Assembly: GCA_963738085.1 (NCBI GenBank)
Contig: CAVTVC010000009.1
Location: 62,454 to 126,453, forward strand
Direction of reading: 5' to 3'
Length of the DNA: 64,000 nt
From: an uncultured Acidobacteriaceae bacterium
GTDB lineage: Bacteria; Acidobacteriota; Terriglobia; Terriglobales; Acidobacteriaceae
Positions within the stretch are counted from its first letter, which is position 1; each line of letters opens with the position of its first letter. The position numbers and the translations under genes are program-made. Shown piece by piece: positions 1 through 64,000 of this stretch. The notes beneath the pieces were generated by a model that was not told the DNA's origin, ran no database searches, and saw nothing but the letters and a program-made list of their open reading frames with translations.

Positions 1-198
1 GGCGAATTTTTGCGGGGCAAAGGTCTGTTGGAGGATTGCTTTGTCGCGTATGTCGCCCTGGATGCTGGTGAGGCCTGGATGGGTGTCGGGATCGGCTACG
101 AGGTCGATGTTGGTGCAGGCGTAGCCTTCGGCGAGAAGTCTGCGTTTGAGAATGCCTCCGAAGAAGCCGGATCCTCCCGTGATGAGGACGTGGGTCAT
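1..198 (-). CDS. NAD-dependent epimerase/dehydratase family protein (N-terminal part, runs off window)
   Basis: Manual translation from ATG at 198: MTHVLITGGSGFFGGILKRRLLAEGY...IQGDIRD, with a Rossmann GGxGxxG motif. It lies 7 bp downstream of the 206..1549 gene. Confidence 0.85.
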   Translation of the reverse strand, partial: MTHVLITGGSGFFGGILKRRLLAEGYACTNIDLVADPDTHPGLTSIQGDIRDKAILQQTFAPQKFA

Positions 199-205
199 TG
201 TTACG

Positions 206-1549
206 TTAATGATACGTTTTTTGCGGCTTTGTCGCTGACTGGAAGAGGAAGACGGCGAGGATGGTCATGAGGGGTTCGAGCGGATGACGGAAACGTGCCT
301 GCACGGTGATGAAGTAGTAGGTGAGGGGCACTAAGGCGAAGGCCCAGGCGAAGAGGATGGCTCCGGGAATGCGTTGTTTGAGCGCGAGAGCGAGGCCGAG
401 GAGACTGGCCAGGCTGAGGAAGAAGTAGTTGGACTCGCGGGCAGCTTCGATGAGGACGCCTTTTTCGACAGGCTTGGGGAGGCTGACCCAGAAGAAGTAG
501 AAGCGCTTGAGGCTGTAATCGACGAAGCGCTGTTTGTGGGAACGGATCTCCTGTTTGGCGATCTCGCCTTCGCGGCGTACGTAGGAGGCTTCGCCCATCT
601 GGCGATATTGCTGGAAGACGGGACAGACCTCGCAGACAGGGATGGTCGCTCCCCAAGGGAAGCCTTGATGTTCTTCAAGGATGGATTGATGGAGCTCGGC
701 GCCGAGATTGCCGCGCAGGGGGATGAAGGTGTGGAAGACGGAGAAGTTGCGGACTGTCCACGGGGCGATGCAGGCGAGGGCGAGTACGCAGGCAAGCATG
801 CTGCGAAGAAGCGCGGAGAGGATTGGGGATTTGGCTTTGATTGTTCCGAGGAGCATCCATAGGCCGCAGACCGGGATGAAGAGAAGGAGAGTGGAGTTGA
901 GAAGGACGACGAGTCCGGAGAGAAGACCGAAGGCGGCCCAACGGGCGGTTGTGCCGGTTTGTGGTGCGGGGTCGGTAGGTGGCGTACCTTCTCCGATGCC
1001 CCGGACGCGCAGAGCGATGGCGATAATTTTGGAGAAGAGAAAGGCGGTGAGGCACATGTCCCATATCCAACGAACAGCGAACTGCATGGCGGCGGGATAG
1101 AGGGCCCAGAGCCATCCGGACCAGATGGCGATCTTTTTGGCGCGGCCAGTGTGCTGGAAGCAGCGGGCGGCGATCTCGTAGATGACGGAGGAGGTCGCGG
1201 CGGAGAAGACGCTGTTGATGACGAGGAGCACCCAGGCGGATGCTGCGGTGTAGACGCCGAAAATTTTGAAGACGCCGGCGATCAGGAGGGGATAGAGCGG
1301 CGGCGACCATGCTGTGGGGCCGGAGTGGCCGGTGAAGGGGTCTGCGAAGCCAAAGCCGGTGGCGAGGGCTCGTGCGATGCGGCCCATCTCCCAGCCGAAC
1401 TGCAGGTGATCTTCTTCGGGGCGGATGCGATAGGTGTGGATGATGGTGATGTAGAGGACGCGGATGAGGAAGCCGGCCCAGAACATCGAGGAGGGCGCGC
1501 GGAAGAGAGAGGATTTTTCTGGTGGGCGGGAGGCTTCTATGCGTTGCAT
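206..1549 (-). CDS. GT-C/ArnT-like (family 39-type) membrane glycosyltransferase
   Basis: 447 aa polytopic membrane ORF with an N-terminal loop acidic motif (FGWEMGRIA), PPLYP and a C-terminal RFRHPLEP. Operon-like spacing with both neighbours. Confidence 0.7.
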   Translation of the reverse strand: MQRIEASRPPEKSSLFRAPSSMFWAGFLIRVLYITIIHTYRIRPEEDHLQFGWEMGRIARALATGFGFADPFTGHSGPTAWSPPLYPLLIAGVFKIFGVYTAASAWVLLVINSVFSAATSSVIYEIAARCFQHTGRAKKIAIWSGWLWALYPAAMQFAVRWIWDMCLTAFLFSKIIAIALRVRGIGEGTPPTDPAPQTGTTARWAAFGLLSGLVVLLNSTLLLFIPVCGLWMLLGTIKAKSPILSALLRSMLACVLALACIAPWTVRNFSVFHTFIPLRGNLGAELHQSILEEHQGFPWGATIPVCEVCPVFQQYRQMGEASYVRREGEIAKQEIRSHKQRFVDYSLKRFYFFWVSLPKPVEKGVLIEAARESNYFFLSLASLLGLALALKQRIPGAILFAWAFALVPLTYYFITVQARFRHPLEPLMTILAVFLFQSATKPQKTYH

Positions 1550-1554
1550 CGCCG

Positions 1555-2196
1555 TTAGCTGCGGCCGGCGCGGGGTTGGGCGATGACGAGGCCGCGCGGG
1601 GTTGGCAGGAAGACGACGGAGAGAAGTCCCTCGGACTCCATAGAGCGCGCGGCCTCGCGGACGACTTTGTGGTGAGAGCTGGCGTCGTGGATGAGGATGA
1701 TGCCGTTGGGGTTGATCTGCGGGAGGAAACGTCTGACTTCCTTCTCGCGGAGGTCAGGGTCTGAGTCGGAGAAGAAGAGGTCGATGGTGCCGTCGATCTT
1801 CATTTCCAGGCTGGACTGGTTGCGGAGTTCGATGAAGCTGCTGAGCGGCGAGGAGGCGAGGCGTTCTTTGGCTCGGACATAGACGACGGGGTCAAACTCG
1901 CAGCTGATGACTTTGCCGAAGCCGTTGCGCTCGAGGCCGCGGGCGATCCATTCGGTTGAGATACCGAGGAAGGAACCAGTTTCGACGACGAGACGAGGCT
2001 TGATGGTGGTGACGAGGGTAGCGATGAATTCCAGGACCTCGACCTCGGCGGTCATGGAGTCGATCATGCCCCAGTGTTGAGGCTCGGGGCACTCGGGGGT
2101 AGGGCGATGCATCTCCGGCTGGAGTTTGCCGGCGGCGCGATCATGCTGGAGCATGATTTTGTGTTCCTGTTTCAACTTCTTACGGAATAGGCCCAT
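1555..2196 (-). CDS. Class I SAM-dependent methyltransferase (Methyltransf_24-like)
   Basis: Motif I VVETGSFLGIST, acidic residue after beta-2 (SCEFD), IDLFFSDS and ILIHD. Confidence 0.8.
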   Translation of the reverse strand: MGLFRKKLKQEHKIMLQHDRAAGKLQPEMHRPTPECPEPQHWGMIDSMTAEVEVLEFIATLVTTIKPRLVVETGSFLGISTEWIARGLERNGFGKVISCEFDPVVYVRAKERLASSPLSSFIELRNQSSLEMKIDGTIDLFFSDSDPDLREKEVRRFLPQINPNGIILIHDASSHHKVVREAARSMESEGLLSVVFLPTPRGLVIAQPRAGRS

Positions 2197-2316
2197 GCGT
2201 GCTCCCGCTATCCATTATGCGGGAATAGGAAATTTCTGGCTGGACAGTCTTTGCGAAATAGGGTCAGCTATCAGAGCGGCGGAAGTGAGTGGAACAGGCG
2301 AAGGGAATCGGGATTC

Positions 2317-3126
2317 ATGACGAAGACTTATGTGGGGCAACTGATATCAGAGATGATGGCGATGTTCATTATTATTGCGTTCGGCGACTCAGTCGCTGCG
2401 ATGTATACCCTTTACACCCCAAGCCCTTACCAGCAGGCCTATTGGGGCGTGTGCATTGCGTGGGGATTGGCGGTTACGCTCGCGATTTATACGACGGGTT
2501 CGGTGAGCGGGTGCCATGGAAATCCGGCGGTGACACTGGCGCTGGCGATCTATCGGCAATTCTCGTGGCGCAAGGTCATTCCTTACTGTGTGGCCCAGGT
2601 TGTGGGCGCGTTTCTTGGTGCGGGCGTTGTGTATGTGCTCTTTTCGCCGGTGATCGACCATTTCAATATGGTCAACAATTTTTCGCGGGCGACGGGTGGG
2701 GCGGCTGGTGTCTTCTTCACCCATCCGGGGCTGGCGATTACACCGATGCATGCTTTTGGCGACGAGATTATTTTGACGGCGTTCCTTATTCTCGGCATCT
2801 TCGCGATTACGGAGCAGTATAACGAGATGGCTCCGGGGGCGAATGGAGGGGCGGTGATGATTGGGTTGCTGGTGGCGTTGATCGGGGCGTCGATGGGCTA
2901 CCTGGAGGCGTGGGCGCTCAATCCGGCGCGCGATTTCGGGCCGAGGTTATTTTGTTTTCTGATGGGTTGGGGTGGGTCGGCGTTTCCTTCGCCGGATAGT
3001 TACTGGTGGATACCTATTGTCGCTCCGTTGATCGGTGGGGTTGTGGGTGGTGGGGCGTATCAAATACTGATTCGGCCCTTTCTGCCTGCGAGAGAGCGAG
3101 CCATGCTGGGTGGGGCGAAGGTTTAG
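2317..3126 (+). CDS. glpF: Glycerol uptake facilitator (MIP aquaglyceroporin)
   Basis: Two NPA motifs (GNPAVT, LNPARDFGPR), six TM segments, upstream of glpK. Start moved to ATG 2317. Confidence 0.93.
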   Translation: MTKTYVGQLISEMMAMFIIIAFGDSVAAMYTLYTPSPYQQAYWGVCIAWGLAVTLAIYTTGSVSGCHGNPAVTLALAIYRQFSWRKVIPYCVAQVVGAFLGAGVVYVLFSPVIDHFNMVNNFSRATGGAAGVFFTHPGLAITPMHAFGDEIILTAFLILGIFAITEQYNEMAPGANGGAVMIGLLVALIGASMGYLEAWALNPARDFGPRLFCFLMGWGGSAFPSPDSYWWIPIVAPLIGGVVGGGAYQILIRPFLPARERAMLGGAKV

Positions 3127-3146
3127 GAAGGTTTAGGAAGGTTTAG
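3117..3146 (+). repeat. Perfect 10-bp tandem repeat (GAAGGTTTAG)x3
   Basis: Read directly. The first copy contains the glpF TAG stop and the array ends just before the glpK RBS (GAGGAG). Confidence 0.95.
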
Positions 3147-3161
3147 AAACGAGGAGACGAG

Positions 3162-4655
3162 ATGACGTATGTACTTTCGCTCGACCAGGGGACGACGAGC
3201 TCGCGCGCGATTCTTTTTGATCATGATGGCAAGATTGCGGGAACGGCCGCGCATGAGTTTCCGCAGATCTATCCGAATAGTGGATGGGTAGAGCATGATC
3301 CGTTTGAGATCCTCACGTCGCAGTTGAGCTCTGCCGTCGAGGTGATGGGCAAGACGGGAACGCGTCCTCGAGATGTTGTGGCACTGGGGATTACCAACCA
3401 GCGAGAGACGACGATCGTGTGGGATCGCGAGACGGGCAGGCCTATCTATAACGCGATCGTGTGGCAGGACAGCCGGACTGCCGCGTTTATGAAGCGCCTG
3501 TTCGATGAGGGTGCGGAGGAGATGGTTCGGCAGAAGACGGGACTGCTGCTGAGTCCGTATTTTTCTGCCAGCAAGATTGCGTGGATACTCGACAACGTGA
3601 ACGGAGCGCGGGCGCGTGCGGAGGCCGGCAAACTTGCATTTGGCACGGTCGATAGCTGGCTGGTGTGGAACCTGACGAGCGGGCGGCGGCATATTACGGA
3701 TCGCACGAACGTGTCTCGTACGCTGCTTTACAACGTTGTTGAGGACAAGTGGGACGAGGACCTTTTGAAGCTGTTCAAGGTTCCGATGAGTATGCTGCCC
3801 GAGGTTGTGTGGTCGAGCGAACGGGTGGGGCAGGTGACGACGACGCTGGGATTGGGCGAAGTTGAGATTTCGGGGATTGCGGGGGACCAGCAGTCGGCGC
3901 TGTTTGGGCAACTGTGCGTGTCTCCGGGCGATGCGAAAAATACTTATGGGACGGGTTGTTTCCTGCTGCAGCATATTGGCGACCGGTTCACGCTGTCGGA
4001 GGAGCGGCTGATCACGACACTTGCATGCAGCGTGGAAAATAAGGCTGCTTATGCGCTTGAGGGCAGCGTCTTTGTTGGCGGAGCGGTGGTGCAGTGGCTG
4101 AGAGATAACATGAAGTTTTTCCGTAGATCGTCTGAGGTTGAGGGGATTGCGGATTCTGTGCCGGATTCCGGGGGGGTAGTCTTTGTGCCTGCGTTCACCG
4201 GTCTCGGGGCCCCGTACTGGGATGCGCAGGCCAGAGGGTTGATTATTGGCCTTGAGCGCGGGACTCAGATTGGGCATATTGCGCGCGCAGCGGTTGAGAG
4301 CATTGCATTTCAGGTTGCGGATGTTTTGCGTGCGATGGATAAGAGTTCAAAGAGTCCGTTGACGGAGCTTCGTGTGGATGGAGGGGCTGCGGCGAATGAT
4401 GCGCTGATGCAGTTTCAGGCTGACCTGCTTGGCGTGCCGGTGCATCGGCCTGCGGTTCTGGAGACGACGGCGCTGGGAGCCGCTTATCTCGCGGGGCTTG
4501 CTACAGGGTTCTGGAGTAGTGTGGACGAGTTGAAGAAGCATCGTGCCGCGGACATCGTCTTTTCTCCAAAGGCAGACAAGAAGCAGATGGAGCGGTTGCA
4601 GGGAAACTGGCAAGAGGCTGTCGCGCGCTCCCGCGGATGGAGCAAGGAGAGCTGA
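3162..4655 (+). CDS. glpK: Glycerol kinase
   Basis: LDQGTTSSRA, GITNQRETT, YFSASK, GDQQSALFG, KNTYGTG and VDGG motifs; 497 aa. Confidence 0.97.
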   Translation: MTYVLSLDQGTTSSRAILFDHDGKIAGTAAHEFPQIYPNSGWVEHDPFEILTSQLSSAVEVMGKTGTRPRDVVALGITNQRETTIVWDRETGRPIYNAIVWQDSRTAAFMKRLFDEGAEEMVRQKTGLLLSPYFSASKIAWILDNVNGARARAEAGKLAFGTVDSWLVWNLTSGRRHITDRTNVSRTLLYNVVEDKWDEDLLKLFKVPMSMLPEVVWSSERVGQVTTTLGLGEVEISGIAGDQQSALFGQLCVSPGDAKNTYGTGCFLLQHIGDRFTLSEERLITTLACSVENKAAYALEGSVFVGGAVVQWLRDNMKFFRRSSEVEGIADSVPDSGGVVFVPAFTGLGAPYWDAQARGLIIGLERGTQIGHIARAAVESIAFQVADVLRAMDKSSKSPLTELRVDGGAAANDALMQFQADLLGVPVHRPAVLETTALGAAYLAGLATGFWSSVDELKKHRAADIVFSPKADKKQMERLQGNWQEAVARSRGWSKES

Positions 4656-6256
4656 TGAATCGTGATGAGATGGTGGCACGGGTCCGGGACCGGAAGGAGC
4701 CGTGGGACATTGTGGTGATCGGTGGCGGGGCTACAGGGGCTGGGGTTGCCGTCGATGCAGCGACGCGGGGCTACGATGTGCTCCTGCTGGAGCGCGAGGA
4801 TTTCGGAAAGGGCACGTCGAGTCGCGCGACCAAGCTGGTGCATGGGGGAGTTCGTTATCTGGAGCAGGGAAATCTCTCGCTGGTGATGGAGGCTTTGAAG
4901 GAACGCGGACTGCTTTTGCGGAATGCTCCGCATATCGTTCGCAACCTGCAGTTTGTTGTGCCGAATTATTCGTGGTGGGAGGCTCCGTTTTATGGGATCG
5001 GGATGAAGGTCTACGATCTTCTGGCGGGCAAGTACAGCTTCGGCTCTTCAAAGACGCTTTCGCTTGAGGAGACGCTTCGGCTGCTGCCTACGATACGGCA
5101 GGACGGGCTGCGCGGCGGGGTGATGTATCACGATGGGCAGTTCGACGACACGCGGTTGCTGATTCATTTGATGATGACGGCTGCGGAACACGGGGCTACG
5201 GTGTTGAACTATGCGGGTGTCGTTGAATTGACGAAGGATGAGGATGGGTTTGTGCGTGGCGTGGTTGCTGTGGACGGCGAGAGCAGCGAGCGATATTCGA
5301 TTGCAGCGCGTGCGGTGGTGAATGCGACTGGGATCTTTACCGACGAGACGCGGCGTCTGGCTGAGGCCTCCGCTGAACCGATGATGGTGCCGAGCCAGGG
5401 AATTCACCTGGTGTTCGATCGTTCTTTTCTGACGGGCGACACAGCTCTGCTTGTTCCCCATACCGACGATGGACGGGTTTTGTTTGCTGTTCCATGGCAC
5501 AATCGCACGCTGGTGGGCACGACGGATACGCCAATTGAGACGATCTCGTATGAGCCGCTGCCTTTTGAAGAAGAGATTGAGTTTGTTCTCGAAACGGCGG
5601 GGCGGTACCTGGCGCACAAACCTACGCGCGAGGATATTCTGAGCGTCTTTGTAGGAATACGGCCGCTGACGAAGGCTCTTGGCGCGGGCGAAGGCAAGAC
5701 TTCAGCGATTTCGCGCGACTATACGATTCATATCGATCACACCGGGTTGCTGACGATCGCGGGTGGAAAGTGGACTACTTATCGGCACATGGCCGAGGAC
5801 TGCGTGGACCATGCGGTCACTCTGGGGGGACTCGACGAGCGTCCATGTGTGACTGCTACGACGCACATTCATGGCTATTTTCAGCACTCCGGTGAGTTTG
5901 AGGGATTGTCGGTGTATGGATCGGATGCGGCGGCAATACTTGAATTGACGAAAGAGAATCCTGAGCTTGCTGAGAGGCTGCATCCTGATTTGCCGTATAT
6001 CGCGGCGGAGGTGGTGTGGGCTGCCCGGCATGAGATGTCGCGCACTGTGGACGATGCTTTATCGCGTCGGACGCGTGCGCTGTTGTTGAATGCGCGTGCA
6101 GCGGTTGCGGTGTCTCCTGCAGTTGCGTCGCTGCTTGCCAAAGAGCTGGGCAAGGATTCTTCCTGGGTTGAGGAGCAGGTGGCAGCGTTTGGTGCTTTGG
6201 CGGCGCAGTACATCGCTCAGAGTGGCAAGTATCCGGCGATGTCTGTGTCTTCTTAG
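4655..6256 (+). CDS. glpD: FAD-dependent glycerol-3-phosphate dehydrogenase
   Basis: GGGATG FAD motif, GTSSRATKLVHGGVRYL and GGKWTTYR. TGATG overlap with the glpK stop. Confidence 0.95.
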   Translation: MNRDEMVARVRDRKEPWDIVVIGGGATGAGVAVDAATRGYDVLLLEREDFGKGTSSRATKLVHGGVRYLEQGNLSLVMEALKERGLLLRNAPHIVRNLQFVVPNYSWWEAPFYGIGMKVYDLLAGKYSFGSSKTLSLEETLRLLPTIRQDGLRGGVMYHDGQFDDTRLLIHLMMTAAEHGATVLNYAGVVELTKDEDGFVRGVVAVDGESSERYSIAARAVVNATGIFTDETRRLAEASAEPMMVPSQGIHLVFDRSFLTGDTALLVPHTDDGRVLFAVPWHNRTLVGTTDTPIETISYEPLPFEEEIEFVLETAGRYLAHKPTREDILSVFVGIRPLTKALGAGEGKTSAISRDYTIHIDHTGLLTIAGGKWTTYRHMAEDCVDHAVTLGGLDERPCVTATTHIHGYFQHSGEFEGLSVYGSDAAAILELTKENPELAERLHPDLPYIAAEVVWAARHEMSRTVDDALSRRTRALLLNARAAVAVSPAVASLLAKELGKDSSWVEEQVAAFGALAAQYIAQSGKYPAMSVSS

Positions 6257-6599
6257 AAAGTGGAGGTTCGGTACGGGAGTTATCCGATTCTCATCCGTTG
6301 AGAAGGGCGAGGAGAAATGCGATGATTCCCCGGATTGTGGCCATCGGGAGCGGAAAGAGGCGTACGGGATTGCATTGCATCGGCACTTCCAATCACCTTG
6401 AAATGAGGCATGCTTTCCAGACCCTCAGCGCTCCAATGTTTCAGCAAAGCTTGGTTCAAGGTTAGCGGTTCTATCTCTGCCGGCCACTCACCCTTTCGGA
6501 TTGGCTGCTTTCCCAAAAGTTGTATTGCCTCGGCTGTAGACGGAACCGTTGGAGCGGATCGAGCGTAATCCACTCATCACAACGGCCCGGAGAAACCCT

Positions 6600-9137
6600 A
6601 TGCAGGATATTGTTGTTGCTTTTCGTCAGTTTTTTAAGTCCCCCGGGTATGCAATCACGGTTGTGCTGACGCTGGCGCTGGGGATTGGAGCGAACACGGC
6701 GATCTTTACGCTGGTTCACGGTGTTCTGATGAAGTCGCTGCCGGTGGCCGATCCGAAGTCGCTTTACCGGGTGGGAGACCTGGACGATTGCTGCGTGAAT
6801 GGTGGGTTCATCAACGAGAACGGGGACTTCGATCTCTACTCCTGGGATCTGTATAAGCATTTGCAGGAGACGACGCCGGAGTTTGAGCGGTTGGCGGCGA
6901 TGCAGTCGGGTGGAGCGTCGATGACGACGCGGCGGGGTTCGGAGCCGGCGAAGACGGAGCGCACGCAGTATGTTTCGGGGAATTTTTTTACTACGTTCGG
7001 GGTTGGGTCTTTCGCAGGGCGTGTGTTGACGGATGAGGATGACCGGCCGGGGGCGACTCCGTCGGCGGTGATGAGCTACCAGGCGTGGCAGTCGGACTAT
7101 GGCAGCGATCCGAAGGTGGTGGGAGCCACGTTTTATATGGAAGGGCAGCCGGTGACGATTGTGGGGATCGCTCCGCCGGGGTTCTTTGGCGACCGCATCA
7201 GGAATAATCCGCCCGCGTTCTGGATTCCGCTGGCGGTCGAGCCAGGGATCGCAGGGAAGAATTCGCTTCTTCATGTGCGGGAGAGTAACTGGCTTTATGC
7301 GGTGGGACGGCTGAAGCCAAGGGTAAGCATGCAGGCGCTCGAGGGGAAGATGTCGGCGAGTCTCCGGCAGTGGCTTTCGACGCAGACGGGATATACGCGC
7401 AATGGCGGAGACACGATTATTCCTAAGCAGCATGTAGTGATTGTTCCGGGAGGAGCGGGTATTCAGAGTCTTCAGCAGAGGACGGGCAAGGGGCTGCATC
7501 TGCTGATGACGATCTCCGGCCTGGTGTTGCTTGTGGCGTGCGCGAATGTAGCGAATTTGCTGCTGGCACGCGGGGCTACGAGGAAGGCGGAGATTTCGGT
7601 ACGGATGGCGCTGGGAGCGGCACGAAGCAGGCTGATTCGACAGATGCTGACGGAGAGCATCCTGCTGGCCTGCATGGGAGGGTTGGCTGGGCTGGCTGTG
7701 GCGTATGCGGGGACACGGATGATCCTGGCGCTGGCGTTTCCGGATGCGACGAACCTGCCAATTTCGTCGAGTCCTTCGTTGCCGGTTCTGGGGTTTGCGT
7801 TTCTGCTATCGCTGCTGACGGGGGTGGTGTTTGGGATTGTGCCAGCGTGGATTACGTCGCACTCGGACCCGGCGGAGGCGTTGCGGGGAGCGAATCGGAC
7901 GACGCGGGACAGCTCTTCCCTGCCGCAGAAGTCGCTGATTGTGATTCAGGCAGCACTTTCACTTGTGCTGCTGGTAGGCGCAGGACTGCTGACGAAGAGT
8001 CTGCGAAATGCGGAGCATCAGGACTTTGGACTGCAGACGGAGAACCGGTATGTGATGCATCTGAATCCGGCGGGCGCTGGGTATACGGAGGAGAAACTGC
8101 CGGCGCTTTATCAGCAGTTGGAGGAGCAGTTTGGCGCGCTGCCGGGAGTGCAGAGTGTGGGGCTTGCTCTATACAGCACGCTGGAGGGCAATAACTGGGG
8201 TGAGGCTGTGTTTGTAGATGGGCGGCCGACGCCAGGACCAAATGCACATATTGGCTCGTCGTGGGACAGAGTGAGTCCGCGATTCTTTGAGACCGTGGGG
8301 CAACCGGTGATTCGAGGAAGAGGGTTCACGGATAGTGATACGGCTACTTCGCAGAAGGCGGCGGTGGTGAATCAGGCGTTTGTGAGGAAGTTCTTTCCGA
8401 AGGAGGATCCTATCGGACGGCACTTTGGGATCTTCGACCAGAGGTATTCGGCTTCCTTCGAGATTGTCGGGATTGTGGCTGATGCGAAATATAACAGTCC
8501 GCGCGAGGAAGTGCGCACGATGTACTTCCGTCCGTTGACACAAGAGATGAGCGGCCTGACGGAGGCGAATCTTCTGAGAGCGGAGGGCTCGTCGATGTAC
8601 ATCAATTCGGTGACGCTGCACTTTAAGAGTCCACCGGAGAACCTGGATGCGATGATGCGAAGGACCCTGCAGAGTATCAATCCAAACCTGACGGTAATCG
8701 ATCTTCACTCGCTGGATTACCAGGTTGCTGGAAACTTTACTCAGGAGCGGATGATTGCGCGGTTGACCACGCTGTTCGGGGTGTTGGCGCTGGTGTTGGC
8801 TTCGGTGGGGTTGTACGGAATTACGTCGTACCAGGTGGCCCGGAGGACGAGCGAGATTGGGTTAAGGATGGCTCTGGGAGCGGACCGGGCGAATGTAGTC
8901 AGAATGGTGATGCGCGGGGCGTTTCTGCAGGCTGGACTGGGGCTGGTGATCGGGATTCCGATTGCGATAGTCGGGGCGCGATACATGGCGGACCAGCTTT
9001 ATAAAGTGCGGTCGTATGATCCGGTGAGTCTGGGGATTGCGGTGGTGGTGCTGCTGGCTTCGGCTACGGTGGCGGGATTTATTCCAGCGCTGCGAGCGGC
9101 CAATATTGAACCAATGCTGGCGCTGCGGACGGAGTGA
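6600..9137 (+). CDS. ADOP-type duplicated ABC transporter permease (MacB/FtsX-like)
   Basis: TLALGIGANTAIF N-terminus, two FtsX-like halves (EISVRMALGA / EIGLRMALGA), no adjacent ATPase gene. Confidence 0.9.
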   Translation: MQDIVVAFRQFFKSPGYAITVVLTLALGIGANTAIFTLVHGVLMKSLPVADPKSLYRVGDLDDCCVNGGFINENGDFDLYSWDLYKHLQETTPEFERLAAMQSGGASMTTRRGSEPAKTERTQYVSGNFFTTFGVGSFAGRVLTDEDDRPGATPSAVMSYQAWQSDYGSDPKVVGATFYMEGQPVTIVGIAPPGFFGDRIRNNPPAFWIPLAVEPGIAGKNSLLHVRESNWLYAVGRLKPRVSMQALEGKMSASLRQWLSTQTGYTRNGGDTIIPKQHVVIVPGGAGIQSLQQRTGKGLHLLMTISGLVLLVACANVANLLLARGATRKAEISVRMALGAARSRLIRQMLTESILLACMGGLAGLAVAYAGTRMILALAFPDATNLPISSSPSLPVLGFAFLLSLLTGVVFGIVPAWITSHSDPAEALRGANRTTRDSSSLPQKSLIVIQAALSLVLLVGAGLLTKSLRNAEHQDFGLQTENRYVMHLNPAGAGYTEEKLPALYQQLEEQFGALPGVQSVGLALYSTLEGNNWGEAVFVDGRPTPGPNAHIGSSWDRVSPRFFETVGQPVIRGRGFTDSDTATSQKAAVVNQAFVRKFFPKEDPIGRHFGIFDQRYSASFEIVGIVADAKYNSPREEVRTMYFRPLTQEMSGLTEANLLRAEGSSMYINSVTLHFKSPPENLDAMMRRTLQSINPNLTVIDLHSLDYQVAGNFTQERMIARLTTLFGVLALVLASVGLYGITSYQVARRTSEIGLRMALGADRANVVRMVMRGAFLQAGLGLVIGIPIAIVGARYMADQLYKVRSYDPVSLGIAVVVLLASATVAGFIPALRAANIEPMLALRTE

Positions 9138-9200
9138 GGGCTGCTGTGGATTGATCTCGGTTATCCTTTGCATCTAGGCTGATTGGCGAGGATGTGAAGA

Positions 9201-9695
9201 ATGATGACGAAGACGATTGCAGTGGAACGAGTCACGTTTGTGTCGAAGAGAGCGTTTGATGAGGTTCTGGGACTGCTGGATCACGGAATAGGTCGTCCGA
9301 ACTTCAGTGAACTGGGTCGGCGGATGAACGAGGCGGCGACGTTTTCGGAGTATGAGGCGGTTATTCGAGGGGTAGTGGGGAGCGCGGACCTGATGGAGTT
9401 TATGCGTTTGGATCTGGGATCAGCGCTGCGCAAGGATCCTGCAGTTGCGGCTTATAACATCGTGAGGATTATTGCAGGGAATCCGCTGATCATGAAACAG
9501 ATGACAGAGTTTGTGCCGGATGCGGGCTCCTACGCTCCGGTGACGATTCTGGTTTATGAGCGGGAAGATGGGGTGCACGTGTCGTATGACACGATGGCCA
9601 GTCATCTGGCGGATTGCGGGAGCGAGAAGGCACTGCAAGTGGCGAGGGATCTGGATGCGAAGGTGCTTCGACTGCTGAGTGAAGCTACGGGTTGA
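9201..9695 (+). CDS. DUF302 domain-containing protein
   Basis: IIAGNPLIMKQM and AGSYAPVTILVYEREDGVHVSYD pattern typical of DUF302. Confidence 0.7.
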   Translation: MMTKTIAVERVTFVSKRAFDEVLGLLDHGIGRPNFSELGRRMNEAATFSEYEAVIRGVVGSADLMEFMRLDLGSALRKDPAVAAYNIVRIIAGNPLIMKQMTEFVPDAGSYAPVTILVYEREDGVHVSYDTMASHLADCGSEKALQVARDLDAKVLRLLSEATG

Positions 9696-9712
9696 TTTGT
9701 CTGGCAACCGAC

Positions 9713-9748
9713 GATTCTTCGACTGCGCAGCACATTGATGTGATGCTT
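9713..9748 (+). repeat. Partial copy of the TCCTTCGACT...CTCAGG palindromic repeat family
   Basis: GATTCTTCGACTGCGCAGC matches the 5' arm of the copy at 55992. Lies between convergent stops. Confidence 0.5.
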
Positions 9749-12413
9749 AGTGTGGAGTGAGGGTGAGGGTGTAGGTGGTGGCGGCATCGACGGCTGAATT
9801 TGAGAAAGGCAGGGGGAAGGTCGTTCCGTTGTACCAGGCGTGCCACTGATCCATGAACCAGGGACTGGCCGGGTTAGAGGATTCGCCGAGGACCAGGTTG
9901 AGAGTGCTGTGATCGAGATCGGCAAGGTCGGCGGTGAAGCGCTCGGATGGGCCGAAGGAGCGACCGACTTGTTTGACGGTGGCGTCGTCGCCGCTTTGGG
10001 GTTGGATTCCGGTGCCGGTGGGGAGGCCGATGAGTCTCTGGAGAAGTTCGGACTGGGAGTAGATGGGGTGCTCGATCTCGAGGGGCCGGAACTGCCCGTA
10101 GCGCCATTTGCTGAGGTCTGCGGGGGCGTTGGCAAGGCGAAGGCTTTGGGCGACGGCGGTGGCGAGCAGGTCATCCCAAGAGGCGTAGGCTTTGGGTAGC
10201 CAGCGCGCGGGAGTGTGCATGATGAGCCACTCTTCGGCGTAGGCTTTGTTGCCCCATGAGTAAAGCGAGGCTGCGGTGATGGGTTGATTTTTGCCTTCGA
10301 GCTTTGTTGCGGGATTGGTTTGAGAGACAGGCGGGGTGGTGACCTGGGGGTTGATGAGCATCGGCCAGATTGCGGCGCGGGCGGCTACGACGATGGCGGG
10401 AGCTGCGGCGTCGGCGTCGACGCTGCCGTTCCAGTCGCGGAGGAGGTCGGCGGCCTGATGGAGGCGTTTGGCTGCCAGCTTGTCGTTCGTCAGCTCGGGC
10501 CGCGTGGCGTGGTCGATGGCGTAGGCTAGGCGCTGGGCGATGACGTGGTCGAGGTCGGAGTAGACGTCGGTCTGAAGGGCGAGCATATCGGCTGGGGTGA
10601 GCTGTTTTTTTGCGGATTTGTCGGTGAGGAACTTCCAGATGCGCTGATTGCGGTAGGGTGCTGCCCAGTTGAGGGTGATGGGGTAGGGGTAATCGTCGGG
10701 GGTGATGCGGGCGTTGGCGGTGGCGAGGATGCCGTTGGGTGGGTCAAGGGCCTGGGGGAGGCGGTCATAGGGGATGGCACCGACCCACTCCTGCGTGGCG
10801 TCGAGTGCGTCGGTGGGGACCGGGCTGATGGGGCTGGGTGTCATGACGCTGCCGCGGAGGGGGATGCGGCCAATGGCGTGATAGCCGATGTGTCCCTGAT
10901 CGTCGGCGTAGACGAGGTTCTGGGAGGGGCCGCCGAAGGTGGAGAAGGCCGAGACGAGACTGACGCCGTCTGTGGCGGAATTGATGGCGAGAAAGGAGAC
11001 GTTTTGTATGGTGGCGGGGTCGTAGATGGTCCAGCGAAGGGAGAGCGCTCGTTTTTCCGAGGGCAGGATGCCGGAGATGATTGGAGTGATGGTTGTGCCG
11101 TGTTGTGTGCCGGGGATTTCTAGGATGACGTCTTTTCCGCCTTTGACGTGAATGACCTCGCGATCAAGGAAGACAGGCTTCCAGTCGCCGTTCTGGGCCT
11201 GGTACTGTGCGGTGTTGTTGTTGGTGCGAACGTGCTCGATGTAGACATCCTGGACTTCGGCTCCGAGGTTGGTGAAGCCCCAGGCGACATGCTCGTTGTG
11301 GCCGACGACGATGAAGGGCACGCCGGGAAGCGAGACTCCGGTGACATGGAGATTGCCGGATGGTGTAGGGGTCTGGAGGTCGGCCTGATACCAGATGCCC
11401 GGGACGCTGTGAGAGAGGTGCATGTCGTTGGAGAGGAGCGGCTTTCCGGTGGCGGTGTGGGCTCCGGAGACGACCCAGTTACCGGAACCGGCAAAGCAGC
11501 CTTCGCAGATGGGGTTGCGGAGAGTTTGCTGGAGGGCAAGGAGATCGGTGGTGGAGGCGGTTTGGGGCGAGGACTTGTTTAGTTTGGTTTGCGACTCGTC
11601 GAGGGGAACGTTGGGGATGTCTTTTTGCGGTGCGGTAAGGTCGACGATGGCTTGGGCGGGTGGGTGGTCGCGCCAGGTGACGGTCGGATAGAGGTCGCCG
11701 AGGAGGTGTTCTGGGAGTTTGGCGGTGAGAGCTTCGCGGGAGAGTTCGGAGGAGAAGCTGGTCGTGAGGTCCTGGAACATGACGAGGCCGATGAGGAGAG
11801 TGTCGCGGGGAGTCCAGGGGGCTGGCTCGTACCGGAGTAGACGGAATTCGAGGGGCAGATGCGCGTGCTGGATGGCGATGGAGGCGTTGACGCCGGCGGC
11901 GTAGCGCTCGAGCTGGTGAAGCTGGTCGGGCGGGAGAGTGCTGAGAGCGCGGTCGGCGGAGTTCCGGAGCTGGAGAGTGCGCTGCAGACGGTCGTGCGGG
12001 AGGAGCGATGAGCCGAGGATCTCGGCGAGGTTGCCGGCTGCGTGGCGACGGAGAGAATCCATCTGCCAGAGGCGATCCTGAGCGGTGACGAAGCCCTGGG
12101 CGAAGAGGAGGTCGTCGAGTGAGGCCGCGCGGATGTAGGGGACGCCATGGTTGTCGCGCTGGATGGTGACGGGAGCGGCGAGGCTCGGAAGGGTGATGGA
12201 GCCGTCGAGTTGCGGAAGGGAGGCGTGCAGGGTCTGCTTGAGCCAGCGGCGCGCGGTGAAGAAGCCGATGACTGAGACAAGAATGACCAAGGTGCCGAGA
12301 ATGACGACGATGCGGCGGAAGATGCGCCGGCGTTTGGCTTGCAGCGCGAGCTCTTCTGGGGTGAGGGGCTCGTCGGGAACGACGTCGGTGTTGGTGAGAT
12401 GGGGGAGGCTCAT
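9747..12413 (-). CDS. Penicillin acylase family (Ntn-hydrolase, peptidase S45) protein with N-terminal membrane anchor
   Basis: FAQGFVTAQDRLWQMD, GSGNWVVSG beta-chain start, LSNDMHL and ATANAR. Start placed at ATG 12413. Confidence 0.92.
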   Translation of the reverse strand: MSLPHLTNTDVVPDEPLTPEELALQAKRRRIFRRIVVILGTLVILVSVIGFFTARRWLKQTLHASLPQLDGSITLPSLAAPVTIQRDNHGVPYIRAASLDDLLFAQGFVTAQDRLWQMDSLRRHAAGNLAEILGSSLLPHDRLQRTLQLRNSADRALSTLPPDQLHQLERYAAGVNASIAIQHAHLPLEFRLLRYEPAPWTPRDTLLIGLVMFQDLTTSFSSELSREALTAKLPEHLLGDLYPTVTWRDHPPAQAIVDLTAPQKDIPNVPLDESQTKLNKSSPQTASTTDLLALQQTLRNPICEGCFAGSGNWVVSGAHTATGKPLLSNDMHLSHSVPGIWYQADLQTPTPSGNLHVTGVSLPGVPFIVVGHNEHVAWGFTNLGAEVQDVYIEHVRTNNNTAQYQAQNGDWKPVFLDREVIHVKGGKDVILEIPGTQHGTTITPIISGILPSEKRALSLRWTIYDPATIQNVSFLAINSATDGVSLVSAFSTFGGPSQNLVYADDQGHIGYHAIGRIPLRGSVMTPSPISPVPTDALDATQEWVGAIPYDRLPQALDPPNGILATANARITPDDYPYPITLNWAAPYRNQRIWKFLTDKSAKKQLTPADMLALQTDVYSDLDHVIAQRLAYAIDHATRPELTNDKLAAKRLHQAADLLRDWNGSVDADAAAPAIVVAARAAIWPMLINPQVTTPPVSQTNPATKLEGKNQPITAASLYSWGNKAYAEEWLIMHTPARWLPKAYASWDDLLATAVAQSLRLANAPADLSKWRYGQFRPLEIEHPIYSQSELLQRLIGLPTGTGIQPQSGDDATVKQVGRSFGPSERFTADLADLDHSTLNLVLGESSNPASPWFMDQWHAWYNGTTFPLPFSNSAVDAATTYTLTLTPH

Positions 12414-12554
12414 GGCTTGATGGCAAGTGTAAATGGTGGGCGAGGGGTGGGTGGAACGGGATTGCGAATATGCTCCGGCGGCAGGTGATTTAATTTGCTT
12501 TACTGGAGTTGGTTGCAGAGTCTCAGATCGGGTTGGCGACGGAGGCCGGGATAT

Positions 12555-14183
12555 ATGGGGTCGGGTGAGAGCTTGCATGCGGTCGAGACGGTGCTTCTGC
12601 TTCTGCTGGTGCTGGTGGCAGTGTTTGCTGTGTTGGCGCGGCGACTGAAGGTGCCATATCCGATTGTGCTGGTGCTGGCGGGGCTAGTGATCAGTTTTGT
12701 GCCGCGGATACCTCGTGTTCCGCTGGATGCGAATGTTGTGTTCGTGGTTTTTCTTCCGCCTCTGCTGTATGCGTCGGCGTGGACGCTGTCGTGGCGGGAG
12801 TTTCGACGGAACGGGATGGTGATCGGGCTGCTCGCGGTGGGGCTGGTGGGATTTACGGTGTGGGGAGTGACGGAGTTTTCAGACCGGTTTATTACAGCAC
12901 TGTACTGGAAGCCTGGTTTTCTGCTAGGGGCGGTGGTGTCAACGACGGATGCGATTGCGGCGACGTCGATTGCGAAGAGCCTTGGGTTGCCAAGGAGGAT
13001 CGTCGACATCCTGGAAGGGGAGAGTTTGCTGAACGATGCAACGGGATTGCTGGCGCTGGAGATCGGACTGTCGATCATGGTTCGCGGACAGATGCCGACC
13101 GTGGGGGGCGGGTTGGCGCGGCTGGTCTATCTGGTCGTGGGTGGTTTGGCGATCGGGCTGTTGATTGGGGTTGTAGTGGGGTGGATGGAGAAGTTCATCG
13201 AGGACGGGCCGGTGGAACTGGTGGTGACTTTGGTGGTGCCGTACGCGGCTTATTTGGCGGGTGAGCGGGCACATGCTTCGGGTGTGCTGGCCGTGGTGGC
13301 TTGTGGAATTTATATGAGCCGGAAGAGCACGCAGTTTTTTTCAGCAGCGGTGCGGCTGCAGGTGAATGGTGCGTGGGAGTCGCTGACGTTCATACTGAAC
13401 GGCCTGGTTTTTGTGTTGATTGGGTTGCAGCTGCCCTACGTGCTGGCGGGGATTCACGGGAAGTATGGTACGGGGACGCTGATTTTTTATGGAGCGGTGT
13501 TCAGCGCGGTGCTGATTTTGCTGCGGATGATTTGGGTGTTTCCGGCAGTGAAGATTGCATCGTTCGTACAGCGCAGATGGCGGGGGCATAAAGATGCAGT
13601 GGAGTTGAAACCGCGTGAGGTGTTTGTTGTGGGGTGGACAGGGATGCGTGGGGTGCTGGCGTTGGCGGCGGCGATCTCGATTCCGGAGACGCAGTGGAAT
13701 GGGCAGCCGTTTGAGGAGAGAAATTTGATTGTGTTTCTGGCATTTTGCGTGATCTTCGTGACGCTGGTGCTGCAGGGGTTGACGCTTCCTGCACTGATTC
13801 GAGGATTGGGTCTGGCCGGGACAGAAGAGATGGATCCGGAGGAGATTGAGGCACGGGGGATCGTGTTGAAGTCGGCGATCCGCTATCTGGAAGAGGAGCG
13901 GAAGAGCAGCAGTGGTCCGGTTGTGCATCTCTATGACGATCTTGTGCACCGCTACCGGCATAAGCTTGCCCAAGTGAGTGGGGGTGCGGAGGAGAGTGTC
14001 GATGGCCTGGATAAGGAGGCTTATTCGCGGCTGCGGACGATTGCAGAAGGAGCGCTCCATGCAGAGCGGCGCACACTGATCGGGCTGCGGGACAGAGGGC
14101 GGATCAGCGACGATGTGTTGCGGACGTTGGAGAGGGAGCTGGATCTTGCGGAGAGTCAGTATCAGGGGATTCCGCTGTCGTGA
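12555..14183 (+). CDS. Na+/H+ antiporter (CPA1 family)
   Basis: FLPPLLY, STTDAIA, LEGESLLNDATG and GWTGMRGVLALAAA motifs. Confidence 0.92.
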   Translation: MGSGESLHAVETVLLLLLVLVAVFAVLARRLKVPYPIVLVLAGLVISFVPRIPRVPLDANVVFVVFLPPLLYASAWTLSWREFRRNGMVIGLLAVGLVGFTVWGVTEFSDRFITALYWKPGFLLGAVVSTTDAIAATSIAKSLGLPRRIVDILEGESLLNDATGLLALEIGLSIMVRGQMPTVGGGLARLVYLVVGGLAIGLLIGVVVGWMEKFIEDGPVELVVTLVVPYAAYLAGERAHASGVLAVVACGIYMSRKSTQFFSAAVRLQVNGAWESLTFILNGLVFVLIGLQLPYVLAGIHGKYGTGTLIFYGAVFSAVLILLRMIWVFPAVKIASFVQRRWRGHKDAVELKPREVFVVGWTGMRGVLALAAAISIPETQWNGQPFEERNLIVFLAFCVIFVTLVLQGLTLPALIRGLGLAGTEEMDPEEIEARGIVLKSAIRYLEEERKSSSGPVVHLYDDLVHRYRHKLAQVSGGAEESVDGLDKEAYSRLRTIAEGALHAERRTLIGLRDRGRISDDVLRTLERELDLAESQYQGIPLS

Positions 14184-14291
14184 TGCACGCGGATGCGAGG
14201 TGTGCGCGTCGTCTTGACGGTGACTGTTATTCCCTGAAGAATGAATCCGACTTAAACGTGGCTTTGCCGAACGCGCGCTAAGGCTGGATCG

Positions 14292-15389
14292 ATGACGGAT
14301 ACTTCTAAAAACTTGAAAGATGGTGATGGCATGAAACGAGGGCGGCGGGATTTTCTCAAGGCAGGCGGCGTTTCTGTTGCGGCGGCTGTGGCTCAGGCGG
14401 CGATGGTGTCTCAGGCTCGCGCCGATGGTGGAGCTGTGCCTTCGGTGACGGATGCGCATGCGGTGCAGGAGATGATGCCTACACGCAACCTGGGCAAGAC
14501 GGGTTTTCGTGCAGGAATTTTTGGGCTTGGCGGACAGGGGGCGCTGGAGCGAGGCAACAACGAGGTTGTGGCGCTGCCGTTGATTGAAAGGGCGCTGGAA
14601 TTGGGCGTGAACTACTACGACACTTCTGCGATCTATGGTGGGCCAGAGCGTTGGAGTGAACAGTACCTTGGCAAAGCGTTGAAGGGACATCGCGGTGAGG
14701 TTTTTATCGCTAGCAAAACGAAGGAACGTACGCGGGATGCGGCGCTTCGCAATCTGGAGGTGTCGCTAAAGCTGTTGAATACGGACCATCTGGATACGTG
14801 GCAGCTTCACGATGTGGGCGTGAGCGAGGACGTGGAGGCGATCTTCGGCAAAGGCGGGGCGATCGAGGCTTTCACGCAGGCGCGCGAGCAGAAGATGGTG
14901 CGATTTCTTGGCGTGACTGGACGGTTTCGACCTGAGGCGTTGATGGAGTGTATTCGGAGGTTTCCGTTCGATACGGTGCTGATGGGTTTGAATGCCGCAG
15001 ATCAGTATCAGTACAGCTTCGCCAAGGAACTGCTGCCGATGGCGGTGGAGAAGCAGATGGGTGTGATTGGAATGAAGGTGATGGCTCGGGGGAGGATTCT
15101 TTCGAGCTGGACGCCCCCGCCGGTTGAGGAACAGAAGCGCTCGTGGGAGGGGACGGGTGCGATTGCGACGACTCCGGGGACACTGACGAAGAAGGAGACG
15201 ACGTTCTATACGCTTTCGTTGCCGATCAGTACGGCTATTATCGGGTGTGACTCGGTGGCGCAGGTGGAAGAGTGCGTGCAGCTTGCGCGGGAGTTTACGC
15301 CGCTGAGCGAGAGGCAGATGGCGGAGCTGGCGCAGAAGACCGAGCCTATCGCCAAGCAGGCGTTGTTCTTTCGCATGATGCCGCGTTGA
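14292..15389 (+). CDS. Aldo/keto reductase with twin-arginine signal peptide
   Basis: RRDFLK Tat motif; DTSAIYG, ASKT and LHDV catalytic tetrad positions. Confidence 0.88.
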   Translation: MTDTSKNLKDGDGMKRGRRDFLKAGGVSVAAAVAQAAMVSQARADGGAVPSVTDAHAVQEMMPTRNLGKTGFRAGIFGLGGQGALERGNNEVVALPLIERALELGVNYYDTSAIYGGPERWSEQYLGKALKGHRGEVFIASKTKERTRDAALRNLEVSLKLLNTDHLDTWQLHDVGVSEDVEAIFGKGGAIEAFTQAREQKMVRFLGVTGRFRPEALMECIRRFPFDTVLMGLNAADQYQYSFAKELLPMAVEKQMGVIGMKVMARGRILSSWTPPPVEEQKRSWEGTGAIATTPGTLTKKETTFYTLSLPISTAIIGCDSVAQVEECVQLAREFTPLSERQMAELAQKTEPIAKQALFFRMMPR

Positions 15390-15445
15390 CCGGAGTGCGC
15401 TATGCTGAAAGCTTCGCGCTGGCAAGGTGATCGCGAACCTGGGAG

Positions 15446-16444
15446 ATGGCGAACTTGGAATGCAGGATTTTTTATCACGATAAGTGCTTTGATGGGGCCT
15501 GCTCGGCTTCATTGTTTATGCGGTTTCATCGGGAGTGCGTGAAGACTGCGGATAAGTTTTCGTTTCATGGGTTGGTGCATCGGGCAGGGGCGCTGTTCGA
15601 TCACGGGGCATTCGTTGCTGGGGAGAATGCGATCGTTGATTTCAAGTATTCGGCTTCGCCGAAGGTGACGTGGTGGTTCGATCATCACCAGAGTGCGTTT
15701 TTGAATGCGGAGGACCAGAAGAATTTTGAGGCGGGGCAGGCGGACGGTTCGCAACGGATGCGGAAGTTCTTCAATCCTGACTATGTCTCGTGTACGAGTT
15801 TGATTGCGGATATTGCGCAGGTGAATTTTGGGTTTGATACGGCTCCTGTGCTGGAGTTGATCAAGTGGGCGGATATTGTGGATGGGGCTCGGTACGAGAG
15901 CGCGAAGGCCGCCGTGGAGATGGCTGCGCCGGCGATGAAGTTGACGATGGTGATTGAGAGCGCAGCTGATCATTCTTTGGTGCCGCGGCTGATTCCACTA
16001 CTGACCGAGATGAGCTTGCAGCATGTGCTGGATCAGAATTTTGTGCAGGTGTTGCTGGGGCCTTTGATGGAGCGGCACTGGGCTGCGCTGGAGCTAATTC
16101 GGCAGCGGGCTACAGTGGAGCGCGGCGTGATTACGTTCGATATTACGGATCAGCCTACGGAGGGGTACAACAAATTTATTCCGTATTATCTGCATCCCGA
16201 CGCTACTTATAACGTGGGGTTGAGTAAGTCGAGCTTTCGGACGAAGGTGTCGGTTGGGACGAATCCGTGGACGAAGAAGGCTCCGTCGGAATTGGTGAAT
16301 CTGGCGGAGATTTGTGAGCGGTATGGCGGTGGAGGCCACGCTCGCGTGGGGGCGATCAGTTTTCCGCCGGATCGGGAGGATGAGGCTCGCAAGGCGGTGG
16401 GGGAGATCGTGGGGGAGTTGCGCGCGACGGATGGCACGGATTAA
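15446..16444 (+). CDS. DHH/DHHA1 family phosphoesterase
   Basis: YHDKCFDG, WFDHH and C-terminal GGGGH motifs. Confidence 0.8.
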   Translation: MANLECRIFYHDKCFDGACSASLFMRFHRECVKTADKFSFHGLVHRAGALFDHGAFVAGENAIVDFKYSASPKVTWWFDHHQSAFLNAEDQKNFEAGQADGSQRMRKFFNPDYVSCTSLIADIAQVNFGFDTAPVLELIKWADIVDGARYESAKAAVEMAAPAMKLTMVIESAADHSLVPRLIPLLTEMSLQHVLDQNFVQVLLGPLMERHWAALELIRQRATVERGVITFDITDQPTEGYNKFIPYYLHPDATYNVGLSKSSFRTKVSVGTNPWTKKAPSELVNLAEICERYGGGGHARVGAISFPPDREDEARKAVGEIVGELRATDGTD

Positions 16445-16506
16445 GACGGATTAACGACGAAAGACGGGTTAGAAGCAAAAGAAATACGGATTAGAGCAAA
16501 GACAAC

Positions 16507-16566
16507 GACCACGGATTCTTTCGGATAGCTGTTTTTATCTGTTTTAATCCGCGAAGATCCGTGGTC
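16507..16566. terminator. Inverted repeat between convergent genes (GACCACGGAT...ATCCGTGGTC)
   Basis: Perfect 10-bp arms at 16507-16516 and 16557-16566. Confidence 0.5.
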
Positions 16567-16572
16567 AATTGT

Positions 16573-17946
16573 CTAGGGTTTTAGTTTGGTGAAGAGGTTG
16601 AGGCGGGTGAGGTCGTTGAAGATGACGAAGGCGAAGAAGGCCAGGATGCATACGAAGGCGACCTGGTAGACGCGCTCCTTGATCTGCTGGTTGACGTCGC
16701 GGCGCATGATGGTTTCGATGATGAGGAAGAGGATCATGCCACCGTCGAGGATGGGGATCGGCATCAGGTTCAGGATGCCGAGATTGAGCGAGATGATGGC
16801 CATGGTGCCGATGAGGGGCATCCAGCCTGGCATCTGGACGGCCTGATGGATGGCCTGGCCGATTCCGATGGGGCTTTGCAACTGCTTGACTGAGACCTGA
16901 CGCGTGAAGAGGCGCTTGATGACCTCGACGATGAGCATGGAGTTCTTCTTGTTGAACTGCCAGGAGGCGACGATGGCTTTGCCAAGCGGAAGACGCTCAA
17001 CTTTGACTGGAGGCGGAAGGTACCCGAAGCCGAGGCGGTAGTCCTTGGTGCCGTCACCCATGTCGGTGAGTTGCGGCGTGATCTGGAGGGGCACGGTTGT
17101 GCCGTTGCGAAGGATGGTGAGATTGGCGGGCTTGCCGGCCTGGTCCTGCAGATAAGCGAGGATGGCGGGGACGGAGTGGAGTTGATGGCCGTCGATGGTG
17201 GCGATTTTATCTTTCACCTGGAGGCCTGCGTGAGCGGCGGGCATGGTCGGCTCGAGGCTCGCGACCTCTACAGAGGTGTCCTGCATTTTGGGGATGAGGC
17301 CCAGCTTGGTGAGGGAGAAGTCGTCTGCCTGACCTTTGTTTTCGACGAAGAGTTTGCCGTCGATGCGTTCTCCGTTGTGAATGAAGGAGAATGGAACGGT
17401 CTGATTGAGGTTGAGGAGGGAACGATCGATGACGTCGTGCCAGGTCGGATTCTCGATGGTATCGAAGTGGGCGATGGTGTCGCCGCTCTGGATGCCGGTC
17501 TTCGCGACGGACGTGTTGGCGGGGATGTAGTCGGCGTGGGCGGGGCCGTCGAAGAACTCTTCGACCTCGTTGTGGAGCATGGAGACGCCGGTCATGAGGC
17601 CGAGAGCGAGAAGGAAGTTGGCAACCGGGCCGGCGACGGCGACGAGCATACGCTGCCAGCGCGGGTGGGCGTTGAAGTCACCGGGATCGGTCGGGGCGAC
17701 GGAGCCAGAGGTTAGTTCGTTGCCGGAGAAGCCCATCTCGCCAGCCATCTTGACGTAGCCGCCGAGAGGAATGGCTGCGATCTGATATTCGGTGTCGCCG
17801 CGACGGAAGCCGAGGAGGCGTTTGCCGAAGCCGATAGAGAATACCTCGACGCGGATGCCGCAGAGCTTGGCGACGGCGAAGTGGCCGAACTCATGGACCA
17901 GAACCATGATGCCAAGGACGATGAGAAGCTCGATGAATGTCGACAT
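16573..17946 (-). CDS. rseP: RIP metalloprotease RseP
   Basis: HEFGH zinc motif, PLGGYVKM, PDZ-like regions and LNLMPIPILDGG. Follows dxr. Confidence 0.95.
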   Translation of the reverse strand: MSTFIELLIVLGIMVLVHEFGHFAVAKLCGIRVEVFSIGFGKRLLGFRRGDTEYQIAAIPLGGYVKMAGEMGFSGNELTSGSVAPTDPGDFNAHPRWQRMLVAVAGPVANFLLALGLMTGVSMLHNEVEEFFDGPAHADYIPANTSVAKTGIQSGDTIAHFDTIENPTWHDVIDRSLLNLNQTVPFSFIHNGERIDGKLFVENKGQADDFSLTKLGLIPKMQDTSVEVASLEPTMPAAHAGLQVKDKIATIDGHQLHSVPAILAYLQDQAGKPANLTILRNGTTVPLQITPQLTDMGDGTKDYRLGFGYLPPPVKVERLPLGKAIVASWQFNKKNSMLIVEVIKRLFTRQVSVKQLQSPIGIGQAIHQAVQMPGWMPLIGTMAIISLNLGILNLMPIPILDGGMILFLIIETIMRRDVNQQIKERVYQVAFVCILAFFAFVIFNDLTRLNLFTKLKP

Positions 17947-17984
17947 GAAGTTGGGGAAGACCTCGTTACCTGACCTGTTTTTTT

Positions 17985-19160
17985 TTACTGTCCCACGCCT
18001 GCGGACTGCCTGGCAATCACTTCGCGCGCACGTTCACGCGCGGTAAGATCTGCTTCGAGCACTTCGGCGATAGACGCCGGCGGTTGACCGGATGTTAGCT
18101 GCAGCACTGTTTCTATTGTACGTGGAATGCCAAGAAATGGTATGTCTCCGGCGAGGAAGGCAGCAACGGCGATCTCGTCGGCGGCGTTGAGGGCGATGCA
18201 GGTTTTCCCTCCCGCTTCTGCCGCCTCGTAGGCGAGGCGGAGGCAGGGGAAGCGAGTGAGATCGGGTGTGGAGAAGTCGAGTTGGCTGAGGGTTTTGAGG
18301 TCGAAGGTCAGGTCGGACGTTACGCGCTCAGGGTAGGCGAGGGCGTAGAGGATGGGGAGGCGCATGTCGGTGACGGAGATCTGCGCGAGGATGCTGCCGT
18401 CGACGAATTCGACGAGGGAGTGGACGGTGGACTGAGGGTGGATGGTGACCTGGACTTGTGCCGGAGGAAGGCCGAAGAGACGGCAGGCTTCGATAACCTC
18501 GAAGCCTTTGTTCATCATGGTGGCGGAGTCGATGGTGATGCGCTGGCCCATGACCCAGGTAGGGTGCTTGAGAGCCTGCTTCGGAGTGATGCGGTCGAAG
18601 TCGGCCAAGGGCGTGTTGCGGAAGGGGCCGCCTGACGCGGTGAGCCAGATTTGTTTTACTTCGGCGGCGGTTCCACCGCGCATGCACTGGTGGACGGCGT
18701 TGTGTTCAGAGTCGATGGGGAGGAGAGCGACGTTGTGTTTTTTAGCAGCTGCGATGATGAGTTCGCCGGCGGCAACGAGGCATTCCTTGTTGGCGAGGCC
18801 GATGGTTTTTCCGGCGCAGACTGCGGCGTAAGTGGCTTCGAGACCGGCCACTCCAACGATGGCGGAGACGACGAAGTTGACTTCAGGCAGGGTCGCGACG
18901 TGGATAGCGCCTGCGGTACCGTGGAGGACTTCAATGGTGATGCCTTCGGCCTTGAGACGGGTTTTGAGGGTTTCTGCAAGTTTTTCTGTGGCGAGGGAGA
19001 TGACTTTAGGGCGCCAGCGAAGGCATTGCGTGTAAGCGGCGTCAATGTTGCTGCCTGCCGCCAGGGCGACGACCTGGTAGCGATCGGGGAAGGATTCGCA
19101 GATGGAAAGGGTGCTGTTGCCGATGGAGCCGGTCGAGCCGAGGATTGCTAATTTCTTCAC
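17985..19160 (-). CDS. dxr: 1-deoxy-D-xylulose-5-phosphate reductoisomerase
   Basis: LGSTGSIG, LANKE, LPIDSEHNA, TASGGPFR, HPTWVMGQRITIDSATMMNKGFE. Confidence 0.97.
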   Translation of the reverse strand: MKKLAILGSTGSIGNSTLSICESFPDRYQVVALAAGSNIDAAYTQCLRWRPKVISLATEKLAETLKTRLKAEGITIEVLHGTAGAIHVATLPEVNFVVSAIVGVAGLEATYAAVCAGKTIGLANKECLVAAGELIIAAAKKHNVALLPIDSEHNAVHQCMRGGTAAEVKQIWLTASGGPFRNTPLADFDRITPKQALKHPTWVMGQRITIDSATMMNKGFEVIEACRLFGLPPAQVQVTIHPQSTVHSLVEFVDGSILAQISVTDMRLPILYALAYPERVTSDLTFDLKTLSQLDFSTPDLTRFPCLRLAYEAAEAGGKTCIALNAADEIAVAAFLAGDIPFLGIPRTIETVLQLTSGQPPASIAEVLEADLTARERAREVIARQSAGVGQ

Positions 19161-19241
19161 GTTCTTTATTTTCGCAGACTCGAGAGTAAGACGCGGGGAG
19201 GGCTGACTTTTATCGAGTCTGCGAAGGGGTTGGACTTTCAG

Positions 19242-19269
19242 CCGGCCCTCGTTTGTGTTCGAGGGCCGG
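19242..19269. terminator. GC-rich hairpin (CCGGCCCTCG-N8-CGAGGGCCGG)
   Basis: Perfect 10-bp stem just downstream of the 19278 stop. No clear U-tract on the minus strand. Confidence 0.5.
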
Positions 19270-19277
19270 TGCGGTCA

Positions 19278-19940
19278 TTATGGTGCGTTGACGACGACGT
19301 ATGTGGTGTTGCTGCCTGACATTTGAGGCTGGTACCAGGTGCCGTTGCAGTTCTGGTAGGCCAGTCCATTGACGATTTGCGTTGCGCAGCCAGCGGGCGG
19401 CTGGTTGACGATCGAACCGATGACAGCAGCGGTTACCATCGCCGTGGCTGTGACCGCAGCTGCAGCTGCAACGGGATGGTAGCAGCAGCCGCCGCCGCCA
19501 TAGTAGCCGCCGCCACCGTAGCCGCCATTGACGTTCACGTTCACGTCGCGGTTAACGTTGACGTTGTTGTTGACGTTGGTGTTTCTATTCACGTTCTGAT
19601 TTACGTTGGTGTTTCTATTTGCGTTCTGATTTACGTTGGCGTTGCCGTTGCGATTGGCACCCTGATTGGCGTTGGCGCCGCGATTGGCGCCTTGGTTGCC
19701 GTTGGCGCGATTGGCACCCTGGTTGCCACCGCGATTGCCGCCCTGGGCAGGAGTCGAGTTGACGCTGGTTCGAGCGCTGCTGCGGGTACCGCCGCCTGCT
19801 GCGCCGCCGCCGCCACCGCGAGATGCGGCCCCACCACCACCACCACCGCCGCGGCCGCCGCCGCGTTGGGCGAAGAGGGTCATTCCGGATATCAGGATTG
19901 CGATGGCGAATAGGGCGAAGATCTGAGTTGATCGCTTCAT
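19278..19940 (-). CDS. Secreted Gly/Asn-rich low-complexity repeat protein with Cys-containing C-terminal domain
   Basis: Signal peptide MKRSTQIFALFAIAILISGMTLFAQ, NQGANR and NVNxN repeats, then CCYHP, a hydrophobic helix and C..YQNC..WYQP. Confidence 0.8.
   Translation of the reverse strand: MKRSTQIFALFAIAILISGMTLFAQRGGGRGGGGGGGAASRGGGGGAAGGGTRSSARTSVNSTPAQGGNRGGNQGANRANGNQGANRGANANQGANRNGNANVNQNANRNTNVNQNVNRNTNVNNNVNVNRDVNVNVNGGYGGGGYYGGGGCCYHPVAAAAAVTATAMVTAAVIGSIVNQPPAGCATQIVNGLAYQNCNGTWYQPQMSGSNTTYVVVNAP
19581..19745. repeat. Intragenic ~27-30 bp tandem repeats encoding the NVNQNxNRNT and NQGANR units
   Basis: Two near-identical 30-mers at 19581-19640, followed by several CGATTGGCRCC-containing units. 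Confidence 0.85.
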
Positions 19941-19950
19941 AGCAGTCACC

Positions 19951-20799
19951 TTATTTCCCTTTCTTGGTGTCGTCGGCGGTTTGCCCTTCGAAGAGAATGC
20001 GCTTGGCATCGGGCGGCGGATCGAAGACGAAGGCAGCGTCGTTGAAGGAGGGCGCGAGGTTCCACGTTAGAGTCATGGTGTGCTGCGGCCTGGCCTCGTC
20101 GGTGAGGGTGGTAATGACCAGCCTGCGCGGCAGAGGATAGTCTCCGAGCTGAATCCAAATCTGCCAGTCGACGCCTTCCTGGTGGAAGACATACTGCTCG
20201 CAGGTGACGCCCTCGACGGTTGTGGGGCCGGCGTCAATGGCGGTCTGGATCTTATTGATATCGTCCTCGTTTGTTCCCCATTTGAAGAGGTCGATGAGTG
20301 GCAGTTCGATGTCGAATTTTTCCTGGACTTGCTTGAATAATTCGCCGATAGTTGGCGGTGCAGCAACGGTTGCGTAGTAGTTATTCAGCTTTCCCCAAGC
20401 GGAGAAGGTTTTTCCGTCGTAGAGATAAAGTCTGTGCTTGTCATCGCTGGTGACCTCGGCGCGCATGCGGTTGGGCTTAACGGCGAGCATGTCGATTTTG
20501 GTCCTGGATTGAACGATCAGCCCGTCCTCGAGGACATCATCGTGTGTGACGTCTCCCTGCACCTGGAAGACCTTGAGGGTGCGAAGATAGGCGCCCATTT
20601 TTTTTACTGTGTCGATGGCGGCGGGATCGATGTTGGAATCTTCTTTCGCTTCTTTTGCTTCCAGCGTCGCTTGAGGCGGTTGACCGATCTTCGCAAGAAT
20701 GCTCGATCCAAAGGACGCCCACAGAATGATTCCCGCGATGAGAACGGATATTGCTGCTAAGGTCAGTTGTTTTGGAGAGAAGCGCTTTAAGAAGTTCAT
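19951..20799 (-). CDS. DUF2092 domain-containing periplasmic protein (LolA-like fold)
   Basis: KPNRMRAEV, YDGKTF, ELPLIDL, VDWQIWI and PRRLVIT pattern; N-terminal hydrophobic anchor; 10 bp upstream of the repeat protein. Confidence 0.8.
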   Translation of the reverse strand: MNFLKRFSPKQLTLAAISVLIAGIILWASFGSSILAKIGQPPQATLEAKEAKEDSNIDPAAIDTVKKMGAYLRTLKVFQVQGDVTHDDVLEDGLIVQSRTKIDMLAVKPNRMRAEVTSDDKHRLYLYDGKTFSAWGKLNNYYATVAAPPTIGELFKQVQEKFDIELPLIDLFKWGTNEDDINKIQTAIDAGPTTVEGVTCEQYVFHQEGVDWQIWIQLGDYPLPRRLVITTLTDEARPQHTMTLTWNLAPSFNDAAFVFDPPPDAKRILFEGQTADDTKKGK

Positions 20800-21080
20800 A
20801 TCGTTCTACCTCGCGAATCATTTCCGGTGAAGTCCCTGACAGGTCGGTTCCACGGCCAATCTGCGGAGATGGGCCTGCCTGGTCAGATAACGGGCCAATC
20901 TGATGCTGGGGAGCGCTCCCGAGTGAGCAATAAGGCCTGGTCCTACATACGGGGTAAGTAGCGGTGCTTCAGAATGACCCAAAACATTCGCAGCAGACCC
21001 GGCTGCGTTGCGTATAAAAGTAGCCCTTAGGCGTCTTTCGCGTAACTGGGAAAAACCCTAGTTTTTTACGATCTGTGAGG

Positions 21081-21944
21081 TCAGAAGCGGCCGAGGCCGA
21101 AGTAGTCCTTTAGGAGGAGGGCGAACCAGAGGACTGGCGAGGCAAGGAGGAGGGCGTCGATGCGGTCGAGGATGCCTCCGTGGCCGGGGAGCATGGTGCC
21201 GGAGTCTTTGACTCCAGCGCCTCGCTTGATGGCGGATTCGAGGAGATCTCCCATCTGGGCTGCGATGTTGAGGATGGCAGCGAGAAGGAGGGATTGCCAG
21301 AGCGGCTCGGAGATGTGGAGGCTGGTGTTACCGCGGGCGGTGAGGGCGTTGGAGATGGCGATGACGAATCCTGCGGCGAGCATGCTGCCAATGATGGAGG
21401 CAATGGAGCCGACCCAGGTCTTGCCTGGACTTAGACGTGGCGCGAGTTTGCTCTTGCCGAAGGCGCGGCCGAAGTAGAGGGCGGCGATGTCTCCGGCCCA
21501 GACGCAGACCATCAGAAAGAGGAGGAGCGCGGGGCCATCCTCTTGCTTCCAAAGCATGGGAACCAGTGTGAGCGGGTAGGCGATGTAGATGAGGCCGAAG
21601 AGTCCCTGTGCGGTGTCGGGGAGGACCTGGTTGAGCGGGGAGCGGAAGCCGTTCCAGGCGAAGAGAGCAAGAGTGAGGGCGCTGAGAACGGGGAGTTGGG
21701 CTTCGACAGGGAAGTTTGGCAGGGTGACGACGAACGCGAGAGCGGTGCCGATGGCCATCCACCAGATGGGGATGCGGAGTTTGGCGTTGTGGGCCTCGGC
21801 ACCTTTTGCGGCGAGCTGGAGAAATTCATAGGCAGCCAGCTCGGCGACGATTGCTGAGAAGAGAGTAATCATCCAGAGCTTGCCGAAAAAGATAAGAGCA
21901 AAGACGGCGAGGATGAGGACCGAGGCAGTGAGGATTCGTTTCAT
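21081..21944 (-). CDS. cdsA: Phosphatidate cytidylyltransferase
   Basis: WAGDIAALYFG, SPGKTWVG and GDLLESAIKRGAGVKDSGTMLPGHGGILDRID signature. Confidence 0.95.
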   Translation of the reverse strand: MKRILTASVLILAVFALIFFGKLWMITLFSAIVAELAAYEFLQLAAKGAEAHNAKLRIPIWWMAIGTALAFVVTLPNFPVEAQLPVLSALTLALFAWNGFRSPLNQVLPDTAQGLFGLIYIAYPLTLVPMLWKQEDGPALLLFLMVCVWAGDIAALYFGRAFGKSKLAPRLSPGKTWVGSIASIIGSMLAAGFVIAISNALTARGNTSLHISEPLWQSLLLAAILNIAAQMGDLLESAIKRGAGVKDSGTMLPGHGGILDRIDALLLASPVLWFALLLKDYFGLGRF

Positions 21945-21992
21945 TGGGCTTAGACAGGATAAATGGGATGCGGTTAGGCGAAGGAATATTAC

Positions 21993-22020
21993 TTGACGTA
22001 TCAAGATATATCTTGATACT
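21993..22020 (+). promoter_or_regulatory. Sigma70-like promoter (TTGACG...GATACT) overlapped by the perfect 22-bp palindrome GTATCAAGATATATCTTGATAC
   Basis: The palindrome at 21998-22019 is read directly and fills the -35/-10 spacer 10 bp upstream of the PadR start. Confidence 0.75.
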
Positions 22021-22029
22021 GTTTTAAAC

Positions 22030-22638
22030 ATGAGAAACCTACATGAACACTTACACGAACACTTTCGAGGTTTCCGCGGCAGAGAAGGAAGCCGTGGAGA
22101 GAGACAAAGGGAAGATAGACATTGCGGCGGTCGAGGAGAATTTGGCGGACGACATGGATTTGGATCCCGTGGTGGCCGAGGAGGGCCGATGCGGTTCTTT
22201 GGGGCCGGCGATCTGCGCTACGTTATTTTGCAGATGATCGCAGAGAAGCCGAGCCACGGTTACGAGATCATCAAGTCGATCCAGGAGCGGCTGGGAGGCA
22301 CGTATGCACCGAGTCCGGGTGTGGTTTATCCGATGTTGACCATGCTGGAGGAGATGGGACATGCAACGGTGGTGACCGAGGGCGCGCGCAAACTTTATAC
22401 GATCACCGAGGAGGGATTGAAGGCGCTGGCGGAGAACAAGGCGCTGGTGGATGCGCTGTTCGCCAGGATGGACCACGTGCGGGGGGAGCAGGGTGGGGAG
22501 CGAGCACAACAGATTGAGAGGGCGGTCGCGAACTTTCGTATGGCGCTGCGGATGAAGCAGGGATCGTTGACGACAGAACAGATCCACGCGATCACCGACA
22601 TCATCGATGCGGCGGCGAAGCAGATCGAACGTGCGTGA
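22030..22638 (+). CDS. PadR family transcriptional regulator (YqjI-like, His/Gly/Arg-rich N-terminus)
   Basis: GDLRYVIL, PSHGYEIIK, SPGVVYPML and KLYTITEEG winged-helix motifs. Confidence 0.9.
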   Translation: MRNLHEHLHEHFRGFRGREGSRGERQREDRHCGGRGEFGGRHGFGSRGGRGGPMRFFGAGDLRYVILQMIAEKPSHGYEIIKSIQERLGGTYAPSPGVVYPMLTMLEEMGHATVVTEGARKLYTITEEGLKALAENKALVDALFARMDHVRGEQGGERAQQIERAVANFRMALRMKQGSLTTEQIHAITDIIDAAAKQIERA

Positions 22639-22800
22639 GCTGAGCTGAGCTCTTACCCTTACAAATTAGGAAGCTATTTCGTTTTCAGAAGCTCGGCCTT
22701 GTCTAATCGAATGACGAGGAATAGACGTTAGGTTTCGCGAGAAGACAAATTCGGAAGTTTGCCTCCTGCGCGACTTACGGGGAGACTCCCGTGGTGAAGG

Positions 22801-23847
22801 TTAGCGGCGGGTGAGAACTTGGTCGGATTTGGTCTCCGGCTTTGTTTCGGACTTGATCTCTGGCTTGGGGATGAGATGGTCTTTGATCTCGGCGGCAATC
22901 TGTTCTGCGGGTTCGAGGTTGTTGAGGTCTTCGTCGGTGAAGGTCTCGCCGAGGCCGCCGAAACGTCGTTCGCGACGTTGGTAGGCCGCGATGGCTTCGA
23001 GGAGATGGAGGCCGTGGAAGTCGGGCCAGAGACGGTCGGTGACGAAGATCTCGGAGTAGGCGATCTGCCAGAGCAGGAAGTTGGAGATGCGCTGCTCGCC
23101 GGAGGTGCGGATGACGAGGTCGGGATCGGGCATGTGGCGCGTGTAGAGGGCGCGGGAGATGGAGGACTCGTCGAGGGCTTCGAGGGCACCGGCTCCGAGG
23201 AGGTCGTCGACGGAGCAGCCGCGGGTGTGAGCCTCGGTGGTGAGGTCGGTGAGGATGCTGCGGACAGCATCGACGATTTCGGAGCGGGCTCCGTAGTTGA
23301 GGGCGAGGGTGAGGGTGGTGCCGGTGTTCTTTGCGGTGGCTTCGCTGGCCCACTGCATAGTGTCCTGGACCTCCTGCGGGAGGTCGTGCGTGCGGCCGAT
23401 ATAGGCCATGCGGACGTTGTTGTCGTTCATGCGCTTGACGTTGCCGACGAGGTAGCTTTTGAGGAGCTTCATGAGGAAGCTGACCTCTGACTTGGGGCGG
23501 CGGAGATTGTTTTCAAGCGAGAAGGCGTAGAGGGTCAGCCAGGGAAGGTTGATGCGGGAGGCGGTTTCGACGACGTACTGGACAGACTCAGCGCCTTTTT
23601 GATGGCCAAGGAAGCGTTTGAGAGCGCGTTTTCCGGCCCAGCGGCCGTTGCCGTCCATGATGATGGCAACGTGTTGAGGAATTTTGGCGGGGTCGAGCTG
23701 CCTGTAGAGGCTTAGTTCCGCGGGGGCGAGTTCGTGGCTGCGATTGGAGACGCGGCTGGGCGTTAAGGGGGAGTCGGTGGGGGTGTTGATGCGCGCAAAA
23801 GCAACCTCGCAGATATTGACGCTAGCACACCGATGGGGGGTGTGCAA
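22801..23847 (-). CDS. uppS: Isoprenyl transferase (undecaprenyl diphosphate synthase); true start uncertain
   Basis: HVAIIMDGNGRWA, LYAFSLEN, LALNYGAR, DPDLVIRTSGEQRISNFLLWQIAYSE. Confidence 0.93.
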   Translation of the reverse strand: MHTPHRCASVNICEVAFARINTPTDSPLTPSRVSNRSHELAPAELSLYRQLDPAKIPQHVAIIMDGNGRWAGKRALKRFLGHQKGAESVQYVVETASRINLPWLTLYAFSLENNLRRPKSEVSFLMKLLKSYLVGNVKRMNDNNVRMAYIGRTHDLPQEVQDTMQWASEATAKNTGTTLTLALNYGARSEIVDAVRSILTDLTTEAHTRGCSVDDLLGAGALEALDESSISRALYTRHMPDPDLVIRTSGEQRISNFLLWQIAYSEIFVTDRLWPDFHGLHLLEAIAAYQRRERRFGGLGETFTDEDLNNLEPAEQIAAEIKDHLIPKPEIKSETKPETKSDQVLTRR

Positions 23848-24065
23848 TGAACGTCTTTTAATCCGGAGTTAGTTGGTGAGGAGGTTGGAAGATGGATTGG
23901 CTCTAGCTGCTTATTTTTCTTCTTCCGGAACCTGATTCTTTCCACTTGTCTGCCTGCTGGAGGGCGATTAGCGGCTACCAGCTACCCGCGCTGAAGACGC
24001 TTCAAAGAAGAGGCAAAAATCTTCGGCGGAAAATCTCTCGCGTGTCTGTAGCGAATAAGTTACGG

Positions 24066-24100
24066 AGGGGAGAGCGTCACATGTTGTGGCGCTCTCCTTT
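24066..24100. terminator. Stem-loop downstream of the XRE gene
   Basis: GGAGAGCGTCACA-TGT-TGTGGCGCTCTCC, a 13-bp stem with one G-U pair. Confidence 0.55.
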
Positions 24101-24131
24101 GGAGAGGACAATCCGGCATTACGAGAGCCGC

Positions 24132-24665
24132 TTAGGCTGTGCGACGACGTCCGGCGGCGAGTTCGCGAACGTGGTTGAGGAAGATGGAGCGCTGGAGGTC
24201 GTCGAGCTGAGAGGTGTACATGGCGATCTCGGCGAGGAAGGGGTCGGTCATAAGGACCGCAGTCTCGTCGCGATGGCGTGTGTTGGAGTCGCGCAGCAGG
24301 GTGGAGATATCTACCTGCAGTGCTTTGGCAAGCCGGTCGAGCGAAGACAAGGTCGGCATGGCTTTGCCGTTTTCGATCTTCGAGATATAGGTGCGGGGCA
24401 CGCCCATGCGGGTGGCGAGCTGCCGCTGCGAGAGATTGCGCACGTGGCGCAGATCGCGAACGGCTGTTGCTACCTGCAATCCGCCTTCAACAGCGACGGG
24501 TGTGGGCACGAGAGCCAGAGGAGCAGGAGCCGGTTCGGGCTCTTCAACCTCTAAGCATTTGTGGCAGCGACGGCAGAGAGCGTTCGCTGTCCGAAACTGC
24601 ACCAAGCTGCAATGATCACAGCGCAAGACCTCACGTTGTTCAACGGGTGCCATCATAGTTGCCAT
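24132..24665 (-). CDS. XRE-family HTH regulator with N-terminal C4 zinc ribbon
   Basis: CDHC-x11-CRRC, then LSQRQLA...RTYISKIENGKAMPTLSSL. Confidence 0.85.
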   Translation of the reverse strand: MATMMAPVEQREVLRCDHCSLVQFRTANALCRRCHKCLEVEEPEPAPAPLALVPTPVAVEGGLQVATAVRDLRHVRNLSQRQLATRMGVPRTYISKIENGKAMPTLSSLDRLAKALQVDISTLLRDSNTRHRDETAVLMTDPFLAEIAMYTSQLDDLQRSIFLNHVRELAAGRRRTA

Positions 24666-24893
24666 AAGTTGTCTGTGCGGGCGGACCCAGAGCAAGGACC
24701 GCAGCACATGTCCGATAACGGATCGTGCGATGTGCCTAGAGTGACACTGGTACTTACGGTAGTCAAGAGAAAAGCCGCCGATTAATCCACAAATGCCTAA
24801 AAAACACGGAAAGGAACCAAGGTGGTAACTTTCATGGCGGGTAAGTCGTGGTTAGTGCGTTGCGGTTAGATTGGAAGGAAGGAGTCTTCAAAA

Positions 24894-25538
24894 ATGAGCG
24901 AAGGGTTAGGACGCGCGCAGGCGCTTGCGACGCTGGAGGAGTGGACGAAGGGCGAGAGTCTGCGGAAGCATGGGATGGCTGTTTCGGTTTGCGTCGAAGC
25001 GTATGGGGTGATGGAGGCGGAGAGGCTTGGGCTTGCGGGTGTGGAGGCTGCGAAGTTAGTGGAGCTGTATGCGAGCGCCGGGCTGCTGCATGACATGGAC
25101 TATGAGCGGCATCCAACCCTAGAGGAGCATCCGTTTGTTGGGGTGAAGCATCTTCGCGAGGCGGGATGGCCGGAGGATGTTCTGCATGCGATTCTGGCGC
25201 ATGCGGATTATTCAGGAGTGGCGCGGGAGTCGCATCTGGATAAGGCGCTGTTTGCCTGCGATGAACTCGCCGGATTTTTGACTGCTTGTGCGTTGGTGAA
25301 GCCTAGCAAATCGATTATGGAAGTTGAGGTGACGGGCGTGAAGAAGAAGATGAAGGATAAGGCGTTCGCGCGGGCGGTGAAGCGGGAGGATATTACGGGT
25401 GGTGCGGAGTTGCTGGGGTTGAGTGTGGAGGACCATGTGGGGAATTGTTTGAATGCGATGCAGGCGCGGGCGGGGGAGCTGGGATTGAAGGGTATAGCGA
25501 CCGCGGATTTCGGAAGGGTAAACACGGATCGAATTTGA
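24894..25538 (+). CDS. HDIG/HD domain metal-dependent phosphohydrolase
   Basis: LRKHG, GLLHDMDYE, HPFVG, AILAHA and ACDELAGF. Confidence 0.85.
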   Translation: MSEGLGRAQALATLEEWTKGESLRKHGMAVSVCVEAYGVMEAERLGLAGVEAAKLVELYASAGLLHDMDYERHPTLEEHPFVGVKHLREAGWPEDVLHAILAHADYSGVARESHLDKALFACDELAGFLTACALVKPSKSIMEVEVTGVKKKMKDKAFARAVKREDITGGAELLGLSVEDHVGNCLNAMQARAGELGLKGIATADFGRVNTDRI

Positions 25539-26162
25539 TTAGGCGATTTCGCTGGAGTGGATGCGCCTGATGTTTGCGTAGGCGAGGGCTTCGTCGGTTT
25601 CGATTATGGTGTTGGGGAGATTGACGGGGCGGGTGGCGTCTTCGATGACGATGGGTTCGAAGCCGAGGTTTTTGCCGTCGATGGCGGAGTAGCGAACACA
25701 GAAGTCGTAGGCGAGGCCGCAAAGGAAGAGGCGTTGCAGGTTGCGTTCGCGGAGATAGCCAGCTAGGCCGGTGGGAGTGGTGTGATCGTTTTCGAGGAAG
25801 GCGGAGTAGCTGTCGATGTGGCGGCGGAAGCCTTTGCGGAGGATGAGTTCGGCGTGGGGGATGTGGAGGGCTGGGTGGAAGGCTGCGCCTTCGGTGTGCT
25901 GGATGACGTGATCGGGCCAGAGGGTCTGGGGGCCGTAAGCGGCTTCGATGGTTTCGTAGGGTTGTTTGTTGTGGGTGGAGGCGAAGGAGATGTGCTGGGG
26001 TGGGTGCCAGTCCTGGGTGAGGATGACGTGGTCGAATTTTCTGGCGAGGGTGTTGATCGAGGGGACGATGGCGTCACCGTCTGGGACCGCCAGATTGCCG
26101 CCGGGCATGAAGTCATTTTGGACGTCGATGACGAGCAGGGCGTCGGTGGGTTGGAGTTGCAT
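25539..26162 (-). CDS. pncA: Nicotinamidase/pyrazinamidase
   Basis: IDVQNDF, TQDWHP, RKGF, DSYSAF and GLAYDFCV cysteine-hydrolase motifs. Confidence 0.92.
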   Translation of the reverse strand: MQLQPTDALLVIDVQNDFMPGGNLAVPDGDAIVPSINTLARKFDHVILTQDWHPPQHISFASTHNKQPYETIEAAYGPQTLWPDHVIQHTEGAAFHPALHIPHAELILRKGFRRHIDSYSAFLENDHTTPTGLAGYLRERNLQRLFLCGLAYDFCVRYSAIDGKNLGFEPIVIEDATRPVNLPNTIIETDEALAYANIRRIHSSEIA

Positions 26163-26216
26163 GGTGATTCAATGGTAGTGCAACGGGTGCGGAGTGCGGT
26201 CGTGCATCGCACGATG

Positions 26217-26273
26217 CCCACATCTCAGAATCGAGATATGCGCACCCAGCGCCCGGCGAAGATGGGGCACCCG
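26217..26273 (+). repeat. REP-like palindrome (family 1) plus partial second unit
   Basis: CCCACATCTCAGAATCGAGATATGCGCACCC followed by GAAGATGGGGCACCCG. Confidence 0.85.
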
Positions 26274-26282
26274 ATTCCGCGG

Positions 26283-26747
26283 CTACGGCTTTAGGTTTTT
26301 CGTGTCCTGGATGGTGCCGATTTTGATGTCGGATTGTTTGCAGGATTTGTCGCGGCAGAAGCCGGTGATCCAAACCTCGCCGTCGCCGATCATGGCACCC
26401 TGGGAGTTGACGAAGAGATTTTCGTATTTTTGTTTCAAGATTGCGTCTTCTATGTCGTGCGTGAGGATACGGTCGTAGTCTTTTATGAACTCTTTCTGAT
26501 TTTTGACGGTAAAGGGCTTTTTGCCGGGATTGACCTTGATGGGGTAGTGGACGAGGGAGGCTACTGTGGAGGCGTCATGTTTCGCGACGGCCTGTTGGAG
26601 TTGGGTGAGGATTGTATGGACCTTGGTGTGGTCGCCTACGGAGAGGTCAATGGATTTGTCGAGGTCGGTGAGGGCGGTTTGGGTGCGGCCCGGCAGGGCG
26701 ATGAGCGCAAAGATGGCGACGAGTGCGAGGTGGGTGCGGATGGTCAT
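26283..26747 (-). CDS. Secreted hypothetical protein
   Basis: Signal peptide, globular composition, QGAMIGDGEVWI and a C-terminal Cys pair. Confidence 0.75.
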   Translation of the reverse strand: MTIRTHLALVAIFALIALPGRTQTALTDLDKSIDLSVGDHTKVHTILTQLQQAVAKHDASTVASLVHYPIKVNPGKKPFTVKNQKEFIKDYDRILTHDIEDAILKQKYENLFVNSQGAMIGDGEVWITGFCRDKSCKQSDIKIGTIQDTKNLKP

Positions 26748-26823
26748 TCCGTCTCCATAGAGGTGTATTTAGCCCTGGTGGGATAGGCTACACGTCTTCG
26801 AGAAAAGACGATAGACGCGTTGT

Positions 26824-28574
26824 GTGGCTAAGATGCTAGTCGAAGCGATTTGGTGGATCGAAGGCGGAGGAATTGTTTTGGAGAATGCTTTGGTGTCGAA
26901 GGTGGATGGGAAAGCGGCGCGGTTTGGGGCGAATCGTGAGGCGCTGCGGGTATTGATGGCGGCGTTGCGGGTGGAGGAGGACGAGATTCGGCTAGGTGGC
27001 GGGGCGAAGGCGGCGGAGGCTCAGCGGGCCAAGGGGAGGCTGACGGTTCGGGAGCGGTTGAAGCTGCTGCTGGATGAGGGGGCGGAGTTTCTGGAGCTGG
27101 GGCTGTGGGCGGCGTATGGGATGTATGAGGAGTATGGCGGTGCTCCGGCGGCTGGGGTGGTGACCGGGCTGGGGAGGGTGAGCGGGCGGCTGTGCATGGT
27201 CATTGCGAATGATGCGACGGTGAAGGCGGGGGCGTTTTTTCCGATGACGGCGAAGAAGGTGTTGCGGGCGCAGACGATTGCGCTGGAGAATCGGATTCCT
27301 ACGCTTTATCTGGTGGATTCGGCGGGGGTGTTTCTGCCGCTGCAGGAGGATGTGTTTCCGGATACGGATGATTTTGGGCGGGTGTTTCGGAATAACGCGG
27401 TGATGAGCTCGCTGGGGGTGCCGCAGATTACGGCGATTATGGGGATGTGCGTGGCGGGTGGGGCGTATCTGCCGGTGATGACGGATACGGTGCTGATGAC
27501 GGAGGGGTCGGGGTTGTTTCTGGCGGGGCCTTCGCTGGTGCAGGCGGCGATTGGGCAGAAGACCGGGGCGGAGGAGCTGGGTGGGGCTTCGATGCATAGC
27601 GAGATTTCGGGGACGGTGGATTTTAAGGAGCCGAATGATCATCTGTGTCTGGCGCGGTTGCGGTCTTTGGTGGGGAAGATTGGGGAGCGGGCTGGGCGCT
27701 CCGTTTTCGCGGGTGGCTTTTGATGCGGTGAAGGATGCTCCGAAGTATGCGGCGGAGGATTTGTATGGGTTGATTGATCCTGATCCGGCGAAGGCGGCTA
27801 CGAATGTTTATGACATGCATGAGGTGATTGCGCGGATCGTCGACCGCAGCGAGTTTGATGAGTACAAGGCGGAGTTTGGGCGGACGGTGTTGTGCGGGTA
27901 TGCGCGGATTGGCGGGCGGGCGGTGGGGATTGTTGCGAATCAGAAGATGAATCAGTCGCAGACGGCGCTGGACGGAAGCAAGCGGACGGAGTTTGGCGGG
28001 GTGATCTATACGGAGAGTGCGCAGAAGGCGGCGCGGTTCATTATGGATTGCAACCAGAGCCTGGTGCCGCTGATTTTTCTGCATGACGTGAATGGGTTCA
28101 TGGTGGGGAAGGATGCGGAGTGGAGCGGGATTATTCGTGCGGGGGCGAAGATGGTTTCGGCGGTGAGTACGAGTCGTGGTGCCGAAGATTACGGTGATTG
28201 TGGGCGGGAGTTTTGGCGCGGGGCACTATGCGATGTGCGGGAAGGCTTATGATCCGCGGTTTTTGTTTGCGTGGCCTACGGCGCGGTATGCGGTGATGAG
28301 TGGGGCTTCGGCGGCGAATACTCTGGTGGAGGTTCGGGTGAAGCAGATGGAGCGTGGCGGCAAGACGATCTCCGAGGAAGAACGGAAGGGGATTTATGAC
28401 GAGATCAAGGCGACTTATGATGCTCAGGCTGATCCGAGGTATGGGGCGGCGCGGCTCTGGATCGATGCGATCATTGATCCGGCGAAGACGCGGGAGGTGC
28501 TGATGACGGCGCTGGAGGCGGCTAGTTTGAATCCTGAGGTGGCGAGGTTTAATCTGGGGGTTTTGCAGACGTGA
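26824..28574 (+). CDS. Acyl-CoA carboxylase beta subunit (methylcrotonyl-CoA carboxylase-like); two +1 frameshifts in this sequence
   Basis: NDATVKAGA, YLVDSAG, GMCVAGGAY, GSFGAGHYAMCG and YGAARLWIDAII spread over three ORFs. Extra bases near 27697 and 28176. Start uncertain. Confidence 0.88.
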
Positions 28575-28852
28575 TTTCGCGGCGGACTATCGTGATACTT
28601 GGACTCGCGGTTTTTTTGTTTGCGATTCCTCAAGCCTTCTACGCAGGAGAGCATACTGATTGCCATGTCATTCATGTAGCGTCGCTAAAAGGTCCGACGC
28701 TGCTGAGCGAAGCCGAAGTGACGTTCGATGTGTGTTCCATGGTCGACTTTGGAATGTATCCATGGATGCGCTATTCATTTCTCGCGGGCTTTGTAGCTCT
28801 GATCGCAACAGCGATTTCATATCGTTTGGATAGAAGAATGCACACAGTTTGA
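28571..28852 (+). CDS. Small two-TM hypothetical membrane protein
   Basis: 93 aa with hydrophobic segments at both ends. GTGA overlap with the upstream stop; fills the gap to hmgL. Confidence 0.55.
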   Translation: MISRRTIVILGLAVFLFAIPQAFYAGEHTDCHVIHVASLKGPTLLSEAEVTFDVCSMVDFGMYPWMRYSFLAGFVALIATAISYRLDRRMHTV

Positions 28853-28869
28853 CTAACCAGAGAGAAAAA

Positions 28870-29743
28870 ATGAGTGACTTGGTGAAGATTATTGAATGTC
28901 CGCGGGATGCATGGCAGGGGTTGCCGAAGAATATGCCGGCGGAGGTGAAGGCGGACTATCTGCGGGTGTTGATTGCTGCAGGGTTCAAGCATATCGATGC
29001 GGTGAGTTTTGTTTCGCGGACTGCGGTGCCGCAGATGGCGGACTCGGAGATGGTGTTGGAGTATTTGGATCCGCCGGATGATGTGGAGATTATCGGGATT
29101 GTCGTGAACGCGAAGGGAGCTGAGCGCGCGGTGAAGACGGGGAGCGTGCAGACGCTGGGGTTTCCTTATTCGATCTCGCCGGAGTTTTTGAAGAGGAACC
29201 AGGAGCAGACACCGGAGGAGTCTCTGGAGGAGTTGGAGAAGGTTGGGACGCTGGCGTACAAGGCGGGGATGGATGTGGTGGCGTATATCTCGATGGCGTT
29301 TGGGAATCCTTATGGTGAGGCGTGGGATATCGATGAGGTCGTGGCGGCTTGCGATCTGCTGGCGGATAACGGGCGTGACGCAGATTTCTCTGGCGGATAC
29401 AGTGGGGTTGGCGACGCCGAAACTGGTCGCCGATGTGGTGAGCGATGTGATGGCGGTGCATGACAATGTCGAGATTGGGGTGCATCTGCATGCTCGGTCC
29501 GACAATGCGGCGGCGAAGGTGCGGGCAGCTTATGAGGCTGGGTGCAGGCGGTTCGATGCGGCGATCGGCGGGTTGGGCGGATGTCCGTTTGCGCAGGATG
29601 CGCTGGTGGGGAATATGGCGACGGAGACTTTGCTGGCGGAGTTGAAGGCGCTGGGTGCGGAGTTGCCGCCGCTGAGGCCACTGGATGGCTTGATTGCGGC
29701 TAGCGCGGAGATTTCGCGGAAGTATGGGGCGCAGGTGCAGTGA
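28870..29743 (+). CDS. hmgL: Hydroxymethylglutaryl-CoA lyase; one +1 frameshift near 29371
   Basis: ECPRDAWQG, SLADTVG, GVHLH and GGLGGCPFA motifs across two ORFs. Confidence 0.88.
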
Positions 29744-29789
29744 GGGCAGCTAGACAGCGGTTAGCGAGTTAGCAGGTTTTGGAGGGTTT

Positions 29790-30577
29790 ATGAGTTATGC
29801 GACGATTCTGGTTACAGAAGAAGATGGGGTTCGGACGGATCACGCTGAATCGTCCGGAGCGGCGGAATGCGATGACGCCGGAGATGCAGGAGGAGTTGAT
29901 TGCCGCGATTGAGGAGGCTGCGGCGGGCGATTGTCGCGTGGTGGTGTTTGCGGGAGCGGGTGAGGCGTTTTGTGCGGGGCTGGATCTGAGTGCGTCTGCA
30001 GGGGATGAATGATAAATCTGCAGACGAGCACACGGCGGATGCGACTCGAGTTGGCGCGGTTGTTTCGGACGCTTTATGAGTTGCCGAAGCCGACGATCGC
30101 GGTGGTGCAGGGGGCGGCGATTGCCGGTGGCACGGGGCTGGCGACGATGTGCGACTTTACGCTGGCGGTGCCGGGGGCGAAGTTTGGATATACGGAGGTG
30201 AGGATCGGATTTGTGCCGGCGGTGGTGTCGGCGTTTTTGACGCTGCAGATCGGGGAGAAGCGGGCTCGGGATCTGTTGTTGACGGCGCGGTTGTTTTCTG
30301 TCGGACGAGGCGTTGCGGTTGGGGCTGGTGAATGAGGTGGTCGAGGCGGAGAAGCTGGAGTCTCGGTGCGCAGAGCTGGCTGGGATGTTGAAGGCGAACA
30401 GTCCGGAGGCATGGCGGCTACGAAGACGACTGCTGGCGGCGCAGAACAAAGCGTGGCTGGATGACGGCGGTGGCAGTCGCGTTGGCGGCGAATGCTGAGG
30501 CGAGGTCGACGCATGATTTTCGCGAGGGCGTCACGGCGTTCCTGGAGAAGAGAAAGCCGGTATGGGGGAAGTCTTAA
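29790..30577 (+). CDS. Enoyl-CoA hydratase/isomerase (methylglutaconyl-CoA hydratase-like); several frameshifts in this sequence
   Basis: TLNRPERRNAM, FCAGLDL, AIAGGTGL, GYTEVRIGFVP and DFREGVTAFLEKRKPVW fragments in shifting frames. Confidence 0.8.
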
Positions 30578-30635
30578 CGCCGACTTACATCGATGACACC
30601 GATTCGAAATGGATTTAAGTCGGTAGACTGTTGGG

Positions 30636-31070
30636 ATGAGTGACGTTCAAGGGTTGAGGCCTCGAGTGAAGCGCGGGTGCGGGTGCGGTATGCCGAGACG
30701 GATCAGATGGGGGTGGTGTATCACTCGAATTACCTGATCTGGTTCGAGGTTGGACGGGTGGAGTTCATCCGGCAGATGGGGTTGGACTACAAGACCATGG
30801 AAGAGGAAGGTTGCGGGATTGCCGTGGTGGATGCGCAGTGCGGTATCGAAGCTCCTGCGCGATATGACGATGAGTTGGTGGTGGAGACGACGGCTGCTTG
30901 CTGCGCGGGGGGCGGTGGTGAGGTTTGGGTACAGGATTGTGCGGGTTGTAGATGGCGTGCAGTTGTGCGAGGGAGAGACGGTGCATGTGTTGTGTTGGCA
31001 AGGATATGAAGAAGACGTTTGCCGCCGAAATATGCGAAACGTTTTGCTGCAGTAGCTCATCTCATAACGT
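30636..31070 (+). CDS. YbgC/FadM-like acyl-CoA thioesterase; frameshifted, ends approximate
   Basis: RVRYAETDQMGVVYHSNYLIWFEVGR hotdog signature. Confidence 0.78.
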
Positions 31071-31105
31071 ATTCGCTGTTCAGATTGAAGACGAGGTGAG
31101 ATACG

Positions 31106-31839
31106 ATGAGCGCTGATAAGAAGGTTGCGCTGATTACAGGTCGCGAACAAAGGAATTGGGCTGGAGACGGCGCGGCAGCTTGGGAAGCTTGGGATTACGG
31201 TGCTGGTGGGAGCACGTGATCTGCTAAGGGCGAGGCTGCGGAGCTGAGTTGAAGAAGGATGGCGTCGATGCCCGCGCAGTGAAGCTGGATGTTGATAATT
31301 CGGCGGACTATGAAGCTGTGAAGAAGTTGATCGAGAAGGACTTTGGAGAGCTCGATATTCTGATCAACAACGCAGGCATCATGCTCGATGGCCGCAAGGG
31401 CAACGAGACGAGCAAGACCTCGCAAGATGTTTTGCGGAAGACGTTTGATACGAACTTCTTTGCGGTGGTGGGTTTGACGCAGGCGCTGTTGCCATTACTG
31501 AAGAAGAGCCTGGGTGGGCGGATCGTGAATCTGTCGAGCATCCTGGGTTCCACACACTGCACGCAACGCCAGGATCTCCGATCTACGATGCCAAGACATT
31601 TGCTTATGATGCTTCGAAGGCCGCGTTGAACTCGTTCACGATTCATCTGGCGCATGAGCTGAAGGGGACGAAGATCAAGGTGAATTCGGCGCATCCGGGA
31701 TGGGTAAAGACGGATATGGGCGGCGAGGTGCACAGCTCGACGTGGAGACGGGCGCGAAGACCTCGGTGGAGCTGGCTACGTTGCAGGATGCGGGCCGACA
31801 GGTGGGTACTTCCATCTTGGGAAACCGTTGCCCTGGTAG
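31106..31839 (+). CDS. SDR family oxidoreductase (carbonyl reductase-like); several frameshifts in this sequence
   Basis: KKVALITG(A)NKGIG, LINNAG, NLSSILG, AYDASKAALN and HPGWVKTDMGG fragments. Confidence 0.8.
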
Positions 31840-31863
31840 GGAAGGCGGCTCTGACTTTGGTGA

Positions 31864-32283
31864 TTACCGGATGAGTAGGGTGCGGGGTTTTACGTTTTCG
31901 CGGATGAAGGTGATGGTGGATTCGAGCGGCGTTCCCGGTCCGAAGATGGCCGAGACGCCGTTTTCTTTTAGTTTGGGCTGGTCTTCGTCGGGGATGGTGC
32001 CGCCGAGGACGAGGAGGATGTCTTCGGCCTTTTGTTTGCGGAGAAGTTGTACGATGCGCGGGACGATGACGTTGTGGGCGCCGGAGAGGATGGAGAGGCC
32101 GATGCAGTCGACATCTTCCTGGATGGCGGCGGAGACGATCATCTCCGGGGTTTGGCGGAGGCCGGTGTAGATGACCTCCATGCCGGCGTCGCGGAGGGCG
32201 CGGGCGATGATCTTTGCGCCGCGGTCGTGGCCGTCGAGGCCGGGTTTGGCGACGAGGACGCGGATTGGAGTCTTCCCAGGCAT
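31864..32283 (-). CDS. Cobalamin-binding subunit of methylmalonyl-CoA mutase family
   Basis: [12 protein letters not shown] (DxHxxG), GLSILSGAH and LGGTIP. Confidence 0.92.
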
Positions 32284-32330
32284 CGAGGGTGAGTATACCC
32301 GGGCCCCCTGAGAGTTGGCATCTTCTTCGA

Positions 32331-33285
32331 TCAGGGCAACGCGTAATAGCCGTCGCGGGCCGTGATAACTCCACCACGGTTGGGGCTGTCAAGCCTGATG
32401 CGATGGAAGGAGCCGTCGCGTTTGAAGTGCTGCGGCTTGTATACGAGACGATACTGGCTGCGCAGGTTGGCGTCGATGACGCGGAGGTCGTGCGAAATCG
32501 TTTCACGTGTTTGGTCGAAGAAGAGGACGCCACCGGTCCGGGACGTTAGTTTGCTGAGGGTCTTTTGCCCGTCGGAGAAGATAGATTTAGGCTCAATGCT
32601 GAAGACGTAGATTGCTGTGTTTGCCTTCTGGCAGATGTCGGTGTCGTCTTCGAGACGGGCGTGGCTGGCGTTGTCGATGCCGTCGGTGAAGAGCAGGATG
32701 AAGTTTCCTGCGAGTGGGTTCGTTGTTCCGAATTGATCTCGGCAAGCTTTGTAGATTGCGTCGAAGAGAGCGGTGCCGCCTAAGCGGCTGGCGCGGTCGG
32801 CGGCTACGTTATTAAGGCTTGCCGTTAGTGCATCGCTGTCGCCTGTCCAGTTTTGCAGGACCTTCGACTCCGAATCGAAGCGCATCAAAAACGCACGATC
32901 GGTCTGCTTACGAAGAAGTTGGGTGAGGTATTCGGTTAGCTATTGCCTGGTTGCGACGGAGATATCCGAGCATCGATCTGCTGGTGTCCATGAGAATGCC
33001 AAACCGGACGGGCAGATTTTGGTGCGCCTTAAAGGAGACGATCTGACGGGGCCGCTTACCGTTGTCGAGAACGCGCAGGTCGTTGAGCTTGAGATCGTCC
33101 ATTGGAATTCCATGGAAGTCGGCGGCGTGAAAGGTGAGGCTAACCTCGTCGACATCGATGTTGAGAGTGAATGGAGTGGCTTCAGTTGAGTTTTTCGTGG
33201 TTTGAGGAAATGCGAGGGCGAGAACGCTTGTTACGAAGAGCATCATGCCTAGACGGATGGAGCACTTGCGCCGGTGACGGGGCAT
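32331..33285 (-). CDS. Acidobacterial VWA domain protein; one frameshift near 32930, start uncertain
   Basis: [26 protein letters not shown] and C-terminal [11 protein letters not shown]...DGSFHRI across two ORFs. Confidence 0.82.
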
Positions 33286-33309
33286 GGATATCGAGTATAG
33301 CTTTAGAGA

Positions 33310-34158
33310 ATGACGATGGACCGTGTCGAGGCGCACCGGTTGTTCTTTGCGAAGTTGATAGCGGCTAATGCCGGTATCGCTCCGGGAAGTGAGATTGAGG
33401 CTGCGCTGGCGTCAATTCCGCGTGAGCGATTTGTTGGGCCACCGCCGTGGAAGATCTTTACCCGCTCGGGGTATGTGGAATCTCCTGCCGATGATCCGGC
33501 GCTGCTGTATCAGGACCTTGTTGTTTCGCTTGGAGGTGAAGGTCCTTTCAACAATGGGCAGCCTACGTTGCATGCTTTCTGCCTTGCGGCGATGGAGCTG
33601 AAGAAGGGCGACCGGGTCGTTCATGTTGGTGCCGGTACGGGATATTACACGACGTTGCTGGCGAAGCTCGTGGGAGAGACAGGGACGGTGGATGCCTACG
33701 AGGTTGAGCAGGAGTTTGTGCGGCGTGCGGTGCGCAATCTGGCTGAATTTCCTAACGTCGCGGTGCACGCGAGATCCGGTGCGGAGAGGCCGCTTCCGGA
33801 TTGTGATGTCCTTTACGTCAACGCCGGGGCGACCGGCCCGCTGGATGTTTGGCTTGACGTTTTACGTCCGGGAGGGCGGCTTCTATTCCCGATGACGCCC
33901 TCGGAAGGGGCAGGGGCTATGCTGCTGATCACAAAGCAGAGGGATGAAGCGTTCACTGCCAGGTTTCTGTTGCAGGTCCAGTTTGTTGCGTGCATAGGCG
34001 CTCGGGATGAGACGGTGGAGCAAAAGCTTTCCGAGGCATTTCGCAATGGTGGATGGGCAAAGGTGAAGGTGCTGCATCGAAATGATTCGCCAGATGAGAG
34101 CTGCTGGTTTACTGGGAATGGATGGTGGCTTTCCACCAAGGAAACCGATGCCTCATGA
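33310..34158 (+). CDS. Protein-L-isoaspartate O-methyltransferase family protein
   Basis: IPRERF, VHVGAGTGYYT and YVNAGA motifs. Confidence 0.82.
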   Translation: MTMDRVEAHRLFFAKLIAANAGIAPGSEIEAALASIPRERFVGPPPWKIFTRSGYVESPADDPALLYQDLVVSLGGEGPFNNGQPTLHAFCLAAMELKKGDRVVHVGAGTGYYTTLLAKLVGETGTVDAYEVEQEFVRRAVRNLAEFPNVAVHARSGAERPLPDCDVLYVNAGATGPLDVWLDVLRPGGRLLFPMTPSEGAGAMLLITKQRDEAFTARFLLQVQFVACIGARDETVEQKLSEAFRNGGWAKVKVLHRNDSPDESCWFTGNGWWLSTKETDAS

Positions 34159-34231
34159 AGGAATAGCTGATGCCTGTCAAAGAGTCCTCTGCATTGCAAA
34201 AGCGCAATGCAGAGGATTCTGGTTTGTACGA

Positions 34232-36715
34232 CTAGTAATCTTCATCGTCGCCGATGGGCATGCCGGGTGGGGCTTCGATGGGTTTGGAGGGTACGAATTT
34301 GGCTGGGTCGCGTTCGAAGTCGTTGATGCGGTTGATGAGCGCGGCGCGGTGGATCGCTTCGGCAGTGTCGGTGGGTGATGGGGTGGTGGTGAATTCTTTG
34401 AGCAAGTCTGCGACGTGCGAACGAGCGATCGCGCGGGCTTGGCTGGAGGTGGCTGGGTTCACGGCTAGTGCGAGCGTTGCTTCGAGCGCACGGAACTCGA
34501 CGGCGCGCTCGACCTCGGACGACATGGTGTGGCCGCCTTCAGGGCGCTCGGCGACTGCTTTCGAGATGGCTTCGAGGACTCCACGGAGCGAGGGTGAATC
34601 GGGGACACGCATGTGGTATTCGATGAGGCGTGAGGCGCGTGCTGGGTCGAGGAGCAGGGCGAGGGTCAGGTCGGCGGAGGCTTCGGCAGTGGCGATTGGG
34701 TCGAAGGTGAGACCAGTATGCGAGGGGAATGACTCGCGTGTGCGCTCGAGGCCAGGCGGACGGGGCGGGAGGATTTGGAGGAGGGACTCTGGGAGGGTGA
34801 GGGTCTCGGGGGAGAGGGTTTTCAGGACAGCCGCGAGGGCTTTTTTCTGCTCTTCAGGGGAGACGATTTTGGTGATGAGTTGGCCGTCGCCGCGGAGGGC
34901 ATAACGGTAGTCAAGGCCGCCGATTTCTTTGGAGGCGGCTTCAGTCTGATAGCGTTCGAGCAGGTAGAGGGGGACGAGAGTGTCTTCGAGTTGAGCGAGT
35001 GGGGTGCCGGTGGTGATGGCGTTTTCGCCGAAGCGCTTAAGAGCGGCGGATCGTACAGTCATGATGCGGGTGAGCTCGTCGGCGGGGTCAGTGCCGTTGT
35101 CCCAGAGGTGTGAGTGCGGGTGTGCGCCGCCGAGGGGGCGAGAGTCTTCATCGGTAATGAAGATCATGCCGGTCTTCTCGCTTGCGGCAAGGATGGCGTT
35201 GAGGGCCGTGGGGTCTTCAGTGGGCTTATTGGATTTATCGAATTCGCGGTAGCCGTAGTCGATGGCGACCTTGTCCCAGATGCCGATGTTGACGCCATAC
35301 GTTTGGGAGAGGTTCGGAATGCCGTTTTTGCCGAGCGTGATCCAGGGATGCGGGTAGTCCATAACGGAGACGGACTCTTCGGGGGCATGGGGGAAGCTGC
35401 TTGCTGCGAAGTTGTGGGCGAGGCCTAGAGTGTGACCAGTTTCGTGTGCGGCTAGCTGGCGAGTGCGGGCGAGGACCATTGCGAGCATCGGATCAGAGGC
35501 GGATGGGAGAGGTTTGCCGTCAAGGTAGGGACTGAGGAGAGCTTCGTCAATGAGGTAGTCCTGGCGGCTACGGAGGGAGCCGAGGGTGACGTTACCTTTG
35601 ATGATCTCGCCTGTTCGGGGATCGACGACGGCGGCGCCATAGCTCCAGCCGCGGGTGTAGCGGTGGACCCACTGGATCATGTTGTAGCGGATGTCCATGG
35701 GGTCAGCGCCGGCGGGAAGGATGTCGGCGCGGAAGGTGCCTTTCGCCCAGCCGGCGGCCTGGAAGGCCTGATCCCACCAACGTGCGCCTTCGAGTAGAGC
35801 GGTGCGGATTGGTTCGGCTGCGCCGCTATCGACGTAGTACTGGATTGGAGCGACTGCTTCACAGTTGGCCTTGCAGGATGGGTCTTTCTTGAGCAGGCGG
35901 TGACGGATGATGAACTGCTGGTCGAGGGTCTCGCTAACAGGGACGTTATAGTCGCGGTAAGAGGTGGGAAAGTAGCCGGCACGGGGGTCGAAGTGGCGTG
36001 GAGTGAAGCCGGGGTCGGGTAGTTGGATGAAGGACTGGTGCTCGCGGACGGTGAGCGCATGGGCGTCGGGAGTGACGTCGCGGACGAACTCACCGCGAGC
36101 TGGACCGTCGGTGGTGAAGGTGAGAATGGCTTCGACCTCGGTGTTCCGGGGGAAGGCTTTGGTGGCGTCGAGGGCGATGGTGGAGCGTGTGGCATCGAGC
36201 TTGTAGGTGCCCTGCTGAGCGCGGGTGAGTGAGCCAACGACGTCATGCGCGTCGCGGAGGAAGAAGTCGGTGGCGTCTACTAGGACTGTTCCGTTGGTAT
36301 CTTCGGCGTCGACCTTAAAGCCGTAGAGAACGGACTCGGGGAAGGATTGGCGGACTGCGAGGACTTCGTTGGGATCGGAGGAGGTGGAGCGGAAGCGCTG
36401 GTTGGGTTCGACGAGGAGGACTTTGGGGCCGGACCGCTCGAAGTGGACGAGTTGGCCGCGGGAGATCTGGCCGCGGTCAAGGCCGAGGTCATTAGAGCCT
36501 GTGCCGTAAGGCAATGAGTGAGTGTAGAGGAAGTCCGGGCTCTTACTGTCGGGGCCGAGGCGCGGGATTTCGAGGTAGAGCTTGCCGGTCTTCGCGTCCC
36601 AGTCGAGCGGAAGGTAGCCGTCGATATGCTTCATGCCTGCGGTTTTGGTGGAGATGGTTTGTGCAGACAGCGTGGCGGAGACCGCAAGAAGGGCCAAGGC
36701 AAGATGTTTGGGCAT
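34232..36715 (-). CDS. Secreted zinc-dependent metalloprotease (metzincin, EcxA/DUF5117-DUF4953-like)
   Basis: Signal peptide, HETGHTLGLAH (HExxHxxGxxH) and SVMDY Met-turn. Confidence 0.9.
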   Translation of the reverse strand: MPKHLALALLAVSATLSAQTISTKTAGMKHIDGYLPLDWDAKTGKLYLEIPRLGPDSKSPDFLYTHSLPYGTGSNDLGLDRGQISRGQLVHFERSGPKVLLVEPNQRFRSTSSDPNEVLAVRQSFPESVLYGFKVDAEDTNGTVLVDATDFFLRDAHDVVGSLTRAQQGTYKLDATRSTIALDATKAFPRNTEVEAILTFTTDGPARGEFVRDVTPDAHALTVREHQSFIQLPDPGFTPRHFDPRAGYFPTSYRDYNVPVSETLDQQFIIRHRLLKKDPSCKANCEAVAPIQYYVDSGAAEPIRTALLEGARWWDQAFQAAGWAKGTFRADILPAGADPMDIRYNMIQWVHRYTRGWSYGAAVVDPRTGEIIKGNVTLGSLRSRQDYLIDEALLSPYLDGKPLPSASDPMLAMVLARTRQLAAHETGHTLGLAHNFAASSFPHAPEESVSVMDYPHPWITLGKNGIPNLSQTYGVNIGIWDKVAIDYGYREFDKSNKPTEDPTALNAILAASEKTGMIFITDEDSRPLGGAHPHSHLWDNGTDPADELTRIMTVRSAALKRFGENAITTGTPLAQLEDTLVPLYLLERYQTEAASKEIGGLDYRYALRGDGQLITKIVSPEEQKKALAAVLKTLSPETLTLPESLLQILPPRPPGLERTRESFPSHTGLTFDPIATAEASADLTLALLLDPARASRLIEYHMRVPDSPSLRGVLEAISKAVAERPEGGHTMSSEVERAVEFRALEATLALAVNPATSSQARAIARSHVADLLKEFTTTPSPTDTAEAIHRAALINRINDFERDPAKFVPSKPIEAPPGMPIGDDEDY

Positions 36716-36803
36716 GCGTCTGTTTTAGCACAGGGGTCCATACTTGCTTGCAATTTTCTAGAGAGTCGAATGCCTTCGGCTCGAAACAGCGCGCAAAGAC
36801 AGG

Positions 36804-37142
36804 TCAGGAAAGGGTGATGTCAGGGTTGTCGAGATGTTCGCGGAGGAGGCGCTGGGTGAGGGTTTTGAGGTCTTCGCCGGTTTTGGGAAGGGCGAAAGCG
36901 TTGGCCGGTTCGGACCAATCGAGTTTGTAGCTGGTGGACTGGGCGGAGATCCAGACCTGGCGGATGGGGGTGTTGGGGGTGATGACGAATTTGGCAGAGC
37001 CGTTTTCGAAGATGATGTTCATGACGCCGTTGTTGTCTTCGAACTCGAAGCCGTGTCCGTCGTCTTCAGCGGCGATGAGGGATTGCTTGAGAGACTCGAG
37101 GGCGCGGTCGGACTCGCGGCGGAAGGTGGCTTCGTCAATCAT
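36804..37142 (-). CDS. cyaY: Iron donor protein CyaY (frataxin family)
   Basis: GVMNIIFENG.KFVITPNTPIRQVWIS pattern, acidic N-terminal helix, 112 aa. Confidence 0.82.
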   Translation of the reverse strand: MIDEATFRRESDRALESLKQSLIAAEDDGHGFEFEDNNGVMNIIFENGSAKFVITPNTPIRQVWISAQSTSYKLDWSEPANAFALPKTGEDLKTLTQRLLREHLDNPDITLS

Positions 37143-37146
37143 GGGT

Positions 37147-37839
37147 CTAGTTTAGCTGGTCGAGAGCGGCGAGGACGTCGGTGGGTTCGGGGCGGACACG
37201 GGAGTCGGCGTGGGCTTCGGAAAATATGACGGTGCCTTTGCTGTCGATGACGAAGACGCCGGGGAGCGGGAGACGCCAGCTTGCTTCGGTGGCGTTGTGG
37301 TAGCCGAGGCCAGCGTTGTTGAAGGGGATGTTGATGAGGATGGATTGGAAGTAGCGGCGGTGTTCCGACGGGATGGTGTAGGCGATGCCGAATTTTTCGG
37401 CGATGGTGGCGCCGGGGTCGGAGAGCAGCGGATACGGTAGCGCGTGTTGCTGGAGGGTGAAGTTGTTCTGGCGGGTGGTCTGGGGGGAGATGGCGATGAA
37501 GAGTGAACCGCGCTCGCGGAGTTGCGGGTGGAGGTTGCGCCAGGCTTCCAGTTCGGTGATGCAGTAGGGGTCCCAGCGGCCGCGGAAGAAGTTGATGACG
37601 AGTGGGCCGAGGGCGAGGAGGTCGGCCGAACTGACTGGTTTGTGGGTGCGTGCGTCTTCGAGGGTGAATGAGGGAGCCTCCGCTCCGGTCTTCAGGATGT
37701 GATTCTCAATACCGGTGTTGAAGAGGTCCGCGGTCGCCTTTTCGGAGATGGCGAGACGCTCGGGCTGGACGAGTTTTCGGGTCTTGGCAGTGATGGCGTC
37801 CAACTGGTCCTGCAATGGTTCTTTTGTACTCACAGACAT
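37147..37839 (-). CDS. Peroxiredoxin-like (AhpC/TSA, PRX-like2) protein
   Basis: APSFTL, FFRGRWDPYC, IAISPQ, LLSDPG and LPLPGVFVID. Confidence 0.82.
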   Translation of the reverse strand: MSVSTKEPLQDQLDAITAKTRKLVQPERLAISEKATADLFNTGIENHILKTGAEAPSFTLEDARTHKPVSSADLLALGPLVINFFRGRWDPYCITELEAWRNLHPQLRERGSLFIAISPQTTRQNNFTLQQHALPYPLLSDPGATIAEKFGIAYTIPSEHRRYFQSILINIPFNNAGLGYHNATEASWRLPLPGVFVIDSKGTVIFSEAHADSRVRPEPTDVLAALDQLN

Positions 37840-37841
37840 AG

Positions 37842-37900
37842 CCCCCCTCCTACCTTAAATGTGTCAAAGTATTCGAACGAAAGACTTTAAGCCTGGACTT
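37842..37900 (+). repeat. Repeat family 3 (CCCCTCC...AAAGT-N-GACTTT...TGGACT)
   Basis: Aligns by eye with 43759-43816 and has an internal AAAGT/ACTTT hairpin. Confidence 0.65.
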
Positions 37901-37929
37901 CCGGCGCAATACTGCTGAGTTAAATATCG

Positions 37930-37951
37930 CAGTCCGGCCGGAGCCGGACTG
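37930..37951. terminator. Hairpin CAGTCCGGC-CGGA-GCCGGACTG
   Basis: Perfect 9-bp stem in the intergenic region. Confidence 0.45.
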
Positions 37952-38075
37952 TTTGATGGCTGAGTTAATTATATCGGGGGTATCAAGAGAATCGATGGGT
38001 TGATTGTGGATAAAGCTTGCGTCACATCAACGCGGACTGCTCTAACAGCTGCTGATCCCCCTCCACACATTTTCG

Positions 38076-39005
38076 CTACATGGAGCCTGCCATTTTCATC
38101 GATGCGTCGTGGCATTGGGTGGCCGGTGCTGTGGATTTTTTAGCAGCTACGGTCTTGTTGTGGGTTGCATTGCTGGCCATTGGAGCGGGCTTCATCTCTT
38201 TGACGAGTGTGACGATGCGTATGAAGGCCTGGTCGCGTGCGGCCTTGTTGGCGGGGCTGGCGTCTGGCGCTTCGCCTGCGCGCATGAAGCCGTGGCCGGC
38301 TCCGTCGTAGCTGACGGGATCATACTTTTTGCCTGCTGCTTTCATGGCGTCGGTGGTGGCAGGAACGGTCGCTCCGACGCGGGCGTCGTTGCCGGCGTAG
38401 AAGCCATAGACCGGAGCGGTGATGGTGGTTACATCAGCGGGGCCAGTGCCATAGAAGACGAAGGCAGCGGAGAGGTCTTTGCGGTGAGCGGCGAAGGCGA
38501 AGGATTTGCTGCCGCCCCAGCAGAATCCGGCGACCGCGATCTTGCCGTTAGCTGCGGGGATTGTTTTGGCGTAGTCGGCTGCCGCATCGAGGTCTGCGTT
38601 GACAACGGCTGCATCGAGGCCGGAGACGGCTTTGGTCCTATCGTCCCCCGTGCTGGGGAAGGCGTCGGTGCCGCCGCCGTTGGGACCGAAGCCAGTGAGG
38701 AGGTCGGGTGCGACGACGATGAAGCCTTGTCCGGCTAGTTCGTCGGCCATCTCTTTGGCCCAGTCGCTGAGACCGAAGATTTCGTGGATAAGGATGATAA
38801 CGGGTGCCTTGGTTTTGACCTCGGGGTAGACGACGAAGGCTTGCACGGTGCGCTCTCCGTGCTTGAGGGGGACGTACTCGTGGTGGCGAGGCGAGGCATC
38901 GAGGCGCGCTTTGGCCCAATCCTGCGCGTGGATGGGAGCGGCGGCAAGAGGGAGAAGCAGAGCGGCGGCGAGAAGTTTGAGGGTGCTGGGCATTGATATC
39001 GTCAT
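38076..39005 (-). CDS. Secreted dienelactone hydrolase family protein
   Basis: IHEIFGL, GFCWGG nucleophile elbow, FYAGNDARV and GAGHGFMR; signal peptide. Confidence 0.9.
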   Translation of the reverse strand: MTISMPSTLKLLAAALLLPLAAAPIHAQDWAKARLDASPRHHEYVPLKHGERTVQAFVVYPEVKTKAPVIILIHEIFGLSDWAKEMADELAGQGFIVVAPDLLTGFGPNGGGTDAFPSTGDDRTKAVSGLDAAVVNADLDAAADYAKTIPAANGKIAVAGFCWGGSKSFAFAAHRKDLSAAFVFYGTGPADVTTITAPVYGFYAGNDARVGATVPATTDAMKAAGKKYDPVSYDGAGHGFMRAGEAPDASPANKAARDQAFIRIVTLVKEMKPAPMASNATHNKTVAAKKSTAPATQCHDASMKMAGSM

Positions 39006-39137
39006 GGGGGGAGTCTATTACCGAGCGCGCGAGGGGGACAAGACGTGGGTGCAATTTTACGTGGAGAATGTGGAGTGCATCGTATTGAGGAGAAGTTTGG
39101 GCAGCAGTTATGCGATGAACAAGTTGAAGGGGTTGGC

Positions 39138-40151
39138 ATGAAAGGAATGGGTCGGCTGTGGTTGAGAATTGTTGTGCCGTTGGTGCTGGTTGCTGCGTTC
39201 GCTCATGCGCAGGAGCCCGTTGATACAGATCACGACGGGATGAGTGATATGCAGGAGCAGGCGTTGCTGGAGCGGTTTGTGCCGCGATTTCAGGTGAGCA
39301 GGACAGACTGTGCGGTGAAGCCCGCACTGTTCGAAGAGGGAGTAGTGAAGCCGACGGTGAAAGACCGGGATGGGACGATCTACGGGCAAGTAACTCCGCG
39401 CGAGGGAATCAAGGGTGGGAGCGCGGTGGTGGAGATTCACTTCTACGATTTGTGGAGCCTGGATTGTGGGCGGATGGGGCATCCACTGGATGCGGAGCAT
39501 GTGTCGGTACTGCTGCGTGCGACGACGATGGCTAGCCCGGCGGAGGATTGGAGGGCGGTGTATTGGTTTGCCGCGGCGCATGAGGGGACTATGTGCGATG
39601 CGAGTGAAATGGCTGTGGCGAAGGTTGTGGATGCGGAGACGCAGGGTGCCACTGTCTGGCTTTCTGCGGGTAAGCATGGTGCGTTCCTGAACGAGACGAT
39701 GTGCACGCAAGGATGTGGCGGCGACCGGTGCACAGAGATGACTCCGCTGATAGTGGCCCGGATTGTCAATCTGGGGGAGCCGGGTTCTGCGATGCATGGG
39801 GCGATATGGGTGGGGTCGCCGATGTGGCCGCTGGCGCTGAAGATGCGGAGTGATTTTTCGGCGGAGGTGATTGCGAAGCTGGAGCAGGGAGGAGACGTTC
39901 CGGTGGAGGTGAATGGAGCGCATGGATCGGTGAAGGGAACGATCTATGTGGCGAACTCGGTTGCGAATGGTGTGGGAACGAGTGGGACGAATACCGGCTC
40001 TGCGCTGAATGCCGCCGATGTAAAGACGGAGAATGCTCTGACCAAGAGTGCCAACGCTACGGGTGGGGCGCTCAAGAAGTCGGCAAAGGCGGTAGGGCGA
40101 TTTTTACATTTGACCGAAGATCCGAAGATCGTTGAGGGCGCACCGCGCTGA
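39138..40151 (+). CDS. Secreted Cys-rich hypothetical protein (possible NPP1/NLP-like fold)
   Basis: Signal peptide, DTDHDG, GHPLDAE and SAGKHG motifs. Start uncertain (39138 or 39147). Confidence 0.7.
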   Translation: MKGMGRLWLRIVVPLVLVAAFAHAQEPVDTDHDGMSDMQEQALLERFVPRFQVSRTDCAVKPALFEEGVVKPTVKDRDGTIYGQVTPREGIKGGSAVVEIHFYDLWSLDCGRMGHPLDAEHVSVLLRATTMASPAEDWRAVYWFAAAHEGTMCDASEMAVAKVVDAETQGATVWLSAGKHGAFLNETMCTQGCGGDRCTEMTPLIVARIVNLGEPGSAMHGAIWVGSPMWPLALKMRSDFSAEVIAKLEQGGDVPVEVNGAHGSVKGTIYVANSVANGVGTSGTNTGSALNAADVKTENALTKSANATGGALKKSAKAVGRFLHLTEDPKIVEGAPR

Positions 40152-40171
40152 GAGGCTTTTATACTGCGCCA

Positions 40172-40723
40172 ATGAGCCAATTTCATCTGCGAGTAGCGAC
40201 GGAGGAGGATGTGTCTGGTATTCGGAGGTTGATTGATGCTTCTGTGCGGGGTTTGCAGGCGAAGGATTATTCCGCTGCGCAGATTGAAGGGGCTCTGGCT
40301 ACGGTGTTTACGGTGGATAGCCAGTTGGTTGCTGATGGAACTTATTTTGTGGCGTTCACTGAGAGTGGGGAGTTGGCTGGGTGTGGCGGGTGGAGTTTTC
40401 GGAAGACGCTTTACGGCGGGGATCACCAGATGGAGAGGATTGTTCTGGAGCGGATGAATCCGATGGTGGATGCGGCTAAGGTTCGGGCGATCTTTGTGCA
40501 TCCGAAGTTTGCGAGGATGGGGTTGGGGAGTTTGATTTTATCGGCTGCTGAAAATGCTGCTTCGGAGCAAGGATTTTCGCGGTTCGAGATGGGGAGTACG
40601 TTGACCGGAGTGGCGCTCTACACGTTGAAGGGGTATCGGGAGGTGAGTAGGGTTTTAGTTCCGGTGGGTGGTGGGGAGGAGATTGAGGTGGTGAGGATGG
40701 TGAAGGAGAGTGAACATTCTTGA
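40172..40723 (+). CDS. GNAT family N-acetyltransferase
   Basis: AGCGGWS, VRAIFVHPKFARMGLG motif A and LYTLKGY. Confidence 0.88.
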   Translation: MSQFHLRVATEEDVSGIRRLIDASVRGLQAKDYSAAQIEGALATVFTVDSQLVADGTYFVAFTESGELAGCGGWSFRKTLYGGDHQMERIVLERMNPMVDAAKVRAIFVHPKFARMGLGSLILSAAENAASEQGFSRFEMGSTLTGVALYTLKGYREVSRVLVPVGGGEEIEVVRMVKESEHS

Positions 40724-40790
40724 TGGTGTGCAAGCCACCCGCTCCGGAAGGGTTACTCTGTTTGTTTTTCCAGTCGCAAGAATAACTACA

Positions 40791-40846
40791 AATCCTTCGA
40801 CTTCGCGGCGCGCAAAGTGCGCGAGTACTTAACTCAGGATGACAAT
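40791..40846 (+). repeat. Palindromic repeat family 2 (TCCTTCGACT...CTCAGGATGACAAT)
   Basis: Shares both arms and the CGCAAAG..GCGCGAG core with 55992-56047. Confidence 0.8.
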
Positions 40847-40864
40847 CAGATACTGGTTCGGAGC

Positions 40865-42433
40865 CTATGATGTGGTGAGTTTGAGAGTGATGCCGATGTC
40901 GGCTGTGGGTGGGCGGCTGGAGGGAAGAGTGACGTTGAGGGCAGTTGGGTCTTGAGCGAACTTCAGGTTTTGACCGTGGCCTAACATTGTGGCACTGGTG
41001 ATTTTTGGTGGGTTCTGCGGGCTGCTGGTGCCCAGGGACGGGATGACGGCTGTGCCTTCCGGCCAGCCTTGAATGAAGGCGTAGATGGTTGAGCCTTTTG
41101 CGGTGAAGCGGATGTCGGTGGCCGAGAGATCGGGCTTTTTGCCTTCGTTGGGGTCGAACTCCTGGCCGTTTTTGGCGATGACTACTTTAGTTGATGGGCC
41201 TTCGCCGTAGATCTTCCAGGGGCGGGTGGCGTAGATGCCTTCGCCGTTGACGGCCATCCATGCAGTGATGCCGGCGAGTACCTCGCGTTCGGCGAAGTCG
41301 AGTTCGCCGCTGTTGGGGAGTGGGAAGTTGAGGAGCAGGTTGCCGTTTTTGCTGACGATGTCGACGAGAAGGTCGATAACTTTTTTCGGAGTTTTGTAGG
41401 CAACGCCGCGCTTGTAGTGCCAGTCTCCGATGCATGTGTCGGTCTGCCATGGGGCAGGAGAGATGCCGTCGAGGACGCCGCGTTCGCGATCGAGTGCGCA
41501 GGTGCCGATGGCGCAGTTCTCGGCGGTCTTGCTGAAGTAGACGGACTCGACTTTGCCGTTGTGTTTTGCTGCGCTGACGTTGTAGATCTCGGCGACGGTG
41601 GAGTAACCGTACTCGTCGAAGGGGATGCCGCCGTCGGTGTAGAGGAGATCGGGCTGGTACTGGTCGATGAGGTCTTTGATGCGGCGAAAATACTGGAGCT
41701 TCCAACGGTCTGGCGCGATGCGGCCCATGGCCTCTGCGGTCCTGGCGAAGTTGGTTGGCTGGCCAGTGTAGTCGTGGTAGAGATCGGCGAAAGCGGGATC
41801 GATGCCGTCGTAGGGAACGCCTGCGAATGGGCCCTTTGTGTCGCTGGTGTGCGCGGGGGCCAGCCAGTCGTAGGAGTTGGAGAGATGTTCGCTGACGCCG
41901 AAGCGGAGGCCGCGCTTGCGGGCGGCGGTGGCCCATTCGCCGACGACGTCGCGTTTGGGGCCGGATGCGGCAGCGTTCCAGCGCGGTTGATATTTGGAGT
42001 TCCACATGTCGAAGTTGTCGTGGTGGACGCCCATGGAGAAGAAGTATTTTGCGCCGGCTTTGACATAGAGATCCATGAGGTGGTCAGGATCCCAACTTGC
42101 GGCTTTGAATTTGGGGATGAGGTCTTTGTAGCCGACCCTGGAGGGGTGGCCGTAGGTTTCAACGTGGTAGTTGTACTGGCCTGAGCCCTGGATGTACATG
42201 TTGCGGGCGTACCAGTCGCCGTATTCGACGCTGGATTGCGGTCCCCAGTGGGCCCAGATACCAAACTTGGCATCGTTGAACCAGGCGGGAAAGCGGTAGG
42301 CCTGCAGGGATGCAGGTGTTCCGGTGAAAGGGCCGGGAGCGATGGTGATCTGGTTTTGCTGGGCGTAAGCAGATCTTAGGGCGGGCGCTGCGGTTGCGAG
42401 GAGAGCAAGCGCCCGGCGGCGAGTGATTTTCAT
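40865..42433 (-). CDS. Alpha-L-fucosidase (GH29) with Tat signal
   Basis: TRRRALAL Tat-like motif, AKFGIWAHWG, HHDNFDMWNS and PDLLYTDG. Confidence 0.9.
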   Translation of the reverse strand: MKITRRRALALLATAAPALRSAYAQQNQITIAPGPFTGTPASLQAYRFPAWFNDAKFGIWAHWGPQSSVEYGDWYARNMYIQGSGQYNYHVETYGHPSRVGYKDLIPKFKAASWDPDHLMDLYVKAGAKYFFSMGVHHDNFDMWNSKYQPRWNAAASGPKRDVVGEWATAARKRGLRFGVSEHLSNSYDWLAPAHTSDTKGPFAGVPYDGIDPAFADLYHDYTGQPTNFARTAEAMGRIAPDRWKLQYFRRIKDLIDQYQPDLLYTDGGIPFDEYGYSTVAEIYNVSAAKHNGKVESVYFSKTAENCAIGTCALDRERGVLDGISPAPWQTDTCIGDWHYKRGVAYKTPKKVIDLLVDIVSKNGNLLLNFPLPNSGELDFAEREVLAGITAWMAVNGEGIYATRPWKIYGEGPSTKVVIAKNGQEFDPNEGKKPDLSATDIRFTAKGSTIYAFIQGWPEGTAVIPSLGTSSPQNPPKITSATMLGHGQNLKFAQDPTALNVTLPSSRPPTADIGITLKLTTS

Positions 42434-42542
42434 TCGAGCCACTCTAGTGATTATGGTGGCTCGATGCAAGTTAGGAGTTAATGTTCGATTGCTGGATATC
42501 CCACTCTTCGCGGGCGCGAAGAATGGGATATCGATGGCATAT

Positions 42543-42686
42543 TTAGACGACTTTGAGCAGAAGAAGAATGAGGACGATGAGGAGGATGAGGGAAATGCCG
42601 CCACCGCCGTAGTAGCCGAGCCCTGGTCCCATGCGGTATCCACCGAAGCCAAACACGAGTATCAAGACGATCAAAAGAATGAGCAT
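42543..42686 (-). CDS. 47-aa DUF3309-like small membrane protein (not in ORF track)
   Basis: Manual translation MLILLIVLILVFGFGGYRMGPGLGYYGGGGISLILLIVLILLLLKVV with a GGAG RBS upstream. Confidence 0.8.
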   Translation of the reverse strand: MLILLIVLILVFGFGGYRMGPGLGYYGGGGISLILLIVLILLLLKVV

Positions 42687-42791
42687 TTTTTATTTCTCCG
42701 TTCGGCGAAGATTCGCCACTGGAGGTGTGATGCAAATTCTGTTTGGAGTGCGAAAAGATTTGTGTTTCGGAGGGTTGCCTGATCGCGGAGT

Positions 42792-43229
42792 TTATTTTTG
42801 GAAGAGGTCGCTCTCGGCTTGGCGGCGTTGGTGGAGGCCGTCGATGACGATACCTTTGGCATGGTCCCATAGGAGAAACTGCTGGGCGGCAGATGCGAAG
42901 TTGCCAGCGTTGACCTCGCGCAGCAGAGTTGAGGAGAGCAGAGCGGCGCAACCGAGATTGAAGACGAAGTCTACTAAGGCGTCGAACTGGTTCTGGTTGA
43001 TTGGGGCGGTGACGGCTCGATTGACGCATGCGACAGAGGCGGCGATGTCGCTGTGAAGGAGGTGGTCGGCCTGATCCTGGGTGATGATGAGGCCTGCGTG
43101 GATGGTGGGGCCGGTGTGTCCGTAGCCTATCGTCCAGACACCGACCTGATCCTGGTAGGCGTTTAGTTTGAGGCCTTCAAATTTTTGGGTCAGGGCGAGG
43201 CCCGTGCTGCTGTAGGTAAAGTTGGCCAT
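42792..43229 (-). CDS. GH24 phage-type lysozyme
   Basis: E-x8-D-x5-T triad (FEGLKLNAYQDQVGVWTIGYGHT), QFDALVDFVFNLG and GLHQRRQAE. Confidence 0.92.
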   Translation of the reverse strand: MANFTYSSTGLALTQKFEGLKLNAYQDQVGVWTIGYGHTGPTIHAGLIITQDQADHLLHSDIAASVACVNRAVTAPINQNQFDALVDFVFNLGCAALLSSTLLREVNAGNFASAAQQFLLWDHAKGIVIDGLHQRRQAESDLFQK

Positions 43230-43351
43230 TTGTTGCTCCGCGTGGCTGGGATTTCTCTATGGTATGGGTGGAGGGCGCGGGATTTCAATGCCGCGTATCT
43301 GGTCTTCGCGCACGAACACCTGCTTTACAGGCTTGGATGTGGAGTGCTGTT

Positions 43352-43729
43352 CTATTTTTCTTTTTCGAGTTCGACGACCATGACTTCCATTGGCTTGTCG
43401 CCTGCGTTGACGTCGGAGTGGAGGGTGTTGGGGGGCATGGCGGGGAGCCAGTAGGCTTTGCCGGTCTCCCATACGTGGGGTTCGACGTTGCCGGCGGGGT
43501 CGACGATGTTCATGGTGCCGCCGGTGAGGGCGATGATGACGCGGGGGTGATCGTGGTGGTGCATGGCGAGAGGCTGGTGCGGGAGCACGACGGTCTTCCA
43601 GACTTTGACTGCTTCGTTTTCGAATTGCGGCAACCGTTGTGTCTGTTGGGACTTCTGTTCGACCTGTGAGATGAGGACGGTGGTGCTGAGCGCGGCAGCT
43701 GCGAGGGCTGCGCGGATAGCGTGCTTCAT
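43352..43729 (-). CDS. Secreted cupin domain protein
   Basis: FENEAVKV, MHHHDHPRV and LHSDVN cupin motifs; AGGAG RBS. Confidence 0.8.
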   Translation of the reverse strand: MKHAIRAALAAAALSTTVLISQVEQKSQQTQRLPQFENEAVKVWKTVVLPHQPLAMHHHDHPRVIIALTGGTMNIVDPAGNVEPHVWETGKAYWLPAMPPNTLHSDVNAGDKPMEVMVVELEKEK

Positions 43730-43758
43730 GGGTGTCTCCTTTTGGCGTGAGTGTAGCA

Positions 43759-43816
43759 CCCCCTCCCCCGTCAAAAGTGTGCAAAGTCTTCGAAGGAGGG
43801 ACTTTAGGCTTGGACT
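43759..43816 (+). repeat. Repeat family 3, second copy
   Basis: CCCCCTCCCCCGTCAAAAGTGTGCAAAGTCTTCGAAGGAGGGACTTTAGGCTTGGACT. Confidence 0.65.
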
Positions 43817-43902
43817 AGCGGGTGAACTGCGGAGGGGCACAACGTTTTCGTTGGCATGAAGCCCTTTTTGGGAGTTCGCTTATGTCAAGTTTTAGGGCTG
43901 CG

Positions 43903-44286
43903 TCAGCGAAGCGGTTTGCCGATCTCCCAGTGGTGGCCGAAGGGGTCGAGGAGGCGGCCTATGCGCCAGGCGTGTTCGATCCGGATGGGGCAGACGATGG
44001 TGGCTCCGGCGGCGATGGCTCGGTCGAAGGCTGCTTCGGGGTCTTCGGTGGTGAGGATCATTCGGACGGTGCCACCGTTGAGGGTTTCGGGGCTGAAGTT
44101 CTGGTGCTCGGGGGATTCGTCGGCGACCCAGAAGCTGTAGCTGTTGATGGAGAGATTGCAGACTACGGCGCCGGATGGGTCTTCGTGGCGGAAGAGCTCT
44201 TCGGCTCCAAAGGCGGATTTGTAGAAGTCGACGGCTTTGGCTCCGTTGCGGACGGAGAGGAAAGCGGCGAGGGTGGTGGAGGTCAT
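43903..44286 (-). CDS. VOC/glyoxalase (PhnB-like) protein
   Basis: AVDFYKSAFGA and WRIGRLLDPFGHHW. Confidence 0.88.
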   Translation of the reverse strand: MTSTTLAAFLSVRNGAKAVDFYKSAFGAEELFRHEDPSGAVVCNLSINSYSFWVADESPEHQNFSPETLNGGTVRMILTTEDPEAAFDRAIAAGATIVCPIRIEHAWRIGRLLDPFGHHWEIGKPLR

Positions 44287-44350
44287 GGAGACTCCTTTCG
44301 GATGGGTGGGAGTAGTTTACGGTTGGGAGCGACGACAGTTCGCGCCTTCG

Positions 44351-44395
44351 CGCGAATTCCCACTCATGCGATGAGACTGCATGAATGGGGCACCC
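44351..44395 (+). repeat. REP-like palindrome, family 1 variant
   Basis: CGCGAATT-CCCACTCATGC...GCATGAATGGG-GCACCC: same flanks as family 1 with a different stem. Confidence 0.75.
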
Positions 44396-44518
44396 ATGGT
44401 CTCGGCTACATTTCATGTGCGGGCCACGCAGCCATGATGAATCAGGAATCGGGGGTGTGCTATGCTGTGTCGCATCCAGCAGCCCAAAATCGGAATCCTC
44501 GTTAAGAAGGAATCAGCC

Positions 44519-45055
44519 ATGAACCGCAAAAGCAAGCTCACGATTGCGAGAGCCACGGCAGCGCTCGTCCTCCTCGGCGCCTCGGCCGTTTACCCGCAGG
44601 AAAAGTACTCCCTGATATCGCCGGGCGGGATTGCGTTCTCCGACTTCAAGGGATATGAGGACTGGTCGGTGGTCTCTTCGGCCCGGACCGACGAAGTGCT
44701 CAAGGTGATCGTCGCCAATCCAATCATGATCAAGGCGTTCAAGGCGGGCATTCCGGGTAACGGCCAGCCTTTCCCGGATGGTGCCAAGATCGCGAAGCTC
44801 CAGTGGAAGCCGAAGAAGAGCACGGAGGCCCCTTTCGTCGTGGATGTGCCAGACATCTTCAAGCAGGCTTTCGTTATGGAAAAGGACAGCAAGAGGTTTC
44901 TGAAAGACGACGGCGGATGGGGATACGCGGTGTTCAACTATGAAGCCGCATCGGGCAAGTTCACGGCGGATTCCAGTCCCGTAAATTGCGGGACCACGTG
45001 CCATAAGGCCGTGAAGGCGAAGGACTACATCTTCCACCCGTACCAGAAGCGTTGA
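44519..45055 (+). CDS. Cytochrome P460/c'-beta family periplasmic heme protein
   Basis: Signal peptide, FPDGAKIAK, GGWGYAVF and C-terminal CGTTCH followed by KDYIF. Confidence 0.82.
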   Translation: MNRKSKLTIARATAALVLLGASAVYPQEKYSLISPGGIAFSDFKGYEDWSVVSSARTDEVLKVIVANPIMIKAFKAGIPGNGQPFPDGAKIAKLQWKPKKSTEAPFVVDVPDIFKQAFVMEKDSKRFLKDDGGWGYAVFNYEAASGKFTADSSPVNCGTTCHKAVKAKDYIFHPYQKR

Positions 45056-45056
45056 A

Positions 45057-45094
45057 GCGGATCTGCCCGGCGTCGAGTACCCGGGCAGATCCGC
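45057..45094. terminator. Perfect 14-bp inverted repeat between convergent genes
   Basis: GCGGATCTGCCCGG-N10-CCGGGCAGATCCGC. Confidence 0.7.
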
Positions 45095-45112
45095 CGAATG
45101 GTGCGTGTCGGT

Positions 45113-45853
45113 TCAGGCGTTGGTTCCACCATCAACGGTGAGATTGGCCCCTGTGATGTACGAGGACTCGGGGCTGGCGACGAAGGACACCAGGGCGGCG
45201 ACCTCGTCTGGTGTACCGTAGCGTTTGAGTGCTGTAACGGCTATTTGGGGAGCTGCCCAGTCGCCTGCGGCGGGATTGAGGTCGGTGTCGATAGGGCCGG
45301 GCTGGACGTTGTTGACGGTGATGCCGCGGCTGCCGACCTCCCGGGACAAGCCCTGGGTGAACATCTTTACCGCTCCCTTGGTGGCTCCATAGGCTGCCAG
45401 TCCGGGAGTCATGTTTTTCTCCCCGACGCAGGAGCCAATCATGATGATGCGGCCGTTGTCGTTCATGTTCTTGAGAGCCGCCTGGGTCGCGACCATTACG
45501 CCGCGGAAGTTGAGGTCGATCATGTGGTCCATCTCCTCGAGCGTCGTCTGCTCGAATGGCTTGGGGATGGCGGTGCCTGCGTTATTTACGAGGACGTCCA
45601 ACTTGCCCAAAGTCGCGACGATTTTTTCGACTGCGGCATTGATCGCTTTGGGATCGGCGGCGTCCGCCTGGATGGCGAGTGCCTTTCCGCCGCTGCCTTC
45701 GATTGCTTTGACCACGGCGGAGGCTGCGTTGGCGTCCTTCGCGTAGGTGATGGCCACGCTCGCTCCATCTGTGGCCAGACGCTTTGCGATCGCGGCGCCG
45801 ATTCCTCGGGAACCGCCGGTAACAAGTGCCACTTTATTGGCTAGCTTCGACAT
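45113..45853 (-). CDS. SDR oxidoreductase (3-oxoacyl-ACP reductase-like)
   Basis: TGGSRGIG, VNNAG, YGATK and VQPGPIDTD. Confidence 0.92.
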   Translation of the reverse strand: MSKLANKVALVTGGSRGIGAAIAKRLATDGASVAITYAKDANAASAVVKAIEGSGGKALAIQADAADPKAINAAVEKIVATLGKLDVLVNNAGTAIPKPFEQTTLEEMDHMIDLNFRGVMVATQAALKNMNDNGRIIMIGSCVGEKNMTPGLAAYGATKGAVKMFTQGLSREVGSRGITVNNVQPGPIDTDLNPAAGDWAAPQIAVTALKRYGTPDEVAALVSFVASPESSYITGANLTVDGGTNA

Positions 45854-46041
45854 ACACTCTCCTTTGGTTTTCTGTAATTTTTTTAGGGCGCTGATTTTCT
45901 AGCTGATGAGGATGCTGCTGGGAGCTTTCGGTTCATATCTGATGCGCTGCTCGTATGGGTGGATGCGTCAGTTTGAGGGAGACAAGCTATTGGATAAGAA
46001 ATGCGGAGATCGTAGGGAGGAGAAAGCGGTTCGCCGCTTTG

Positions 46042-46118
46042 CGCGAAGACCCACATCTGAGAATCGAGATATGGGACACCCGACTTCTGTGGCTCAATTT
46101 AGATATGGGCCACCCGGC
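46042..46118 (+). repeat. Long REP doublet (family 1)
   Basis: Full hairpin plus TGTGGCTCAATTTAGATATGGGCCACCCG tail. Near-identical direct repeat of 48124-48202. Confidence 0.88.
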
Positions 46119-46120
46119 AT

Positions 46121-46786
46121 TCAGGAGGAGAGACCCTTTTCGACCATAAGGATGAGGCATTCGCTGAGGGTTGAGATCTCGGCGGGCGTAGCGGTGTGGA
46201 GCGGGCCGTCGATGACTAGGAAGGCGAGGCCATGGACGGCGGACCAGGCGAGATACTCGGCGCGGGGGCGGCGGTTGCGGGGGAGGAGGCGGTGCAGGAC
46301 CATCAGGTCGAGGGCGTGGCCGAGGAGTTGGAAGGGGTTGAGGCCGCTGGCGCCGGTCTTTGCCTTGTCGTCGTCGCCGATGACTGGCTGTGTGTTCGAG
46401 AAGGCGGTGCGGAAGAGGCCGGGCTGGTGGAGCGCGAAGGTGAGGTAGCCGATGCCGACGGCACGGAGGCGGGCGCGGGCGAGCGCGGCACCGCGGCGAC
46501 GGGGCGGGATGGCGGCGATCTCGGCCTCGATGGTGCGGGCGAGCTGCGAGAGGGCGTGGGCGCGGACGGCGGCGAGCAGCTCGGCGTGGCTGGAGAAGTG
46601 GCGGTAGGCGGCGTTGGGGACGACGCCGGCGCGGCGGGTGGCCTCGCGGAGAACGACGGCTGCGGGGCCACCTGTGCGGGCGAGCTCGACTCCGGCGGCC
46701 AGCAGGGTGCGTGGGAGATCGCCGTGGCGGAAGGTGGTCCTTGCAGGGGTGGGTGGCGCGGGAGTCTTCTTCGGCTTCGTCATCAT
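46121..46786 (-). CDS. TetR/AcrR family regulator (WHG-type C-terminal domain)
   Basis: FRHGDL, VLREATRRAGVVPNAAYRHF HTH and WSAVHG. Confidence 0.9.
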   Translation of the reverse strand: MMTKPKKTPAPPTPARTTFRHGDLPRTLLAAGVELARTGGPAAVVLREATRRAGVVPNAAYRHFSSHAELLAAVRAHALSQLARTIEAEIAAIPPRRRGAALARARLRAVGIGYLTFALHQPGLFRTAFSNTQPVIGDDDKAKTGASGLNPFQLLGHALDLMVLHRLLPRNRRPRAEYLAWSAVHGLAFLVIDGPLHTATPAEISTLSECLILMVEKGLSS

Positions 46787-46790
46787 TGCT

Positions 46791-46846
46791 TGTGGACAGT
46801 GTACAGATTGTTCGCATAGCATCGCTGCATGTGAACAATGTCCACA
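46791..46846. promoter_or_regulatory. Two imperfect palindromic operators in the TetR/hypothetical divergent promoter
   Basis: TGTGGACAGTGTACAGA (46791-46807) and TGTGAACAATGTCCACA (46830-46846); 14/17 identity to each other's reverse complement. Confidence 0.65.
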
Positions 46847-46890
46847 TTTTGGACGACCGAAGCAAGTGAAGATGCTTTTTCAAGGAGGCT

Positions 46891-47607
46891 ATGCAGATGG
46901 CGAATCGGATGGTTGGAGCGATCATGTCTGGCGTGGTGTATGGAACGATCCTTCTCGGTGTGGCTGGGGTGGGGTGGGCGCAGGGAGCGAAGGCGCCGTA
47001 TCCTGCGATGGCCCCGGTGGAGCAGTACCGCGTGGCGAGCGTGGCGGAGGAGATTGCGTTGGCGCGTAGTGCGGCAAATGAGGCTGTGAGCCGCGATGCG
47101 GAGGTACTGGTGCTCGGAGGGCACGGCTACGAGACGGAGGCGAAGGGGACGAACGGCTTCGTCTGCCTGGTCGTGCGGTCGTGGGCGACCGGCTTCGATG
47201 ACCCGGAGTTCTGGAACCCGAAGGCACGTGCGCCGCACTGCTTCAACGCCGTCGCGGCGCGCTCGGTGTTGCCGGCGTACCTGAAGCGGACGGAGTGGGT
47301 GCTCGCCGGGTTGACGAAGGAGCAGGTGAAGGAGCGCATGAAGGAGGCGGTGGCGAAGAAGGTCTTCACGGCGCCAGAGGAGGGATCGATGTGCTACATG
47401 CTGTCGAAGCAGGGCTACCTGAACGATCACGATGGCCATTGGCATCCGCACCTGATGTTCTTCCTTCCCCCGACGGAGGCGGCGAGCTGGGGCGCGAATC
47501 TCAAGGGCTCGCCGGTCTTCGCCGCGCCGGGAGACGTCGAGCCAGTGACGACTTTCTTTGTTCCGGTGACGAAGTGGTCGGATGGGACGATGGAGGAGAT
47601 GAAGTGA
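46891..47607 (+). CDS. Secreted hypothetical protein with Cys/His motifs
   Basis: AGGAGG RBS, signal peptide, APHCFN, CYML and HWHPHLMF. Confidence 0.78.
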   Translation: MQMANRMVGAIMSGVVYGTILLGVAGVGWAQGAKAPYPAMAPVEQYRVASVAEEIALARSAANEAVSRDAEVLVLGGHGYETEAKGTNGFVCLVVRSWATGFDDPEFWNPKARAPHCFNAVAARSVLPAYLKRTEWVLAGLTKEQVKERMKEAVAKKVFTAPEEGSMCYMLSKQGYLNDHDGHWHPHLMFFLPPTEAASWGANLKGSPVFAAPGDVEPVTTFFVPVTKWSDGTMEEMK

Positions 47608-47627
47608 CGATTTGAGTTTGTTGCGGG

Positions 47628-48091
47628 TTAGGATTTCATAATCAGGAATGGGGATGGTTCGTTCAGGAGATAGTGGCGATAGGTGGACAAAGGCCAGTCT
47701 TCCGTGTTTTTGACGAGGCCGCGGGTGACTGGGGTTGCGGTGCATGTACTCCAGCTTTTCGACGCGCTGTTGTGGGTGAAGACATTGAAGTCGTAGTAGC
47801 GGGGTTGCCAGAAAGGGCGTTCGGCGAGGCGTCTGGAGGCGGAGATTTTCAGAGCCTGTAGAGCTTTTGAGAGAGGGGCTTCGGGAGGTTCGCTCATGAG
47901 GATGTGCACGTGCTCTGGCATGACGACGTAGCCGAGGATTTCGAATTGATAATGGCTTCGTGTGCGTTCGAGAGAGTCGAGGAAGATGTCTCTTGAGTTT
48001 GCGTGTTGAGGTAAGGTTTGCGGTTGTGACAACTAAAGGTGATGAAATGATCGTCGCCTTCTTAGTGGTATCGCTTGAGCCCAAACGGCAT
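47628..48091 (-). mobile_element. REP-associated tyrosine (Y1 HUH) transposase RAYT, inactivated (TAA at codon 10 plus about three frameshifts)
   Basis: MPFGLKRYH*...HFITFSCH, YVVMPEHVHIL (HUH), FWQPRYYD, KLEYMHRNP (catalytic Tyr) and W.LSTY; adjacent REP palindromes. Confidence 0.88.
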
Positions 48092-48123
48092 GGGTTGATT
48101 TTAGAGCATCGGGTTCGCGCGTG

Positions 48124-48202
48124 GCGCGAATGCCCACATCTCAGAATCGAGATGTGGGGCACCCAGTTTTTGTGGCTTCAATTTAGATGTGGGCCACCCG
48201 CC
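48124..48202 (+). repeat. Long REP doublet (family 1) directly upstream of RAYT
   Basis: Perfect stem CCCACATCTC-AGAATC-GAGATGTGGG (48133-48158), GCACCC and the shared tail. Confidence 0.9.
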
Positions 48203-48670
48203 CTAGTTCTTGACGGTCATCGCGTCGGAGTCCACGGCTTTCTTGCCGGTGATGCCTTCCAGAGCCATGAGAATTCCGCGGTAGTCGTTCTTATCGCACT
48301 GCATGACGAAACCGCCCTTCTGATCGCCATTGGCATAGGTGATGCCAATGAAGTGTTTCTTGGACTTGCTCAAGGCCATGAGGGCCCCAATTCCGAAGGA
48401 GACTACGGCAAGCCCGATGGCGGCACCGACCCGCCGGTGGACATCCTGTCCGTAAGAAATCTCGGTAATTGCGGAAGCGGGAACGGTGACTAGATCCTTC
48501 TTGTTTTTAGCCAAGCGCACCTGCGTCTGTTCGATTGCAAACTCGGCGGAAGAGCCGGATTTGACGGATTGAATCGATCCGCCGTCGTAGGCGACCTTGT
48601 AGCTGTTATCCGCCGCAAAGGCGACCGTGGGAACTAATAGGCAGAGAATTGCTGCAATAAAACTTTTCAA
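48203..48670 (-). CDS. Secreted/membrane hypothetical protein
   Basis: TTG start with AAGGA RBS, signal peptide, internal Gly-rich hydrophobic hairpin. Confidence 0.72.
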   Translation of the reverse strand: MKSFIAAILCLLVPTVAFAADNSYKVAYDGGSIQSVKSGSSAEFAIEQTQVRLAKNKKDLVTVPASAITEISYGQDVHRRVGAAIGLAVVSFGIGALMALSKSKKHFIGITYANGDQKGGFVMQCDKNDYRGILMALEGITGKKAVDSDAMTVKN

Positions 48671-48736
48671 TTTAAATCCTTTGTAGTGGAATGTCAGAAT
48701 TATGCTGCTATCGCGCATCTAGCAATCCAAGACTCC

Positions 48737-48776
48737 GCGCGAATGCCCACATCTCAAAATCGAGATATGGTGCACC
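48737..48776 (+). repeat. REP-like palindrome (family 1)
   Basis: GCGCGAATGCCCACATCTCAAAATCGAGATATGGTGCACC. Confidence 0.85.
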
Positions 48777-48957
48777 TGATTCTGTGGGCTCGGATACCGA
48801 AGTAGGACTTCGGGGAATCCATTCTCTAATTCTAAGAAGTAATAAACTTTTCGTCATTGCGTCAAAGCAATCTAACTCAGGCCACAGACGCGTTTGAAGC
48901 CCCTAGACGAGAGATGGCCAGATTTTTAGTGTGCGATTGCAGGAGCATTTTTGATCT

Positions 48958-50343
<1,386 letters not shown>

Positions 50344-50454
50344 ACTGTCTTAAGTTTAGCAGCGGGTGGGCGAGTCAGCGGTTTTGCAGTTGTTTTGGGT
50401 GGGAGTGCTGTGAAGTGGCTTGGCTTGGCGTGCTGAATCGCGTAGAACGGAACG

Positions 50455-52099
50455 ATGAAGATATTGACGGCAGAGGAGATGGGGACGGTTGATCGACGGA
50501 CGGTCGAGGAGTTCGGCGTGCCGCTGGACGACCTGATGGAACGGGCGGGTTCGGCGGTAGCTGAGTTTTGCCTGCGACGGTATCCGAGGGTGGGTCGGGC
50601 CACTGTGTTGTGCGGGAGAGGGAATAACGGCGGAGACGGGTTCGTTGCTGCTCGTGTGCTGGCACGCACCGGAATGATGGTGCGTGTGGTTTTGCTGGGA
50701 AGAATGGATGAGGTCAAGGGGGAGGCCGCGAAGGCTTTGAAACAAATGCGGGAGGAGGCTTCCTCGGCGATTGTGGACGAAGTGGTGGGTGAGACTGGGC
50801 TCGAAGGGATTCGCGATGCTGTGGGTGATGCGGAGGTGTTGATCGATGCAGTGACGGGGACGGGGTTCAAGCCCCCGCTGCGGGGAGTTGCGGTTTTGTT
50901 GCGGGAGATGGTGGAGAGGCTTGAGGTGCCGGTGGTGGCGGTGGATCTTCCGTCGGGGTGGGATGCGAATTCAATGGAGCAGACGGCTGCGGGATCGTTT
51001 CGGGCGGATGCGGTGGTGACGTTTACGGCTCCGAAGCTGGCGCATGTTTTTGGGCATCTGACGCGGAATGAGAGGACAGGTGGGACGTTTGGGCCGGTGG
51101 TGGTGGCGGCGATCGGGTCTCCGGAGGAGGCGGTGACGTCGGCTAGCGGGTTGACGTGGACCGGTGGGTCAAAGTGGTTGGCGGAGAAGGCTCGGAATGT
51201 GAATTCGAATAAGGGCAGGTTTGGGCATGTTCTGGTGGTTGGGGGGAGTTACGGGAAGGGGGGAGCTCCGGCGATGGCTTCGCTGGCTTGTCTTCGGAGC
51301 GGGGCGGGGCTGGTGACGGCGGCAGTGCCAAAGAGCATTGTGGATACGGTGGCTCGGATTACGCCGGAGCTGATGATGGTTCCGCTGGCCGAGGGGAACA
51401 AAGGCGCGGTGTCGTTCAAGAGTCTGGATGGCGCGAAGCTGGATGCTCTGATGGAGAAGATTACGGTGGCGGCGGTGGGGCCAGGGCTGTCGACGGAGGG
51501 GGATGCTCCCGCGTTTGCACGGCAGATTGTTGAGAAGGCGACGGTGCCCGTGGTGATTGACGCTGATGCGCTGAATGCGTTTGAGGGGAAGGCTCATTTG
51601 TTGGATGGGGCTGGGAGGGTAATGGTTTTGACGCCGCATCCTGGGGAGATGGCTCGCCTGGCCGGGTTGACGGTGAAGGAGGTTGAGGCAGATAGGGTGG
51701 GGTTGGCGCGGCGGTTTGCGACGGAGCACAACTTGACGCTGGTGTTGAAGGGGTGGCGGACGCTGGTGGCGCATCCGGATGGAGCGATTGCGGTGAATAC
51801 GACGTGGGAATCCGGCGATGGCTAAGGGCGGGAGCGGGGATATTCTGACGGGAATTGTTGCGGCAATGCTGGCGCAGTTTCCCGGTGATGTGGAGCGGGC
51901 GGTGGAGACGGCGGTTTATCTGCATGGGCTCGCTGGGGACTTTGCGGCAACGGTGATGGATGAGCATACGGTACTTGCAACCGATACGGTTACACATCTT
52001 TCGGATGCTTTCCGGTACAGGGTGATGGATGAGCATGGGTTGACCTGGATCTGTGGGCTTCGAGCGGATGAAAGAGAAAGGTTCAAGACGCGGAGTGAG
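50455..52099 (+). CDS. nnr: Bifunctional NAD(P)H-hydrate epimerase/dehydratase; +1 frameshift near 51803, 3' end approximate
   Basis: CGRGNNGGDG, DAVTGTG, VDLPSG, NKGRFGHV, VIDADAL, LTPHPGEM and AKGGSGDILTG. Confidence 0.9.
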
Positions 52100-52506
52100 G
52101 CGGGGACTCTTGCAATGGGGGAGCGGGTTTGGGAGATGTTGCTGCCTGCTCCGAAGCTGATTGGTGCTGCGGGGGGAGCTGGGGGCGGGGAAGACGACTC
52201 TGGTGAAGGGGATTGCGGCGGCGTTGGGTGCGGCTGAGGCGGAGGATGTGACGAGTCCTACGTTCACGCTGGTGCATGAGTACGTGGGGCCTAAGGTGCA
52301 GCTGTACCATCTGGATCTGTACCGGTTGGAGACGGAGGGGAGATTCTGATCTGGGGTTGGAGGAGATGGCGGATGCGCCGAATGCGTTGGTGCTGGTGGA
52401 GTGGGGTGAGAAGTTTCCGAGTGTGGTGGCGCGGGCGGAGGGCGAGATCTCTATTGAGCACGCCGGTGGGGATGAGCGACTGTTTGTGGTGCGGTTGGAG
52501 GGGTAA
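52068..52506 (+). CDS. tsaE: tRNA threonylcarbamoyladenosine biosynthesis ATPase; about three frameshifts in this sequence
   Basis: LRGELGAGKTT, VTSPTFTLVHEY, HLDLYRL and LVEWGE; canonical position after nnr. Confidence 0.88.
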
Positions 52507-52519
52507 GGCTGGTGCTGCG

Positions 52520-53287
52520 CTATTGTCCGCGGCCGATGTAGCGGTAGATGGCGCACTCTTCGTCGCCGGTTGACCCGTACTCTTTTTGTTGGGCTATAGC
52601 GGCGAGGTCGGCGATGTGGTCTTCGGGGGACATGGCGATCTGGCCGAGGAAGAGGCGTTGGAATGCAGGGTGCTTGTCGAGTATGTCGCGGCACTCGGAG
52701 TTGACGTAGAGGAGGTCGAAGGGGTACCGGGGCGGCGTGGCGTATTGGGCTTCGATGCGGCGAAGAAGGTTTTTGAGGACAGGGCCTTCGAAGGGGTGGT
52801 AGAGGAAGGCGAGGGTGGGTGTTTGGGGCAGATCGAAGGCAAGCGCGTCCTGCTGGTGGAGAAAGATTGGCGCGATTGGCGGAGCGGTGTCATCTGCGGC
52901 GTGGTCTGTTTGCCAGACTTCGAGATTGTTCTGCGCGATGTCGGCGATCTCGGGGTTGAGTTCGATACCGACGACCTGGCGAAAGGAGAATTCGCTGGCG
53001 ATGAGCATGGCGCGGCCTTTGCCGGCGCCGATGTCGAGGAAGGTGTAGCTGTGGATGGGATGGGGTGGGATGGTCTCGCGCCACCGGTCGATGAGGGTGC
53101 GGAGGATGCTGGGGGCGATGCCGTAGTAGGCGGTGACGAAGGCGTCGTTGGGGTGGCCGGTGACGAGGTTGCCGGCAGGGATCAGGCCGCTGGTGTCGAC
53201 GTTGTGGGCCAGGTCGAAGGGATGGATGGGGGTGGTAGCGAGTTTGAGGAGATCCTGCGGGCGTTTGGGTTTGGGAGGCTTGGGCAT
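52520..53287 (-). CDS. Class I SAM-dependent methyltransferase
   Basis: FLDIGAGKGRAM, VGIELN and FLYHPF. Confidence 0.82.
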   Translation of the reverse strand: MPKPPKPKRPQDLLKLATTPIHPFDLAHNVDTSGLIPAGNLVTGHPNDAFVTAYYGIAPSILRTLIDRWRETIPPHPIHSYTFLDIGAGKGRAMLIASEFSFRQVVGIELNPEIADIAQNNLEVWQTDHAADDTAPPIAPIFLHQQDALAFDLPQTPTLAFLYHPFEGPVLKNLLRRIEAQYATPPRYPFDLLYVNSECRDILDKHPAFQRLFLGQIAMSPEDHIADLAAIAQQKEYGSTGDEECAIYRYIGRGQ

Positions 53288-53289
53288 AG

Positions 53290-53661
53290 TCAGCGGATCT
53301 GGATGAGGTTGGGGTTGCCATCGAGGCCAAGGGTTTTGCGGCCTGCGGGTGTGATGCTGAGGGGTGACCATGCGGGCTCGTGAACGAGGACGACTTCAGT
53401 TTGGCTTACGGCTTCGAGGCCAGCGAGGCGGTTGACGATCTGCGCTGTGAGTTGGGCTTCGGATGCTTCACTGGATTGCGTGGGGGTGATTTCGATTTTG
53501 ATGGTGTGCTTTTGCGGAACGCCGGGGATGTGGGTGCCGGGGGCGTCGAGATCGCGGGCGATGGCGATGGAGCGGATGAGACCGAGGTCGACTATGTTGC
53601 AGGGGAGGACCGGGTCGTAGCAGTCGCGCAGGGCTGTGATGACGTCGGTTTCCGTGAGCAT
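53290..53661 (-). CDS. Metal-sulfur cluster assembly factor (DUF59/SufT-like)
   Basis: ALRDCYDP...NIVDLGLI and LVHEPAWSP. Confidence 0.8.
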   Translation of the reverse strand: MLTETDVITALRDCYDPVLPCNIVDLGLIRSIAIARDLDAPGTHIPGVPQKHTIKIEITPTQSSEASEAQLTAQIVNRLAGLEAVSQTEVVLVHEPAWSPLSITPAGRKTLGLDGNPNLIQIR

Positions 53662-53776
53662 TGCTGACTTGATGATATCCGTTGTTGCAAGTGGCGGTGG
53701 AGAAGGCCCGGGCTGGAGGCCCTCGCAAAACAGAAAGCAAGCGGTGCGGCTGAAGTCGCACGCTTGCAAAAGCCGG

Positions 53777-54814
53777 TTAGTGGCCGCCTGCCGCGGAGGT
53801 CGAGGAGATGTTCGACCAGGCGAGGCCGTCGGCGGTGTTTCCAGCGTCGATGAGGGACTGGACCTTCCATGTCTTAATGTCGATGGCGGCGACTTTGTTT
53901 TCTGTGTTGCAGGAGACGTAGGCGACGAGGCCGTCGGGGCGGATGAGGACCTCTTGCGGCTGGGCGGGAACGTCGATGGTCTTGACGACGGTGAGGGTCT
54001 GGAGATCGATGACGGCAACTTTGGAGGATTTGGAGAGGCAGAGGATGAGGAAGCGGCCGTCGTGTGTAGACGCGCTGCCGTAGCCAGTGCCTGGGAGAGG
54101 AATCCATGTTTTGAGTTTGCGGGTGGCGGTTTCGATGACCGCGAGACGGGGCTTGTCCCAGTCGGACGTGAAGAGGAGCTTGTCGTCGTTGCTGATGGAG
54201 ATGCGCTGGACTTTTACGGCTCCGGCTTCGCCGAGGGGGATGATGGCAATGGTTTTGTGCGTGTCGAGGTCGAGGACGGAGACGCTACTGGCTCCTACGT
54301 TGGTGGTGTAGGCGAAGCGGCCGTCGTGGGAGAGGGCGAACATGTGGGACTCGGGTGCGCCGGTGGGGATTTTGTAAAGGATCTTGAGGGTTTTCGGATC
54401 GATTGCGGTGATGGCCTGATCGAGTTCGGTGGAGACGTAGAGGATGTTGCGATGGGTGTCGTAGACGGGGAGATGGGGGCGGACGCCGTGGCCGAAGTCG
54501 ACCGTACTGGTGATTTTGTGCGAGGGGACGTCGATGACGAGCATCTCGTGGCCGTCGGTACCGGCGCGGCCTACGCCGGCGTTACCGTAGATGGGGACGT
54601 AGGCGGTGTGGCCGTCGGGCGAGGTAGTGACTTCGTGGCCGGTGATGCGATCTTCCTGGAGAGCGAAGGTTTGTTTTGCGGTGGCCGCGTCGATGAAGGA
54701 GAGAGTGTGGTCCTTTTGATTGGCTACGAGGAGGGTGCCTTGCGCGTGGGCTGAAGGAATGGCGATGGCGAGGGACAATGCGAACAGGCAACCGGTGACG
54801 GGAAAAATCTTCAT
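53777..54814 (-). CDS. Secreted YncE/YVTN beta-propeller protein
   Basis: Signal peptide and repeated xSxDG...AY/V..ID blades. Confidence 0.82.
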   Translation of the reverse strand: MKIFPVTGCLFALSLAIAIPSAHAQGTLLVANQKDHTLSFIDAATAKQTFALQEDRITGHEVTTSPDGHTAYVPIYGNAGVGRAGTDGHEMLVIDVPSHKITSTVDFGHGVRPHLPVYDTHRNILYVSTELDQAITAIDPKTLKILYKIPTGAPESHMFALSHDGRFAYTTNVGASSVSVLDLDTHKTIAIIPLGEAGAVKVQRISISNDDKLLFTSDWDKPRLAVIETATRKLKTWIPLPGTGYGSASTHDGRFLILCLSKSSKVAVIDLQTLTVVKTIDVPAQPQEVLIRPDGLVAYVSCNTENKVAAIDIKTWKVQSLIDAGNTADGLAWSNISSTSAAGGH

Positions 54815-54864
54815 AGGTCGCGAGTTTACATGGTTGCGATTGCGAGGGTGAAGAGAGTTGCCGT

Positions 54865-55917
54865 TTAGTTTTTTCGTTCGACGAGGTATTGGGCGAGGGA
54901 TTTTAGGGGTGTGGCGGCTTCGCCGAAGGGTTCGAGGGCGGCGAAGGCGTCGGCGATTAGTTCTTCGGCGTCTTTGAGGGATTTTTCTATGCCGTAGACG
55001 GCGGGCCAGGTGGCTTTGGTGGTGGCGGTGTCTTTGCCTGCGGTCTTGCCCAGCTCTTCGGAGCTTTGCGTCATGTCGAGGACGTCGTCGACGATCTGGA
55101 AGGCGAGGCCGGCTTTTTCGCCGAAGGTGCGGAGGCGGGCGATGGTGTCGACAGAGACTGCGTGGTGCTCTTCGAGGCCCTTCTGCAGCGCGTCGAGGCG
55201 AGCTTTGGCGGCTGCGACGGTTTCGCCGCCGCGGCGATCGGCGGCTCCTGCGAGCCCCATGGAGCCGCGCATCTGGCGAATACCGAAGAGGCCGCCGGAG
55301 ACGATGCTGGTGGTGATGAGGGCTCCGGTCTTGGCGCGGTGGATGGATTCGACGAGCTCGGCAGTGGGCGCTTTGCCTTCGGATTCGATATCGACTACCT
55401 GGCCGCCGATCATGCCGGGAGGAAGTGCGGTTTGGAGGTCGCCGACGCGGCCTACTCCGGTGCCGATGGCGAGAGAGACGTCTTTGAGGATGGCGACTAC
55501 GGTTGCGGATGGGGCGGGGAGCTGGGCGATGGTTTGGAAGGCGAGGGTCTGGAGCGCGTCGCCGGCGAGGATGGCGATGGCTTCGCCGAAGACGACGTGG
55601 CAGGTGGGGTGGCCACGGCGGAGGTCGTCGTTGTCGAGGGCGGGGAGATCGTCGTGGATGAGGGAGTAGGTGTGGATCATCTCAAGGGCTGCGCCGAGAT
55701 TGGCGGCGCCTTCGGGGATTGCTCCGGTTCCGGCGACCATCCGTGCGGCCTCCATGCAGAGGATGGGACGGAGACGCTTGCCGCCGGCGAAGACGCTGTG
55801 GCGCATGGCTCGGTGGATGGAGTGAGGGAGGGTGTCAGGTGAGGGCAGGAGACGTTCGAGGGCGCGGTCTGTGAGTTCGGCGCCGGAGACGAGCAGGGTT
55901 TTTACTGTGGAGTCCAT
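54865..55917 (-). CDS. ispA: Short-chain polyprenyl diphosphate synthase (FPP/GGPP synthase)
   Basis: GGKRLRP, YSLIHDDLPALDNDDLRRG (FARM), KTGALI, FQIVDDVLD (SARM) and GKTAGKD. Confidence 0.88.
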   Translation of the reverse strand: MDSTVKTLLVSGAELTDRALERLLPSPDTLPHSIHRAMRHSVFAGGKRLRPILCMEAARMVAGTGAIPEGAANLGAALEMIHTYSLIHDDLPALDNDDLRRGHPTCHVVFGEAIAILAGDALQTLAFQTIAQLPAPSATVVAILKDVSLAIGTGVGRVGDLQTALPPGMIGGQVVDIESEGKAPTAELVESIHRAKTGALITTSIVSGGLFGIRQMRGSMGLAGAADRRGGETVAAAKARLDALQKGLEEHHAVSVDTIARLRTFGEKAGLAFQIVDDVLDMTQSSEELGKTAGKDTATTKATWPAVYGIEKSLKDAEELIADAFAALEPFGEAATPLKSLAQYLVERKN

Positions 55918-55991
55918 CTGGTGTTGATGATAAATGAGCTTGTACGACCGCGGATTTTTGCGGCAGTGAAGGGAGGGCAAAAGCAAATGCA

Positions 55992-56047
55992 GGTCCTTCG
56001 ACTGCGCAGCTCGCAAAGGCGCGAGTTGCTTCGCTCAGGGGGACAAT
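55992..56047 (+). repeat. Palindromic repeat family 2
   Basis: GGTCCTTCGACTGCGCAGCTCGCAAAGGCGCGAGTTGCTTCGCTCAGGGGGACAAT; abuts the stop of the 56048 gene. Confidence 0.8.
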
Positions 56048-57901
56048 TTATGGGCGGGTTTTACGTAACGCAAAGACGGAGAGGAGTGCGAGGGAGATTA
56101 CGGAGATGAAGTCGCCGAGGGTTTGGTCGAGGGTTTGCATGTAAGTGATGTTGATTTTGTAGTCCGCGGCGTAGATGGGAAGAGCGACGAGACCGTCATC
56201 ACGGTGAATATGTCTTGGGTGGTCGAGGCTCAGGCTGTTGGAGTCTGTGCTTGTGATGTCCCAGGATGGGTAGTCGCGCAGGTTAAGTATGAGATACCCC
56301 GGTTGGGCCGCTTTGAAGGAGAAGTGGGTGGGTGCGGGACCGGGCCGCGCGTTGATTGGGGCTTTTCCGTTGGGATCCGATGAGATCCAATACGAAGGGT
56401 TCGTTTGGGCGAGGGAGTCGTTATCGGCGGTTGTGGGGGTGTATTCGTCGGTGGGGTCGGTGCCTTGATTGGAGTGGAAGACGGCGAGGCGGGCTTGCAC
56501 GGTGTCACTGGGGTCGCAGGTTTGATGGAAGACGGTATAGGCCGGGTAGATCAAAGCTGCGACTATGACTGCCGCGAAGGCAGCTGTTGAGAGGGGGGTG
56601 AGTTGGATCGGTTTGAGGACGAGGGCCAGCGTTAGTGCGAAGACTGCGGCGAGGATCGCGAGGAGACGCCAGGGGAATTGGAGGAAGGCTAGTTCGGGGG
56701 CGTGGTTCCAGATGAAAGCAGTTAAGGGGGTGAGTAGGAGAGCGATCGCGATAGTTAGAACAGCGAGGGCATAGAGGAGTGGACGCTTGGGGGAAGCGGT
56801 CGCGCTTTCGCTCGAGGCCCACGTTAGGCGCAGAAGATGCGTCGAAGATGGGGCCCCCGAGTTTGTGGATGGAGTGCTCTTGTTTGTGGCTGCCAGATAA
56901 GTTAGCGCTAGAGCGGTTAGGGTGATCAGGGCGATGGCGATGAGTGAGGCGGTGTGGAGGACCTGGTCGTGGGCGGCGTCGTCGGTGTGGTGGAAGAGGA
57001 AGTTGTCATGGATGCGGTAGAAGGGGATGATCGCCATGGCGATCTGAACGAAGCGGCGTTCGTAGGCGGCGGGGAGGATGTAGAAGGCAGCCAAGGTGAG
57101 GCCGAGGATGGTTCCCGCTGCTGCGTTGATGGCTAGTTGGAGCGGTGTCTGGGATTGGGGGGGGCTGGTATTGGAATGGGTTTGAGCGTTCGCGCTTTCG
57201 CGCGATACCCACATCTCAGAATCGAGATATGGGGCACCCGGATTTGTTGCGCTTCGGTTATTCGAAGCCACAGGGATGAATCGGCTTGAAGAGTTGGTGG
57301 CCAGCCGAATGACGGTTAAGAGGGCGAGGGCGTAGCAGCTCATGACGGCGGCGGGGGCGTTGGTGAGCCAGAGGAGTGCGACGGGGATGGCGATGCGGGG
57401 GATGGTGATTTTGCTGCTCAGGATGGCGTGGAGGAGGAGCGGGATGAAGGCAGCGGCGAGGAGTTCGGCGTAGGCTGTGCGCTCGTAGGCGGTGAAGAGC
57501 ATGTACGGGTTGACTGTGTATACGATTGCGGCGATGAGTGCGGCTTTGGAATTGGTGAAATCGCGGGCGAGATAGTTGAGACTGAGGCCGGCCGCGGAGA
57601 GGGCCAGCCATGTGTAGAGGATCGGAGTCCACTGCCAAGGAAATATGAGGCCGAGGATGGCTCCGATGGTCCAGGAGAGCGGCGGGTAGAAGACGAAGCG
57701 GGGTTCTCCGGCGTTGTATGCGGGAGAGAAGGCCCAGTGCGGGTGGAGATTGCCGTGAGTGAATTGGCGTGCGGCTTCCATCCAGTTGAGGAGGTGGAAG
57801 TCGAAGTCGTGGCCGCAGGAGCAGCCGTTGATGAGAAGTGGCAGGATGGCGACGAGCGCGGCTAAGGGGATGAGGATGTATGATAGCCGATCGCGGTGCA
57901 T
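56048..57901 (-). CDS. Polytopic membrane protein, PTPS-related/GT-C-like family
   Basis: GHDFDFH, GEPRFVFYPP, YTVNPY...ERTAYAE and LQFPWR; two low-complexity loops containing REP sequence. Confidence 0.78.
   Translation of the reverse strand: MHRDRLSYILIPLAALVAILPLLINGCSCGHDFDFHLLNWMEAARQFTHGNLHPHWAFSPAYNAGEPRFVFYPPLSWTIGAILGLIFPWQWTPILYTWLALSAAGLSLNYLARDFTNSKAALIAAIVYTVNPYMLFTAYERTAYAELLAAAFIPLLLHAILSSKITIPRIAIPVALLWLTNAPAAVMSCYALALLTVIRLATNSSSRFIPVASNNRSATNPGAPYLDSEMWVSRESANAQTHSNTSPPQSQTPLQLAINAAAGTILGLTLAAFYILPAAYERRFVQIAMAIIPFYRIHDNFLFHHTDDAAHDQVLHTASLIAIALITLTALALTYLAATNKSTPSTNSGAPSSTHLLRLTWASSESATASPKRPLLYALAVLTIAIALLLTPLTAFIWNHAPELAFLQFPWRLLAILAAVFALTLALVLKPIQLTPLSTAAFAAVIVAALIYPAYTVFHQTCDPSDTVQARLAVFHSNQGTDPTDEYTPTTADNDSLAQTNPSYWISSDPNGKAPINARPGPAPTHFSFKAAQPGYLILNLRDYPSWDITSTDSNSLSLDHPRHIHRDDGLVALPIYAADYKINITYMQTLDQTLGDFISVISLALLSVFALRKTRP
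56805..56860 (+). repeat. Diverged intragenic REP (family 1 variant), in frame
   Basis: GCTTTCGCTCGAGGCCCAC...GAAGATGGGGCCCCCG; encodes GAPSSTHLLRLTWASSES. Confidence 0.6.
57199..57240 (+). repeat. Intragenic REP (family 1), in frame
   Basis: GCGCGATACCCACATCTCAGAATCGAGATATGGGGCACCCG; encodes PGAPYLDSEMWVSR. Confidence 0.9.
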
Positions 57902-57925
57902 GGAGAGAGTATCGCAGACGCAGTT

Positions 57926-58423
57926 TCACAAGAGGGGTTTGGCCATCTCGTATTCGAAGATGGTGGGGTCGTTGGGGTAGGGCTCGGTGCGGCCTGTTTT
58001 GGAAAAACCGAGGCGTTCATAAAAAGAGATGGCTGCAAGATTGCCACTGGTAACCATGAGCTGAAATGTGTGGGCTCCGCCGGTGCGTGCCCAGGATTCG
58101 ATTGCGTTGACCAGGAGGTGGCCGGTGCCGGTGCGGCGCTGCTCGGGCGCGACCCACATGGACATGAGTTGCGCTTGTTGCGGGTTTTGTTCGTTGAGGA
58201 AGGAGACGGCGATGCCGCAGAAGTTGTCTTCGTGATGAGCCAGGTAGCCGATGGAACGTGGAGTGCAGAGATTGAGTGCGCGTTGTTGCCAGTCGGCGTC
58301 GGTGAATTGAGATTCGCGGGCGTAGGTGCTGCCGAACGCGGAGGGCGCGTCCTGAAGGGCGCGGAGGCGGACTGCTTTGTAGGTGGAGGCCAGAGCGGGG
58401 GTGATCGGGTGGAGGGCGACCAT
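57926..58423 (-). CDS. GNAT family N-acetyltransferase
   Basis: AVRLRALQDAPSAF, SMWVAPEQRRTGTG and FYERLGF. Confidence 0.88.
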   Translation of the reverse strand: MVALHPITPALASTYKAVRLRALQDAPSAFGSTYARESQFTDADWQQRALNLCTPRSIGYLAHHEDNFCGIAVSFLNEQNPQQAQLMSMWVAPEQRRTGTGHLLVNAIESWARTGGAHTFQLMVTSGNLAAISFYERLGFSKTGRTEPYPNDPTIFEYEMAKPLL

Positions 58424-58448
58424 GTGGATGAATGGGATTGGTGGAGTG

Positions 58449-60050
58449 CTAATGCGCTCCGGCGGGGCCTTTGCCGGGTTTTACTTTTTTGAAGAGCCAG
58501 ACTATGGCTACGCAGGCGAAGCAGAGGAGAGAGAGCCAGCGGAAGACGTCGACGAAGGCCCAGTTTGAGGCCTGGCGCTGGAGTTCGGAGTACATCGTCG
58601 CCTGAGCGGGGGCGGTGGCGTTGGATGGGCCGAAAAGGCCGCTGCCTCCTCCTCCAGCGAAGAAGCCCTGGAGATTGTTGAAGTGATTCTGAAATTGCTG
58701 GCCGGTGATTGGTACCGAGTTGATGATCTGATTCTGGTGGACGGCGCTGCGGCGGGTGAGCAGGGTGGAGGCGATGGAGATACCGATGGAACCGCCGACG
58801 TTGCGCATGAGATTGAAGAGACCGCTCGCGTTGCCGATTTGTTTGTTGTCGAGAGTGCCGTAGGCGGCGGTGCTGATGGGGACGAAGACGAAGCTGAGGC
58901 CGAATCCGGTGATGAGGATCGGAAGAAGGAGTGTGGTGGGGGAGAGATCGAGGGTGACGTTGCCGAAGTAGAGAGTGGTGAGGCCGAAGGTGAAGAAGCC
59001 GAAGGTGAGGAGCCAGCGCGGATCGACCTTATTTGATAGGTAGCCGATGATGGGCATGCCGCAGATGGCTCCGATGCCGCGGGGAGCGACGACGAGGCCG
59101 GCGGAAAAGGCGGTGTAGCCGAGGAGCTCCTGGTAAAAGAGCGGGAGGACGGTGACGGTGGAGTAGATACCGATGCCGAACATGAAGATGAGAACGCAAC
59201 CGATGAGGAAGTTGCGATCCTTTAGTACTTTGAGGTCGACGATGGTGTTTTTGTCGCGCCAGCAGTGCCAGCAGAAGTAGATGAAGGAGACGACGAGGAA
59301 GACGAAGGCCCAGCGGATCCAGGTGGCGCCGAACCAGTCGTCTTCCTGGCCCTTGTCGAGGATGACCTGCAGGCAGCCGGTCCAGATGACCAGAGCAGCG
59401 AAGCCGTAGCGGTCGAGCGGAGCAACCTTGGCTTTGCTGATGTAGGCGGGGTCGTGGATGAAACGGTTGATCATGAAGAGGGCCAGGAGGCCGATGGGGA
59501 TGTTGATGTAGAAGGCGTATCGCCATGAGTAGGTGTCCGTGAGCCAGCCGCCGAGGGTGGGACCGAGAACGGGCGCGACAACGACTCCGAAGGCGAAGAC
59601 TGCCATGGCGGCTCCGCGTTTGGCGGGCGGGAAGGACTCGAGGAGGATTGCCTGGGAGAGGGGTTGGAGGGCTCCGCCACCGGCTCCCTGGATGACGCGA
59701 GCGAGAAGCATGAGGGGGAGGGTGGGGGCGGCTCCGCAGGCAAAGCTAGCGGCAGTGAAGATGGCGACGCAGGACATAAGGAAGCGCTTGCGGCCGAAGC
59801 GGAGGGAGAACCAGTTGCTGGCGGGGAGGACGATGGCGTTGGCGACGAGATAGCTGGTGAGGACCCATGTGGCTTCGTCGGTAGAGGCTGAGAGGGAGCC
59901 GGCGATGTAGGGGAGGGCGACCGAGGCGATGGCGGTGTCGAGCACCTCCATGAAGGTGGCGAGCATGACCGAAGCTGCGATGAGCCAGGGGTTCACGCCT
60001 CGGGCGGCTTCAGCGGATTGATCTGGAGGTGCGACTGCGGCTGAGGCCAT
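58449..60050 (-). CDS. DHA2 family (EmrB/QacA) MFS efflux transporter
   Basis: MEVLDTAIASVAL, RVIQGAGGG, APVLGPTLGGW and RNVGGSIG. Confidence 0.93.
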   Translation of the reverse strand: MASAAVAPPDQSAEAARGVNPWLIAASVMLATFMEVLDTAIASVALPYIAGSLSASTDEATWVLTSYLVANAIVLPASNWFSLRFGRKRFLMSCVAIFTAASFACGAAPTLPLMLLARVIQGAGGGALQPLSQAILLESFPPAKRGAAMAVFAFGVVVAPVLGPTLGGWLTDTYSWRYAFYINIPIGLLALFMINRFIHDPAYISKAKVAPLDRYGFAALVIWTGCLQVILDKGQEDDWFGATWIRWAFVFLVVSFIYFCWHCWRDKNTIVDLKVLKDRNFLIGCVLIFMFGIGIYSTVTVLPLFYQELLGYTAFSAGLVVAPRGIGAICGMPIIGYLSNKVDPRWLLTFGFFTFGLTTLYFGNVTLDLSPTTLLLPILITGFGLSFVFVPISTAAYGTLDNKQIGNASGLFNLMRNVGGSIGISIASTLLTRRSAVHQNQIINSVPITGQQFQNHFNNLQGFFAGGGGSGLFGPSNATAPAQATMYSELQRQASNWAFVDVFRWLSLLCFACVAIVWLFKKVKPGKGPAGAH

Positions 60051-60221
60051 GGTCTCGGGAGGAATCCATCCGATGGGAGTGATTGTCTCCTATGTAGAGG
60101 GGAGAAAGAGAGGCGGGGATGCTTTTTCGAGCGTGATTTCTCGGAGAATGACGAAAAGCGGCAGTCCTTGGCTGAGGGCTGCCGCATTGTTAGAGGTTCG
60201 TGATTCGTTTGTTGCGATGGA

Positions 60222-60530
60222 TCAGGAGCGATTGCGGCCGTTCGGGACTACTCCCTGGGAGACGGGGTGCACTGAGCCGTAGTGGAGACGACGGGCCGAC
60301 GGTGGATGCCGGAGGGCGGGGATTTGGGTGGCTTCGATGCTGCTGGGAAGCTGGGAAGGCTGGACACCTGAGCTGGATACCGTGTCGCTGGCGATCTGAG
60401 GTTTTGAGGTGCGGACGGAGGCGTCGGCGGAGTTGCAGCCGGAGAGCAGTCCTGCGATAAGGCCAGCGAGGCCCAAGGAGGCAACTTTGAGGAGGCGGCG
60501 TCTGGTACGCGAGGCGGGGAGGAAAGGCAT
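60222..60530 (-). CDS. Possible small Tat-lipoprotein-like hypothetical protein
   Basis: RTRRRLL followed by a hydrophobic stretch and an LSGC lipobox; mature part Ser/Pro-rich. Confidence 0.35.
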   Translation of the reverse strand: MPFLPASRTRRRLLKVASLGLAGLIAGLLSGCNSADASVRTSKPQIASDTVSSSGVQPSQLPSSIEATQIPALRHPPSARRLHYGSVHPVSQGVVPNGRNRS

Positions 60531-60786
60531 GAGCTAGGCTCCAAGGCGGTACATAGAAGCATCAAGAATTGAGGCAAGAGTAGCGGGGGGCATCAAGGGC
60601 GACAATGACACCTTTGGGGGAGTTTCGGAGCTGGGGTTTGGTGGCTGGCTTCGCGGGGATTATTGATAATAAAGAGCTTGCTGGAGATTTGAGTGGACGC
60701 TTCGATTTGGGCTATCTTGAGCGGCATCAAACGATTAGAAGGTGAGGTGTTTGCGAATCCTTTAGGGGAAGAGGAGCATCAGAATA

Positions 60787-60807
60787 CTTGACAGTAAGTG
60801 ACTCAAG
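60787..60807 (+). promoter_or_regulatory. HAIR-like operator (CTTGACA-N7-ACTCAAG) overlapping a TTGACA -35 box of dnaK
   Basis: Read directly; 12/14 match to the HspR consensus CTTGAGT-N7-ACTCAAG with exact spacing. Confidence 0.65.
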
Positions 60808-60870
60808 GTGAGATTCTTGGGCTGGTCAAGAAAAAGCTGAGGGGCTGTGTGCCCCGGAATGAGGTTAGGG

Positions 60871-62794
<1,924 letters not shown>

Positions 62795-63011
62795 GAACCG
62801 AAGGTGATTTTGCAGCGTATTGAAGAGTGAGGGGCGTTCCTGATTGGGTGCCCCTCCTTTTTATAAGTTTCGAATGGGCCGATTGACGTGTAGAGTGCGA
62901 CTTATCAGCCGGAAAGGTGTTGAAGTGAATAGCAGTGATGGGATCGATCGGTACGCGGATTTGCTTTGGCTGGAGAACCTGGAACTCAATCGACTGCTTG
63001 GAGGTAAGGCG

Positions 63012-63182
63012 ATGACCGAGACGATGTGGAGATGCGACCAGGTACGCGCGGGACAGTTGTACAACCGGATGATGTTCGATACGCGTGAAGAGGCTGAGCA
63101 GTTTGTACAGCGGATGCAGCAGATGGAACCGGATCAGATGTTTTCAATTGAAGCGATTGAGGCGCGGCAGGTCTGGAACTAA
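63012..63182 (+). CDS. 56-aa hypothetical protein
   Basis: GGAGGT RBS before ATG 63012; globular-looking sequence MTETMWRCDQVRAGQLYNRMMFDTREEAEQF. Confidence 0.65.
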   Translation: MTETMWRCDQVRAGQLYNRMMFDTREEAEQFVQRMQQMEPDQMFSIEAIEARQVWN

Positions 63183-63221
63183 GGTTTTCTGGTTAGGAAA
63201 ATTAGTTTGATTTTGTAGACG

Positions 63222-63263
63222 GTGGCGACGGTAGTTCTGGGTGTATCCAGTGCCGTCGCCATT
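63222..63263 (+). terminator. Stem-loop followed by T-rich tract
   Basis: GGCGACGG/CCGTCGCC outer arms with an inner CTGG/CCAG stem, then TGTTTTCTGTTTT. Confidence 0.5.
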
Positions 63264-63287
63264 GTTTTCTGTTTTTGAGGAGACGCG

Positions 63288-64000
63288 ATGCCGGAGGGCA
63301 ATGAGATTCATCGATGGGCTGAACGGCATTTTGCTGCGTTAGGCGATGCGCCAGTGCGTGTTGATGGCCCGCAGGGGCGGTTTACTGATGCCGACGTGAT
63401 CGATGGCAGAAAACTGCAGCGGGTGATGGCTGTGGGGAAGCATCTTGGGTATGACTTTGGAAAGGACCGGATTCTGCATGTGCATCTGGGGTTGCAGGGG
63501 GATTTTACGGAGGGCTCGGGGCCGCTGCCGGCGGTGCGCGGGGCGCTGCGGTTGCGCATGTGGAATGCAGCCAAAGTGAAGAAGCCTGCCGGGGCTGGTG
63601 CAAGCAAGCCGCACCGGTGGTATTCGGAGGATGATGGGACAGATAACCTTGCGCCGGAGGAGATTGCCTGGGTTGAGCTGCGCGGGCCGATGGATTGCTC
63701 GATCTATTCGCAGGTGATGTGGGACAAGCTCCTGGCGCGGCTGGGGCCTGATCCGCTGAATGGCGATGGAGCAGAGAGATTTGTGGAGAGAGTGAAGAAG
63801 AGCCGGAAGACGATCGGTGAGTTGTTGATGGATCAGTCGGTGGCGGCGGGGATCGGGAATATCTTTCGTGCTGAATTGCTGTTTCGAGCGCGGTTGAATC
63901 CGTTTTCGCCGGGTAATGCGTTAGAGGAGAGTGCGCTGCGGTCGATATGGAAGGATGCGGGTGTACTGATGAAGGCGGCGATGGTCGACCGGAGGATCGT
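63288..64000 (+). CDS. Fpg/Nei family DNA glycosylase (truncated at window end, not in ORF track)
   Basis: Manual translation: MPEGNEIH (catalytic P-E), GKHL, HLG and H2TH LLMDQSVAAGIGNIFRAELLF. Confidence 0.9.
   Translation, partial: MPEGNEIHRWAERHFAALGDAPVRVDGPQGRFTDADVIDGRKLQRVMAVGKHLGYDFGKDRILHVHLGLQGDFTEGSGPLPAVRGALRLRMWNAAKVKKPAGAGASKPHRWYSEDDGTDNLAPEEIAWVELRGPMDCSIYSQVMWDKLLARLGPDPLNGDGAERFVERVKKSRKTIGELLMDQSVAAGIGNIFRAELLFRARLNPFSPGNALEESALRSIWKDAGVLMKAAMVDRRI

Follow-up and report, generated by a model that had tools for sequence, protein, structure and literature searches.

A DUF2092–DUF6515-type gene pair conserved across bacterial phyla and its possible role as a LolA-like binder and envelope client

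The two adjacent genes analysed here, encoding a DUF2092 protein and a small, exported, low-complexity partner, are a real unit conserved across many phyla rather than a chance arrangement. As a rule, DUF2092 and DUF6515-type genes form one operon pair in Acidobacteriota, Proteobacteria, Gemmatimonadota and Cyanobacteria. In the best explanation, the pair is a translationally coupled module of the cell envelope that is complete in itself; a chaperone-and-client pair of the envelope accounts for the evidence better than an exported amyloid fibre does. A full-text literature search yielded no functional work on either family and, for DUF2092, a fold assignment only. Two catalogued families are joined here into one testable system.

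The locus lies in a 64-kb stretch of DNA (64,000 nt, referred to here as the window); nucleotide positions are those of the window and features lie on the minus strand unless stated otherwise. The DUF2092 gene (19951–20799; 282 amino acids) is followed by the partner gene (19278–19940), which encodes a low-complexity protein of 220 amino acids (plus stop codon) with a DUF6515-related C-terminus. The genes are separated by 10 nt up to the partner ATG at 19940, which is preceded, 5 nt upstream, by an AGGTGA Shine–Dalgarno sequence. A GTG at 19949 offers an alternative start that would reduce the gap to 1 nt, and close relatives have ATG at this position. An earlier note on this DNA had described a two-gene unit with a 10-bp gap, and its coordinates and content are correct. 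Soil-metagenome DNA runs are the only sequencing runs that hold the locus.

Evidence for a functional unit comes from other genomes. Among 80 partner loci from Acidobacteriota, Alpha-, Beta-, Gamma- and Deltaproteobacteria and Gemmatimonadota, 78 have a DUF2092 gene immediately upstream on the same strand. The stop-to-start distance has a median of 1 nt and falls within ±30 nt in 58 of 68 cases, including 11 four-base (−4 nt) overlaps, and on this spacing the two genes appear to be translationally coupled. Two orphan partner copies (loci L027 and L041) have no DUF2092 gene; both look truncated and have no signal peptide. Fifteen distant DUF2092 genes (25–41% identity), located on plasmids and chromids, were also considered, and 14 of these have a partner-type gene downstream. 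Eleven have a full partner, their carriers including Cupriavidus metallidurans CH34, Sinorhizobium meliloti (pSymA), Paracoccus, Thiodictyon, Azospirillum and three cyanobacteria, in which NCBI names the partner DUF6515. Three rhizobial genes have a mini-partner with a short VGRPLTPVSVAGVARR motif only and no beta domain, and the Eleftheria gene has no partner. The co-occurrence that the earlier note had proposed to check was therefore found from both directions. No natural fusion of the two proteins was present among the 150 best representatives; two candidates, P0284 and P0377, appear to be chimeras that arose through assembly errors or frameshifts. No third gene is conserved across phyla in the compared loci, and since flanking genes are not conserved between phyla, the pair itself is the functional unit.

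Low-complexity DNA gives long ORFs on both strands, and one such ORF (19323–19913, plus strand) overlaps the partner gene, so that the partner gene might be thought spurious, or the pair mere neighbours without functional link. The chance of this is negligible. The 210 partner homologues detected at E ≤ 0.01 belong to the minus-strand frame and share the architecture of the partner, with 1631 cluster representatives at E ≤ 1e-3. Together with the synteny in 78 of 80 loci and the confident AlphaFold2 (AF2) prediction for the C-terminal domain, this effectively refutes the spurious-ORF reading. The plus-strand ORF is a by-product of low-complexity sequence.

In Acidobacteriaceae, the pair is found in an envelope-biogenesis cluster (uppS-cdsA-[pair]-dxr-rseP), and its neighbours in the window are uppS, cdsA, dxr, rseP and a PadR-family gene; rseP is two genes away, a neighbourhood confined to this one family. 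A hairpin with a perfect 10-bp stem and an 8-nt loop (19242–19269) is located 9 nt past the partner stop codon. Its minimum free energy is −24.8 kcal/mol against a shuffle average of −11.2 (z = −5.9). Though terminator-like, it has no U-tract; it separates the pair from dxr. Between cdsA and the DUF2092 gene, a second terminator-like hairpin with a T-rich tail (20989–21007), a pattern match from a consensus scan only, suggests that the pair is its own transcription unit. A scan for sigma-70 promoters at the locus found none, and Rfam matches on the locus were all far under the gathering score.

The 64-kb window contains no outer-membrane secretion component, nor do most loci, and the pair is the sole conserved unit across phyla, which leaves the surface location inferred in the earlier note without support. 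An Omp85-family gene follows the pair immediately in L057/L062 and is close to it in L010, L030 and L064. Sulfatase genes (PF00884, with a CxPxR site) and/or FGE genes (PF03781) occur within 6 kb of the pair in 24 of 89 loci, as a raw count. These loci span Betaproteobacteria, Cyanobacteria, Acidobacteriota, Delta- and Alphaproteobacteria, Gemmatimonadota and Xanthomonadales, and several of the neighbours are adjacent and on the same strand. Neither gene is present in the 64-kb window; the recurrent link in other lineages is a new lead.

The DUF2092 protein matches PF09865 with a score of 209.5 bits (E = 4.8e-62; cutoff 21.2) over model positions 1–211 of 212, the domain occupying residues 61–270 (19990–20619). 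An N-terminal hydrophobic segment (residues 12–35; 20695–20766), either a signal peptide or a signal anchor, has a mean Kyte–Doolittle hydropathy of 2.3 over a 19-residue window and no lipobox. Sec signal peptides occur in most relatives and lipoboxes in some, placing the family in the periplasm, and we infer the same location for the window protein. A profile of 30 diverse DUF2092 sequences matched LolA (8orn_A) at E = 0.0031 in two colinear segments, and the same link has been reported previously (PMC4520260). The earlier note was thus right to call DUF2092 LolA-like. The AF2 model predicts strands and helices, with an unreliable fold (mean pLDDT 42.5), which is attributable to a shallow alignment of sequences 63–92% identical to the query. 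An NCBIfam search gave nothing meaningful for either protein of the pair.

The partner begins with a Sec-type signal peptide read from its sequence (residues 1–24; 19869–19940), MKRSTQIFALFAIAILISGMTLFA followed by QR, with a mean hydropathy of 2.18. The signal peptide ends LFA/QR with no lipobox cysteine; an xSA/QR-type site is kept in relatives and a lipobox is absent from all 80 relatives checked. The second protein had been described in the earlier note as secreted, with poly-Gly, NQGANR repeats, an alternating N-x tract, a YGGG spacer, CCYHP, a hydrophobic segment and a two-Cys domain, in that order; every one of these motifs is found, in the order given, behind the predicted signal peptide. 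The region that follows the signal peptide (19650–19865) is a lineage-specific expansion comprising a Gly-rich RGG tract (residues 26–51), a linker and GN/NQGANR repeats (residues 67–97). It has no counterpart in typical family members (~140 amino acids), contains tandem DNA repeats with periods of 30 bp and 18 bp and is modelled by AF2 with pLDDT 42–45.

Next comes a strict (N/D-x)n tract of 44 residues (residues 96–139; 19524–19655), in which every second residue is N or D and the x positions are V, T, R, Q or A. The longest alternation in 20,000 shuffles of the mature protein averaged 5.9 residues, with a maximum of 16, and the observed run is far beyond chance. Tandem DNA repeats of 30-bp period (92% and 78% matches) underlie the tract, to which AF2 assigns a pLDDT of ~50 (45–51) and no secondary structure. 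The asparagines do not form N-glycosylation sequons, since position +2 is always N, and a transmembrane beta-strand reading was discarded in view of the R, Q and T that recur at regular spacing among the x positions. Tracts of 20–56 residues are kept in Acidobacteriota, Beta-, Gamma- and Deltaproteobacteria, Acaryochloris and Thiodictyon. In rhizobial, Paracoccus, Azospirillum and Gloeothece partners, however, His/Pro-, Gly- or Q-rich tracts take its place, so that the N/V tract is not a constant element of the family; the composition of the low-complexity region varies by lineage (N/V, His/Pro, Gly, Q/N).

A Gly/Tyr spacer, GGYGGGGYYGGGG (residues 139–151), leads to the CCYHP motif (residues 152–156; together 19473–19526). 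In the close family, G-C-C is invariant and Y, H and P are each conserved in at least 90% of sequences, whereas Xanthomonadales and some other Proteobacteria have a W/D/H-rich stretch instead of CC and retain HP. The idea that the neighbouring FGE genes use CC as a formylglycine (CxPxR) site was rejected: the spacing does not fit, and lineages with an adjacent FGE gene have no CC. The motif is followed by a small-residue hydrophobic segment, VAAAAAVTATAMVTAAVIGSIV (residues 157–178; 19407–19472), rich in Ala, Thr and Val. With its invariant and near-invariant positions, this segment is conserved in sequence, beyond mere hydrophobicity; its mean Kyte–Doolittle hydropathy of 1.95 over 19 residues is above the classical threshold for a transmembrane helix, and AF2 places a low-confidence helix at residues 156–166. 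We regard it as a candidate DUF2092-binding, membrane-interacting or oligomerising element. Weak DUF2574 matches to the segment were judged compositional.

The C-terminal beta domain of ~42 residues (residues 179–220; 19281–19406) contains C185 and C198 within the motif PPxC..V.VNG..Y..C...WYQPQ..G....YVVV..P. and is the sole confident part of the partner model (four strands, pLDDT ~95). A fold search of the model against the PDB gave no match at E ≤ 0.001 (best E = 0.79), and the partner profile found only chance matches among PDB sequences. Two elements are constant across the wider family, the beta domain and the HP motif with its adjoining small-residue hydrophobic segment; the constant and the freely varying parts of the partner are now identified. 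PF20125 (DUF6515) scores 20.3 bits against the window partner, under its cutoff of 24.9, over model positions 107–177 of 179. Diverse relatives score 15.7–25.4 bits and many close homologues carry a precomputed PF20125 match. The motif LPP...V.G..Y......Y.P..G....YVVV..P is present and aligns with the NCBI-named DUF6515 proteins of Gloeothece and Acaryochloris. Judged by sequence, the partner is best called a member of a DUF6515-related peripheral subfamily.

How might the two proteins work together? We tentatively favour, at somewhat less than an even chance, a reading in which DUF2092, as a LolA-like protein of the periplasm, is dedicated to binding or chaperoning an envelope protein that is not lipidated. 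The product of the first gene would be a periplasmic LolA-superfamily protein and that of the second a small, Sec-exported, non-lipidated protein with a constant core of aromatic/Gly stretch, HP motif, Ala/Thr/Val/Gly hydrophobic segment and a four-stranded beta domain, presumably stabilised by a disulfide. Following export, DUF2092 would bind and shield the hydrophobic segment of the partner, much as LolA covers the acyl chains of lipoproteins. Thereafter DUF2092 would serve as a dedicated chaperone or carrier that takes the partner towards the outer membrane, or else remain with it in a stable heterodimer. The low-complexity region at the N-terminus would be an exposed, fast-evolving, beta-prone ‘polar zipper’ that, here through the Gly-rich tract and the strict (N-x)n tract, may mediate self-association or binding to envelope material. 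We infer both the direct binding of DUF2092 to its partner and the choice of the bound segment. The model draws on the pairing seen from both sides without conserved flanking genes, the constant core of the partner, the LolA relationship and export signals of the DUF2092 family, the signal peptide and Cys pair of the partner, and the envelope-biogenesis surroundings in Acidobacteriaceae. LolA-fold roles beyond canonical Lol transport have precedents: GerS activates an amidase via protein–protein contact (bioRxiv 10.1101/2025.01.13.632879), and accessory LolA-like proteins are present in export clusters (PMC13078400).

Some observations sit less easily with the binder model: the three rhizobial mini-partners without a beta domain, the Eleftheria DUF2092 gene without any partner and the hydropathy of the hydrophobic segment, which passes the classical transmembrane threshold. 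The last of these, together with the AF2 helix over part of the segment and the location of the pair two genes from rseP in Acidobacteriaceae, would fit a different arrangement, in which the partner is a single-pass inner-membrane protein: the signal peptide is cleaved, the low-complexity region is periplasmic and the hydrophobic segment crosses the membrane to a beta domain in the cytoplasm, with DUF2092 binding and regulating the periplasmic part in the manner of RseB and RseA. RseB, too, has the LolA fold and binds a periplasmic tail. We consider this topology unlikely, as the segment is Ala/Thr-rich and, by our estimate, marginally hydrophobic on biological scales, is not followed by a K/R flank and is accompanied by no DNA-binding or sigma-binding domain, whilst the rseP neighbourhood is limited to one family. 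The Cys pair is conserved yet dispensable in some lineages, as structural disulfides outside the cytoplasm typically are; with the signal peptide and the lack of a lipobox and of K/R after the segment, it agrees with a beta domain outside the cytoplasm and a segment that does not traverse the membrane. The sulfatase and FGE neighbours, several of them adjacent and on the same strand, hint at a small-molecule or sulfate-ester role that the binder model does not explain. LolA-fold proteins typically bind lipids, and DUF2092 might bind a small hydrophobic ligand (a lipid, sulfated lipid or alkyl/aryl sulfate ester) that the pair takes up, senses or handles with periplasmic sulfatases, the partner being accessory. 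This too is doubtful, for most loci, like the window, are without such genes, background sulfatase density is uncontrolled in the count, and the strong conservation of the partner peptide segments is left unexplained.

The curli-like or beta-solenoid character attributed to the tract in the earlier note leads to a further reading, that the (N-x)n tract polymerises into an amyloid, cross-beta fibre or reversible hydrogel, with DUF2092 as anti-aggregation chaperone or export factor in the manner of CsgC/CsgE. Strict alternation kept in several phyla would give a one-sided Asn face, as polar or steric zippers in N/Q-rich amyloids require; a G/Y-rich stretch adjoins the tract, co-occurrence with a periplasmic partner is obligate, and the Omp85-family gene could supply an outer-membrane component in the lineages concerned. 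Against this, the tract is modelled with low pLDDT and without strands, although AF2 is usually confident about monomeric solenoid amyloids; no beta-solenoid is seen at residues 60–150, in a monomer model that is blind to intermolecular cross-beta structure. Neither the curlin repeat (PF07012) nor any other amyloid Pfam family matches at E ≤ 1, no CsgG channel, CsgB or CsgE/F-type gene is found at the locus, and the window and most loci have no outer-membrane exporter. Furthermore, the typical tract is merely ~30–40 residues long, many partners with His/Pro-, Gly- or Q-rich tracts are still paired with DUF2092, and the regularly spaced arginines (net +4 over 44 residues) would be expected to disfavour in-register stacking. 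Polymerisation of this kind is accordingly improbable, and a curli-like or beta-solenoid character is not supported. Rather less probable still is a combined scheme for soil bacteria, in which a Lol-independent, two-gene system uses a LolA-fold carrier to escort a non-lipidated client via its hydrophobic segment, and the (N-x)n zipper assembles into a layer, cross-beta or gel-like, that lies in the periplasm or on the outer membrane.

Were the binder mechanism true, the known roles of LolA-like carriers would be widened to a proteinaceous, non-lipidated client, and there would be a handle on the abundant low-complexity envelope proteins of soil bacteria. An escorted (N-x)n layer, if real, would add to the functional amyloids or condensates a new, chaperone-controlled class that is widespread in at least six phyla and possibly tied to envelope stress or sulfatase-dependent processes. 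Cupriavidus metallidurans CH34, Sinorhizobium meliloti and Azospirillum brasilense are tractable hosts that possess the pair.

Like the functional amyloid systems curli (CsgA with CsgC/E/F/G) and Fap, the pair has an exported N/Q/G-rich repeat protein beside a potentially restraining periplasmic protein, but it has no curlin repeat, nucleator, CsgG/FapF-type channel or predicted solenoid, and the repeats are dipeptides or decapeptides, not strand-turn-strand units of 19–23 residues. The outer-membrane Gly-zipper lipoproteins SlyB/Pcp and YfgH are likewise small envelope proteins in which a small-residue hydrophobic stretch precedes a compact beta domain; Gly-zipper genes are among the neighbours in Gloeothece and Azospirillum loci, and some loci have a stress-gene context. 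Unlike these lipoproteins, the partner has no lipid anchor, no match to Gly-zipper HMMs (PF13488, PF13441, PF13436) at E ≤ 1, a single segment of ~22 residues in place of a helical hairpin, and a dedicated LolA-like partner. As in GerS–CwlD of C. difficile and RseB–RseA, a LolA-fold protein is proposed to work via protein contact, although here the interaction is a presumed one, there is no amidase or anti-sigma factor and the partners are unrelated in sequence. LolA and LolB belong to the same superfamily as DUF2092 by sequence profile and provide the model for periplasmic shielding of a hydrophobic element, but no LolCDE- or LolB-like genes accompany the pair, the partner is not acylated (having no lipobox), unlike LolA cargo, and carrier and client form a 1:1 operon pair. 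The cyanobacterial DUF6515 proteins share with the partner a C-terminal beta domain, a preceding small-residue segment and a low-complexity N-terminal region, and in Gloeothece, Acaryochloris and Leptolyngbya they too sit directly downstream of DUF2092. Gloeothece DUF6515 has two Cys-free copies of the beta domain, whereas the window partner has one copy with a Cys pair; the (N-x)n tract and CCYHP are further points of difference.

Function apart, the data establish that DUF2092 and the low-complexity exported protein encoded downstream of it (the partner) form a two-gene envelope module. The DUF2092 gene (19951-20799, minus strand) encodes a 282 amino acid protein that matches the whole of the Pfam DUF2092 model (209.5 bits, E = 4.8e-62). 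Its stop codon lies 10 nt from the ATG (19940) of the 220 amino acid partner, which has an AGGTGA Shine-Dalgarno sequence 5 nt upstream and is read on the same strand to a stop codon at 19278-19280. An in-frame GTG at 19949, ATG in close relatives, is an alternative start that would narrow the gap to 1 nt; the mature protein is identical from either. The pair is bordered by the minus-strand genes cdsA (21081-22031) and dxr (17985-19160), both confirmed by Pfam, as are uppS, rseP and a divergent PadR-family gene in the window. A hairpin with a perfect 10-bp stem (19242-19269, minus strand; -24.8 kcal/mol, z = -5.9) follows the partner stop codon and a terminator-like site is located between cdsA and the DUF2092 gene, together suggesting that the pair is a separate transcription unit. 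An antisense ORF (19323-19913, plus strand, 196 amino acids) covers the stretch of the partner gene that encodes the low-complexity region; nothing supports it as a real gene, and it has probably arisen spuriously from the repeats and high GC content there.

Every element that the earlier note described is present, at the coordinates it gave. A signal peptide without a lipobox (residues 1-24, cleavage probably LFA|QR) is followed by a Gly-rich RGG tract (26-51), GN/NQGANR repeats (67-97), a 44-residue (N-x)n tract in which alternate positions are N or D (96-139), GGYGGGGYYGGGG (139-151), CCYHP (152-156), a hydrophobic segment, VAAAAAVTATAMVTAAVIGSIV (157-178), and a 42-residue C-terminal domain with two cysteines (179-220). 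Composition does not account for the alternation: when the mature protein was shuffled 20,000 times, the longest such run averaged 5.9 residues and never exceeded 16. The DNA of the tract contains tandem repeats with a 30-bp period (92% and 78% matches), a sign of recent expansion.

Searching with the last 82 residues identified 210 proteins at E<=0.01, most of ~140 amino acids, with a common order of signal peptide, NVNVNR-type tract, GGYYGGG, CCYHP, hydrophobic segment and C-terminal domain. Invariant columns comprise the CC motif, T, A, A, G, S and V in the hydrophobic segment, and P, C, N, G, Y, C, Y, Q, P, Q, G, Y, V and P in the C-terminal domain. Among 1.84 billion cluster representatives, 1631 match the family profile at E<=1e-3 (658 at E<=1e-10), the best 150 of the 1631 all being 65-281 amino acids long; the window partner is longer than most because of its Gly-rich and NQGANR expansions, which are confined to it and its nearest relatives. 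Against DUF6515 (PF20125) the window partner scores 20.3 bits, under the 24.9 cutoff, and only over model positions 107-177 of 179, whilst many homologues carry a precomputed PF20125 match and some the NCBI name DUF6515. The partner is best placed in a DUF6515-related subfamily that has the C-terminal domain in common.

The two genes are, as a rule, paired. Scanning genomes with the partner alignment gave 474 relatives, and the best 80 of the 474 loci include Acidobacteriota (Acidobacteriaceae, Vicinamibacterales, Thermoanaerobaculia, Bryobacteraceae), Gammaproteobacteria (Lysobacter, Luteimonas, Stenotrophomonas, Pseudoxanthomonas, Halioglobus, Steroidobacteraceae, Methylococcaceae), Beta-, Alpha- and Deltaproteobacteria and Gemmatimonadota. 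In 78 of these 80, tblastn with the window DUF2092 detects a homologue (33-93% identity) directly upstream on the same strand, so that the co-occurrence across phyla on which the earlier note had staked its proposal is borne out. The distance from DUF2092 stop to partner start has a median of 1 nt and falls within +/-30 nt in 58 of 68 measurable cases, with a four-base overlap (-4 nt) at 11 loci. In the two exceptions (L027, L041) relaxing the thresholds still reveals no trace of DUF2092, and the partner copies, which have no signal peptide, appear truncated or read-through. No flanking gene outside the pair is conserved between phyla among the 80 loci; insertion between cdsA and dxr is seen in ~25, those nearest the window sequence.

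The reverse test covered plasmids and chromids, where 141 records carry a DUF2092 relative, each below 60% identity. A full partner lies downstream in 11 of the 15 loci inspected (25-41%): C. metallidurans CH34, S. meliloti pSymA, R. tumorigenes, Paracoccus yeei, Thiodictyon, Gloeothece, Acaryochloris, Leptolyngbya, Paraburkholderia terrae, Azospirillum brasilense and Agrobacterium pusense (annotated there as a 58-amino acid fragment). Three more, all rhizobial, have a mini-partner of 70-74 amino acids with only the VGRPLTPVSVAGVARR motif and a C-x6-C end, lacking the C-terminal (beta) domain (L093:3771-3983, L094:3690-3914, L095:3738-3950), and in Eleftheria terrae no partner follows DUF2092, a YSC84-related gene standing in its place. 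Leptolyngbya has two tandem partner copies of ~105 amino acids each (L092:3847-4554), and the pSymA form (L083:4708-5043, 111 amino acids) combines a VGRPxTPxSxAGxxRRTTRR motif with the beta domain.

Constant across this wider set are an aromatic/Gly(/Asp) stretch, HP (or RP), a small-residue-rich hydrophobic segment, LPP and the beta domain; a W/D/H-rich sequence replaces CC in Xanthomonadales and some other Proteobacteria. The beta-domain Cys pair is missing in Gloeothece and Thiodictyon, as is typical where a pair forms a stabilising disulfide outside the cytoplasm and serves neither catalysis nor metal binding. The low-complexity region is N/V in Acidobacteriota, Beta-, Gamma- and Deltaproteobacteria, Acaryochloris and partly Thiodictyon, His/Pro in Rhizobium and Paracoccus, Gly/Phe in Thiodictyon and Gloeothece (the latter also with Q/N repeats) and Q/T/E/R in Azospirillum and Paraburkholderia. 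The (N-x)n tract, 20-56 residues long in most of the best 80 of 474 loci, is therefore old and widespread, yet not a constant companion of DUF2092.

AlphaFold2, given an 88-sequence alignment, is confident for the partner only at residues ~172-220 (pLDDT about 95, four strands); residues 156-166 form a low-confidence helix, and from signal peptide to CCYHP pLDDT is 42-53 with secondary structure absent. As Foldseek against the PDB (best E = 0.79) and a sequence-profile search of the PDB both gave no real match, the beta domain is without a solved relative. The DUF2092 model is poor (pLDDT 42.5) because its alignment held near-identical homologues only. We take the Pfam clan placement of DUF2092 to be consistent with a LolA relationship. 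The LolA-like character claimed in the earlier note is upheld by this, by a profile match to LolA 8orn_A in two colinear segments (E = 0.0031) and by published assignment (PMC4520260). An ordinary Sec signal peptide is present in most relatives of DUF2092 and a lipobox in a few (LGAC in CH34, for example); in Acidobacteriaceae the hydrophobic N-terminal segment is longer and may be retained as an anchor.

Other neighbours provide leads, not findings. A sulfatase (PF00884, CSPTR formylglycine site) and/or formylglycine-generating enzyme (PF03781) lies <=6 kb from the pair in 24 of 89 loci (raw count; L025, L039, L049, L050, L052, L059, L067, L068, L072, L077 and, among others, L036, L071, L010, L020, L029, L062, L085, L087, L092) from many lineages and phyla, several of the genes being adjacent and on the same strand; the 64-kb window has neither. 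Omp85-superfamily genes (378-668 amino acids) come straight after the pair in L057 (6225-7361) and L062 (6153-7361) and close by in L010 (6934-8370), L030 (10145-12151) and L064 (9584-11236), and could encode an outer-membrane component in those few alpha- and gammaproteobacterial lineages. In the Lysobacter group a secreted protein of ~870 amino acids immediately follows the pair (L042:6398-9004, L055:6332-8953, L064:6147-8951, L066:3470-6238, L070:6299-8920); it has no Pfam match, and with its low-complexity C-terminal part, W/Y/G-rich and Gly/Asn-rich, is probably another low-complexity envelope protein.

The window itself (1-64000) shows very strong strand asymmetry, plus-strand (G-C)/(G+C) being a constant +0.29; related Acidobacteriaceae loci reach |0.16-0.28| and those of other phyla are near 0. 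The skew follows strand, not gene orientation, because third-codon-position skew changes sign with gene strand (about +0.3 to +0.7 in plus-strand genes, -0.3 to -0.7 in minus-strand genes). Should the leading strand be the G-rich one, uppS-cdsA-dxr-rseP would be on the lagging strand. The PadR-family gene (22030-22638, plus strand) is divergent from cdsA, their start codons overlapping by 2 nt, and its product is extended at the N-terminus by ~55 residues rich in His, Arg and Gly (HLHEHFRGFRGREGSRGERQ...GGRGG), which is unusual. A 332 amino acid ORF beside rseP (15446-16444, plus strand) has no Pfam match at E<=1e-5.

What might the module do? The earlier note proposed export of a functional amyloid or fibre, and its two-gene unit and LolA-like protein stand. 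An amyloid (N-x)n tract has some appeal, its one-sided Asn ladder beside a G/Y-rich stretch being polar-zipper-like, but Arg is regularly spaced within the tract and all the family-defining features testable here are missing: curlin repeats and an exporter are absent and the AlphaFold2 model shows no solenoid, so the curli-like or beta-solenoid character is not supported. A rival of another kind takes the hydrophobic segment as a transmembrane helix in an RseA/RseB-like arrangement. The Kyte-Doolittle hydropathy of the segment (1.95) is compatible with this, but the beta domain has a Cys pair and a basic flank is absent, from which we infer that the domain is periplasmic.

We prefer a mechanism in which DUF2092 would directly bind the conserved hydrophobic segment in the periplasm, as chaperone or carrier, or else as stable partner, leaving the variable low-complexity region exposed as the functional or adhesive part. 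Shielding hydrophobic moieties is what the LolA fold is made for; the client is non-lipidated although exported; its hydrophobic segment shows sequence conservation and is found with DUF2092 at 11 of the 15 distant loci inspected; and tight gene coupling suggests 1:1 production.

DUF2092 and DUF6515 are already catalogued families. The full-text literature searched gives a fold assignment alone for DUF2092 and no functional work on DUF6515; the obligate pairing, the conserved-core definition and the (N-x)n tract are undescribed there. We rate the finding as that of a LolA-like protein that has its own dedicated partner, which is not a lipoprotein. Precedents that favour direct binding are found amongst LolA-fold proteins, with GerS working through protein contacts (bioRxiv 10.1101/2025.01.13.632879) and others encoded in accessory export clusters (PMC13078400).

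Follow-up and report, generated by a model that had tools for sequence, protein, structure and literature searches.

The seven hairpin repeats dispersed over positions 26217-57240 of the window (the whole 64-kb stretch of DNA analysed here) and the Y1 gene among them very probably represent a REPtron, in which a RAYT (a Y1 HUH single-strand DNA nuclease-ligase) is accompanied by its cognate family of REP-like hairpins. This supports the RAYT/REP interpretation in a preliminary description of this DNA, but the pair occurs family-wide in Acidobacteriaceae, not in one genome alone, and the window RAYT is a dead copy. The system is of an ordinary kind, and is found here in soil Acidobacteriaceae, where the element and RAYT pair had no prior description as such.

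Anatomy of the repeat unit

The element is a composite unit of ~90-110 nt. In the + strand reading it comprises a GC-rich hairpin 1 (TTCGCGC-N3-4-GCGCGAA), a hairpin 2 in which the 4-bp foot (CCCA/TGGG) is constant, a C·A irregularity is conserved and the upper stem covaries freely, and the tag CACCC, or GGGTG when read from the complementary strand. Many copies have, in addition, a second module that is a half-copy, reading GGGTGG-CCCACATCT on the strand opposite the + reading. On the C-rich strand, which is the RAYT coding strand and on which the irregularity is T·G, the order is 5'-[GGGTGG-CCCACATCT half module]-spacer-GGGTGC-[hairpin 2]-CA-[GC-rich hairpin 1]-3'. The core previously reported for the repeat was found, but the unit is larger, including the extra GC hairpin and the half-copy module.

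The tag abutting the main hairpin is GTGC (extended GGGTGC), which stands close to, and in place of, the canonical GT[AG]G tetranucleotide absent from the foot of that stem, and GTGG is present only in the half module. The preliminary description gave the family a tag of its own, but with GTGC next to the stem and GTGG in the second module the tag is near canonical rather than exotic.

Among 121 copies there were 98 distinct hairpin-2 sequences, nearly all of which fold, with mean folding energies of -16.0 kcal/mol on the G-rich strand and -19.3 kcal/mol on the C-rich strand, compared with -7.9 kcal/mol for shuffled interiors. Watson-Crick pairing was found in 552 of 598 upper-stem pairs (92%), and the irregularity at position 5 is C·A in 63 of 85 stems. 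In this respect the element resembles a REP, since it is a short palindrome with imperfect pairing, lies between genes and can fold when single-stranded.

Copies in the window

An nhmmer profile built from the 121 copies, all from other genomes, recovered exactly the seven sites described previously, all on the + strand (E-values from 1.6e-17 to 8e-05), with no further match at E<10 in the 64 kb. The strict pattern CCCACATCTC-N6-GAGATRTGGGGCACCC, allowing up to 3 mismatches, matched at 46050, 48133, 48746 and 57208, again all on the + strand (0 matches expected in 100 shuffles), and direct reading added three variant copies at 26217, 44351 and 56805. All seven copies are intergenic, and four end within ~15 nt of a stop codon.

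The two perfect copies are those at 48124 and 57199. The former belongs to the fourth element (48111..48209, +), a full unit with hairpin 1, hairpin 2, CACCC, spacer and module 2, which lies ~20 nt upstream of the RAYT ATG as the conserved REPtron copy and has its far end ~6 nt from 48203, the end coordinate of a 171-aa gene on the minus strand. The latter belongs to the seventh (57185..57261, +), which has a perfect core just 3' of a minus-strand gene ending at 57258 and is kept at the orthologous site in L112 and L094. The proposal that the best-conserved copies cluster around the Y1 transposase is only partly right: of the two perfect copies, that at 57199 is 9 kb away, and the gene has four of the seven copies within a distance of 4 kb.

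The remaining copies depart from the full unit in various ways. The first (26192..26296, +), located just 3' of a minus-strand gene ending at 26283, is decayed: its hairpin 1 has become TCGTGC-ATC-GCACGA by compensatory changes, and its hairpin 2, CCCACATCTC-AGAATC-GAGATATG, is that of the strict matches but lacks two G of the foot and is followed by an extra tagged right arm, GCGAAGATGGGGCACCC. The second (44331..44420, +), in the divergent intergenic region between glyoxalase (-) and cytochrome P460 (+), belongs to a different stem subfamily (CCCACTCATGC-GATGAGACT-GCATGAATGGG), despite which hairpin 1, foot, tag and module 2 are unchanged. The third (46021..46137, +), of the ATCTC type, has a tag mutated to GACACCC and AGATATGGGCCACCC as module 2, and its end is 5 nt from the stop codon of a TetR gene (-). 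The fifth (48735..48789, +), ~170 nt 3' of the stop of ffh (-), is decayed, having a hairpin 1 without left arm and GTGCACCT as tag, and its orthologue is intact in L071. The sixth (56789..56878, +) represents a third stem subfamily (CCCACGTTAGGCGCA-GAAGA-TGCGTCGAAGATGGGG) with a tag mutated to GCCCCC. The preliminary description was right that stem subfamilies share constant flanks, as the 98 distinct hairpins confirm, but had flagged only 44351, whereas 56805 is also a variant.

The RAYT gene

The Y1 ORF at 47628-48032 (-) matches Pfam Y1_Tnp at 9.7e-10, and comparison with intact homologues identifies 47628..48091 (-) as a RAYT (TnpAREP-like Y1 HUH) pseudogene. Relative to L099, L121 and L122, codon 10 of the window gene is TAA in place of CAA, and single nucleotides have been deleted at two points and inserted at one, giving one nonsense codon and three frameshifts. 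A conserved Trp has also changed to Leu, and the EHVH and YMHRNP motifs are retained in different reading frames. The leader directly before the ATG (48092..48110, -) is conserved, reading CGATGCTCTAAAATCAACCC in the window and CGATACCCTAAAATCAACCC in homologous loci, with TAAAAT 6-7 nt before the ATG and no Shine-Dalgarno sequence.

The intact homologues encode proteins of 154-157 aa without C-terminal extension. That of L099 scores 107.1 bits on NF047646, the NCBIfam model 'REP-associated tyrosine transposase' (cutoff 80), and falls below the cutoff of the IS200 model NF033573 (36.6 bits vs 55), while the best solved relative of these proteins is E. coli TnpAREP (PDB 4ER8, E=2.2e-10). Residues H61 and H63 (H61-V-H63), Y116, N120 and P121 are conserved in 23 homologues, and a homologue is already labelled in one source as 'REP-associated tyrosine transposase [Edaphobacter albus]'. 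Judged by these profile matches, the Y1 gene is of the RAYT/TnpAREP class (class 2 Y1 HUH), in agreement with the RAYT features first noticed in it.

Linkage and synteny

Inspection of the REP flanks of intact homologues, as suggested in the preliminary description, corroborates an acidobacterial RAYT/REP pair. Among the 15 RAYT loci examined, eight of which were found through the protein alone, the element lies just 5' of the RAYT start in 14, ending ~20-40 nt before the ATG; the exception, L129, is degenerate. Where the 3' side is readable, elements are also found directly 3' of the gene (seven loci of the first set, plus L127 and L128), whereas only the 5' copy is present at the window locus. 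Direct flanking of the RAYT gene by cognate repeats, as expected of a REPtron, was observed in L099, L101, L047, L055, L043 and L103 and also in the protein-ascertained loci L121-L123 and L125-L128. By tblastn, RAYT remnants were detected in ~7 of 113 element-bearing 8-kb blocks, where <1 would be expected for a low-copy gene.

The RAYT adjoins ffh in at least six genomes (the window, L101, L047, L043, L121 and L122), and the ffh genes of genomes sharing this site are 80-90% identical to that of the window. This common location suggests vertical descent, not hopping, and the syntenic site of the gene also sets the repeat apart from the ends of a mobile insertion sequence. The context of the RAYT differs in L123 and L125-L129. 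Presence and absence of whole units was also seen between orthologous spacers (L117 373-540 vs window 11561-11578), and at orthologous sites the element is 92% identical, compared with ~82% for flanking genes.

Distribution and orientation

A pattern scan of one genome per species gave at least 120 blocks, with ~113 from Acidobacteriaceae among the matches listed; the seven matches listed from outside this family fail the profile and were rejected as not being the element. The element is present in at least ~100 Acidobacteriaceae genomes and is spread through the whole family. The window contains seven copies per 64 kb and, in blocks with an element, another 0.51 copies were counted per 8 kb, giving an estimate of ~1 copy per 9-16 kb that rests on the window and on 8-kb blocks chosen for containing an element. 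In metagenomes, contig depth rises ~100-fold at element positions.

Orientation relative to GC skew is nearly uniform, with 118 of 124 strict matches, 159 of 171 profile hits and, where |skew| exceeds 0.05, 146 of 151 copies lying the same way. New findings here are this bias, which takes in 93-97% of copies and accounts for the rarity of inverted pairs, the singlet form of the elements and their usual position behind stop codons. Elements occur as singlets or direct repeats, and the inverted REPIN/BIME doublet is not the repeated unit, since 159 of 171 copies are on the G-rich strand; some 3' copies are inverted, with inverted partners found only beside some RAYT genes (L122, L123, L127 and L128). 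Elements usually lie just after stop codons: in ~82% of copies with a callable neighbour, the tag-side gene is encoded on the strand of the GGGTG reading and has its end immediately ahead of the element.

Proposed mechanism and alternative explanations

By analogy with the TnpAREP systems of E. coli, Stenotrophomonas and Marinomonas, the most likely mechanism is that the enzyme recognises the constant parts of the element (tag, foot and irregularity) once it is folded as a single strand, and nicks and rejoins nearby. Units would thereby be copied or relocated where replication forks expose single-stranded DNA, a route that would account for nearly all copies facing one way with respect to GC skew. 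The TnpAREP of E. coli needs a conserved irregularity in the stem, and in known systems the tag serves as a guide (PMC8266576). Copies accumulate after stop codons, where they would be co-transcribed and probably play a secondary role as 3' RNA hairpins. With its RAYT a pseudogene, the window probably holds seven immobile relics, several of them decaying. Several other lineages carry RAYT fragments only, yet their repeats persist at orthologous sites. This retention beside a dead enzyme, with conservation exceeding that of flanking genes, suggests that the elements have moved little of late and are under selection in another role.

In a rival explanation, the elements would act chiefly as RNA, with selection preserving them as pairs of hairpins in 3' UTRs that block exonucleases, halt transcription or dampen the termination of translation, and with the RAYT a historical source or bystander. 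This is less likely than the REPtron explanation, with which it is compatible as a second layer. It agrees with the ~82% of callable copies that follow the tag-side gene end on the strand of the GGGTG reading, with an irregularity that forms a G·U wobble on the GGGTG strand, the better-folding strand for 79 of 98 hairpins, with the retention of copies at orthologous sites above neighbouring-gene conservation, and with their persistence where the RAYT is dead; a metatranscriptome contig also covers the copy at 46042 exactly, such contigs being without strand information and possibly including DNA. However, neither hairpin is followed by a T-run (a U-tract in RNA) on either strand and a terminator scan gave only chance-level results at the elements, so that an intrinsic terminator was rejected. 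No match to Rfam 15 (including the Acido-1 motif) was found at gathering thresholds over the whole window, nor on the elements up to E=5. Orientation is predicted by GC skew in 68 of 71 cases but by the neighbouring gene in 59 of 71, upper-stem wobble pairs have no clear strand preference (13 vs 7), and the fixed position of elements beside RAYT genes would be left unexplained.

It is very improbable that the repeats mark the ends of an insertion sequence of the IS200/IS605 type, the solo copies being MITE-like miniatures and the gene a selfish transposase moving with its ends. Like IS608 and ISDra2, the system has Y1 HUH chemistry, hairpins on one strand (subterminal in those elements) and a strand-specific orientation relative to replication; same-strand hairpins bracket the Y1 gene in most loci, as do the LE and RE of IS200, many gene copies are decayed, as those of insertion sequences often are, and the gene context differs in L123 and L125-L129. 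Membership was nevertheless rejected on the NF033573 score, when the RAYT model was passed, on the syntenic locus beside ffh in at least six genomes, and on flanks identical to the dispersed elements, which are not distinct LE and RE and include some inverted 3' copies. Furthermore, there is no tnpB, no multiple identical gene copies were seen in the loci compared, and solo hairpins are estimated at about a hundred per gene. Still more improbable is that the elements are bound as duplex DNA by a host protein, for instance a nucleoid protein, gyrase or a regulator, with tag and half-copy forming a direct-repeat operator and the hairpin incidental. The most conserved parts are indeed sequence blocks, with AGATRTGGGSCACCC occurring twice, ~35 nt apart, and GCGCGAA constant, and E. 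coli REPs bind IHF, Pol I and gyrase (PMC6006769). Nonetheless, the 98 different, covarying upper stems, 92% Watson-Crick, show selection on single-strand folding, which a duplex binding site does not need, and neither the strict strand orientation nor the RAYT linkage would be explained.

Returning to the REPtron, some features speak against it: the main tag departs from GT[AG]G, inverted doublets are not the repeated unit, and the orientation fits poorly. The G-rich strand is presumably the leading strand, its sequence being that of the lagging-strand template with the tag 3' of the hairpin, and the 5'-GGGTG strand and the RAYT gene are on the opposite strand. The favoured strand appears opposite to the IS200/IS605 expectation if the 5'-tagged strand is active, which makes the orientation awkward for the IS608 model. 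One tentative reading is that this REP family spreads and persists as strand-specific singlets, with the RAYT and 5'-tagged strand opposite to the IS608 prediction; the enzyme may read only the constant tag, foot and mismatch, leaving the upper stem free, and once the enzyme is dead the repeats may be kept for a role as RNA hairpins in 3' UTRs. If true, it would provide a natural system separating DNA-level (RAYT) from RNA-level (host) constraints on REPs, and a direct test of REP dissemination coupled to the replication fork.

Comparison with known repeat families

The closest parallel is the REP/BIME and TnpAREP system of E. coli (REPtron Ec; RAYT group 2, subclass 2.2; 4ER8). Both have a Y1 HUH enzyme with a Y---NP motif and a gene flanked by its own intergenic hairpin repeats. 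In both, the repeats are grouped around the gene and located after stop codons, and the hairpins combine a G-C foot with a stem irregularity and, next to the foot, a short tag, the last two being conserved. They differ in the tag, which is GTAG in E. coli and GTGC/GGGTGC in the window family, with GTGG only in the half module, and in residues that contact GTAG in E. coli, which by alignment differ here (E100>D, H101>F, R104>F). The E. coli repeats also form inverted BIME doublets, whereas those of the window family occur singly on one strand, possess an additional GC hairpin and are hypervariable in the upper stem.

The REPIN-RAYT systems of Pseudomonas (RAYT groups 2 and 3) have a RAYT that is vertically inherited at a fixed site, as the acidobacterial gene may be, and are similar in their long-lived cognate repeats, some beside the gene. 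In the work of Bertels and Rainey on these systems, the replicating unit is reportedly an inverted doublet (REPIN), unlike the acidobacterial copies, 93-97% of which have one orientation. The acidobacterial RAYT, also unlike that of Pseudomonas, has decayed repeatedly while the repeats remain.

Within Acidobacteria, RAYT-like genes termed TIRYT were described in Terriglobus saanensis, Granulicella mallensis, Acidobacterium capsulatum and Koribacter, flanked by repeats that have the G-rich motif GGGGWSAS in common (TIRtrons; Di Nocera et al. 2013, PMC3733652) that were described as terminal inverted repeats unrelated to REPs (PMC3733652). These genes were mapped to subclass 2.1 (Quentin et al. 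2018, PMC6006769), whose proteins are ~238 aa with a C-terminal HTH and for which no REP was found (PMC6006769). The TIRYT survey may have seen part of the same system. Assignment to TIRYT or subclass 2.1 was rejected on protein length (154-157 aa without the extension), on flanking copies that are mostly direct as well as hairpin-forming and dispersed, and on motif misfit, GGGGCACC departing from GGGGWSAS at two positions; the families are set apart here by their published descriptions.

The Class 3 TnpAY1 of Planctomycetes and Acidobacteria is associated with CnGA-footed structures, ~600 copies of which occur in Solibacter usitatus (PMC6006769). It shares with the window family a REPtron-like arrangement of an acidobacterial Y1 gene and hairpin repeats without GTAG, which in Class 3 are in high copy. 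The Class 3 tyrosine motif, however, is YV[VI]xEQ with W[TA], whereas the window family has YMHRNP with WQ, as in class 2, and its foot and tag differ too.

Structure and copies of the repeat unit

The element shared by the seven window copies comprises two hairpins and a tag. On the plus, G-rich strand, hairpin 1 reads GGTTCGCGC-N3-4-GCGCGAAT and hairpin 2 consists of GCCCAC, a variable stem and loop, and ATGGGG, followed by the tag CACCC and the spacer RGWTYTGTGG. Many copies carry a second module, TTAGATGTGGGCCACCCGYC, a repeat of the right arm and tag. The opposite strand, which encodes the REP-associated tyrosine transposase (RAYT), reads 5'-GGGTGG-CCCACATCT ... GGGTGC-hairpin 2-CA-hairpin 1-3', the tag being GTGC beside the stem and GTGG in the half module. 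The core repeat of the preliminary description is therefore real but too small, as the full unit also contains hairpin 1 and the second module; the tag proposed there as the family's own does differ in its main form (GTGC/GGGTG) from GT[AG]G, but it is near-canonical rather than wholly different. RNA folding predicts twin hairpins in every window copy, including 26217, in which hairpin 1 is TCGTGC/GCACGA, a compensatory change.

The core pattern, with at most two mismatches, matches at 46050, 48133, 48746 and 57208, all on the plus strand, with none expected in shuffled sequence. In copy 26217 the hairpin is unchanged, but two G of the foot are missing and there is an extra tagged right arm. 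Alignment of all seven copies revealed quite different stems between common flanks in 44351, as had been proposed, and also in 56805. An nhmmer profile trained on 121 copies, all from other genomes, recovered exactly the seven sites 26217, 44351, 46042, 48124, 48737, 56805 and 57199 in the 64 kb (E 1.6e-17 to 8e-05, all plus strand) and no eighth copy at E<10, so the original list is complete and correct. All seven are intergenic, and four end at most about 15 nt from a stop codon. Decay of copies 26217, 48737, 46042 and 56805 would fit the loss of the enzyme described below.

Two groups of tag-like matches were rejected as copies. The match at 62846 on the minus strand belongs to a hairpin at 62826-62870, where the inverted repeat GAGGGGC...GCCCCTC is followed on the plus strand by CTTTTTATAA, and which looks like an ordinary intrinsic terminator; the GGGTGCCCC within it is a chance occurrence outside the element family. 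Those at 19657 and 19714 lie within imperfect short tandem repeats (GATTGGCGCC / GTTGCCGTTGGC ...) of low complexity at 19600-19780, inside a long ORF, which in minus-strand reading would encode an Asn/Gly/Gln/Ala-rich low-complexity stretch.

The RAYT gene and its protein

The ORF at 47628-48032 on the minus strand matches Pfam Y1_Tnp, and three-frame translation places the rest of the protein across different frames. Alignment with intact homologues identifies the gene as a pseudogene with four lesions: a stop at codon 10 (CAA>TAA), two 1-nt deletions and a 1-nt insertion. An intact homologue in another genome (locus L099) encodes 154 aa with 75% identity to the window gene. This protein scores 107 bits on NCBIfam NF047646, 'REP-associated tyrosine transposase' (cutoff 80), and 36.6 on the IS200 model, under the cutoff of 55, which upholds the earlier recognition of a Y1 HUH gene with RAYT features. 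Among proteins of solved structure its best match is E. coli TnpAREP (4ER8, E=2.2e-10), and it has more than 5,500 homologues, many of 154-157 aa, including one already named RAYT in Edaphobacter albus.

Conserved residues among the homologues are H61, H63, Y116, N120 and P121. The signature EHVH / WQ / YMHRNP fits class 2 (Y---NP) of Quentin et al., with no exact fit to their subclass consensus strings. Alignment with 4ER8 indicates retention of W94 and Q95 and the changes E100>D, H101>F and R104>F at positions reported to contact GTAG (PMC6006769), changes that would agree with the altered tag. Decay of the gene has occurred independently in several lineages; frameshifts interrupt it in the window, L101 and L047, and fragments of it are left in L043, L103 and L065. 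A distant Y1_Tnp-like gene with about 26% identity to the RAYT (L017 730-1080, L076 271-621 and L091 339-689) has no element beside it and was left out of consideration; it may represent another Y1 family of those genomes.

Linkage of the RAYT gene to the elements

A tblastn search with the repaired window protein of the 113 element-bearing blocks among the matches listed found RAYT sequences in about seven, where a low-copy gene of a 5-Mb genome would be expected in less than one. The intact gene of L099 has elements to either side. The RAYT loci studied number fifteen: the window's own, six found through the element scan (L099, L101, L047, L055, L043 and L103) and the rest found by protein identity (L121, L122, L123, L125, L126, L127, L128 and L129). 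In 14 of the 15 the ATG is preceded, at a distance of about 20-40 nt and in a constant relative orientation, by the end of an element, with the leader described below in between; L129 has degenerate copies only. Elements also adjoin the 3' side of the gene in most loci, in direct orientation in L099, L101, L047, L121 and L125 and inverted in L122, L123, L127 and L128. The repeats sought at the flanks of homologues are thus present in 14 of 15 loci, in a set with eight protein-found members. The RAYT with its flanking elements is a REPtron arrangement, i.e. a RAYT gene with its cognate REP repeats, as described for known RAYTs (PMC6006769, PMC8266576).

The gene adjoins ffh in the window, L101, L047, L043, L121 and L122, which points to vertical inheritance of a fixed locus, and lies in other contexts in L123 and L125-L129. 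A conserved leader precedes the ATG (window 48092-48110, minus strand; CGATACCCTAAAATCAACCC-ATG, variant GTAAAATCCACCC-ATG) and is common to the window, L099, L121, L122, L123 and L125-L128; in L121 the 3' element bears it too. Because a TAAAAT box lies 6-7 nt upstream of the start codon and no Shine-Dalgarno sequence precedes it, the sequence suggests a leaderless RAYT mRNA with a promoter overlapping hairpin 1; the scan found no sigma-70 -35 match here.

Distribution, stem variation and age of copies

A scan of one genome per species with the pattern GCGCGA-N2-3-CCCA-N16-30-TGGGGCACCC matched at least 120 eight-kb blocks; among the matches listed, about 113 derive from about 100 different Acidobacteriaceae genomes, including Terriglobus, Granulicella, Edaphobacter, Tunturibacter and many MAGs. 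Seven listed matches outside this family (Binatia, Thermodesulfobacteriota, Dactylosporangium and others) were attributed to chance, as they lack both the hairpin and a profile match. In the best-matching soil metagenome, contig depth at 44234-44467 and 47978-48211 is about 100x that of flanking unique sequence, and the element is therefore highly repeated in that soil community. The window seems to come from a soil-metagenome organism close to Edaphobacter.

The 121 usable copies contain 98 distinct hairpin-2 sequences, nearly all with a common geometry of a 4-bp foot (CCCA/TGGG), one irregular position and a variable stem. Shuffled interiors fold with a mean energy of -7.9 kcal/mol, compared with means of -16.0 for the G-rich and -19.3 for the C-rich strand of the real copies, and Watson-Crick pairs make up 552 of 598 pairs in the upper stems. 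At the irregular position 63 of 85 stems have C·A, corresponding to T·G (G·U) on the opposite strand, and one stem subfamily has a second conserved mismatch, A·G; wobble counting did not significantly distinguish a functional strand (13 vs 7). Stems that vary yet still fold indicate selection on single-strand folding, with tag, foot and irregularity held constant. This constancy is no product of the search pattern, since GGGTGCCCCAT is also present in elements reached by protein alone (L121-L128).

An orthologous spacer of 17 nt in the window (11561-11578) is represented in L117, a block from a related genome, by 167 nt (373-540) containing two whole units, one without hairpin 1; whole units are therefore gained or lost cleanly. 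This site delimits the mobile unit to about 92 nt, from GAGAGAGTGCGG to GTCAGGTGGA. Copy 57199 is kept at the orthologous site in L112 and L094, and copies 48124 and 48737 in L071, with 92% element identity compared with about 82% in flanking genes; these three copies are old. For copies 26217 and 44351, synteny with L075 and L043 stops at the gene, leaving the site comparison uninformative.

Orientation relative to GC skew

The window shows a very strong, uniform GC skew, between +0.13 and +0.41 per 2 kb, and has more T than A along most of its length. Third codon positions of minus-strand genes are 50-70% C (C3 >> G3), and plus-strand genes have G3 >= C3, which ties the skew to strand rather than gene. 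Across genomes, the G-rich strand carries the CCCA...CACCC sequence in 118 of 124 strict matches, 159 of 171 profile matches and 146 of 151 cases where |skew| > 0.05, and the C-rich strand encodes the RAYT at all 15 loci. This orientation bias relative to GC skew is new here.

Where the neighbour could be called, the tag-side gene occupies the C-rich strand about 82% of the time, so the element usually lies just past a stop codon with GGGTG in the sense direction. About two thirds of crudely called window coding sequence is on the C-rich strand, compared with 59% in 113 related blocks, a figure possibly shaped by choosing blocks for an element. Skew predicted orientation in 68 of 71 cases and the neighbouring gene in 59 of 71; the gene caller (GC3>GC1>GC2) is crude and noisy, placing 25 elements inside false long ORFs, so gene-orientation figures are approximate and the two effects are not fully separable.

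The G-rich strand is generally the leading strand. If that holds here, the lagging-strand template bears the tag 3' of the hairpin, an orientation opposite to the one that the IS608 model would give a 5'-tagged active strand.

Proposed mechanism and alternatives

Element and gene very probably constitute a REPtron. With lower confidence than this identity, the RAYT would recognise folded single-stranded DNA by its constant tag, foot and mismatch, and may nick and rejoin it nearby. Published findings offer three parallels: E. coli TnpAREP requires both tag and stem bulge, the Marinomonas enzyme uses the tag to guide the choice of cleavage dinucleotide, and the tag-to-stem distance can be 0-2 nt (PMC8266576). 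The orientation bias suggests a connection with replication.

An element acting purely at the RNA level, a reading compatible with the REPtron, is rather unlikely. One metatranscriptome of unstranded contigs covers an element, copy 46042 being the only one shown covered, whereas Rfam gave no match in the whole window at gathering thresholds and none at the elements with permissive E-values on 44200-48900, leading to rejection of a described RNA family (e.g. Acido-1). Scans for sigma-70 promoters and intrinsic terminators likewise yielded nothing above chance at the elements, and orientation follows skew no less closely than it follows the neighbouring gene. A secondary RNA role is nevertheless suggested by the post-stop position, the G·U wobble and conservation after enzyme death. 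That the elements are ends of an IS200-type insertion sequence is improbable given the sub-cutoff IS200 score of the L099 protein, and a protein-binding site read as duplex DNA is slightly more so.

Relation to known families and implications

To our knowledge, REP/RAYT systems have been worked out almost wholly in Proteobacteria. Two broad surveys reported no canonical REPs for the Acidobacteriaceae RAYT-like genes considered here (PMC3733652, PMC6006769). They saw RAYT-like genes of Acidobacteria in two other forms only. One form is the 'TIRYTs', whose inverted repeats contain GGGGWSAS (PMC3733652) and which the later survey equates with subclass 2.1, a group in which it found no REP (PMC6006769); the other is the class 3 genes of Solibacter, reported with CnGA-footed structures (PMC6006769). 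In protein length, motifs and repeat form the family described here is distinct from either, as judged for TIRYTs by published descriptions. The protein class is already annotated by NCBI, and no published description of the Acidobacteriaceae element/RAYT family was found in open-access text. Its distinguishing features are the near-canonical GTGC/GGGTG tag, the twin-hairpin unit with half module, strand-biased singlets and a hypervariable upper stem.

Conserved over many soil genera, with a fixed tag, foot and mismatch, about 100 natural variants of the stem, and both lineages that have a working enzyme and lineages that lack one, the family offers a comparative data set on RAYT recognition, REP spread and why hosts retain REPs, and the orientation bias is a testable tie of REP biology to replication. 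Recognising the unit also prevents spurious small ORF calls in Acidobacteria annotations and accounts for assembly break positions. Elements also occur in OY970299.1 (L029, L030 and L066), a complete 3.8-Mb MAG chromosome labelled 'uncultured Verrucomicrobiae', a label that is probably wrong; the chromosome has 78% identity across 1.2 kb to an Acidobacteriaceae MAG (L078).

What the first reader, a model, noticed from the sequence alone, without database searches (positions are those of the whole stretch)
46042..48202. About 2-kb TetR + secreted protein + RAYT module bracketed by ~77-bp direct repeats
46042-46118 and 48124-48202 are near-identical long REP doublets in direct orientation. Each begins within 3 bp of the stop codon of the minus-strand gene to its right. 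Between them lie a self-contained regulatory unit (TetR, two operators, divergent secreted protein) and the RAYT. A further REP at 48737 closes the next single-gene unit (48203..48670). Inference: REP-delimited cargo cassettes that could be gained or lost by HUH-mediated transfer or by repeat recombination.
Basis: inference. Interest (0 to 1): 0.62.

Follow-up and report, generated by a model that had tools for sequence, protein, structure and literature searches.

The report
Old REP repeats beside dead RAYT
The two "direct repeats" are ordinary, old copies of a short hairpin repeat (REP) common across Acidobacteriaceae, lying next to a broken copy of its transposase in a gene-shuffling hotspot downstream of ffh; they are not the ends of a mobile 2-kb cassette.

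Summary
The repeats are real. At 46026-46118 and 48111-48202 lie two same-strand copies of a three-part REP element: hairpin A, hairpin B and a half-site. Each ends 0-2 nt from the stop codon of a minus-strand gene.

They are only 79.6% identical, and their longest shared exact word is 11 nt. The 48111 copy is closer to its counterparts in other species (82-86%) than to the 46026 copy.

Direct orientation carries no information here. In 131 of 137 REP cores from 118 loci of many Acidobacteriaceae, the same REP strand lies on the G-rich strand.

The "RAYT" is a pseudogene with one nonsense codon and three frameshifts. Its orthologues in two relatives are intact.

The locus is a hypervariable island between ffh and a peroxiredoxin-like gene; these two genes are adjacent in more distant relatives. 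Nine related genomes carry different genes between and beside positionally conserved REPs: TetR in 3, an intact RAYT in 2 plus one stub, and the lipoprotein gene next to ffh in 1. The 2-kb block is therefore not a unit of inheritance.

Verdict: this is a decaying REP/RAYT locus in a variable island. Cargo turnover is real and several boundaries fall at REP ends. Mobilisation by the HUH enzyme or by repeat recombination is unsupported.

The parts
46026..46118 (+). REP doublet downstream of TetR. It comprises hairpin A (TTCGCCGC-TTT-GCGCGAA), hairpin B (CCCACATCTG..GAGATATGGG) and the half-site TTTAGATATGGGCCACCCG.
   Evidence: nhmmer E 6.8e-15; fold. A REP occupies the same position in L200 (degenerate), L202 (hairpin A remnant), L285 and L286.
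48111..48202 (+). REP doublet lying 19 nt upstream of the RAYT start and abutting the stop codon of ORF 48203-48670. It is the best-preserved copy: the hairpin B stem is fully paired, 10 bp.
   Evidence: E 6.5e-19; DNA fold z -3.6 on the + strand and -4.0 on the - strand. Orthologous copies in L200, L201 and L202 are 82-86% identical.
48731..48790 (+). Single REP (only the 3' arm of hairpin A, plus a decayed hairpin B) between ORF 48203-48670 and ffh.
   Evidence: conserved in L279.
44336..44425 (+). Variant REP doublet between the VOC and P460 genes. It has the same flanks and hairpin A, but hairpin B has a different, compensating stem (CCCACTCATGC..GCATGAATGGG).
   Evidence: the same variant occurs in L199, L279 and L284.
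47628..48091 (-). RAYT (REP-associated tyrosine transposase) pseudogene. Lesions: TAA at 48062-48064, -1 after 48002, -1 after 47769 and +1 at 47734. The HUH motif (HVH) is retained; the Tyr motif YMHRNP is out of frame.
   Evidence: The intact orthologue in L202 scores 112.7 bits on NCBIfam NF047646 (cut-off 80). The lesion sites are covered without a difference by metagenome contigs.
46121..46789 (-). TetR-family regulator gene, 71% G+C against 59% for the window. It is probably a horizontally acquired single gene inserted between the old REP and the promoter of the secreted-protein gene.
   Evidence: It is 70-72% identical at the DNA level to TetR genes of Streptomyces, Embleya and Ralstonia, which pair with other partner genes. 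It is present only in the window, L200 and L202.
46791..46846 (.). Two operator-like imperfect palindromes (GTGGACAGTGTACA and GTGAACAATGTCCAC) in the divergent promoter region. The second is also present in genomes that lack TetR.
46897..47607 (+). Gene for a secreted protein of unknown function (conserved GHWHPH motif). It is a constant resident of the island in all nine related genomes that were examined through it.
   Evidence: no solved relative and no fold match.
48203..48670 (-). Gene for a conserved 155-aa exported or lipoprotein-like protein with no assigned family. The copy next to ffh is a derived placement shared only with L279.
37840..48957 (.). Hypervariable accessory-gene island between the peroxiredoxin-like gene and ffh.

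Best explanation
The window comes from an Edaphobacter/Tunturiibacter-like acidobacterium; the closest ffh found, 95.5% identical at the protein level, is in T. gelidoferens.

The two repeats are independent, old members of a REP family found across Acidobacteriaceae. The unit is about 90 nt and has three parts:
- hairpin A (TTCGCGC-N3/4-GCGCGAA);
- hairpin B (CCCACATCTC-AGAATC-GAGATGTGGG, followed by GCACCC);
- a downstream half-copy of the 3' arm of hairpin B.

The copies sit in intergenic spacers of a hypervariable island downstream of ffh. That island also holds the lineage's RAYT locus. In this genome the RAYT has decayed to a pseudogene and has lost its 3'-flanking REP.

REPs of this family lie almost always with the same strand on the G-rich strand. 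By the usual reading of GC skew (my inference) this is the leading strand, which is the lagging-strand template. This is what a strand-specific, single-strand HUH mechanism or strand-specific retention would produce. Any two neighbouring copies are therefore direct repeats.

REPs also tend to sit just past the stop codon of a gene on the opposite strand. There they would form 3'-UTR hairpins (inferred, not shown).

Gene content in the island changes gene by gene: TetR was acquired horizontally, the lipoprotein gene was moved or copied in, and toxin-antitoxin pairs appear in relatives. The REPs stay as positional landmarks.

Shown: the repeat family, the strand rule, the pseudogene, the positional conservation of the REPs and the variability of the genes. 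Inferred: how REPs spread, their role in RNA, and how the cargo genes enter.
For: - Repeat family: 5 core matches in the window against 0 expected. The exact 32-nt core occurs in more than 118 loci of Edaphobacter, Granulicella, Terriglobus, Silvibacterium, Occallatibacter, Terracidiphilus and others. The three-part 'doublet' form recurs in many genomes. Compensating stem variants exist.
- Strand rule: 131 of 137 cores, in 113 of 118 loci, lie on the G-rich strand.
- Position near stop codons: an opposite-strand ORF stop lies within 50 nt after the core in 34 of 114 REPs, against 58 of 590 random sites.
- Age: the doublets are 79.6% identical to each other, while the 48111 copy is 82-86% identical to its orthologues. 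REPs occupy the same positions in L200, L202, L285 and L286 (left of TetR or of the secreted-protein gene) and in L200, L201 and L202 (5' of RAYT).
- RAYT: four lesions relative to intact orthologues. The orthologue passes the NCBIfam RAYT equivalog. It is the only RAYT homologue in the window.
- Island: ffh and the peroxiredoxin-like gene are adjacent in L003-L005, L008, L009 and L011. Each close relative carries different cargo.
- Mosaic composition: third-codon-position GC skew is +0.6 to +0.79 in core genes. It is -0.01 in P460, +0.31 in the lipoprotein gene and +0.39 in SDR. TetR is 71% G+C.
- TetR origin: 70-72% DNA identity to actinobacterial and Ralstonia TetR genes.
Against: - Several block boundaries fall exactly at, or inside, REPs: 48202/48203 against L202; the TetR stop at the end of a REP; truncated REPs in L200, L202, L279 and L286. 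REPs may therefore take a causal part in the rearrangements rather than being bystanders.
- REPs are concentrated near the RAYT: 4 of the 7 in the window lie within 4.5 kb.
- A RAYT elsewhere in the genome cannot be excluded from a 64-kb window.
- The gene-end statistic rests on crude ORF calling.
- The relatives are different species (about 88-91% DNA identity in ffh), so recent events within the strain are not visible.
Confidence: 0.7

Rival explanations
1. One reading: the segment between the two doublets is a REP-bounded cargo cassette. It would be gained or lost as a unit, either by RAYT (HUH) excision and insertion or by recombination between its direct terminal repeats.
For: The same repeat architecture stands at both ends, in direct orientation and flush with gene ends. 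A RAYT-derived gene lies inside. L202 shows RAYT, the REP doublet and ffh without the lipoprotein unit. In L201 a ParE/antitoxin pair is bracketed by two direct REPs.
Against: The block is not co-inherited. L202 has 1.4 kb of other genes between the secreted-protein gene and RAYT. L200 keeps only a RAYT stub. L199, L201 and L285-L287 lack TetR. L199, L279 and L285-L287 lack RAYT. The repeats are 79.6% identical with an 11-nt longest shared word, and the 48111 copy is closer to its cross-species counterparts than to 46026. Orientation is uninformative. The RAYT is dead. The L202 gap does not have the structure of a REP-by-REP deletion.
Confidence: 0.05
2. REPs are the cause of the island's fluidity. 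Their hairpins would be break or entry points, through RAYT nicking, hairpin processing at the replication fork, or insertion of single-stranded DNA next to the 3' foot of a REP. Single genes would then be inserted or deleted next to REPs while the REPs persist.
For: Boundaries at or within REPs include: the lipoprotein unit starting at the last base of the doublet; TetR lying exactly between the REP and the second operator-like palindrome; in L199 the secreted-protein gene directly after hairpin B of the variant REP, where the window has that variant REP followed by P460; and truncated REPs at junctions in L200, L202, L279 and L286. REPs are reported as insertion targets for IS elements (cited in the background of PMC3733652).
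Against: Other boundaries show no REP, namely the fucosidase indel at 40707-42548 and the 3' end of the secreted-protein gene at 47607. Almost every spacer here holds a REP, and REPs tend to sit next to stop codons, so coincidence with gene-scale breakpoints is expected. Cargo genes have no consistent orientation relative to the REP: the toxin-antitoxin pair in L201 is co-oriented, while TetR and the lipoprotein gene are opposed. There is no target duplication or other signature.
Confidence: 0.2
3. The REPs are kept mainly as functional RNA elements. As 3'-UTR hairpins they would stabilise or terminate the TetR and lipoprotein transcripts, and their placement at stop codons would reflect selection for that role.
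For: The doublets abut the stop codons of TetR and of ORF 48203-48670. Enrichment after stop codons holds across the family. The hairpins are stable on both strands. Stem changes are compensating. An exact-match metatranscriptome contig spans 45980-46130. REPs downstream of coding regions are the published norm (PMC3733652).
Against: The hairpins are not followed by a T-run and none scores as an intrinsic terminator. There is no Rfam family. The strand rule follows the G-rich strand rather than the direction of the neighbouring gene, and some copies lie in divergent promoter regions (44336). The RNA evidence is a single low-depth contig that could be DNA carry-over.
Confidence: 0.3

Closest known systems
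REP elements with their RAYT gene ('REPtron'; Nunvar 2010 PMC2817692; Bertels & Rainey 2011 PMC3116915; Di Nocera 2013 PMC3733652)
   Same: Short hairpin-forming extragenic repeats occur in many copies. They cluster around and flank a small Y1/HUH transposase gene, which is the only such gene found in this window. They lie mostly downstream of genes. The intact orthologue passes the NCBIfam RAYT equivalog.
   Different: There is no GTAG or CGTC tag at the foot of the hairpin (read from the sequence). The unit has three parts, with a direct half-site instead of the inverted REP pair of a REPIN. In the closest relatives the flanking REPs are direct, whereas more distant RAYT loci of the family have inverted flanks. 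The 32-nt core is conserved exactly across genera. Here the RAYT is a pseudogene.
Acidobacterial 'TIRYT' tyrosine transposases (Terriglobus saanensis, Granulicella mallensis, Acidobacterium capsulatum, Koribacter versatilis; Di Nocera 2013, PMC3733652)
   Same: The phylum is the same, and the transposases form a sharply defined RAYT-like group flanked by non-GTAG repeats. At least one of these repeats forms a repeated family.
   Different: That paper does not report the three-part element, its strand rule or its link to an island next to ffh, as far as I read it. I did not compare the sequences directly with the proteins it lists.
IS200/IS605 single-strand transposition (IS608, ISDra2; summarised in Quentin 2018, PMC6006769)
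   Same: The HUH/Y1 enzyme family, recognition of hairpins in single-stranded DNA and coupling to the lagging-strand template all predict the one-strand orientation seen here.
   Different: No transposition is demonstrated here. REPs are non-autonomous, and the local enzyme gene is dead.
Integron gene-cassette arrays
   Same: Single genes are separated by structured repeats that could fold as single strands, next to a recombinase-type gene, in a locus with high gene turnover.
   Different: There is no IntI integrase or attI. The orientation of gene relative to repeat is not consistent. The repeats are positionally stable rather than moving with the genes. The resemblance is only an analogy.

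Membership tests
REP (repetitive extragenic palindrome) element | Short imperfect palindrome that can form a stem-loop | tested here: met
   Hairpins A and B are predicted on both strands (for the 48111 copy, z -3.6 and -4.0). Stem variants compensate: TTCGCGC/GCGCGAA against TCGTGC/GCACGA, and CCCACATCTC/GAGATGTGGG against CCCACTCATGC/GCATGAATGGG.
REP (repetitive extragenic palindrome) element | Many dispersed, mostly extragenic copies per genome | tested here: met
   There are 6-7 copies in 64 kb against 0 expected. The exact core occurs in more than 118 loci of other genomes, several per genome. A whole-genome count for this organism could not be made.
REP (repetitive extragenic palindrome) element | Cognate RAYT gene flanked by the repeats | tested here: met
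   In L201 and L202, REPs lie 15-44 nt from both ends of an intact RAYT. In the window the 5' REP lies 19 nt from the start codon.
REP (repetitive extragenic palindrome) element | Conserved GTAG (or CGTC) tetranucleotide at one foot of the hairpin (the tagged super-families of Di Nocera 2013) | tested here: not met
   Neither GTAG/CTAC nor CGTC/GACG is conserved at either foot in the alignments. The element belongs to the untagged kinds.
REPIN (inverted REP pair as the mobile unit) | Two REPs in inverted orientation separated by a short spacer | tested here: not met
   The second part of the doublet is a direct half-copy of the 3' arm of hairpin B.
RAYT (NCBIfam NF047646; Pfam PF01797 Y1_Tnp) | Intact ORF with the HUH motif and the catalytic Tyr motif | tested here: not met
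   The window copy keeps HVH. It has a stop codon at codon 10 and three frameshifts, and YMHRNP is out of frame. Only the central fragment hits PF01797.
RAYT (NCBIfam NF047646; Pfam PF01797 Y1_Tnp) | Family-level sequence membership of the orthologous gene | tested here: met
   The L202 orthologue (83% identical to the read-through window protein) scores 112.7 bits against a cut-off of 80 on REP_Tyr_transpos.
Repeat-bounded mobile cassette or composite element | Terminal repeats nearly identical to each other (recent common origin) | tested here: not met
   They are 79.6% identical, and the 48111 copy is closer to its cross-species orthologues.
Repeat-bounded mobile cassette or composite element | The whole unit is present or absent together; empty sites retain one repeat | tested here: not met
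   No relative has the unit, or an empty SDR-REP-lipoprotein site. The components vary independently.
Repeat-bounded mobile cassette or composite element | Excision or circle junctions in sequencing data | tested here: inconclusive
   Only short metagenome unitigs are available. The one 46116>48112 joint has a 26-nt side within REP sequence and cannot be told apart from other REP loci.
TetR-family regulator | N-terminal HTH domain plus TetR C-terminal domain | tested here: met
   PF00440 at 32.4 bits and PF13305 at 50.8 bits.
Integron cassette array | IntI integrase with attI, and an attC at the 3' end of each co-oriented cassette | tested here: not met
   There is no integrase in the island. 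The orientation of REP relative to gene is inconsistent.

The most novel reading that the evidence does not exclude
In this clade the spacer just 3' of a REP may be a preferred entry point for single genes or gene pairs: TetR, the 155-aa lipoprotein gene, and ParE-type toxin-antitoxin pairs. If so, the RAYT/REP locus downstream of ffh would work as a single-strand, HUH-dependent gene-capture platform. Functionally it would resemble an integron, with the REPs as fixed 'slots'.
Probability: 0.06. Interest if true: 0.75.

Novelty: new member of a known kind. Interest (0 to 1): 0.3.

Why it matters
As it stands, the finding removes a tempting misreading. Direct REP repeats around a gene block do not mark a mobile cassette when the whole REP family is locked to one replication strand.

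It also documents three things:
- an Acidobacteriaceae-wide REP family with an unusually conserved core and a very strong strand rule;
- a RAYT caught in decay;
- a gene-turnover hotspot downstream of ffh.

If REP ends were shown to be real entry points for genes, that would link RAYT/REP systems to gene acquisition. No such link is established at present.

Tried and rejected
- Rfam, at gathering thresholds over the whole window and at permissive E-values over 44.2-49.0 kb: no family covers the repeats.
- Intrinsic-terminator scan: no REP hairpin is followed by a T-run, and hits are no more frequent than in shuffles.
- Exact-protein look-ups for the window's secreted protein and Ffh: not on record.
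- tblastx of the whole window against loci: too noisy, apart from revealing the ffh/peroxiredoxin adjacency.
- My first fuzzy-regex REP scan missed known copies. I replaced it with an nhmmer profile.
- Metagenome contigs laid on the locus: they are short unitigs and the joints lie inside REP sequence, so they say nothing about excision. They did confirm the pseudogene lesions.
- Metatranscriptome contigs: too sparse to define transcript ends.
- Function of the secreted protein: no PDB sequence relative. The AlphaFold model is of medium quality (pLDDT 64, pTM 0.67). There is no Foldseek match with E below 0.5, only weak proteasome-beta/Ntn-like hits at probability 0.09 or less.
- Plasmid and phage collections: only the TetR gene matches, and only plasmids or megaplasmids; phages give nothing.
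- An integron-like reading was considered and rejected for lack of an integrase and of consistent cassette polarity.
Full report
**1. The observation**

The region holds two long repeats on the + strand. One is at 46026-46118 and the other at 48111-48202. Each has three parts:
- hairpin A (TTCGCGC-N3/4-GCGCGAA);
- hairpin B (CCCACATCTC-AGAATC-GAGATGTGGG, followed by GCACCC);
- about 15 nt further on, a half-copy of the 3' arm of hairpin B (TTTAGATGTGGGCCACCCGCC).

The hairpin B core occurs 5 times in the window against 0 in 100 shuffles. An nhmmer profile finds copies at 26195, 44336 (a variant with a compensating stem), 46026, 48111, 48734 and 57185, plus a weak one at 56794. All are on the + strand.

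The 46026 copy ends 2 nt before the TetR stop codon. The 48111 copy abuts the stop codon of ORF 48203-48670.

The two copies are 79.6% identical over 93 nt, and their longest shared exact word is 11 nt.

**2. The genes**

- SDR, 45113-45853 (-).
- TetR, 46121-46789 (-), with Pfam TetR_N and TetR_C_33.
- A divergent gene at 46897-47607 (+) for a protein with a signal-peptide-like N terminus and no family.
- A Y1_Tnp fragment at 47628-48091 (-).
- A 155-aa exported or lipoprotein-like ORF at 48203-48670 (-).
- ffh, 48958-50343 (-).

The Y1_Tnp gene is a pseudogene. Aligned with intact 154-aa orthologues from two relatives (L201, L202), it shows four lesions:
- CAA>TAA at codon 10 (48062-48064);
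- a 1-nt deletion after 48002;
- a 1-nt deletion after 47769;
- a 1-nt insertion at 47734. Together with the deletion after 47769, this puts the catalytic YMHRNP motif out of frame.

Logan contigs from soil metagenomes that carry this strain cover all four sites without a difference. The lesions are therefore not errors of one assembly.

The L202 orthologue scores 112.7 bits (cut-off 80) on the NCBIfam equivalog "REP-associated tyrosine transposase". No other RAYT homologue lies in the window.

**3. The repeat family**

The full three-part "doublet" recurs in many of them, sometimes in tandem arrays.

Hairpin A varies by compensating changes (TTCGCGC/GCGCGAA, TCGTGC/GCACGA). Hairpin B has a second stem type with the same flanks.

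There is no Rfam family and no GTAG or CGTC tag. Di Nocera et al. 2013 (PMC3733652) already noted a distinct group of acidobacterial tyrosine transposases flanked by non-GTAG repeats.

**4. Why the direct orientation carries no information**

The window has an extreme strand asymmetry. GC skew is +0.29 overall, and +0.6 to +0.79 at third codon positions whatever the coding strand.

Across 118 loci from other genomes, the "+" form of the REP lies on the G-rich strand in 131 of 137 cases. This one-strand rule is what single-strand HUH elements coupled to the lagging-strand template would give (background in PMC6006769). It makes any two neighbouring REPs direct repeats.

REPs of the family are also enriched just before the stop codon of an opposite-strand ORF. 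This holds for 34 of 114 REPs within 50 nt, against 58 of 590 random sites. The "flush with the stop codon" feature is therefore a family habit too.

**5. The locus is a hypervariable island**

In more distant Acidobacteriaceae, ffh is followed directly (22-800 bp) by a peroxiredoxin-like gene. In the window that gene lies 11 kb away, at 37147-37839. Between the two the window carries DLH, a hypothetical gene, GNAT, fucosidase, a phage-type lysozyme, cupin, VOC, P460, SDR, TetR, the secreted-protein gene, the RAYT pseudogene and the lipoprotein gene.

Close relatives (ffh protein 91-95.5% identical) have the same frame with different contents:

| Locus | Order of genes in the island |
|---|---|
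| L202 | DLH, hyp, GNAT / globin and two methyltransferases / TetR, secreted / membrane protein / REP, intact RAYT, REP doublet / ffh |
| L200 | cupin / degenerate REP / TetR, secreted / RAYT stub plus REP doublet / three other genes / ffh |
| L199 | VOC / variant REP / secreted gene (no TetR) / P460 / other / ffh |
| L201 | secreted gene / REP / antitoxin and ParE / REP doublet / intact RAYT / REP doublet |
| L279 | ffh / REP / lipoprotein gene / REP plus variant REP / SnoaL, Phd-ParE and others |
| L285 (E. bradus), L286 (T. gelidoferens), L287 (T. lichenicola) | Prx, DLH ... secreted gene ... ffh, with no TetR, RAYT or lipoprotein gene there |
| L001 | MNT/HEPN and Phd-like genes in the same gap |

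**6. What this says about the "cassette"**

The block between the two repeats is never inherited as a unit.

The secreted-protein gene is a constant resident of the island.

TetR is present in 3 of the 9 relatives examined through that gene, counting the window separately. It is 71% G+C against 59% for the window. It is 70-72% identical at the DNA level to TetR genes of Streptomyces, Embleya and Ralstonia, where it pairs with other genes. It fills exactly the interval between an old REP and the second promoter palindrome, and that palindrome also exists in TetR-less genomes. All this points to a horizontally acquired single gene.

The RAYT with its 5' REP doublet is positionally orthologous in the window, L200 (stub), L201 and L202. 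A REP to the left of TetR or of the secreted-protein gene is seen in the window, L200, L202 (hairpin A remnant), L285 and L286. So the repeats stay in place while the genes between them change. That is the opposite of what a repeat-bounded mobile unit predicts.

The 48111 copy is more like its orthologues (82-86%) than like 46026 (79.6%).

**7. The lipoprotein unit**

L202 has RAYT, the REP doublet and 12 nt before the end of ffh. The window and L279 instead have the 155-aa gene, a single REP and about 150 bp inserted exactly after the doublet.

However, the missing segment extends about 150 bp beyond the second REP, so it is not a REP-by-REP deletion.

The gene belongs to a very large conserved family (6774 homologues). 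Its usual place in close relatives is upstream of a TPR operon (L280, L281, L284). The copy next to ffh is therefore a derived translocation or duplication. Its third-position skew (+0.31 against about +0.6 or more) fits a recent move.

**8. Are REPs bystanders or actors?**

Several boundaries lie at or inside REPs, and truncated REPs sit at some junctions. Others do not: the fucosidase indel and the 3' end of the secreted-protein gene show no REP.

Nearly every spacer here has a REP, and REPs tend to sit next to stop codons. Coincidence with gene-scale breakpoints is therefore expected. I give REP-promoted rearrangement about 0.2, and an integron-like capture platform about 0.06.

More distant RAYT loci of the family show the classical inverted flanking REPs, while L201 and L202 have direct ones. 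The window has lost the 3' flank altogether.

**9. Dead ends**

These were the terminator scan, Rfam, metagenome joints, the metatranscriptome, and structure prediction and fold search for the secreted protein.

**10. Verdict**

This is an ordinary, if well-preserved, REP/RAYT locus in decay, embedded in a gene-turnover hotspot downstream of ffh. The cassette and mobilisation interpretation is not supported as stated, although the cargo turnover is real.

Noticed in passing
window 1-64000; per-gene values for 34232-51825: The strand asymmetry is extreme. GC skew is +0.29 over the whole window and +0.6 to +0.79 at third codon positions, regardless of coding strand. Loci from relatives have a median absolute skew of 0.18.
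   Followed up: partly
window 44462-45055 (P460); also 45113-45853, 48203-48670, 43352-43840: The P460 gene has a third-position skew of about 0 (-0.01). SDR, the lipoprotein gene, the cupin gene and the secreted-protein gene are intermediate (+0.31 to +0.42) against about +0.6 or more for core genes. These genes look recently acquired, moved or inverted.
   Followed up: partly
window 37147-37839 and 48958-50343; L003-L011: ffh and a peroxiredoxin-like gene are immediate neighbours in more distant Acidobacteriaceae. In the Edaphobacter/Tunturiibacter clade the gap has grown into an island of 7-18 kb whose content differs in every species.
   Followed up: yes
window 46121-46789: The TetR gene is 71% G+C and 70-72% identical at the DNA level to TetR genes on Streptomyces/Embleya replicons and Ralstonia megaplasmids. 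There it pairs with unrelated neighbours (DUF4440, DHFR-like). This suggests transfer between phyla.
   Followed up: partly
window 57185-57244 within ORF 56048-57901 (-): A well-preserved REP lies inside a 617-aa ORF that has a weak PTPS_related membrane-protein hit. It is either an intragenic REP or an over-long ORF; the alternative ORF 57258-57929 would end 14 nt after the REP.
   Followed up: no
L201 6704-7280; L279 11200-11797; L001 11994-13171: Toxin-antitoxin pairs (antitoxin+ParE, PhdYeFM+ParE, MNT/HEPN) occupy the same island in three relatives. In L201 the pair is bracketed by a REP and a REP doublet.
   Followed up: partly
L296, L301, L304, L306, L308, L309, L313, L314, L323, L324, L338 against L288/L289: More distant RAYT loci of the family have arrays of REPs upstream in one orientation and a single inverted REP 50-120 nt downstream. 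The two closest orthologues have direct flanks.
   Followed up: partly
window 48203-48670; L280, L281, L284: The 155-aa exported protein belongs to a very large and highly conserved Acidobacteriaceae family (6774 hits, length fixed at 155 aa). It has no Pfam or NCBIfam model and normally lies upstream of a TPR-protein operon.
   Followed up: partly
window 46897-47607; L214, L216, L219: The secreted-protein family (invariant W and H within a conserved GHWHPH motif) is widespread in soil Acidobacteriota and Proteobacteria, sometimes as 2-3 tandem paralogues. It has no solved relative and no fold match.
   Followed up: partly
window 42792-43229: A stand-alone phage-type lysozyme gene (PF00959, E 5.6e-47) lies in the island. 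No other phage genes were noticed nearby.
   Followed up: no
L128 (Edaphobacter MAG), about 6613-6720: A REP core directly interrupts the 5' part of a RAYT-like reading frame (…GHDHFITLSGC followed by the REP). This looks like another decayed RAYT in a relative (read by eye).
   Followed up: no
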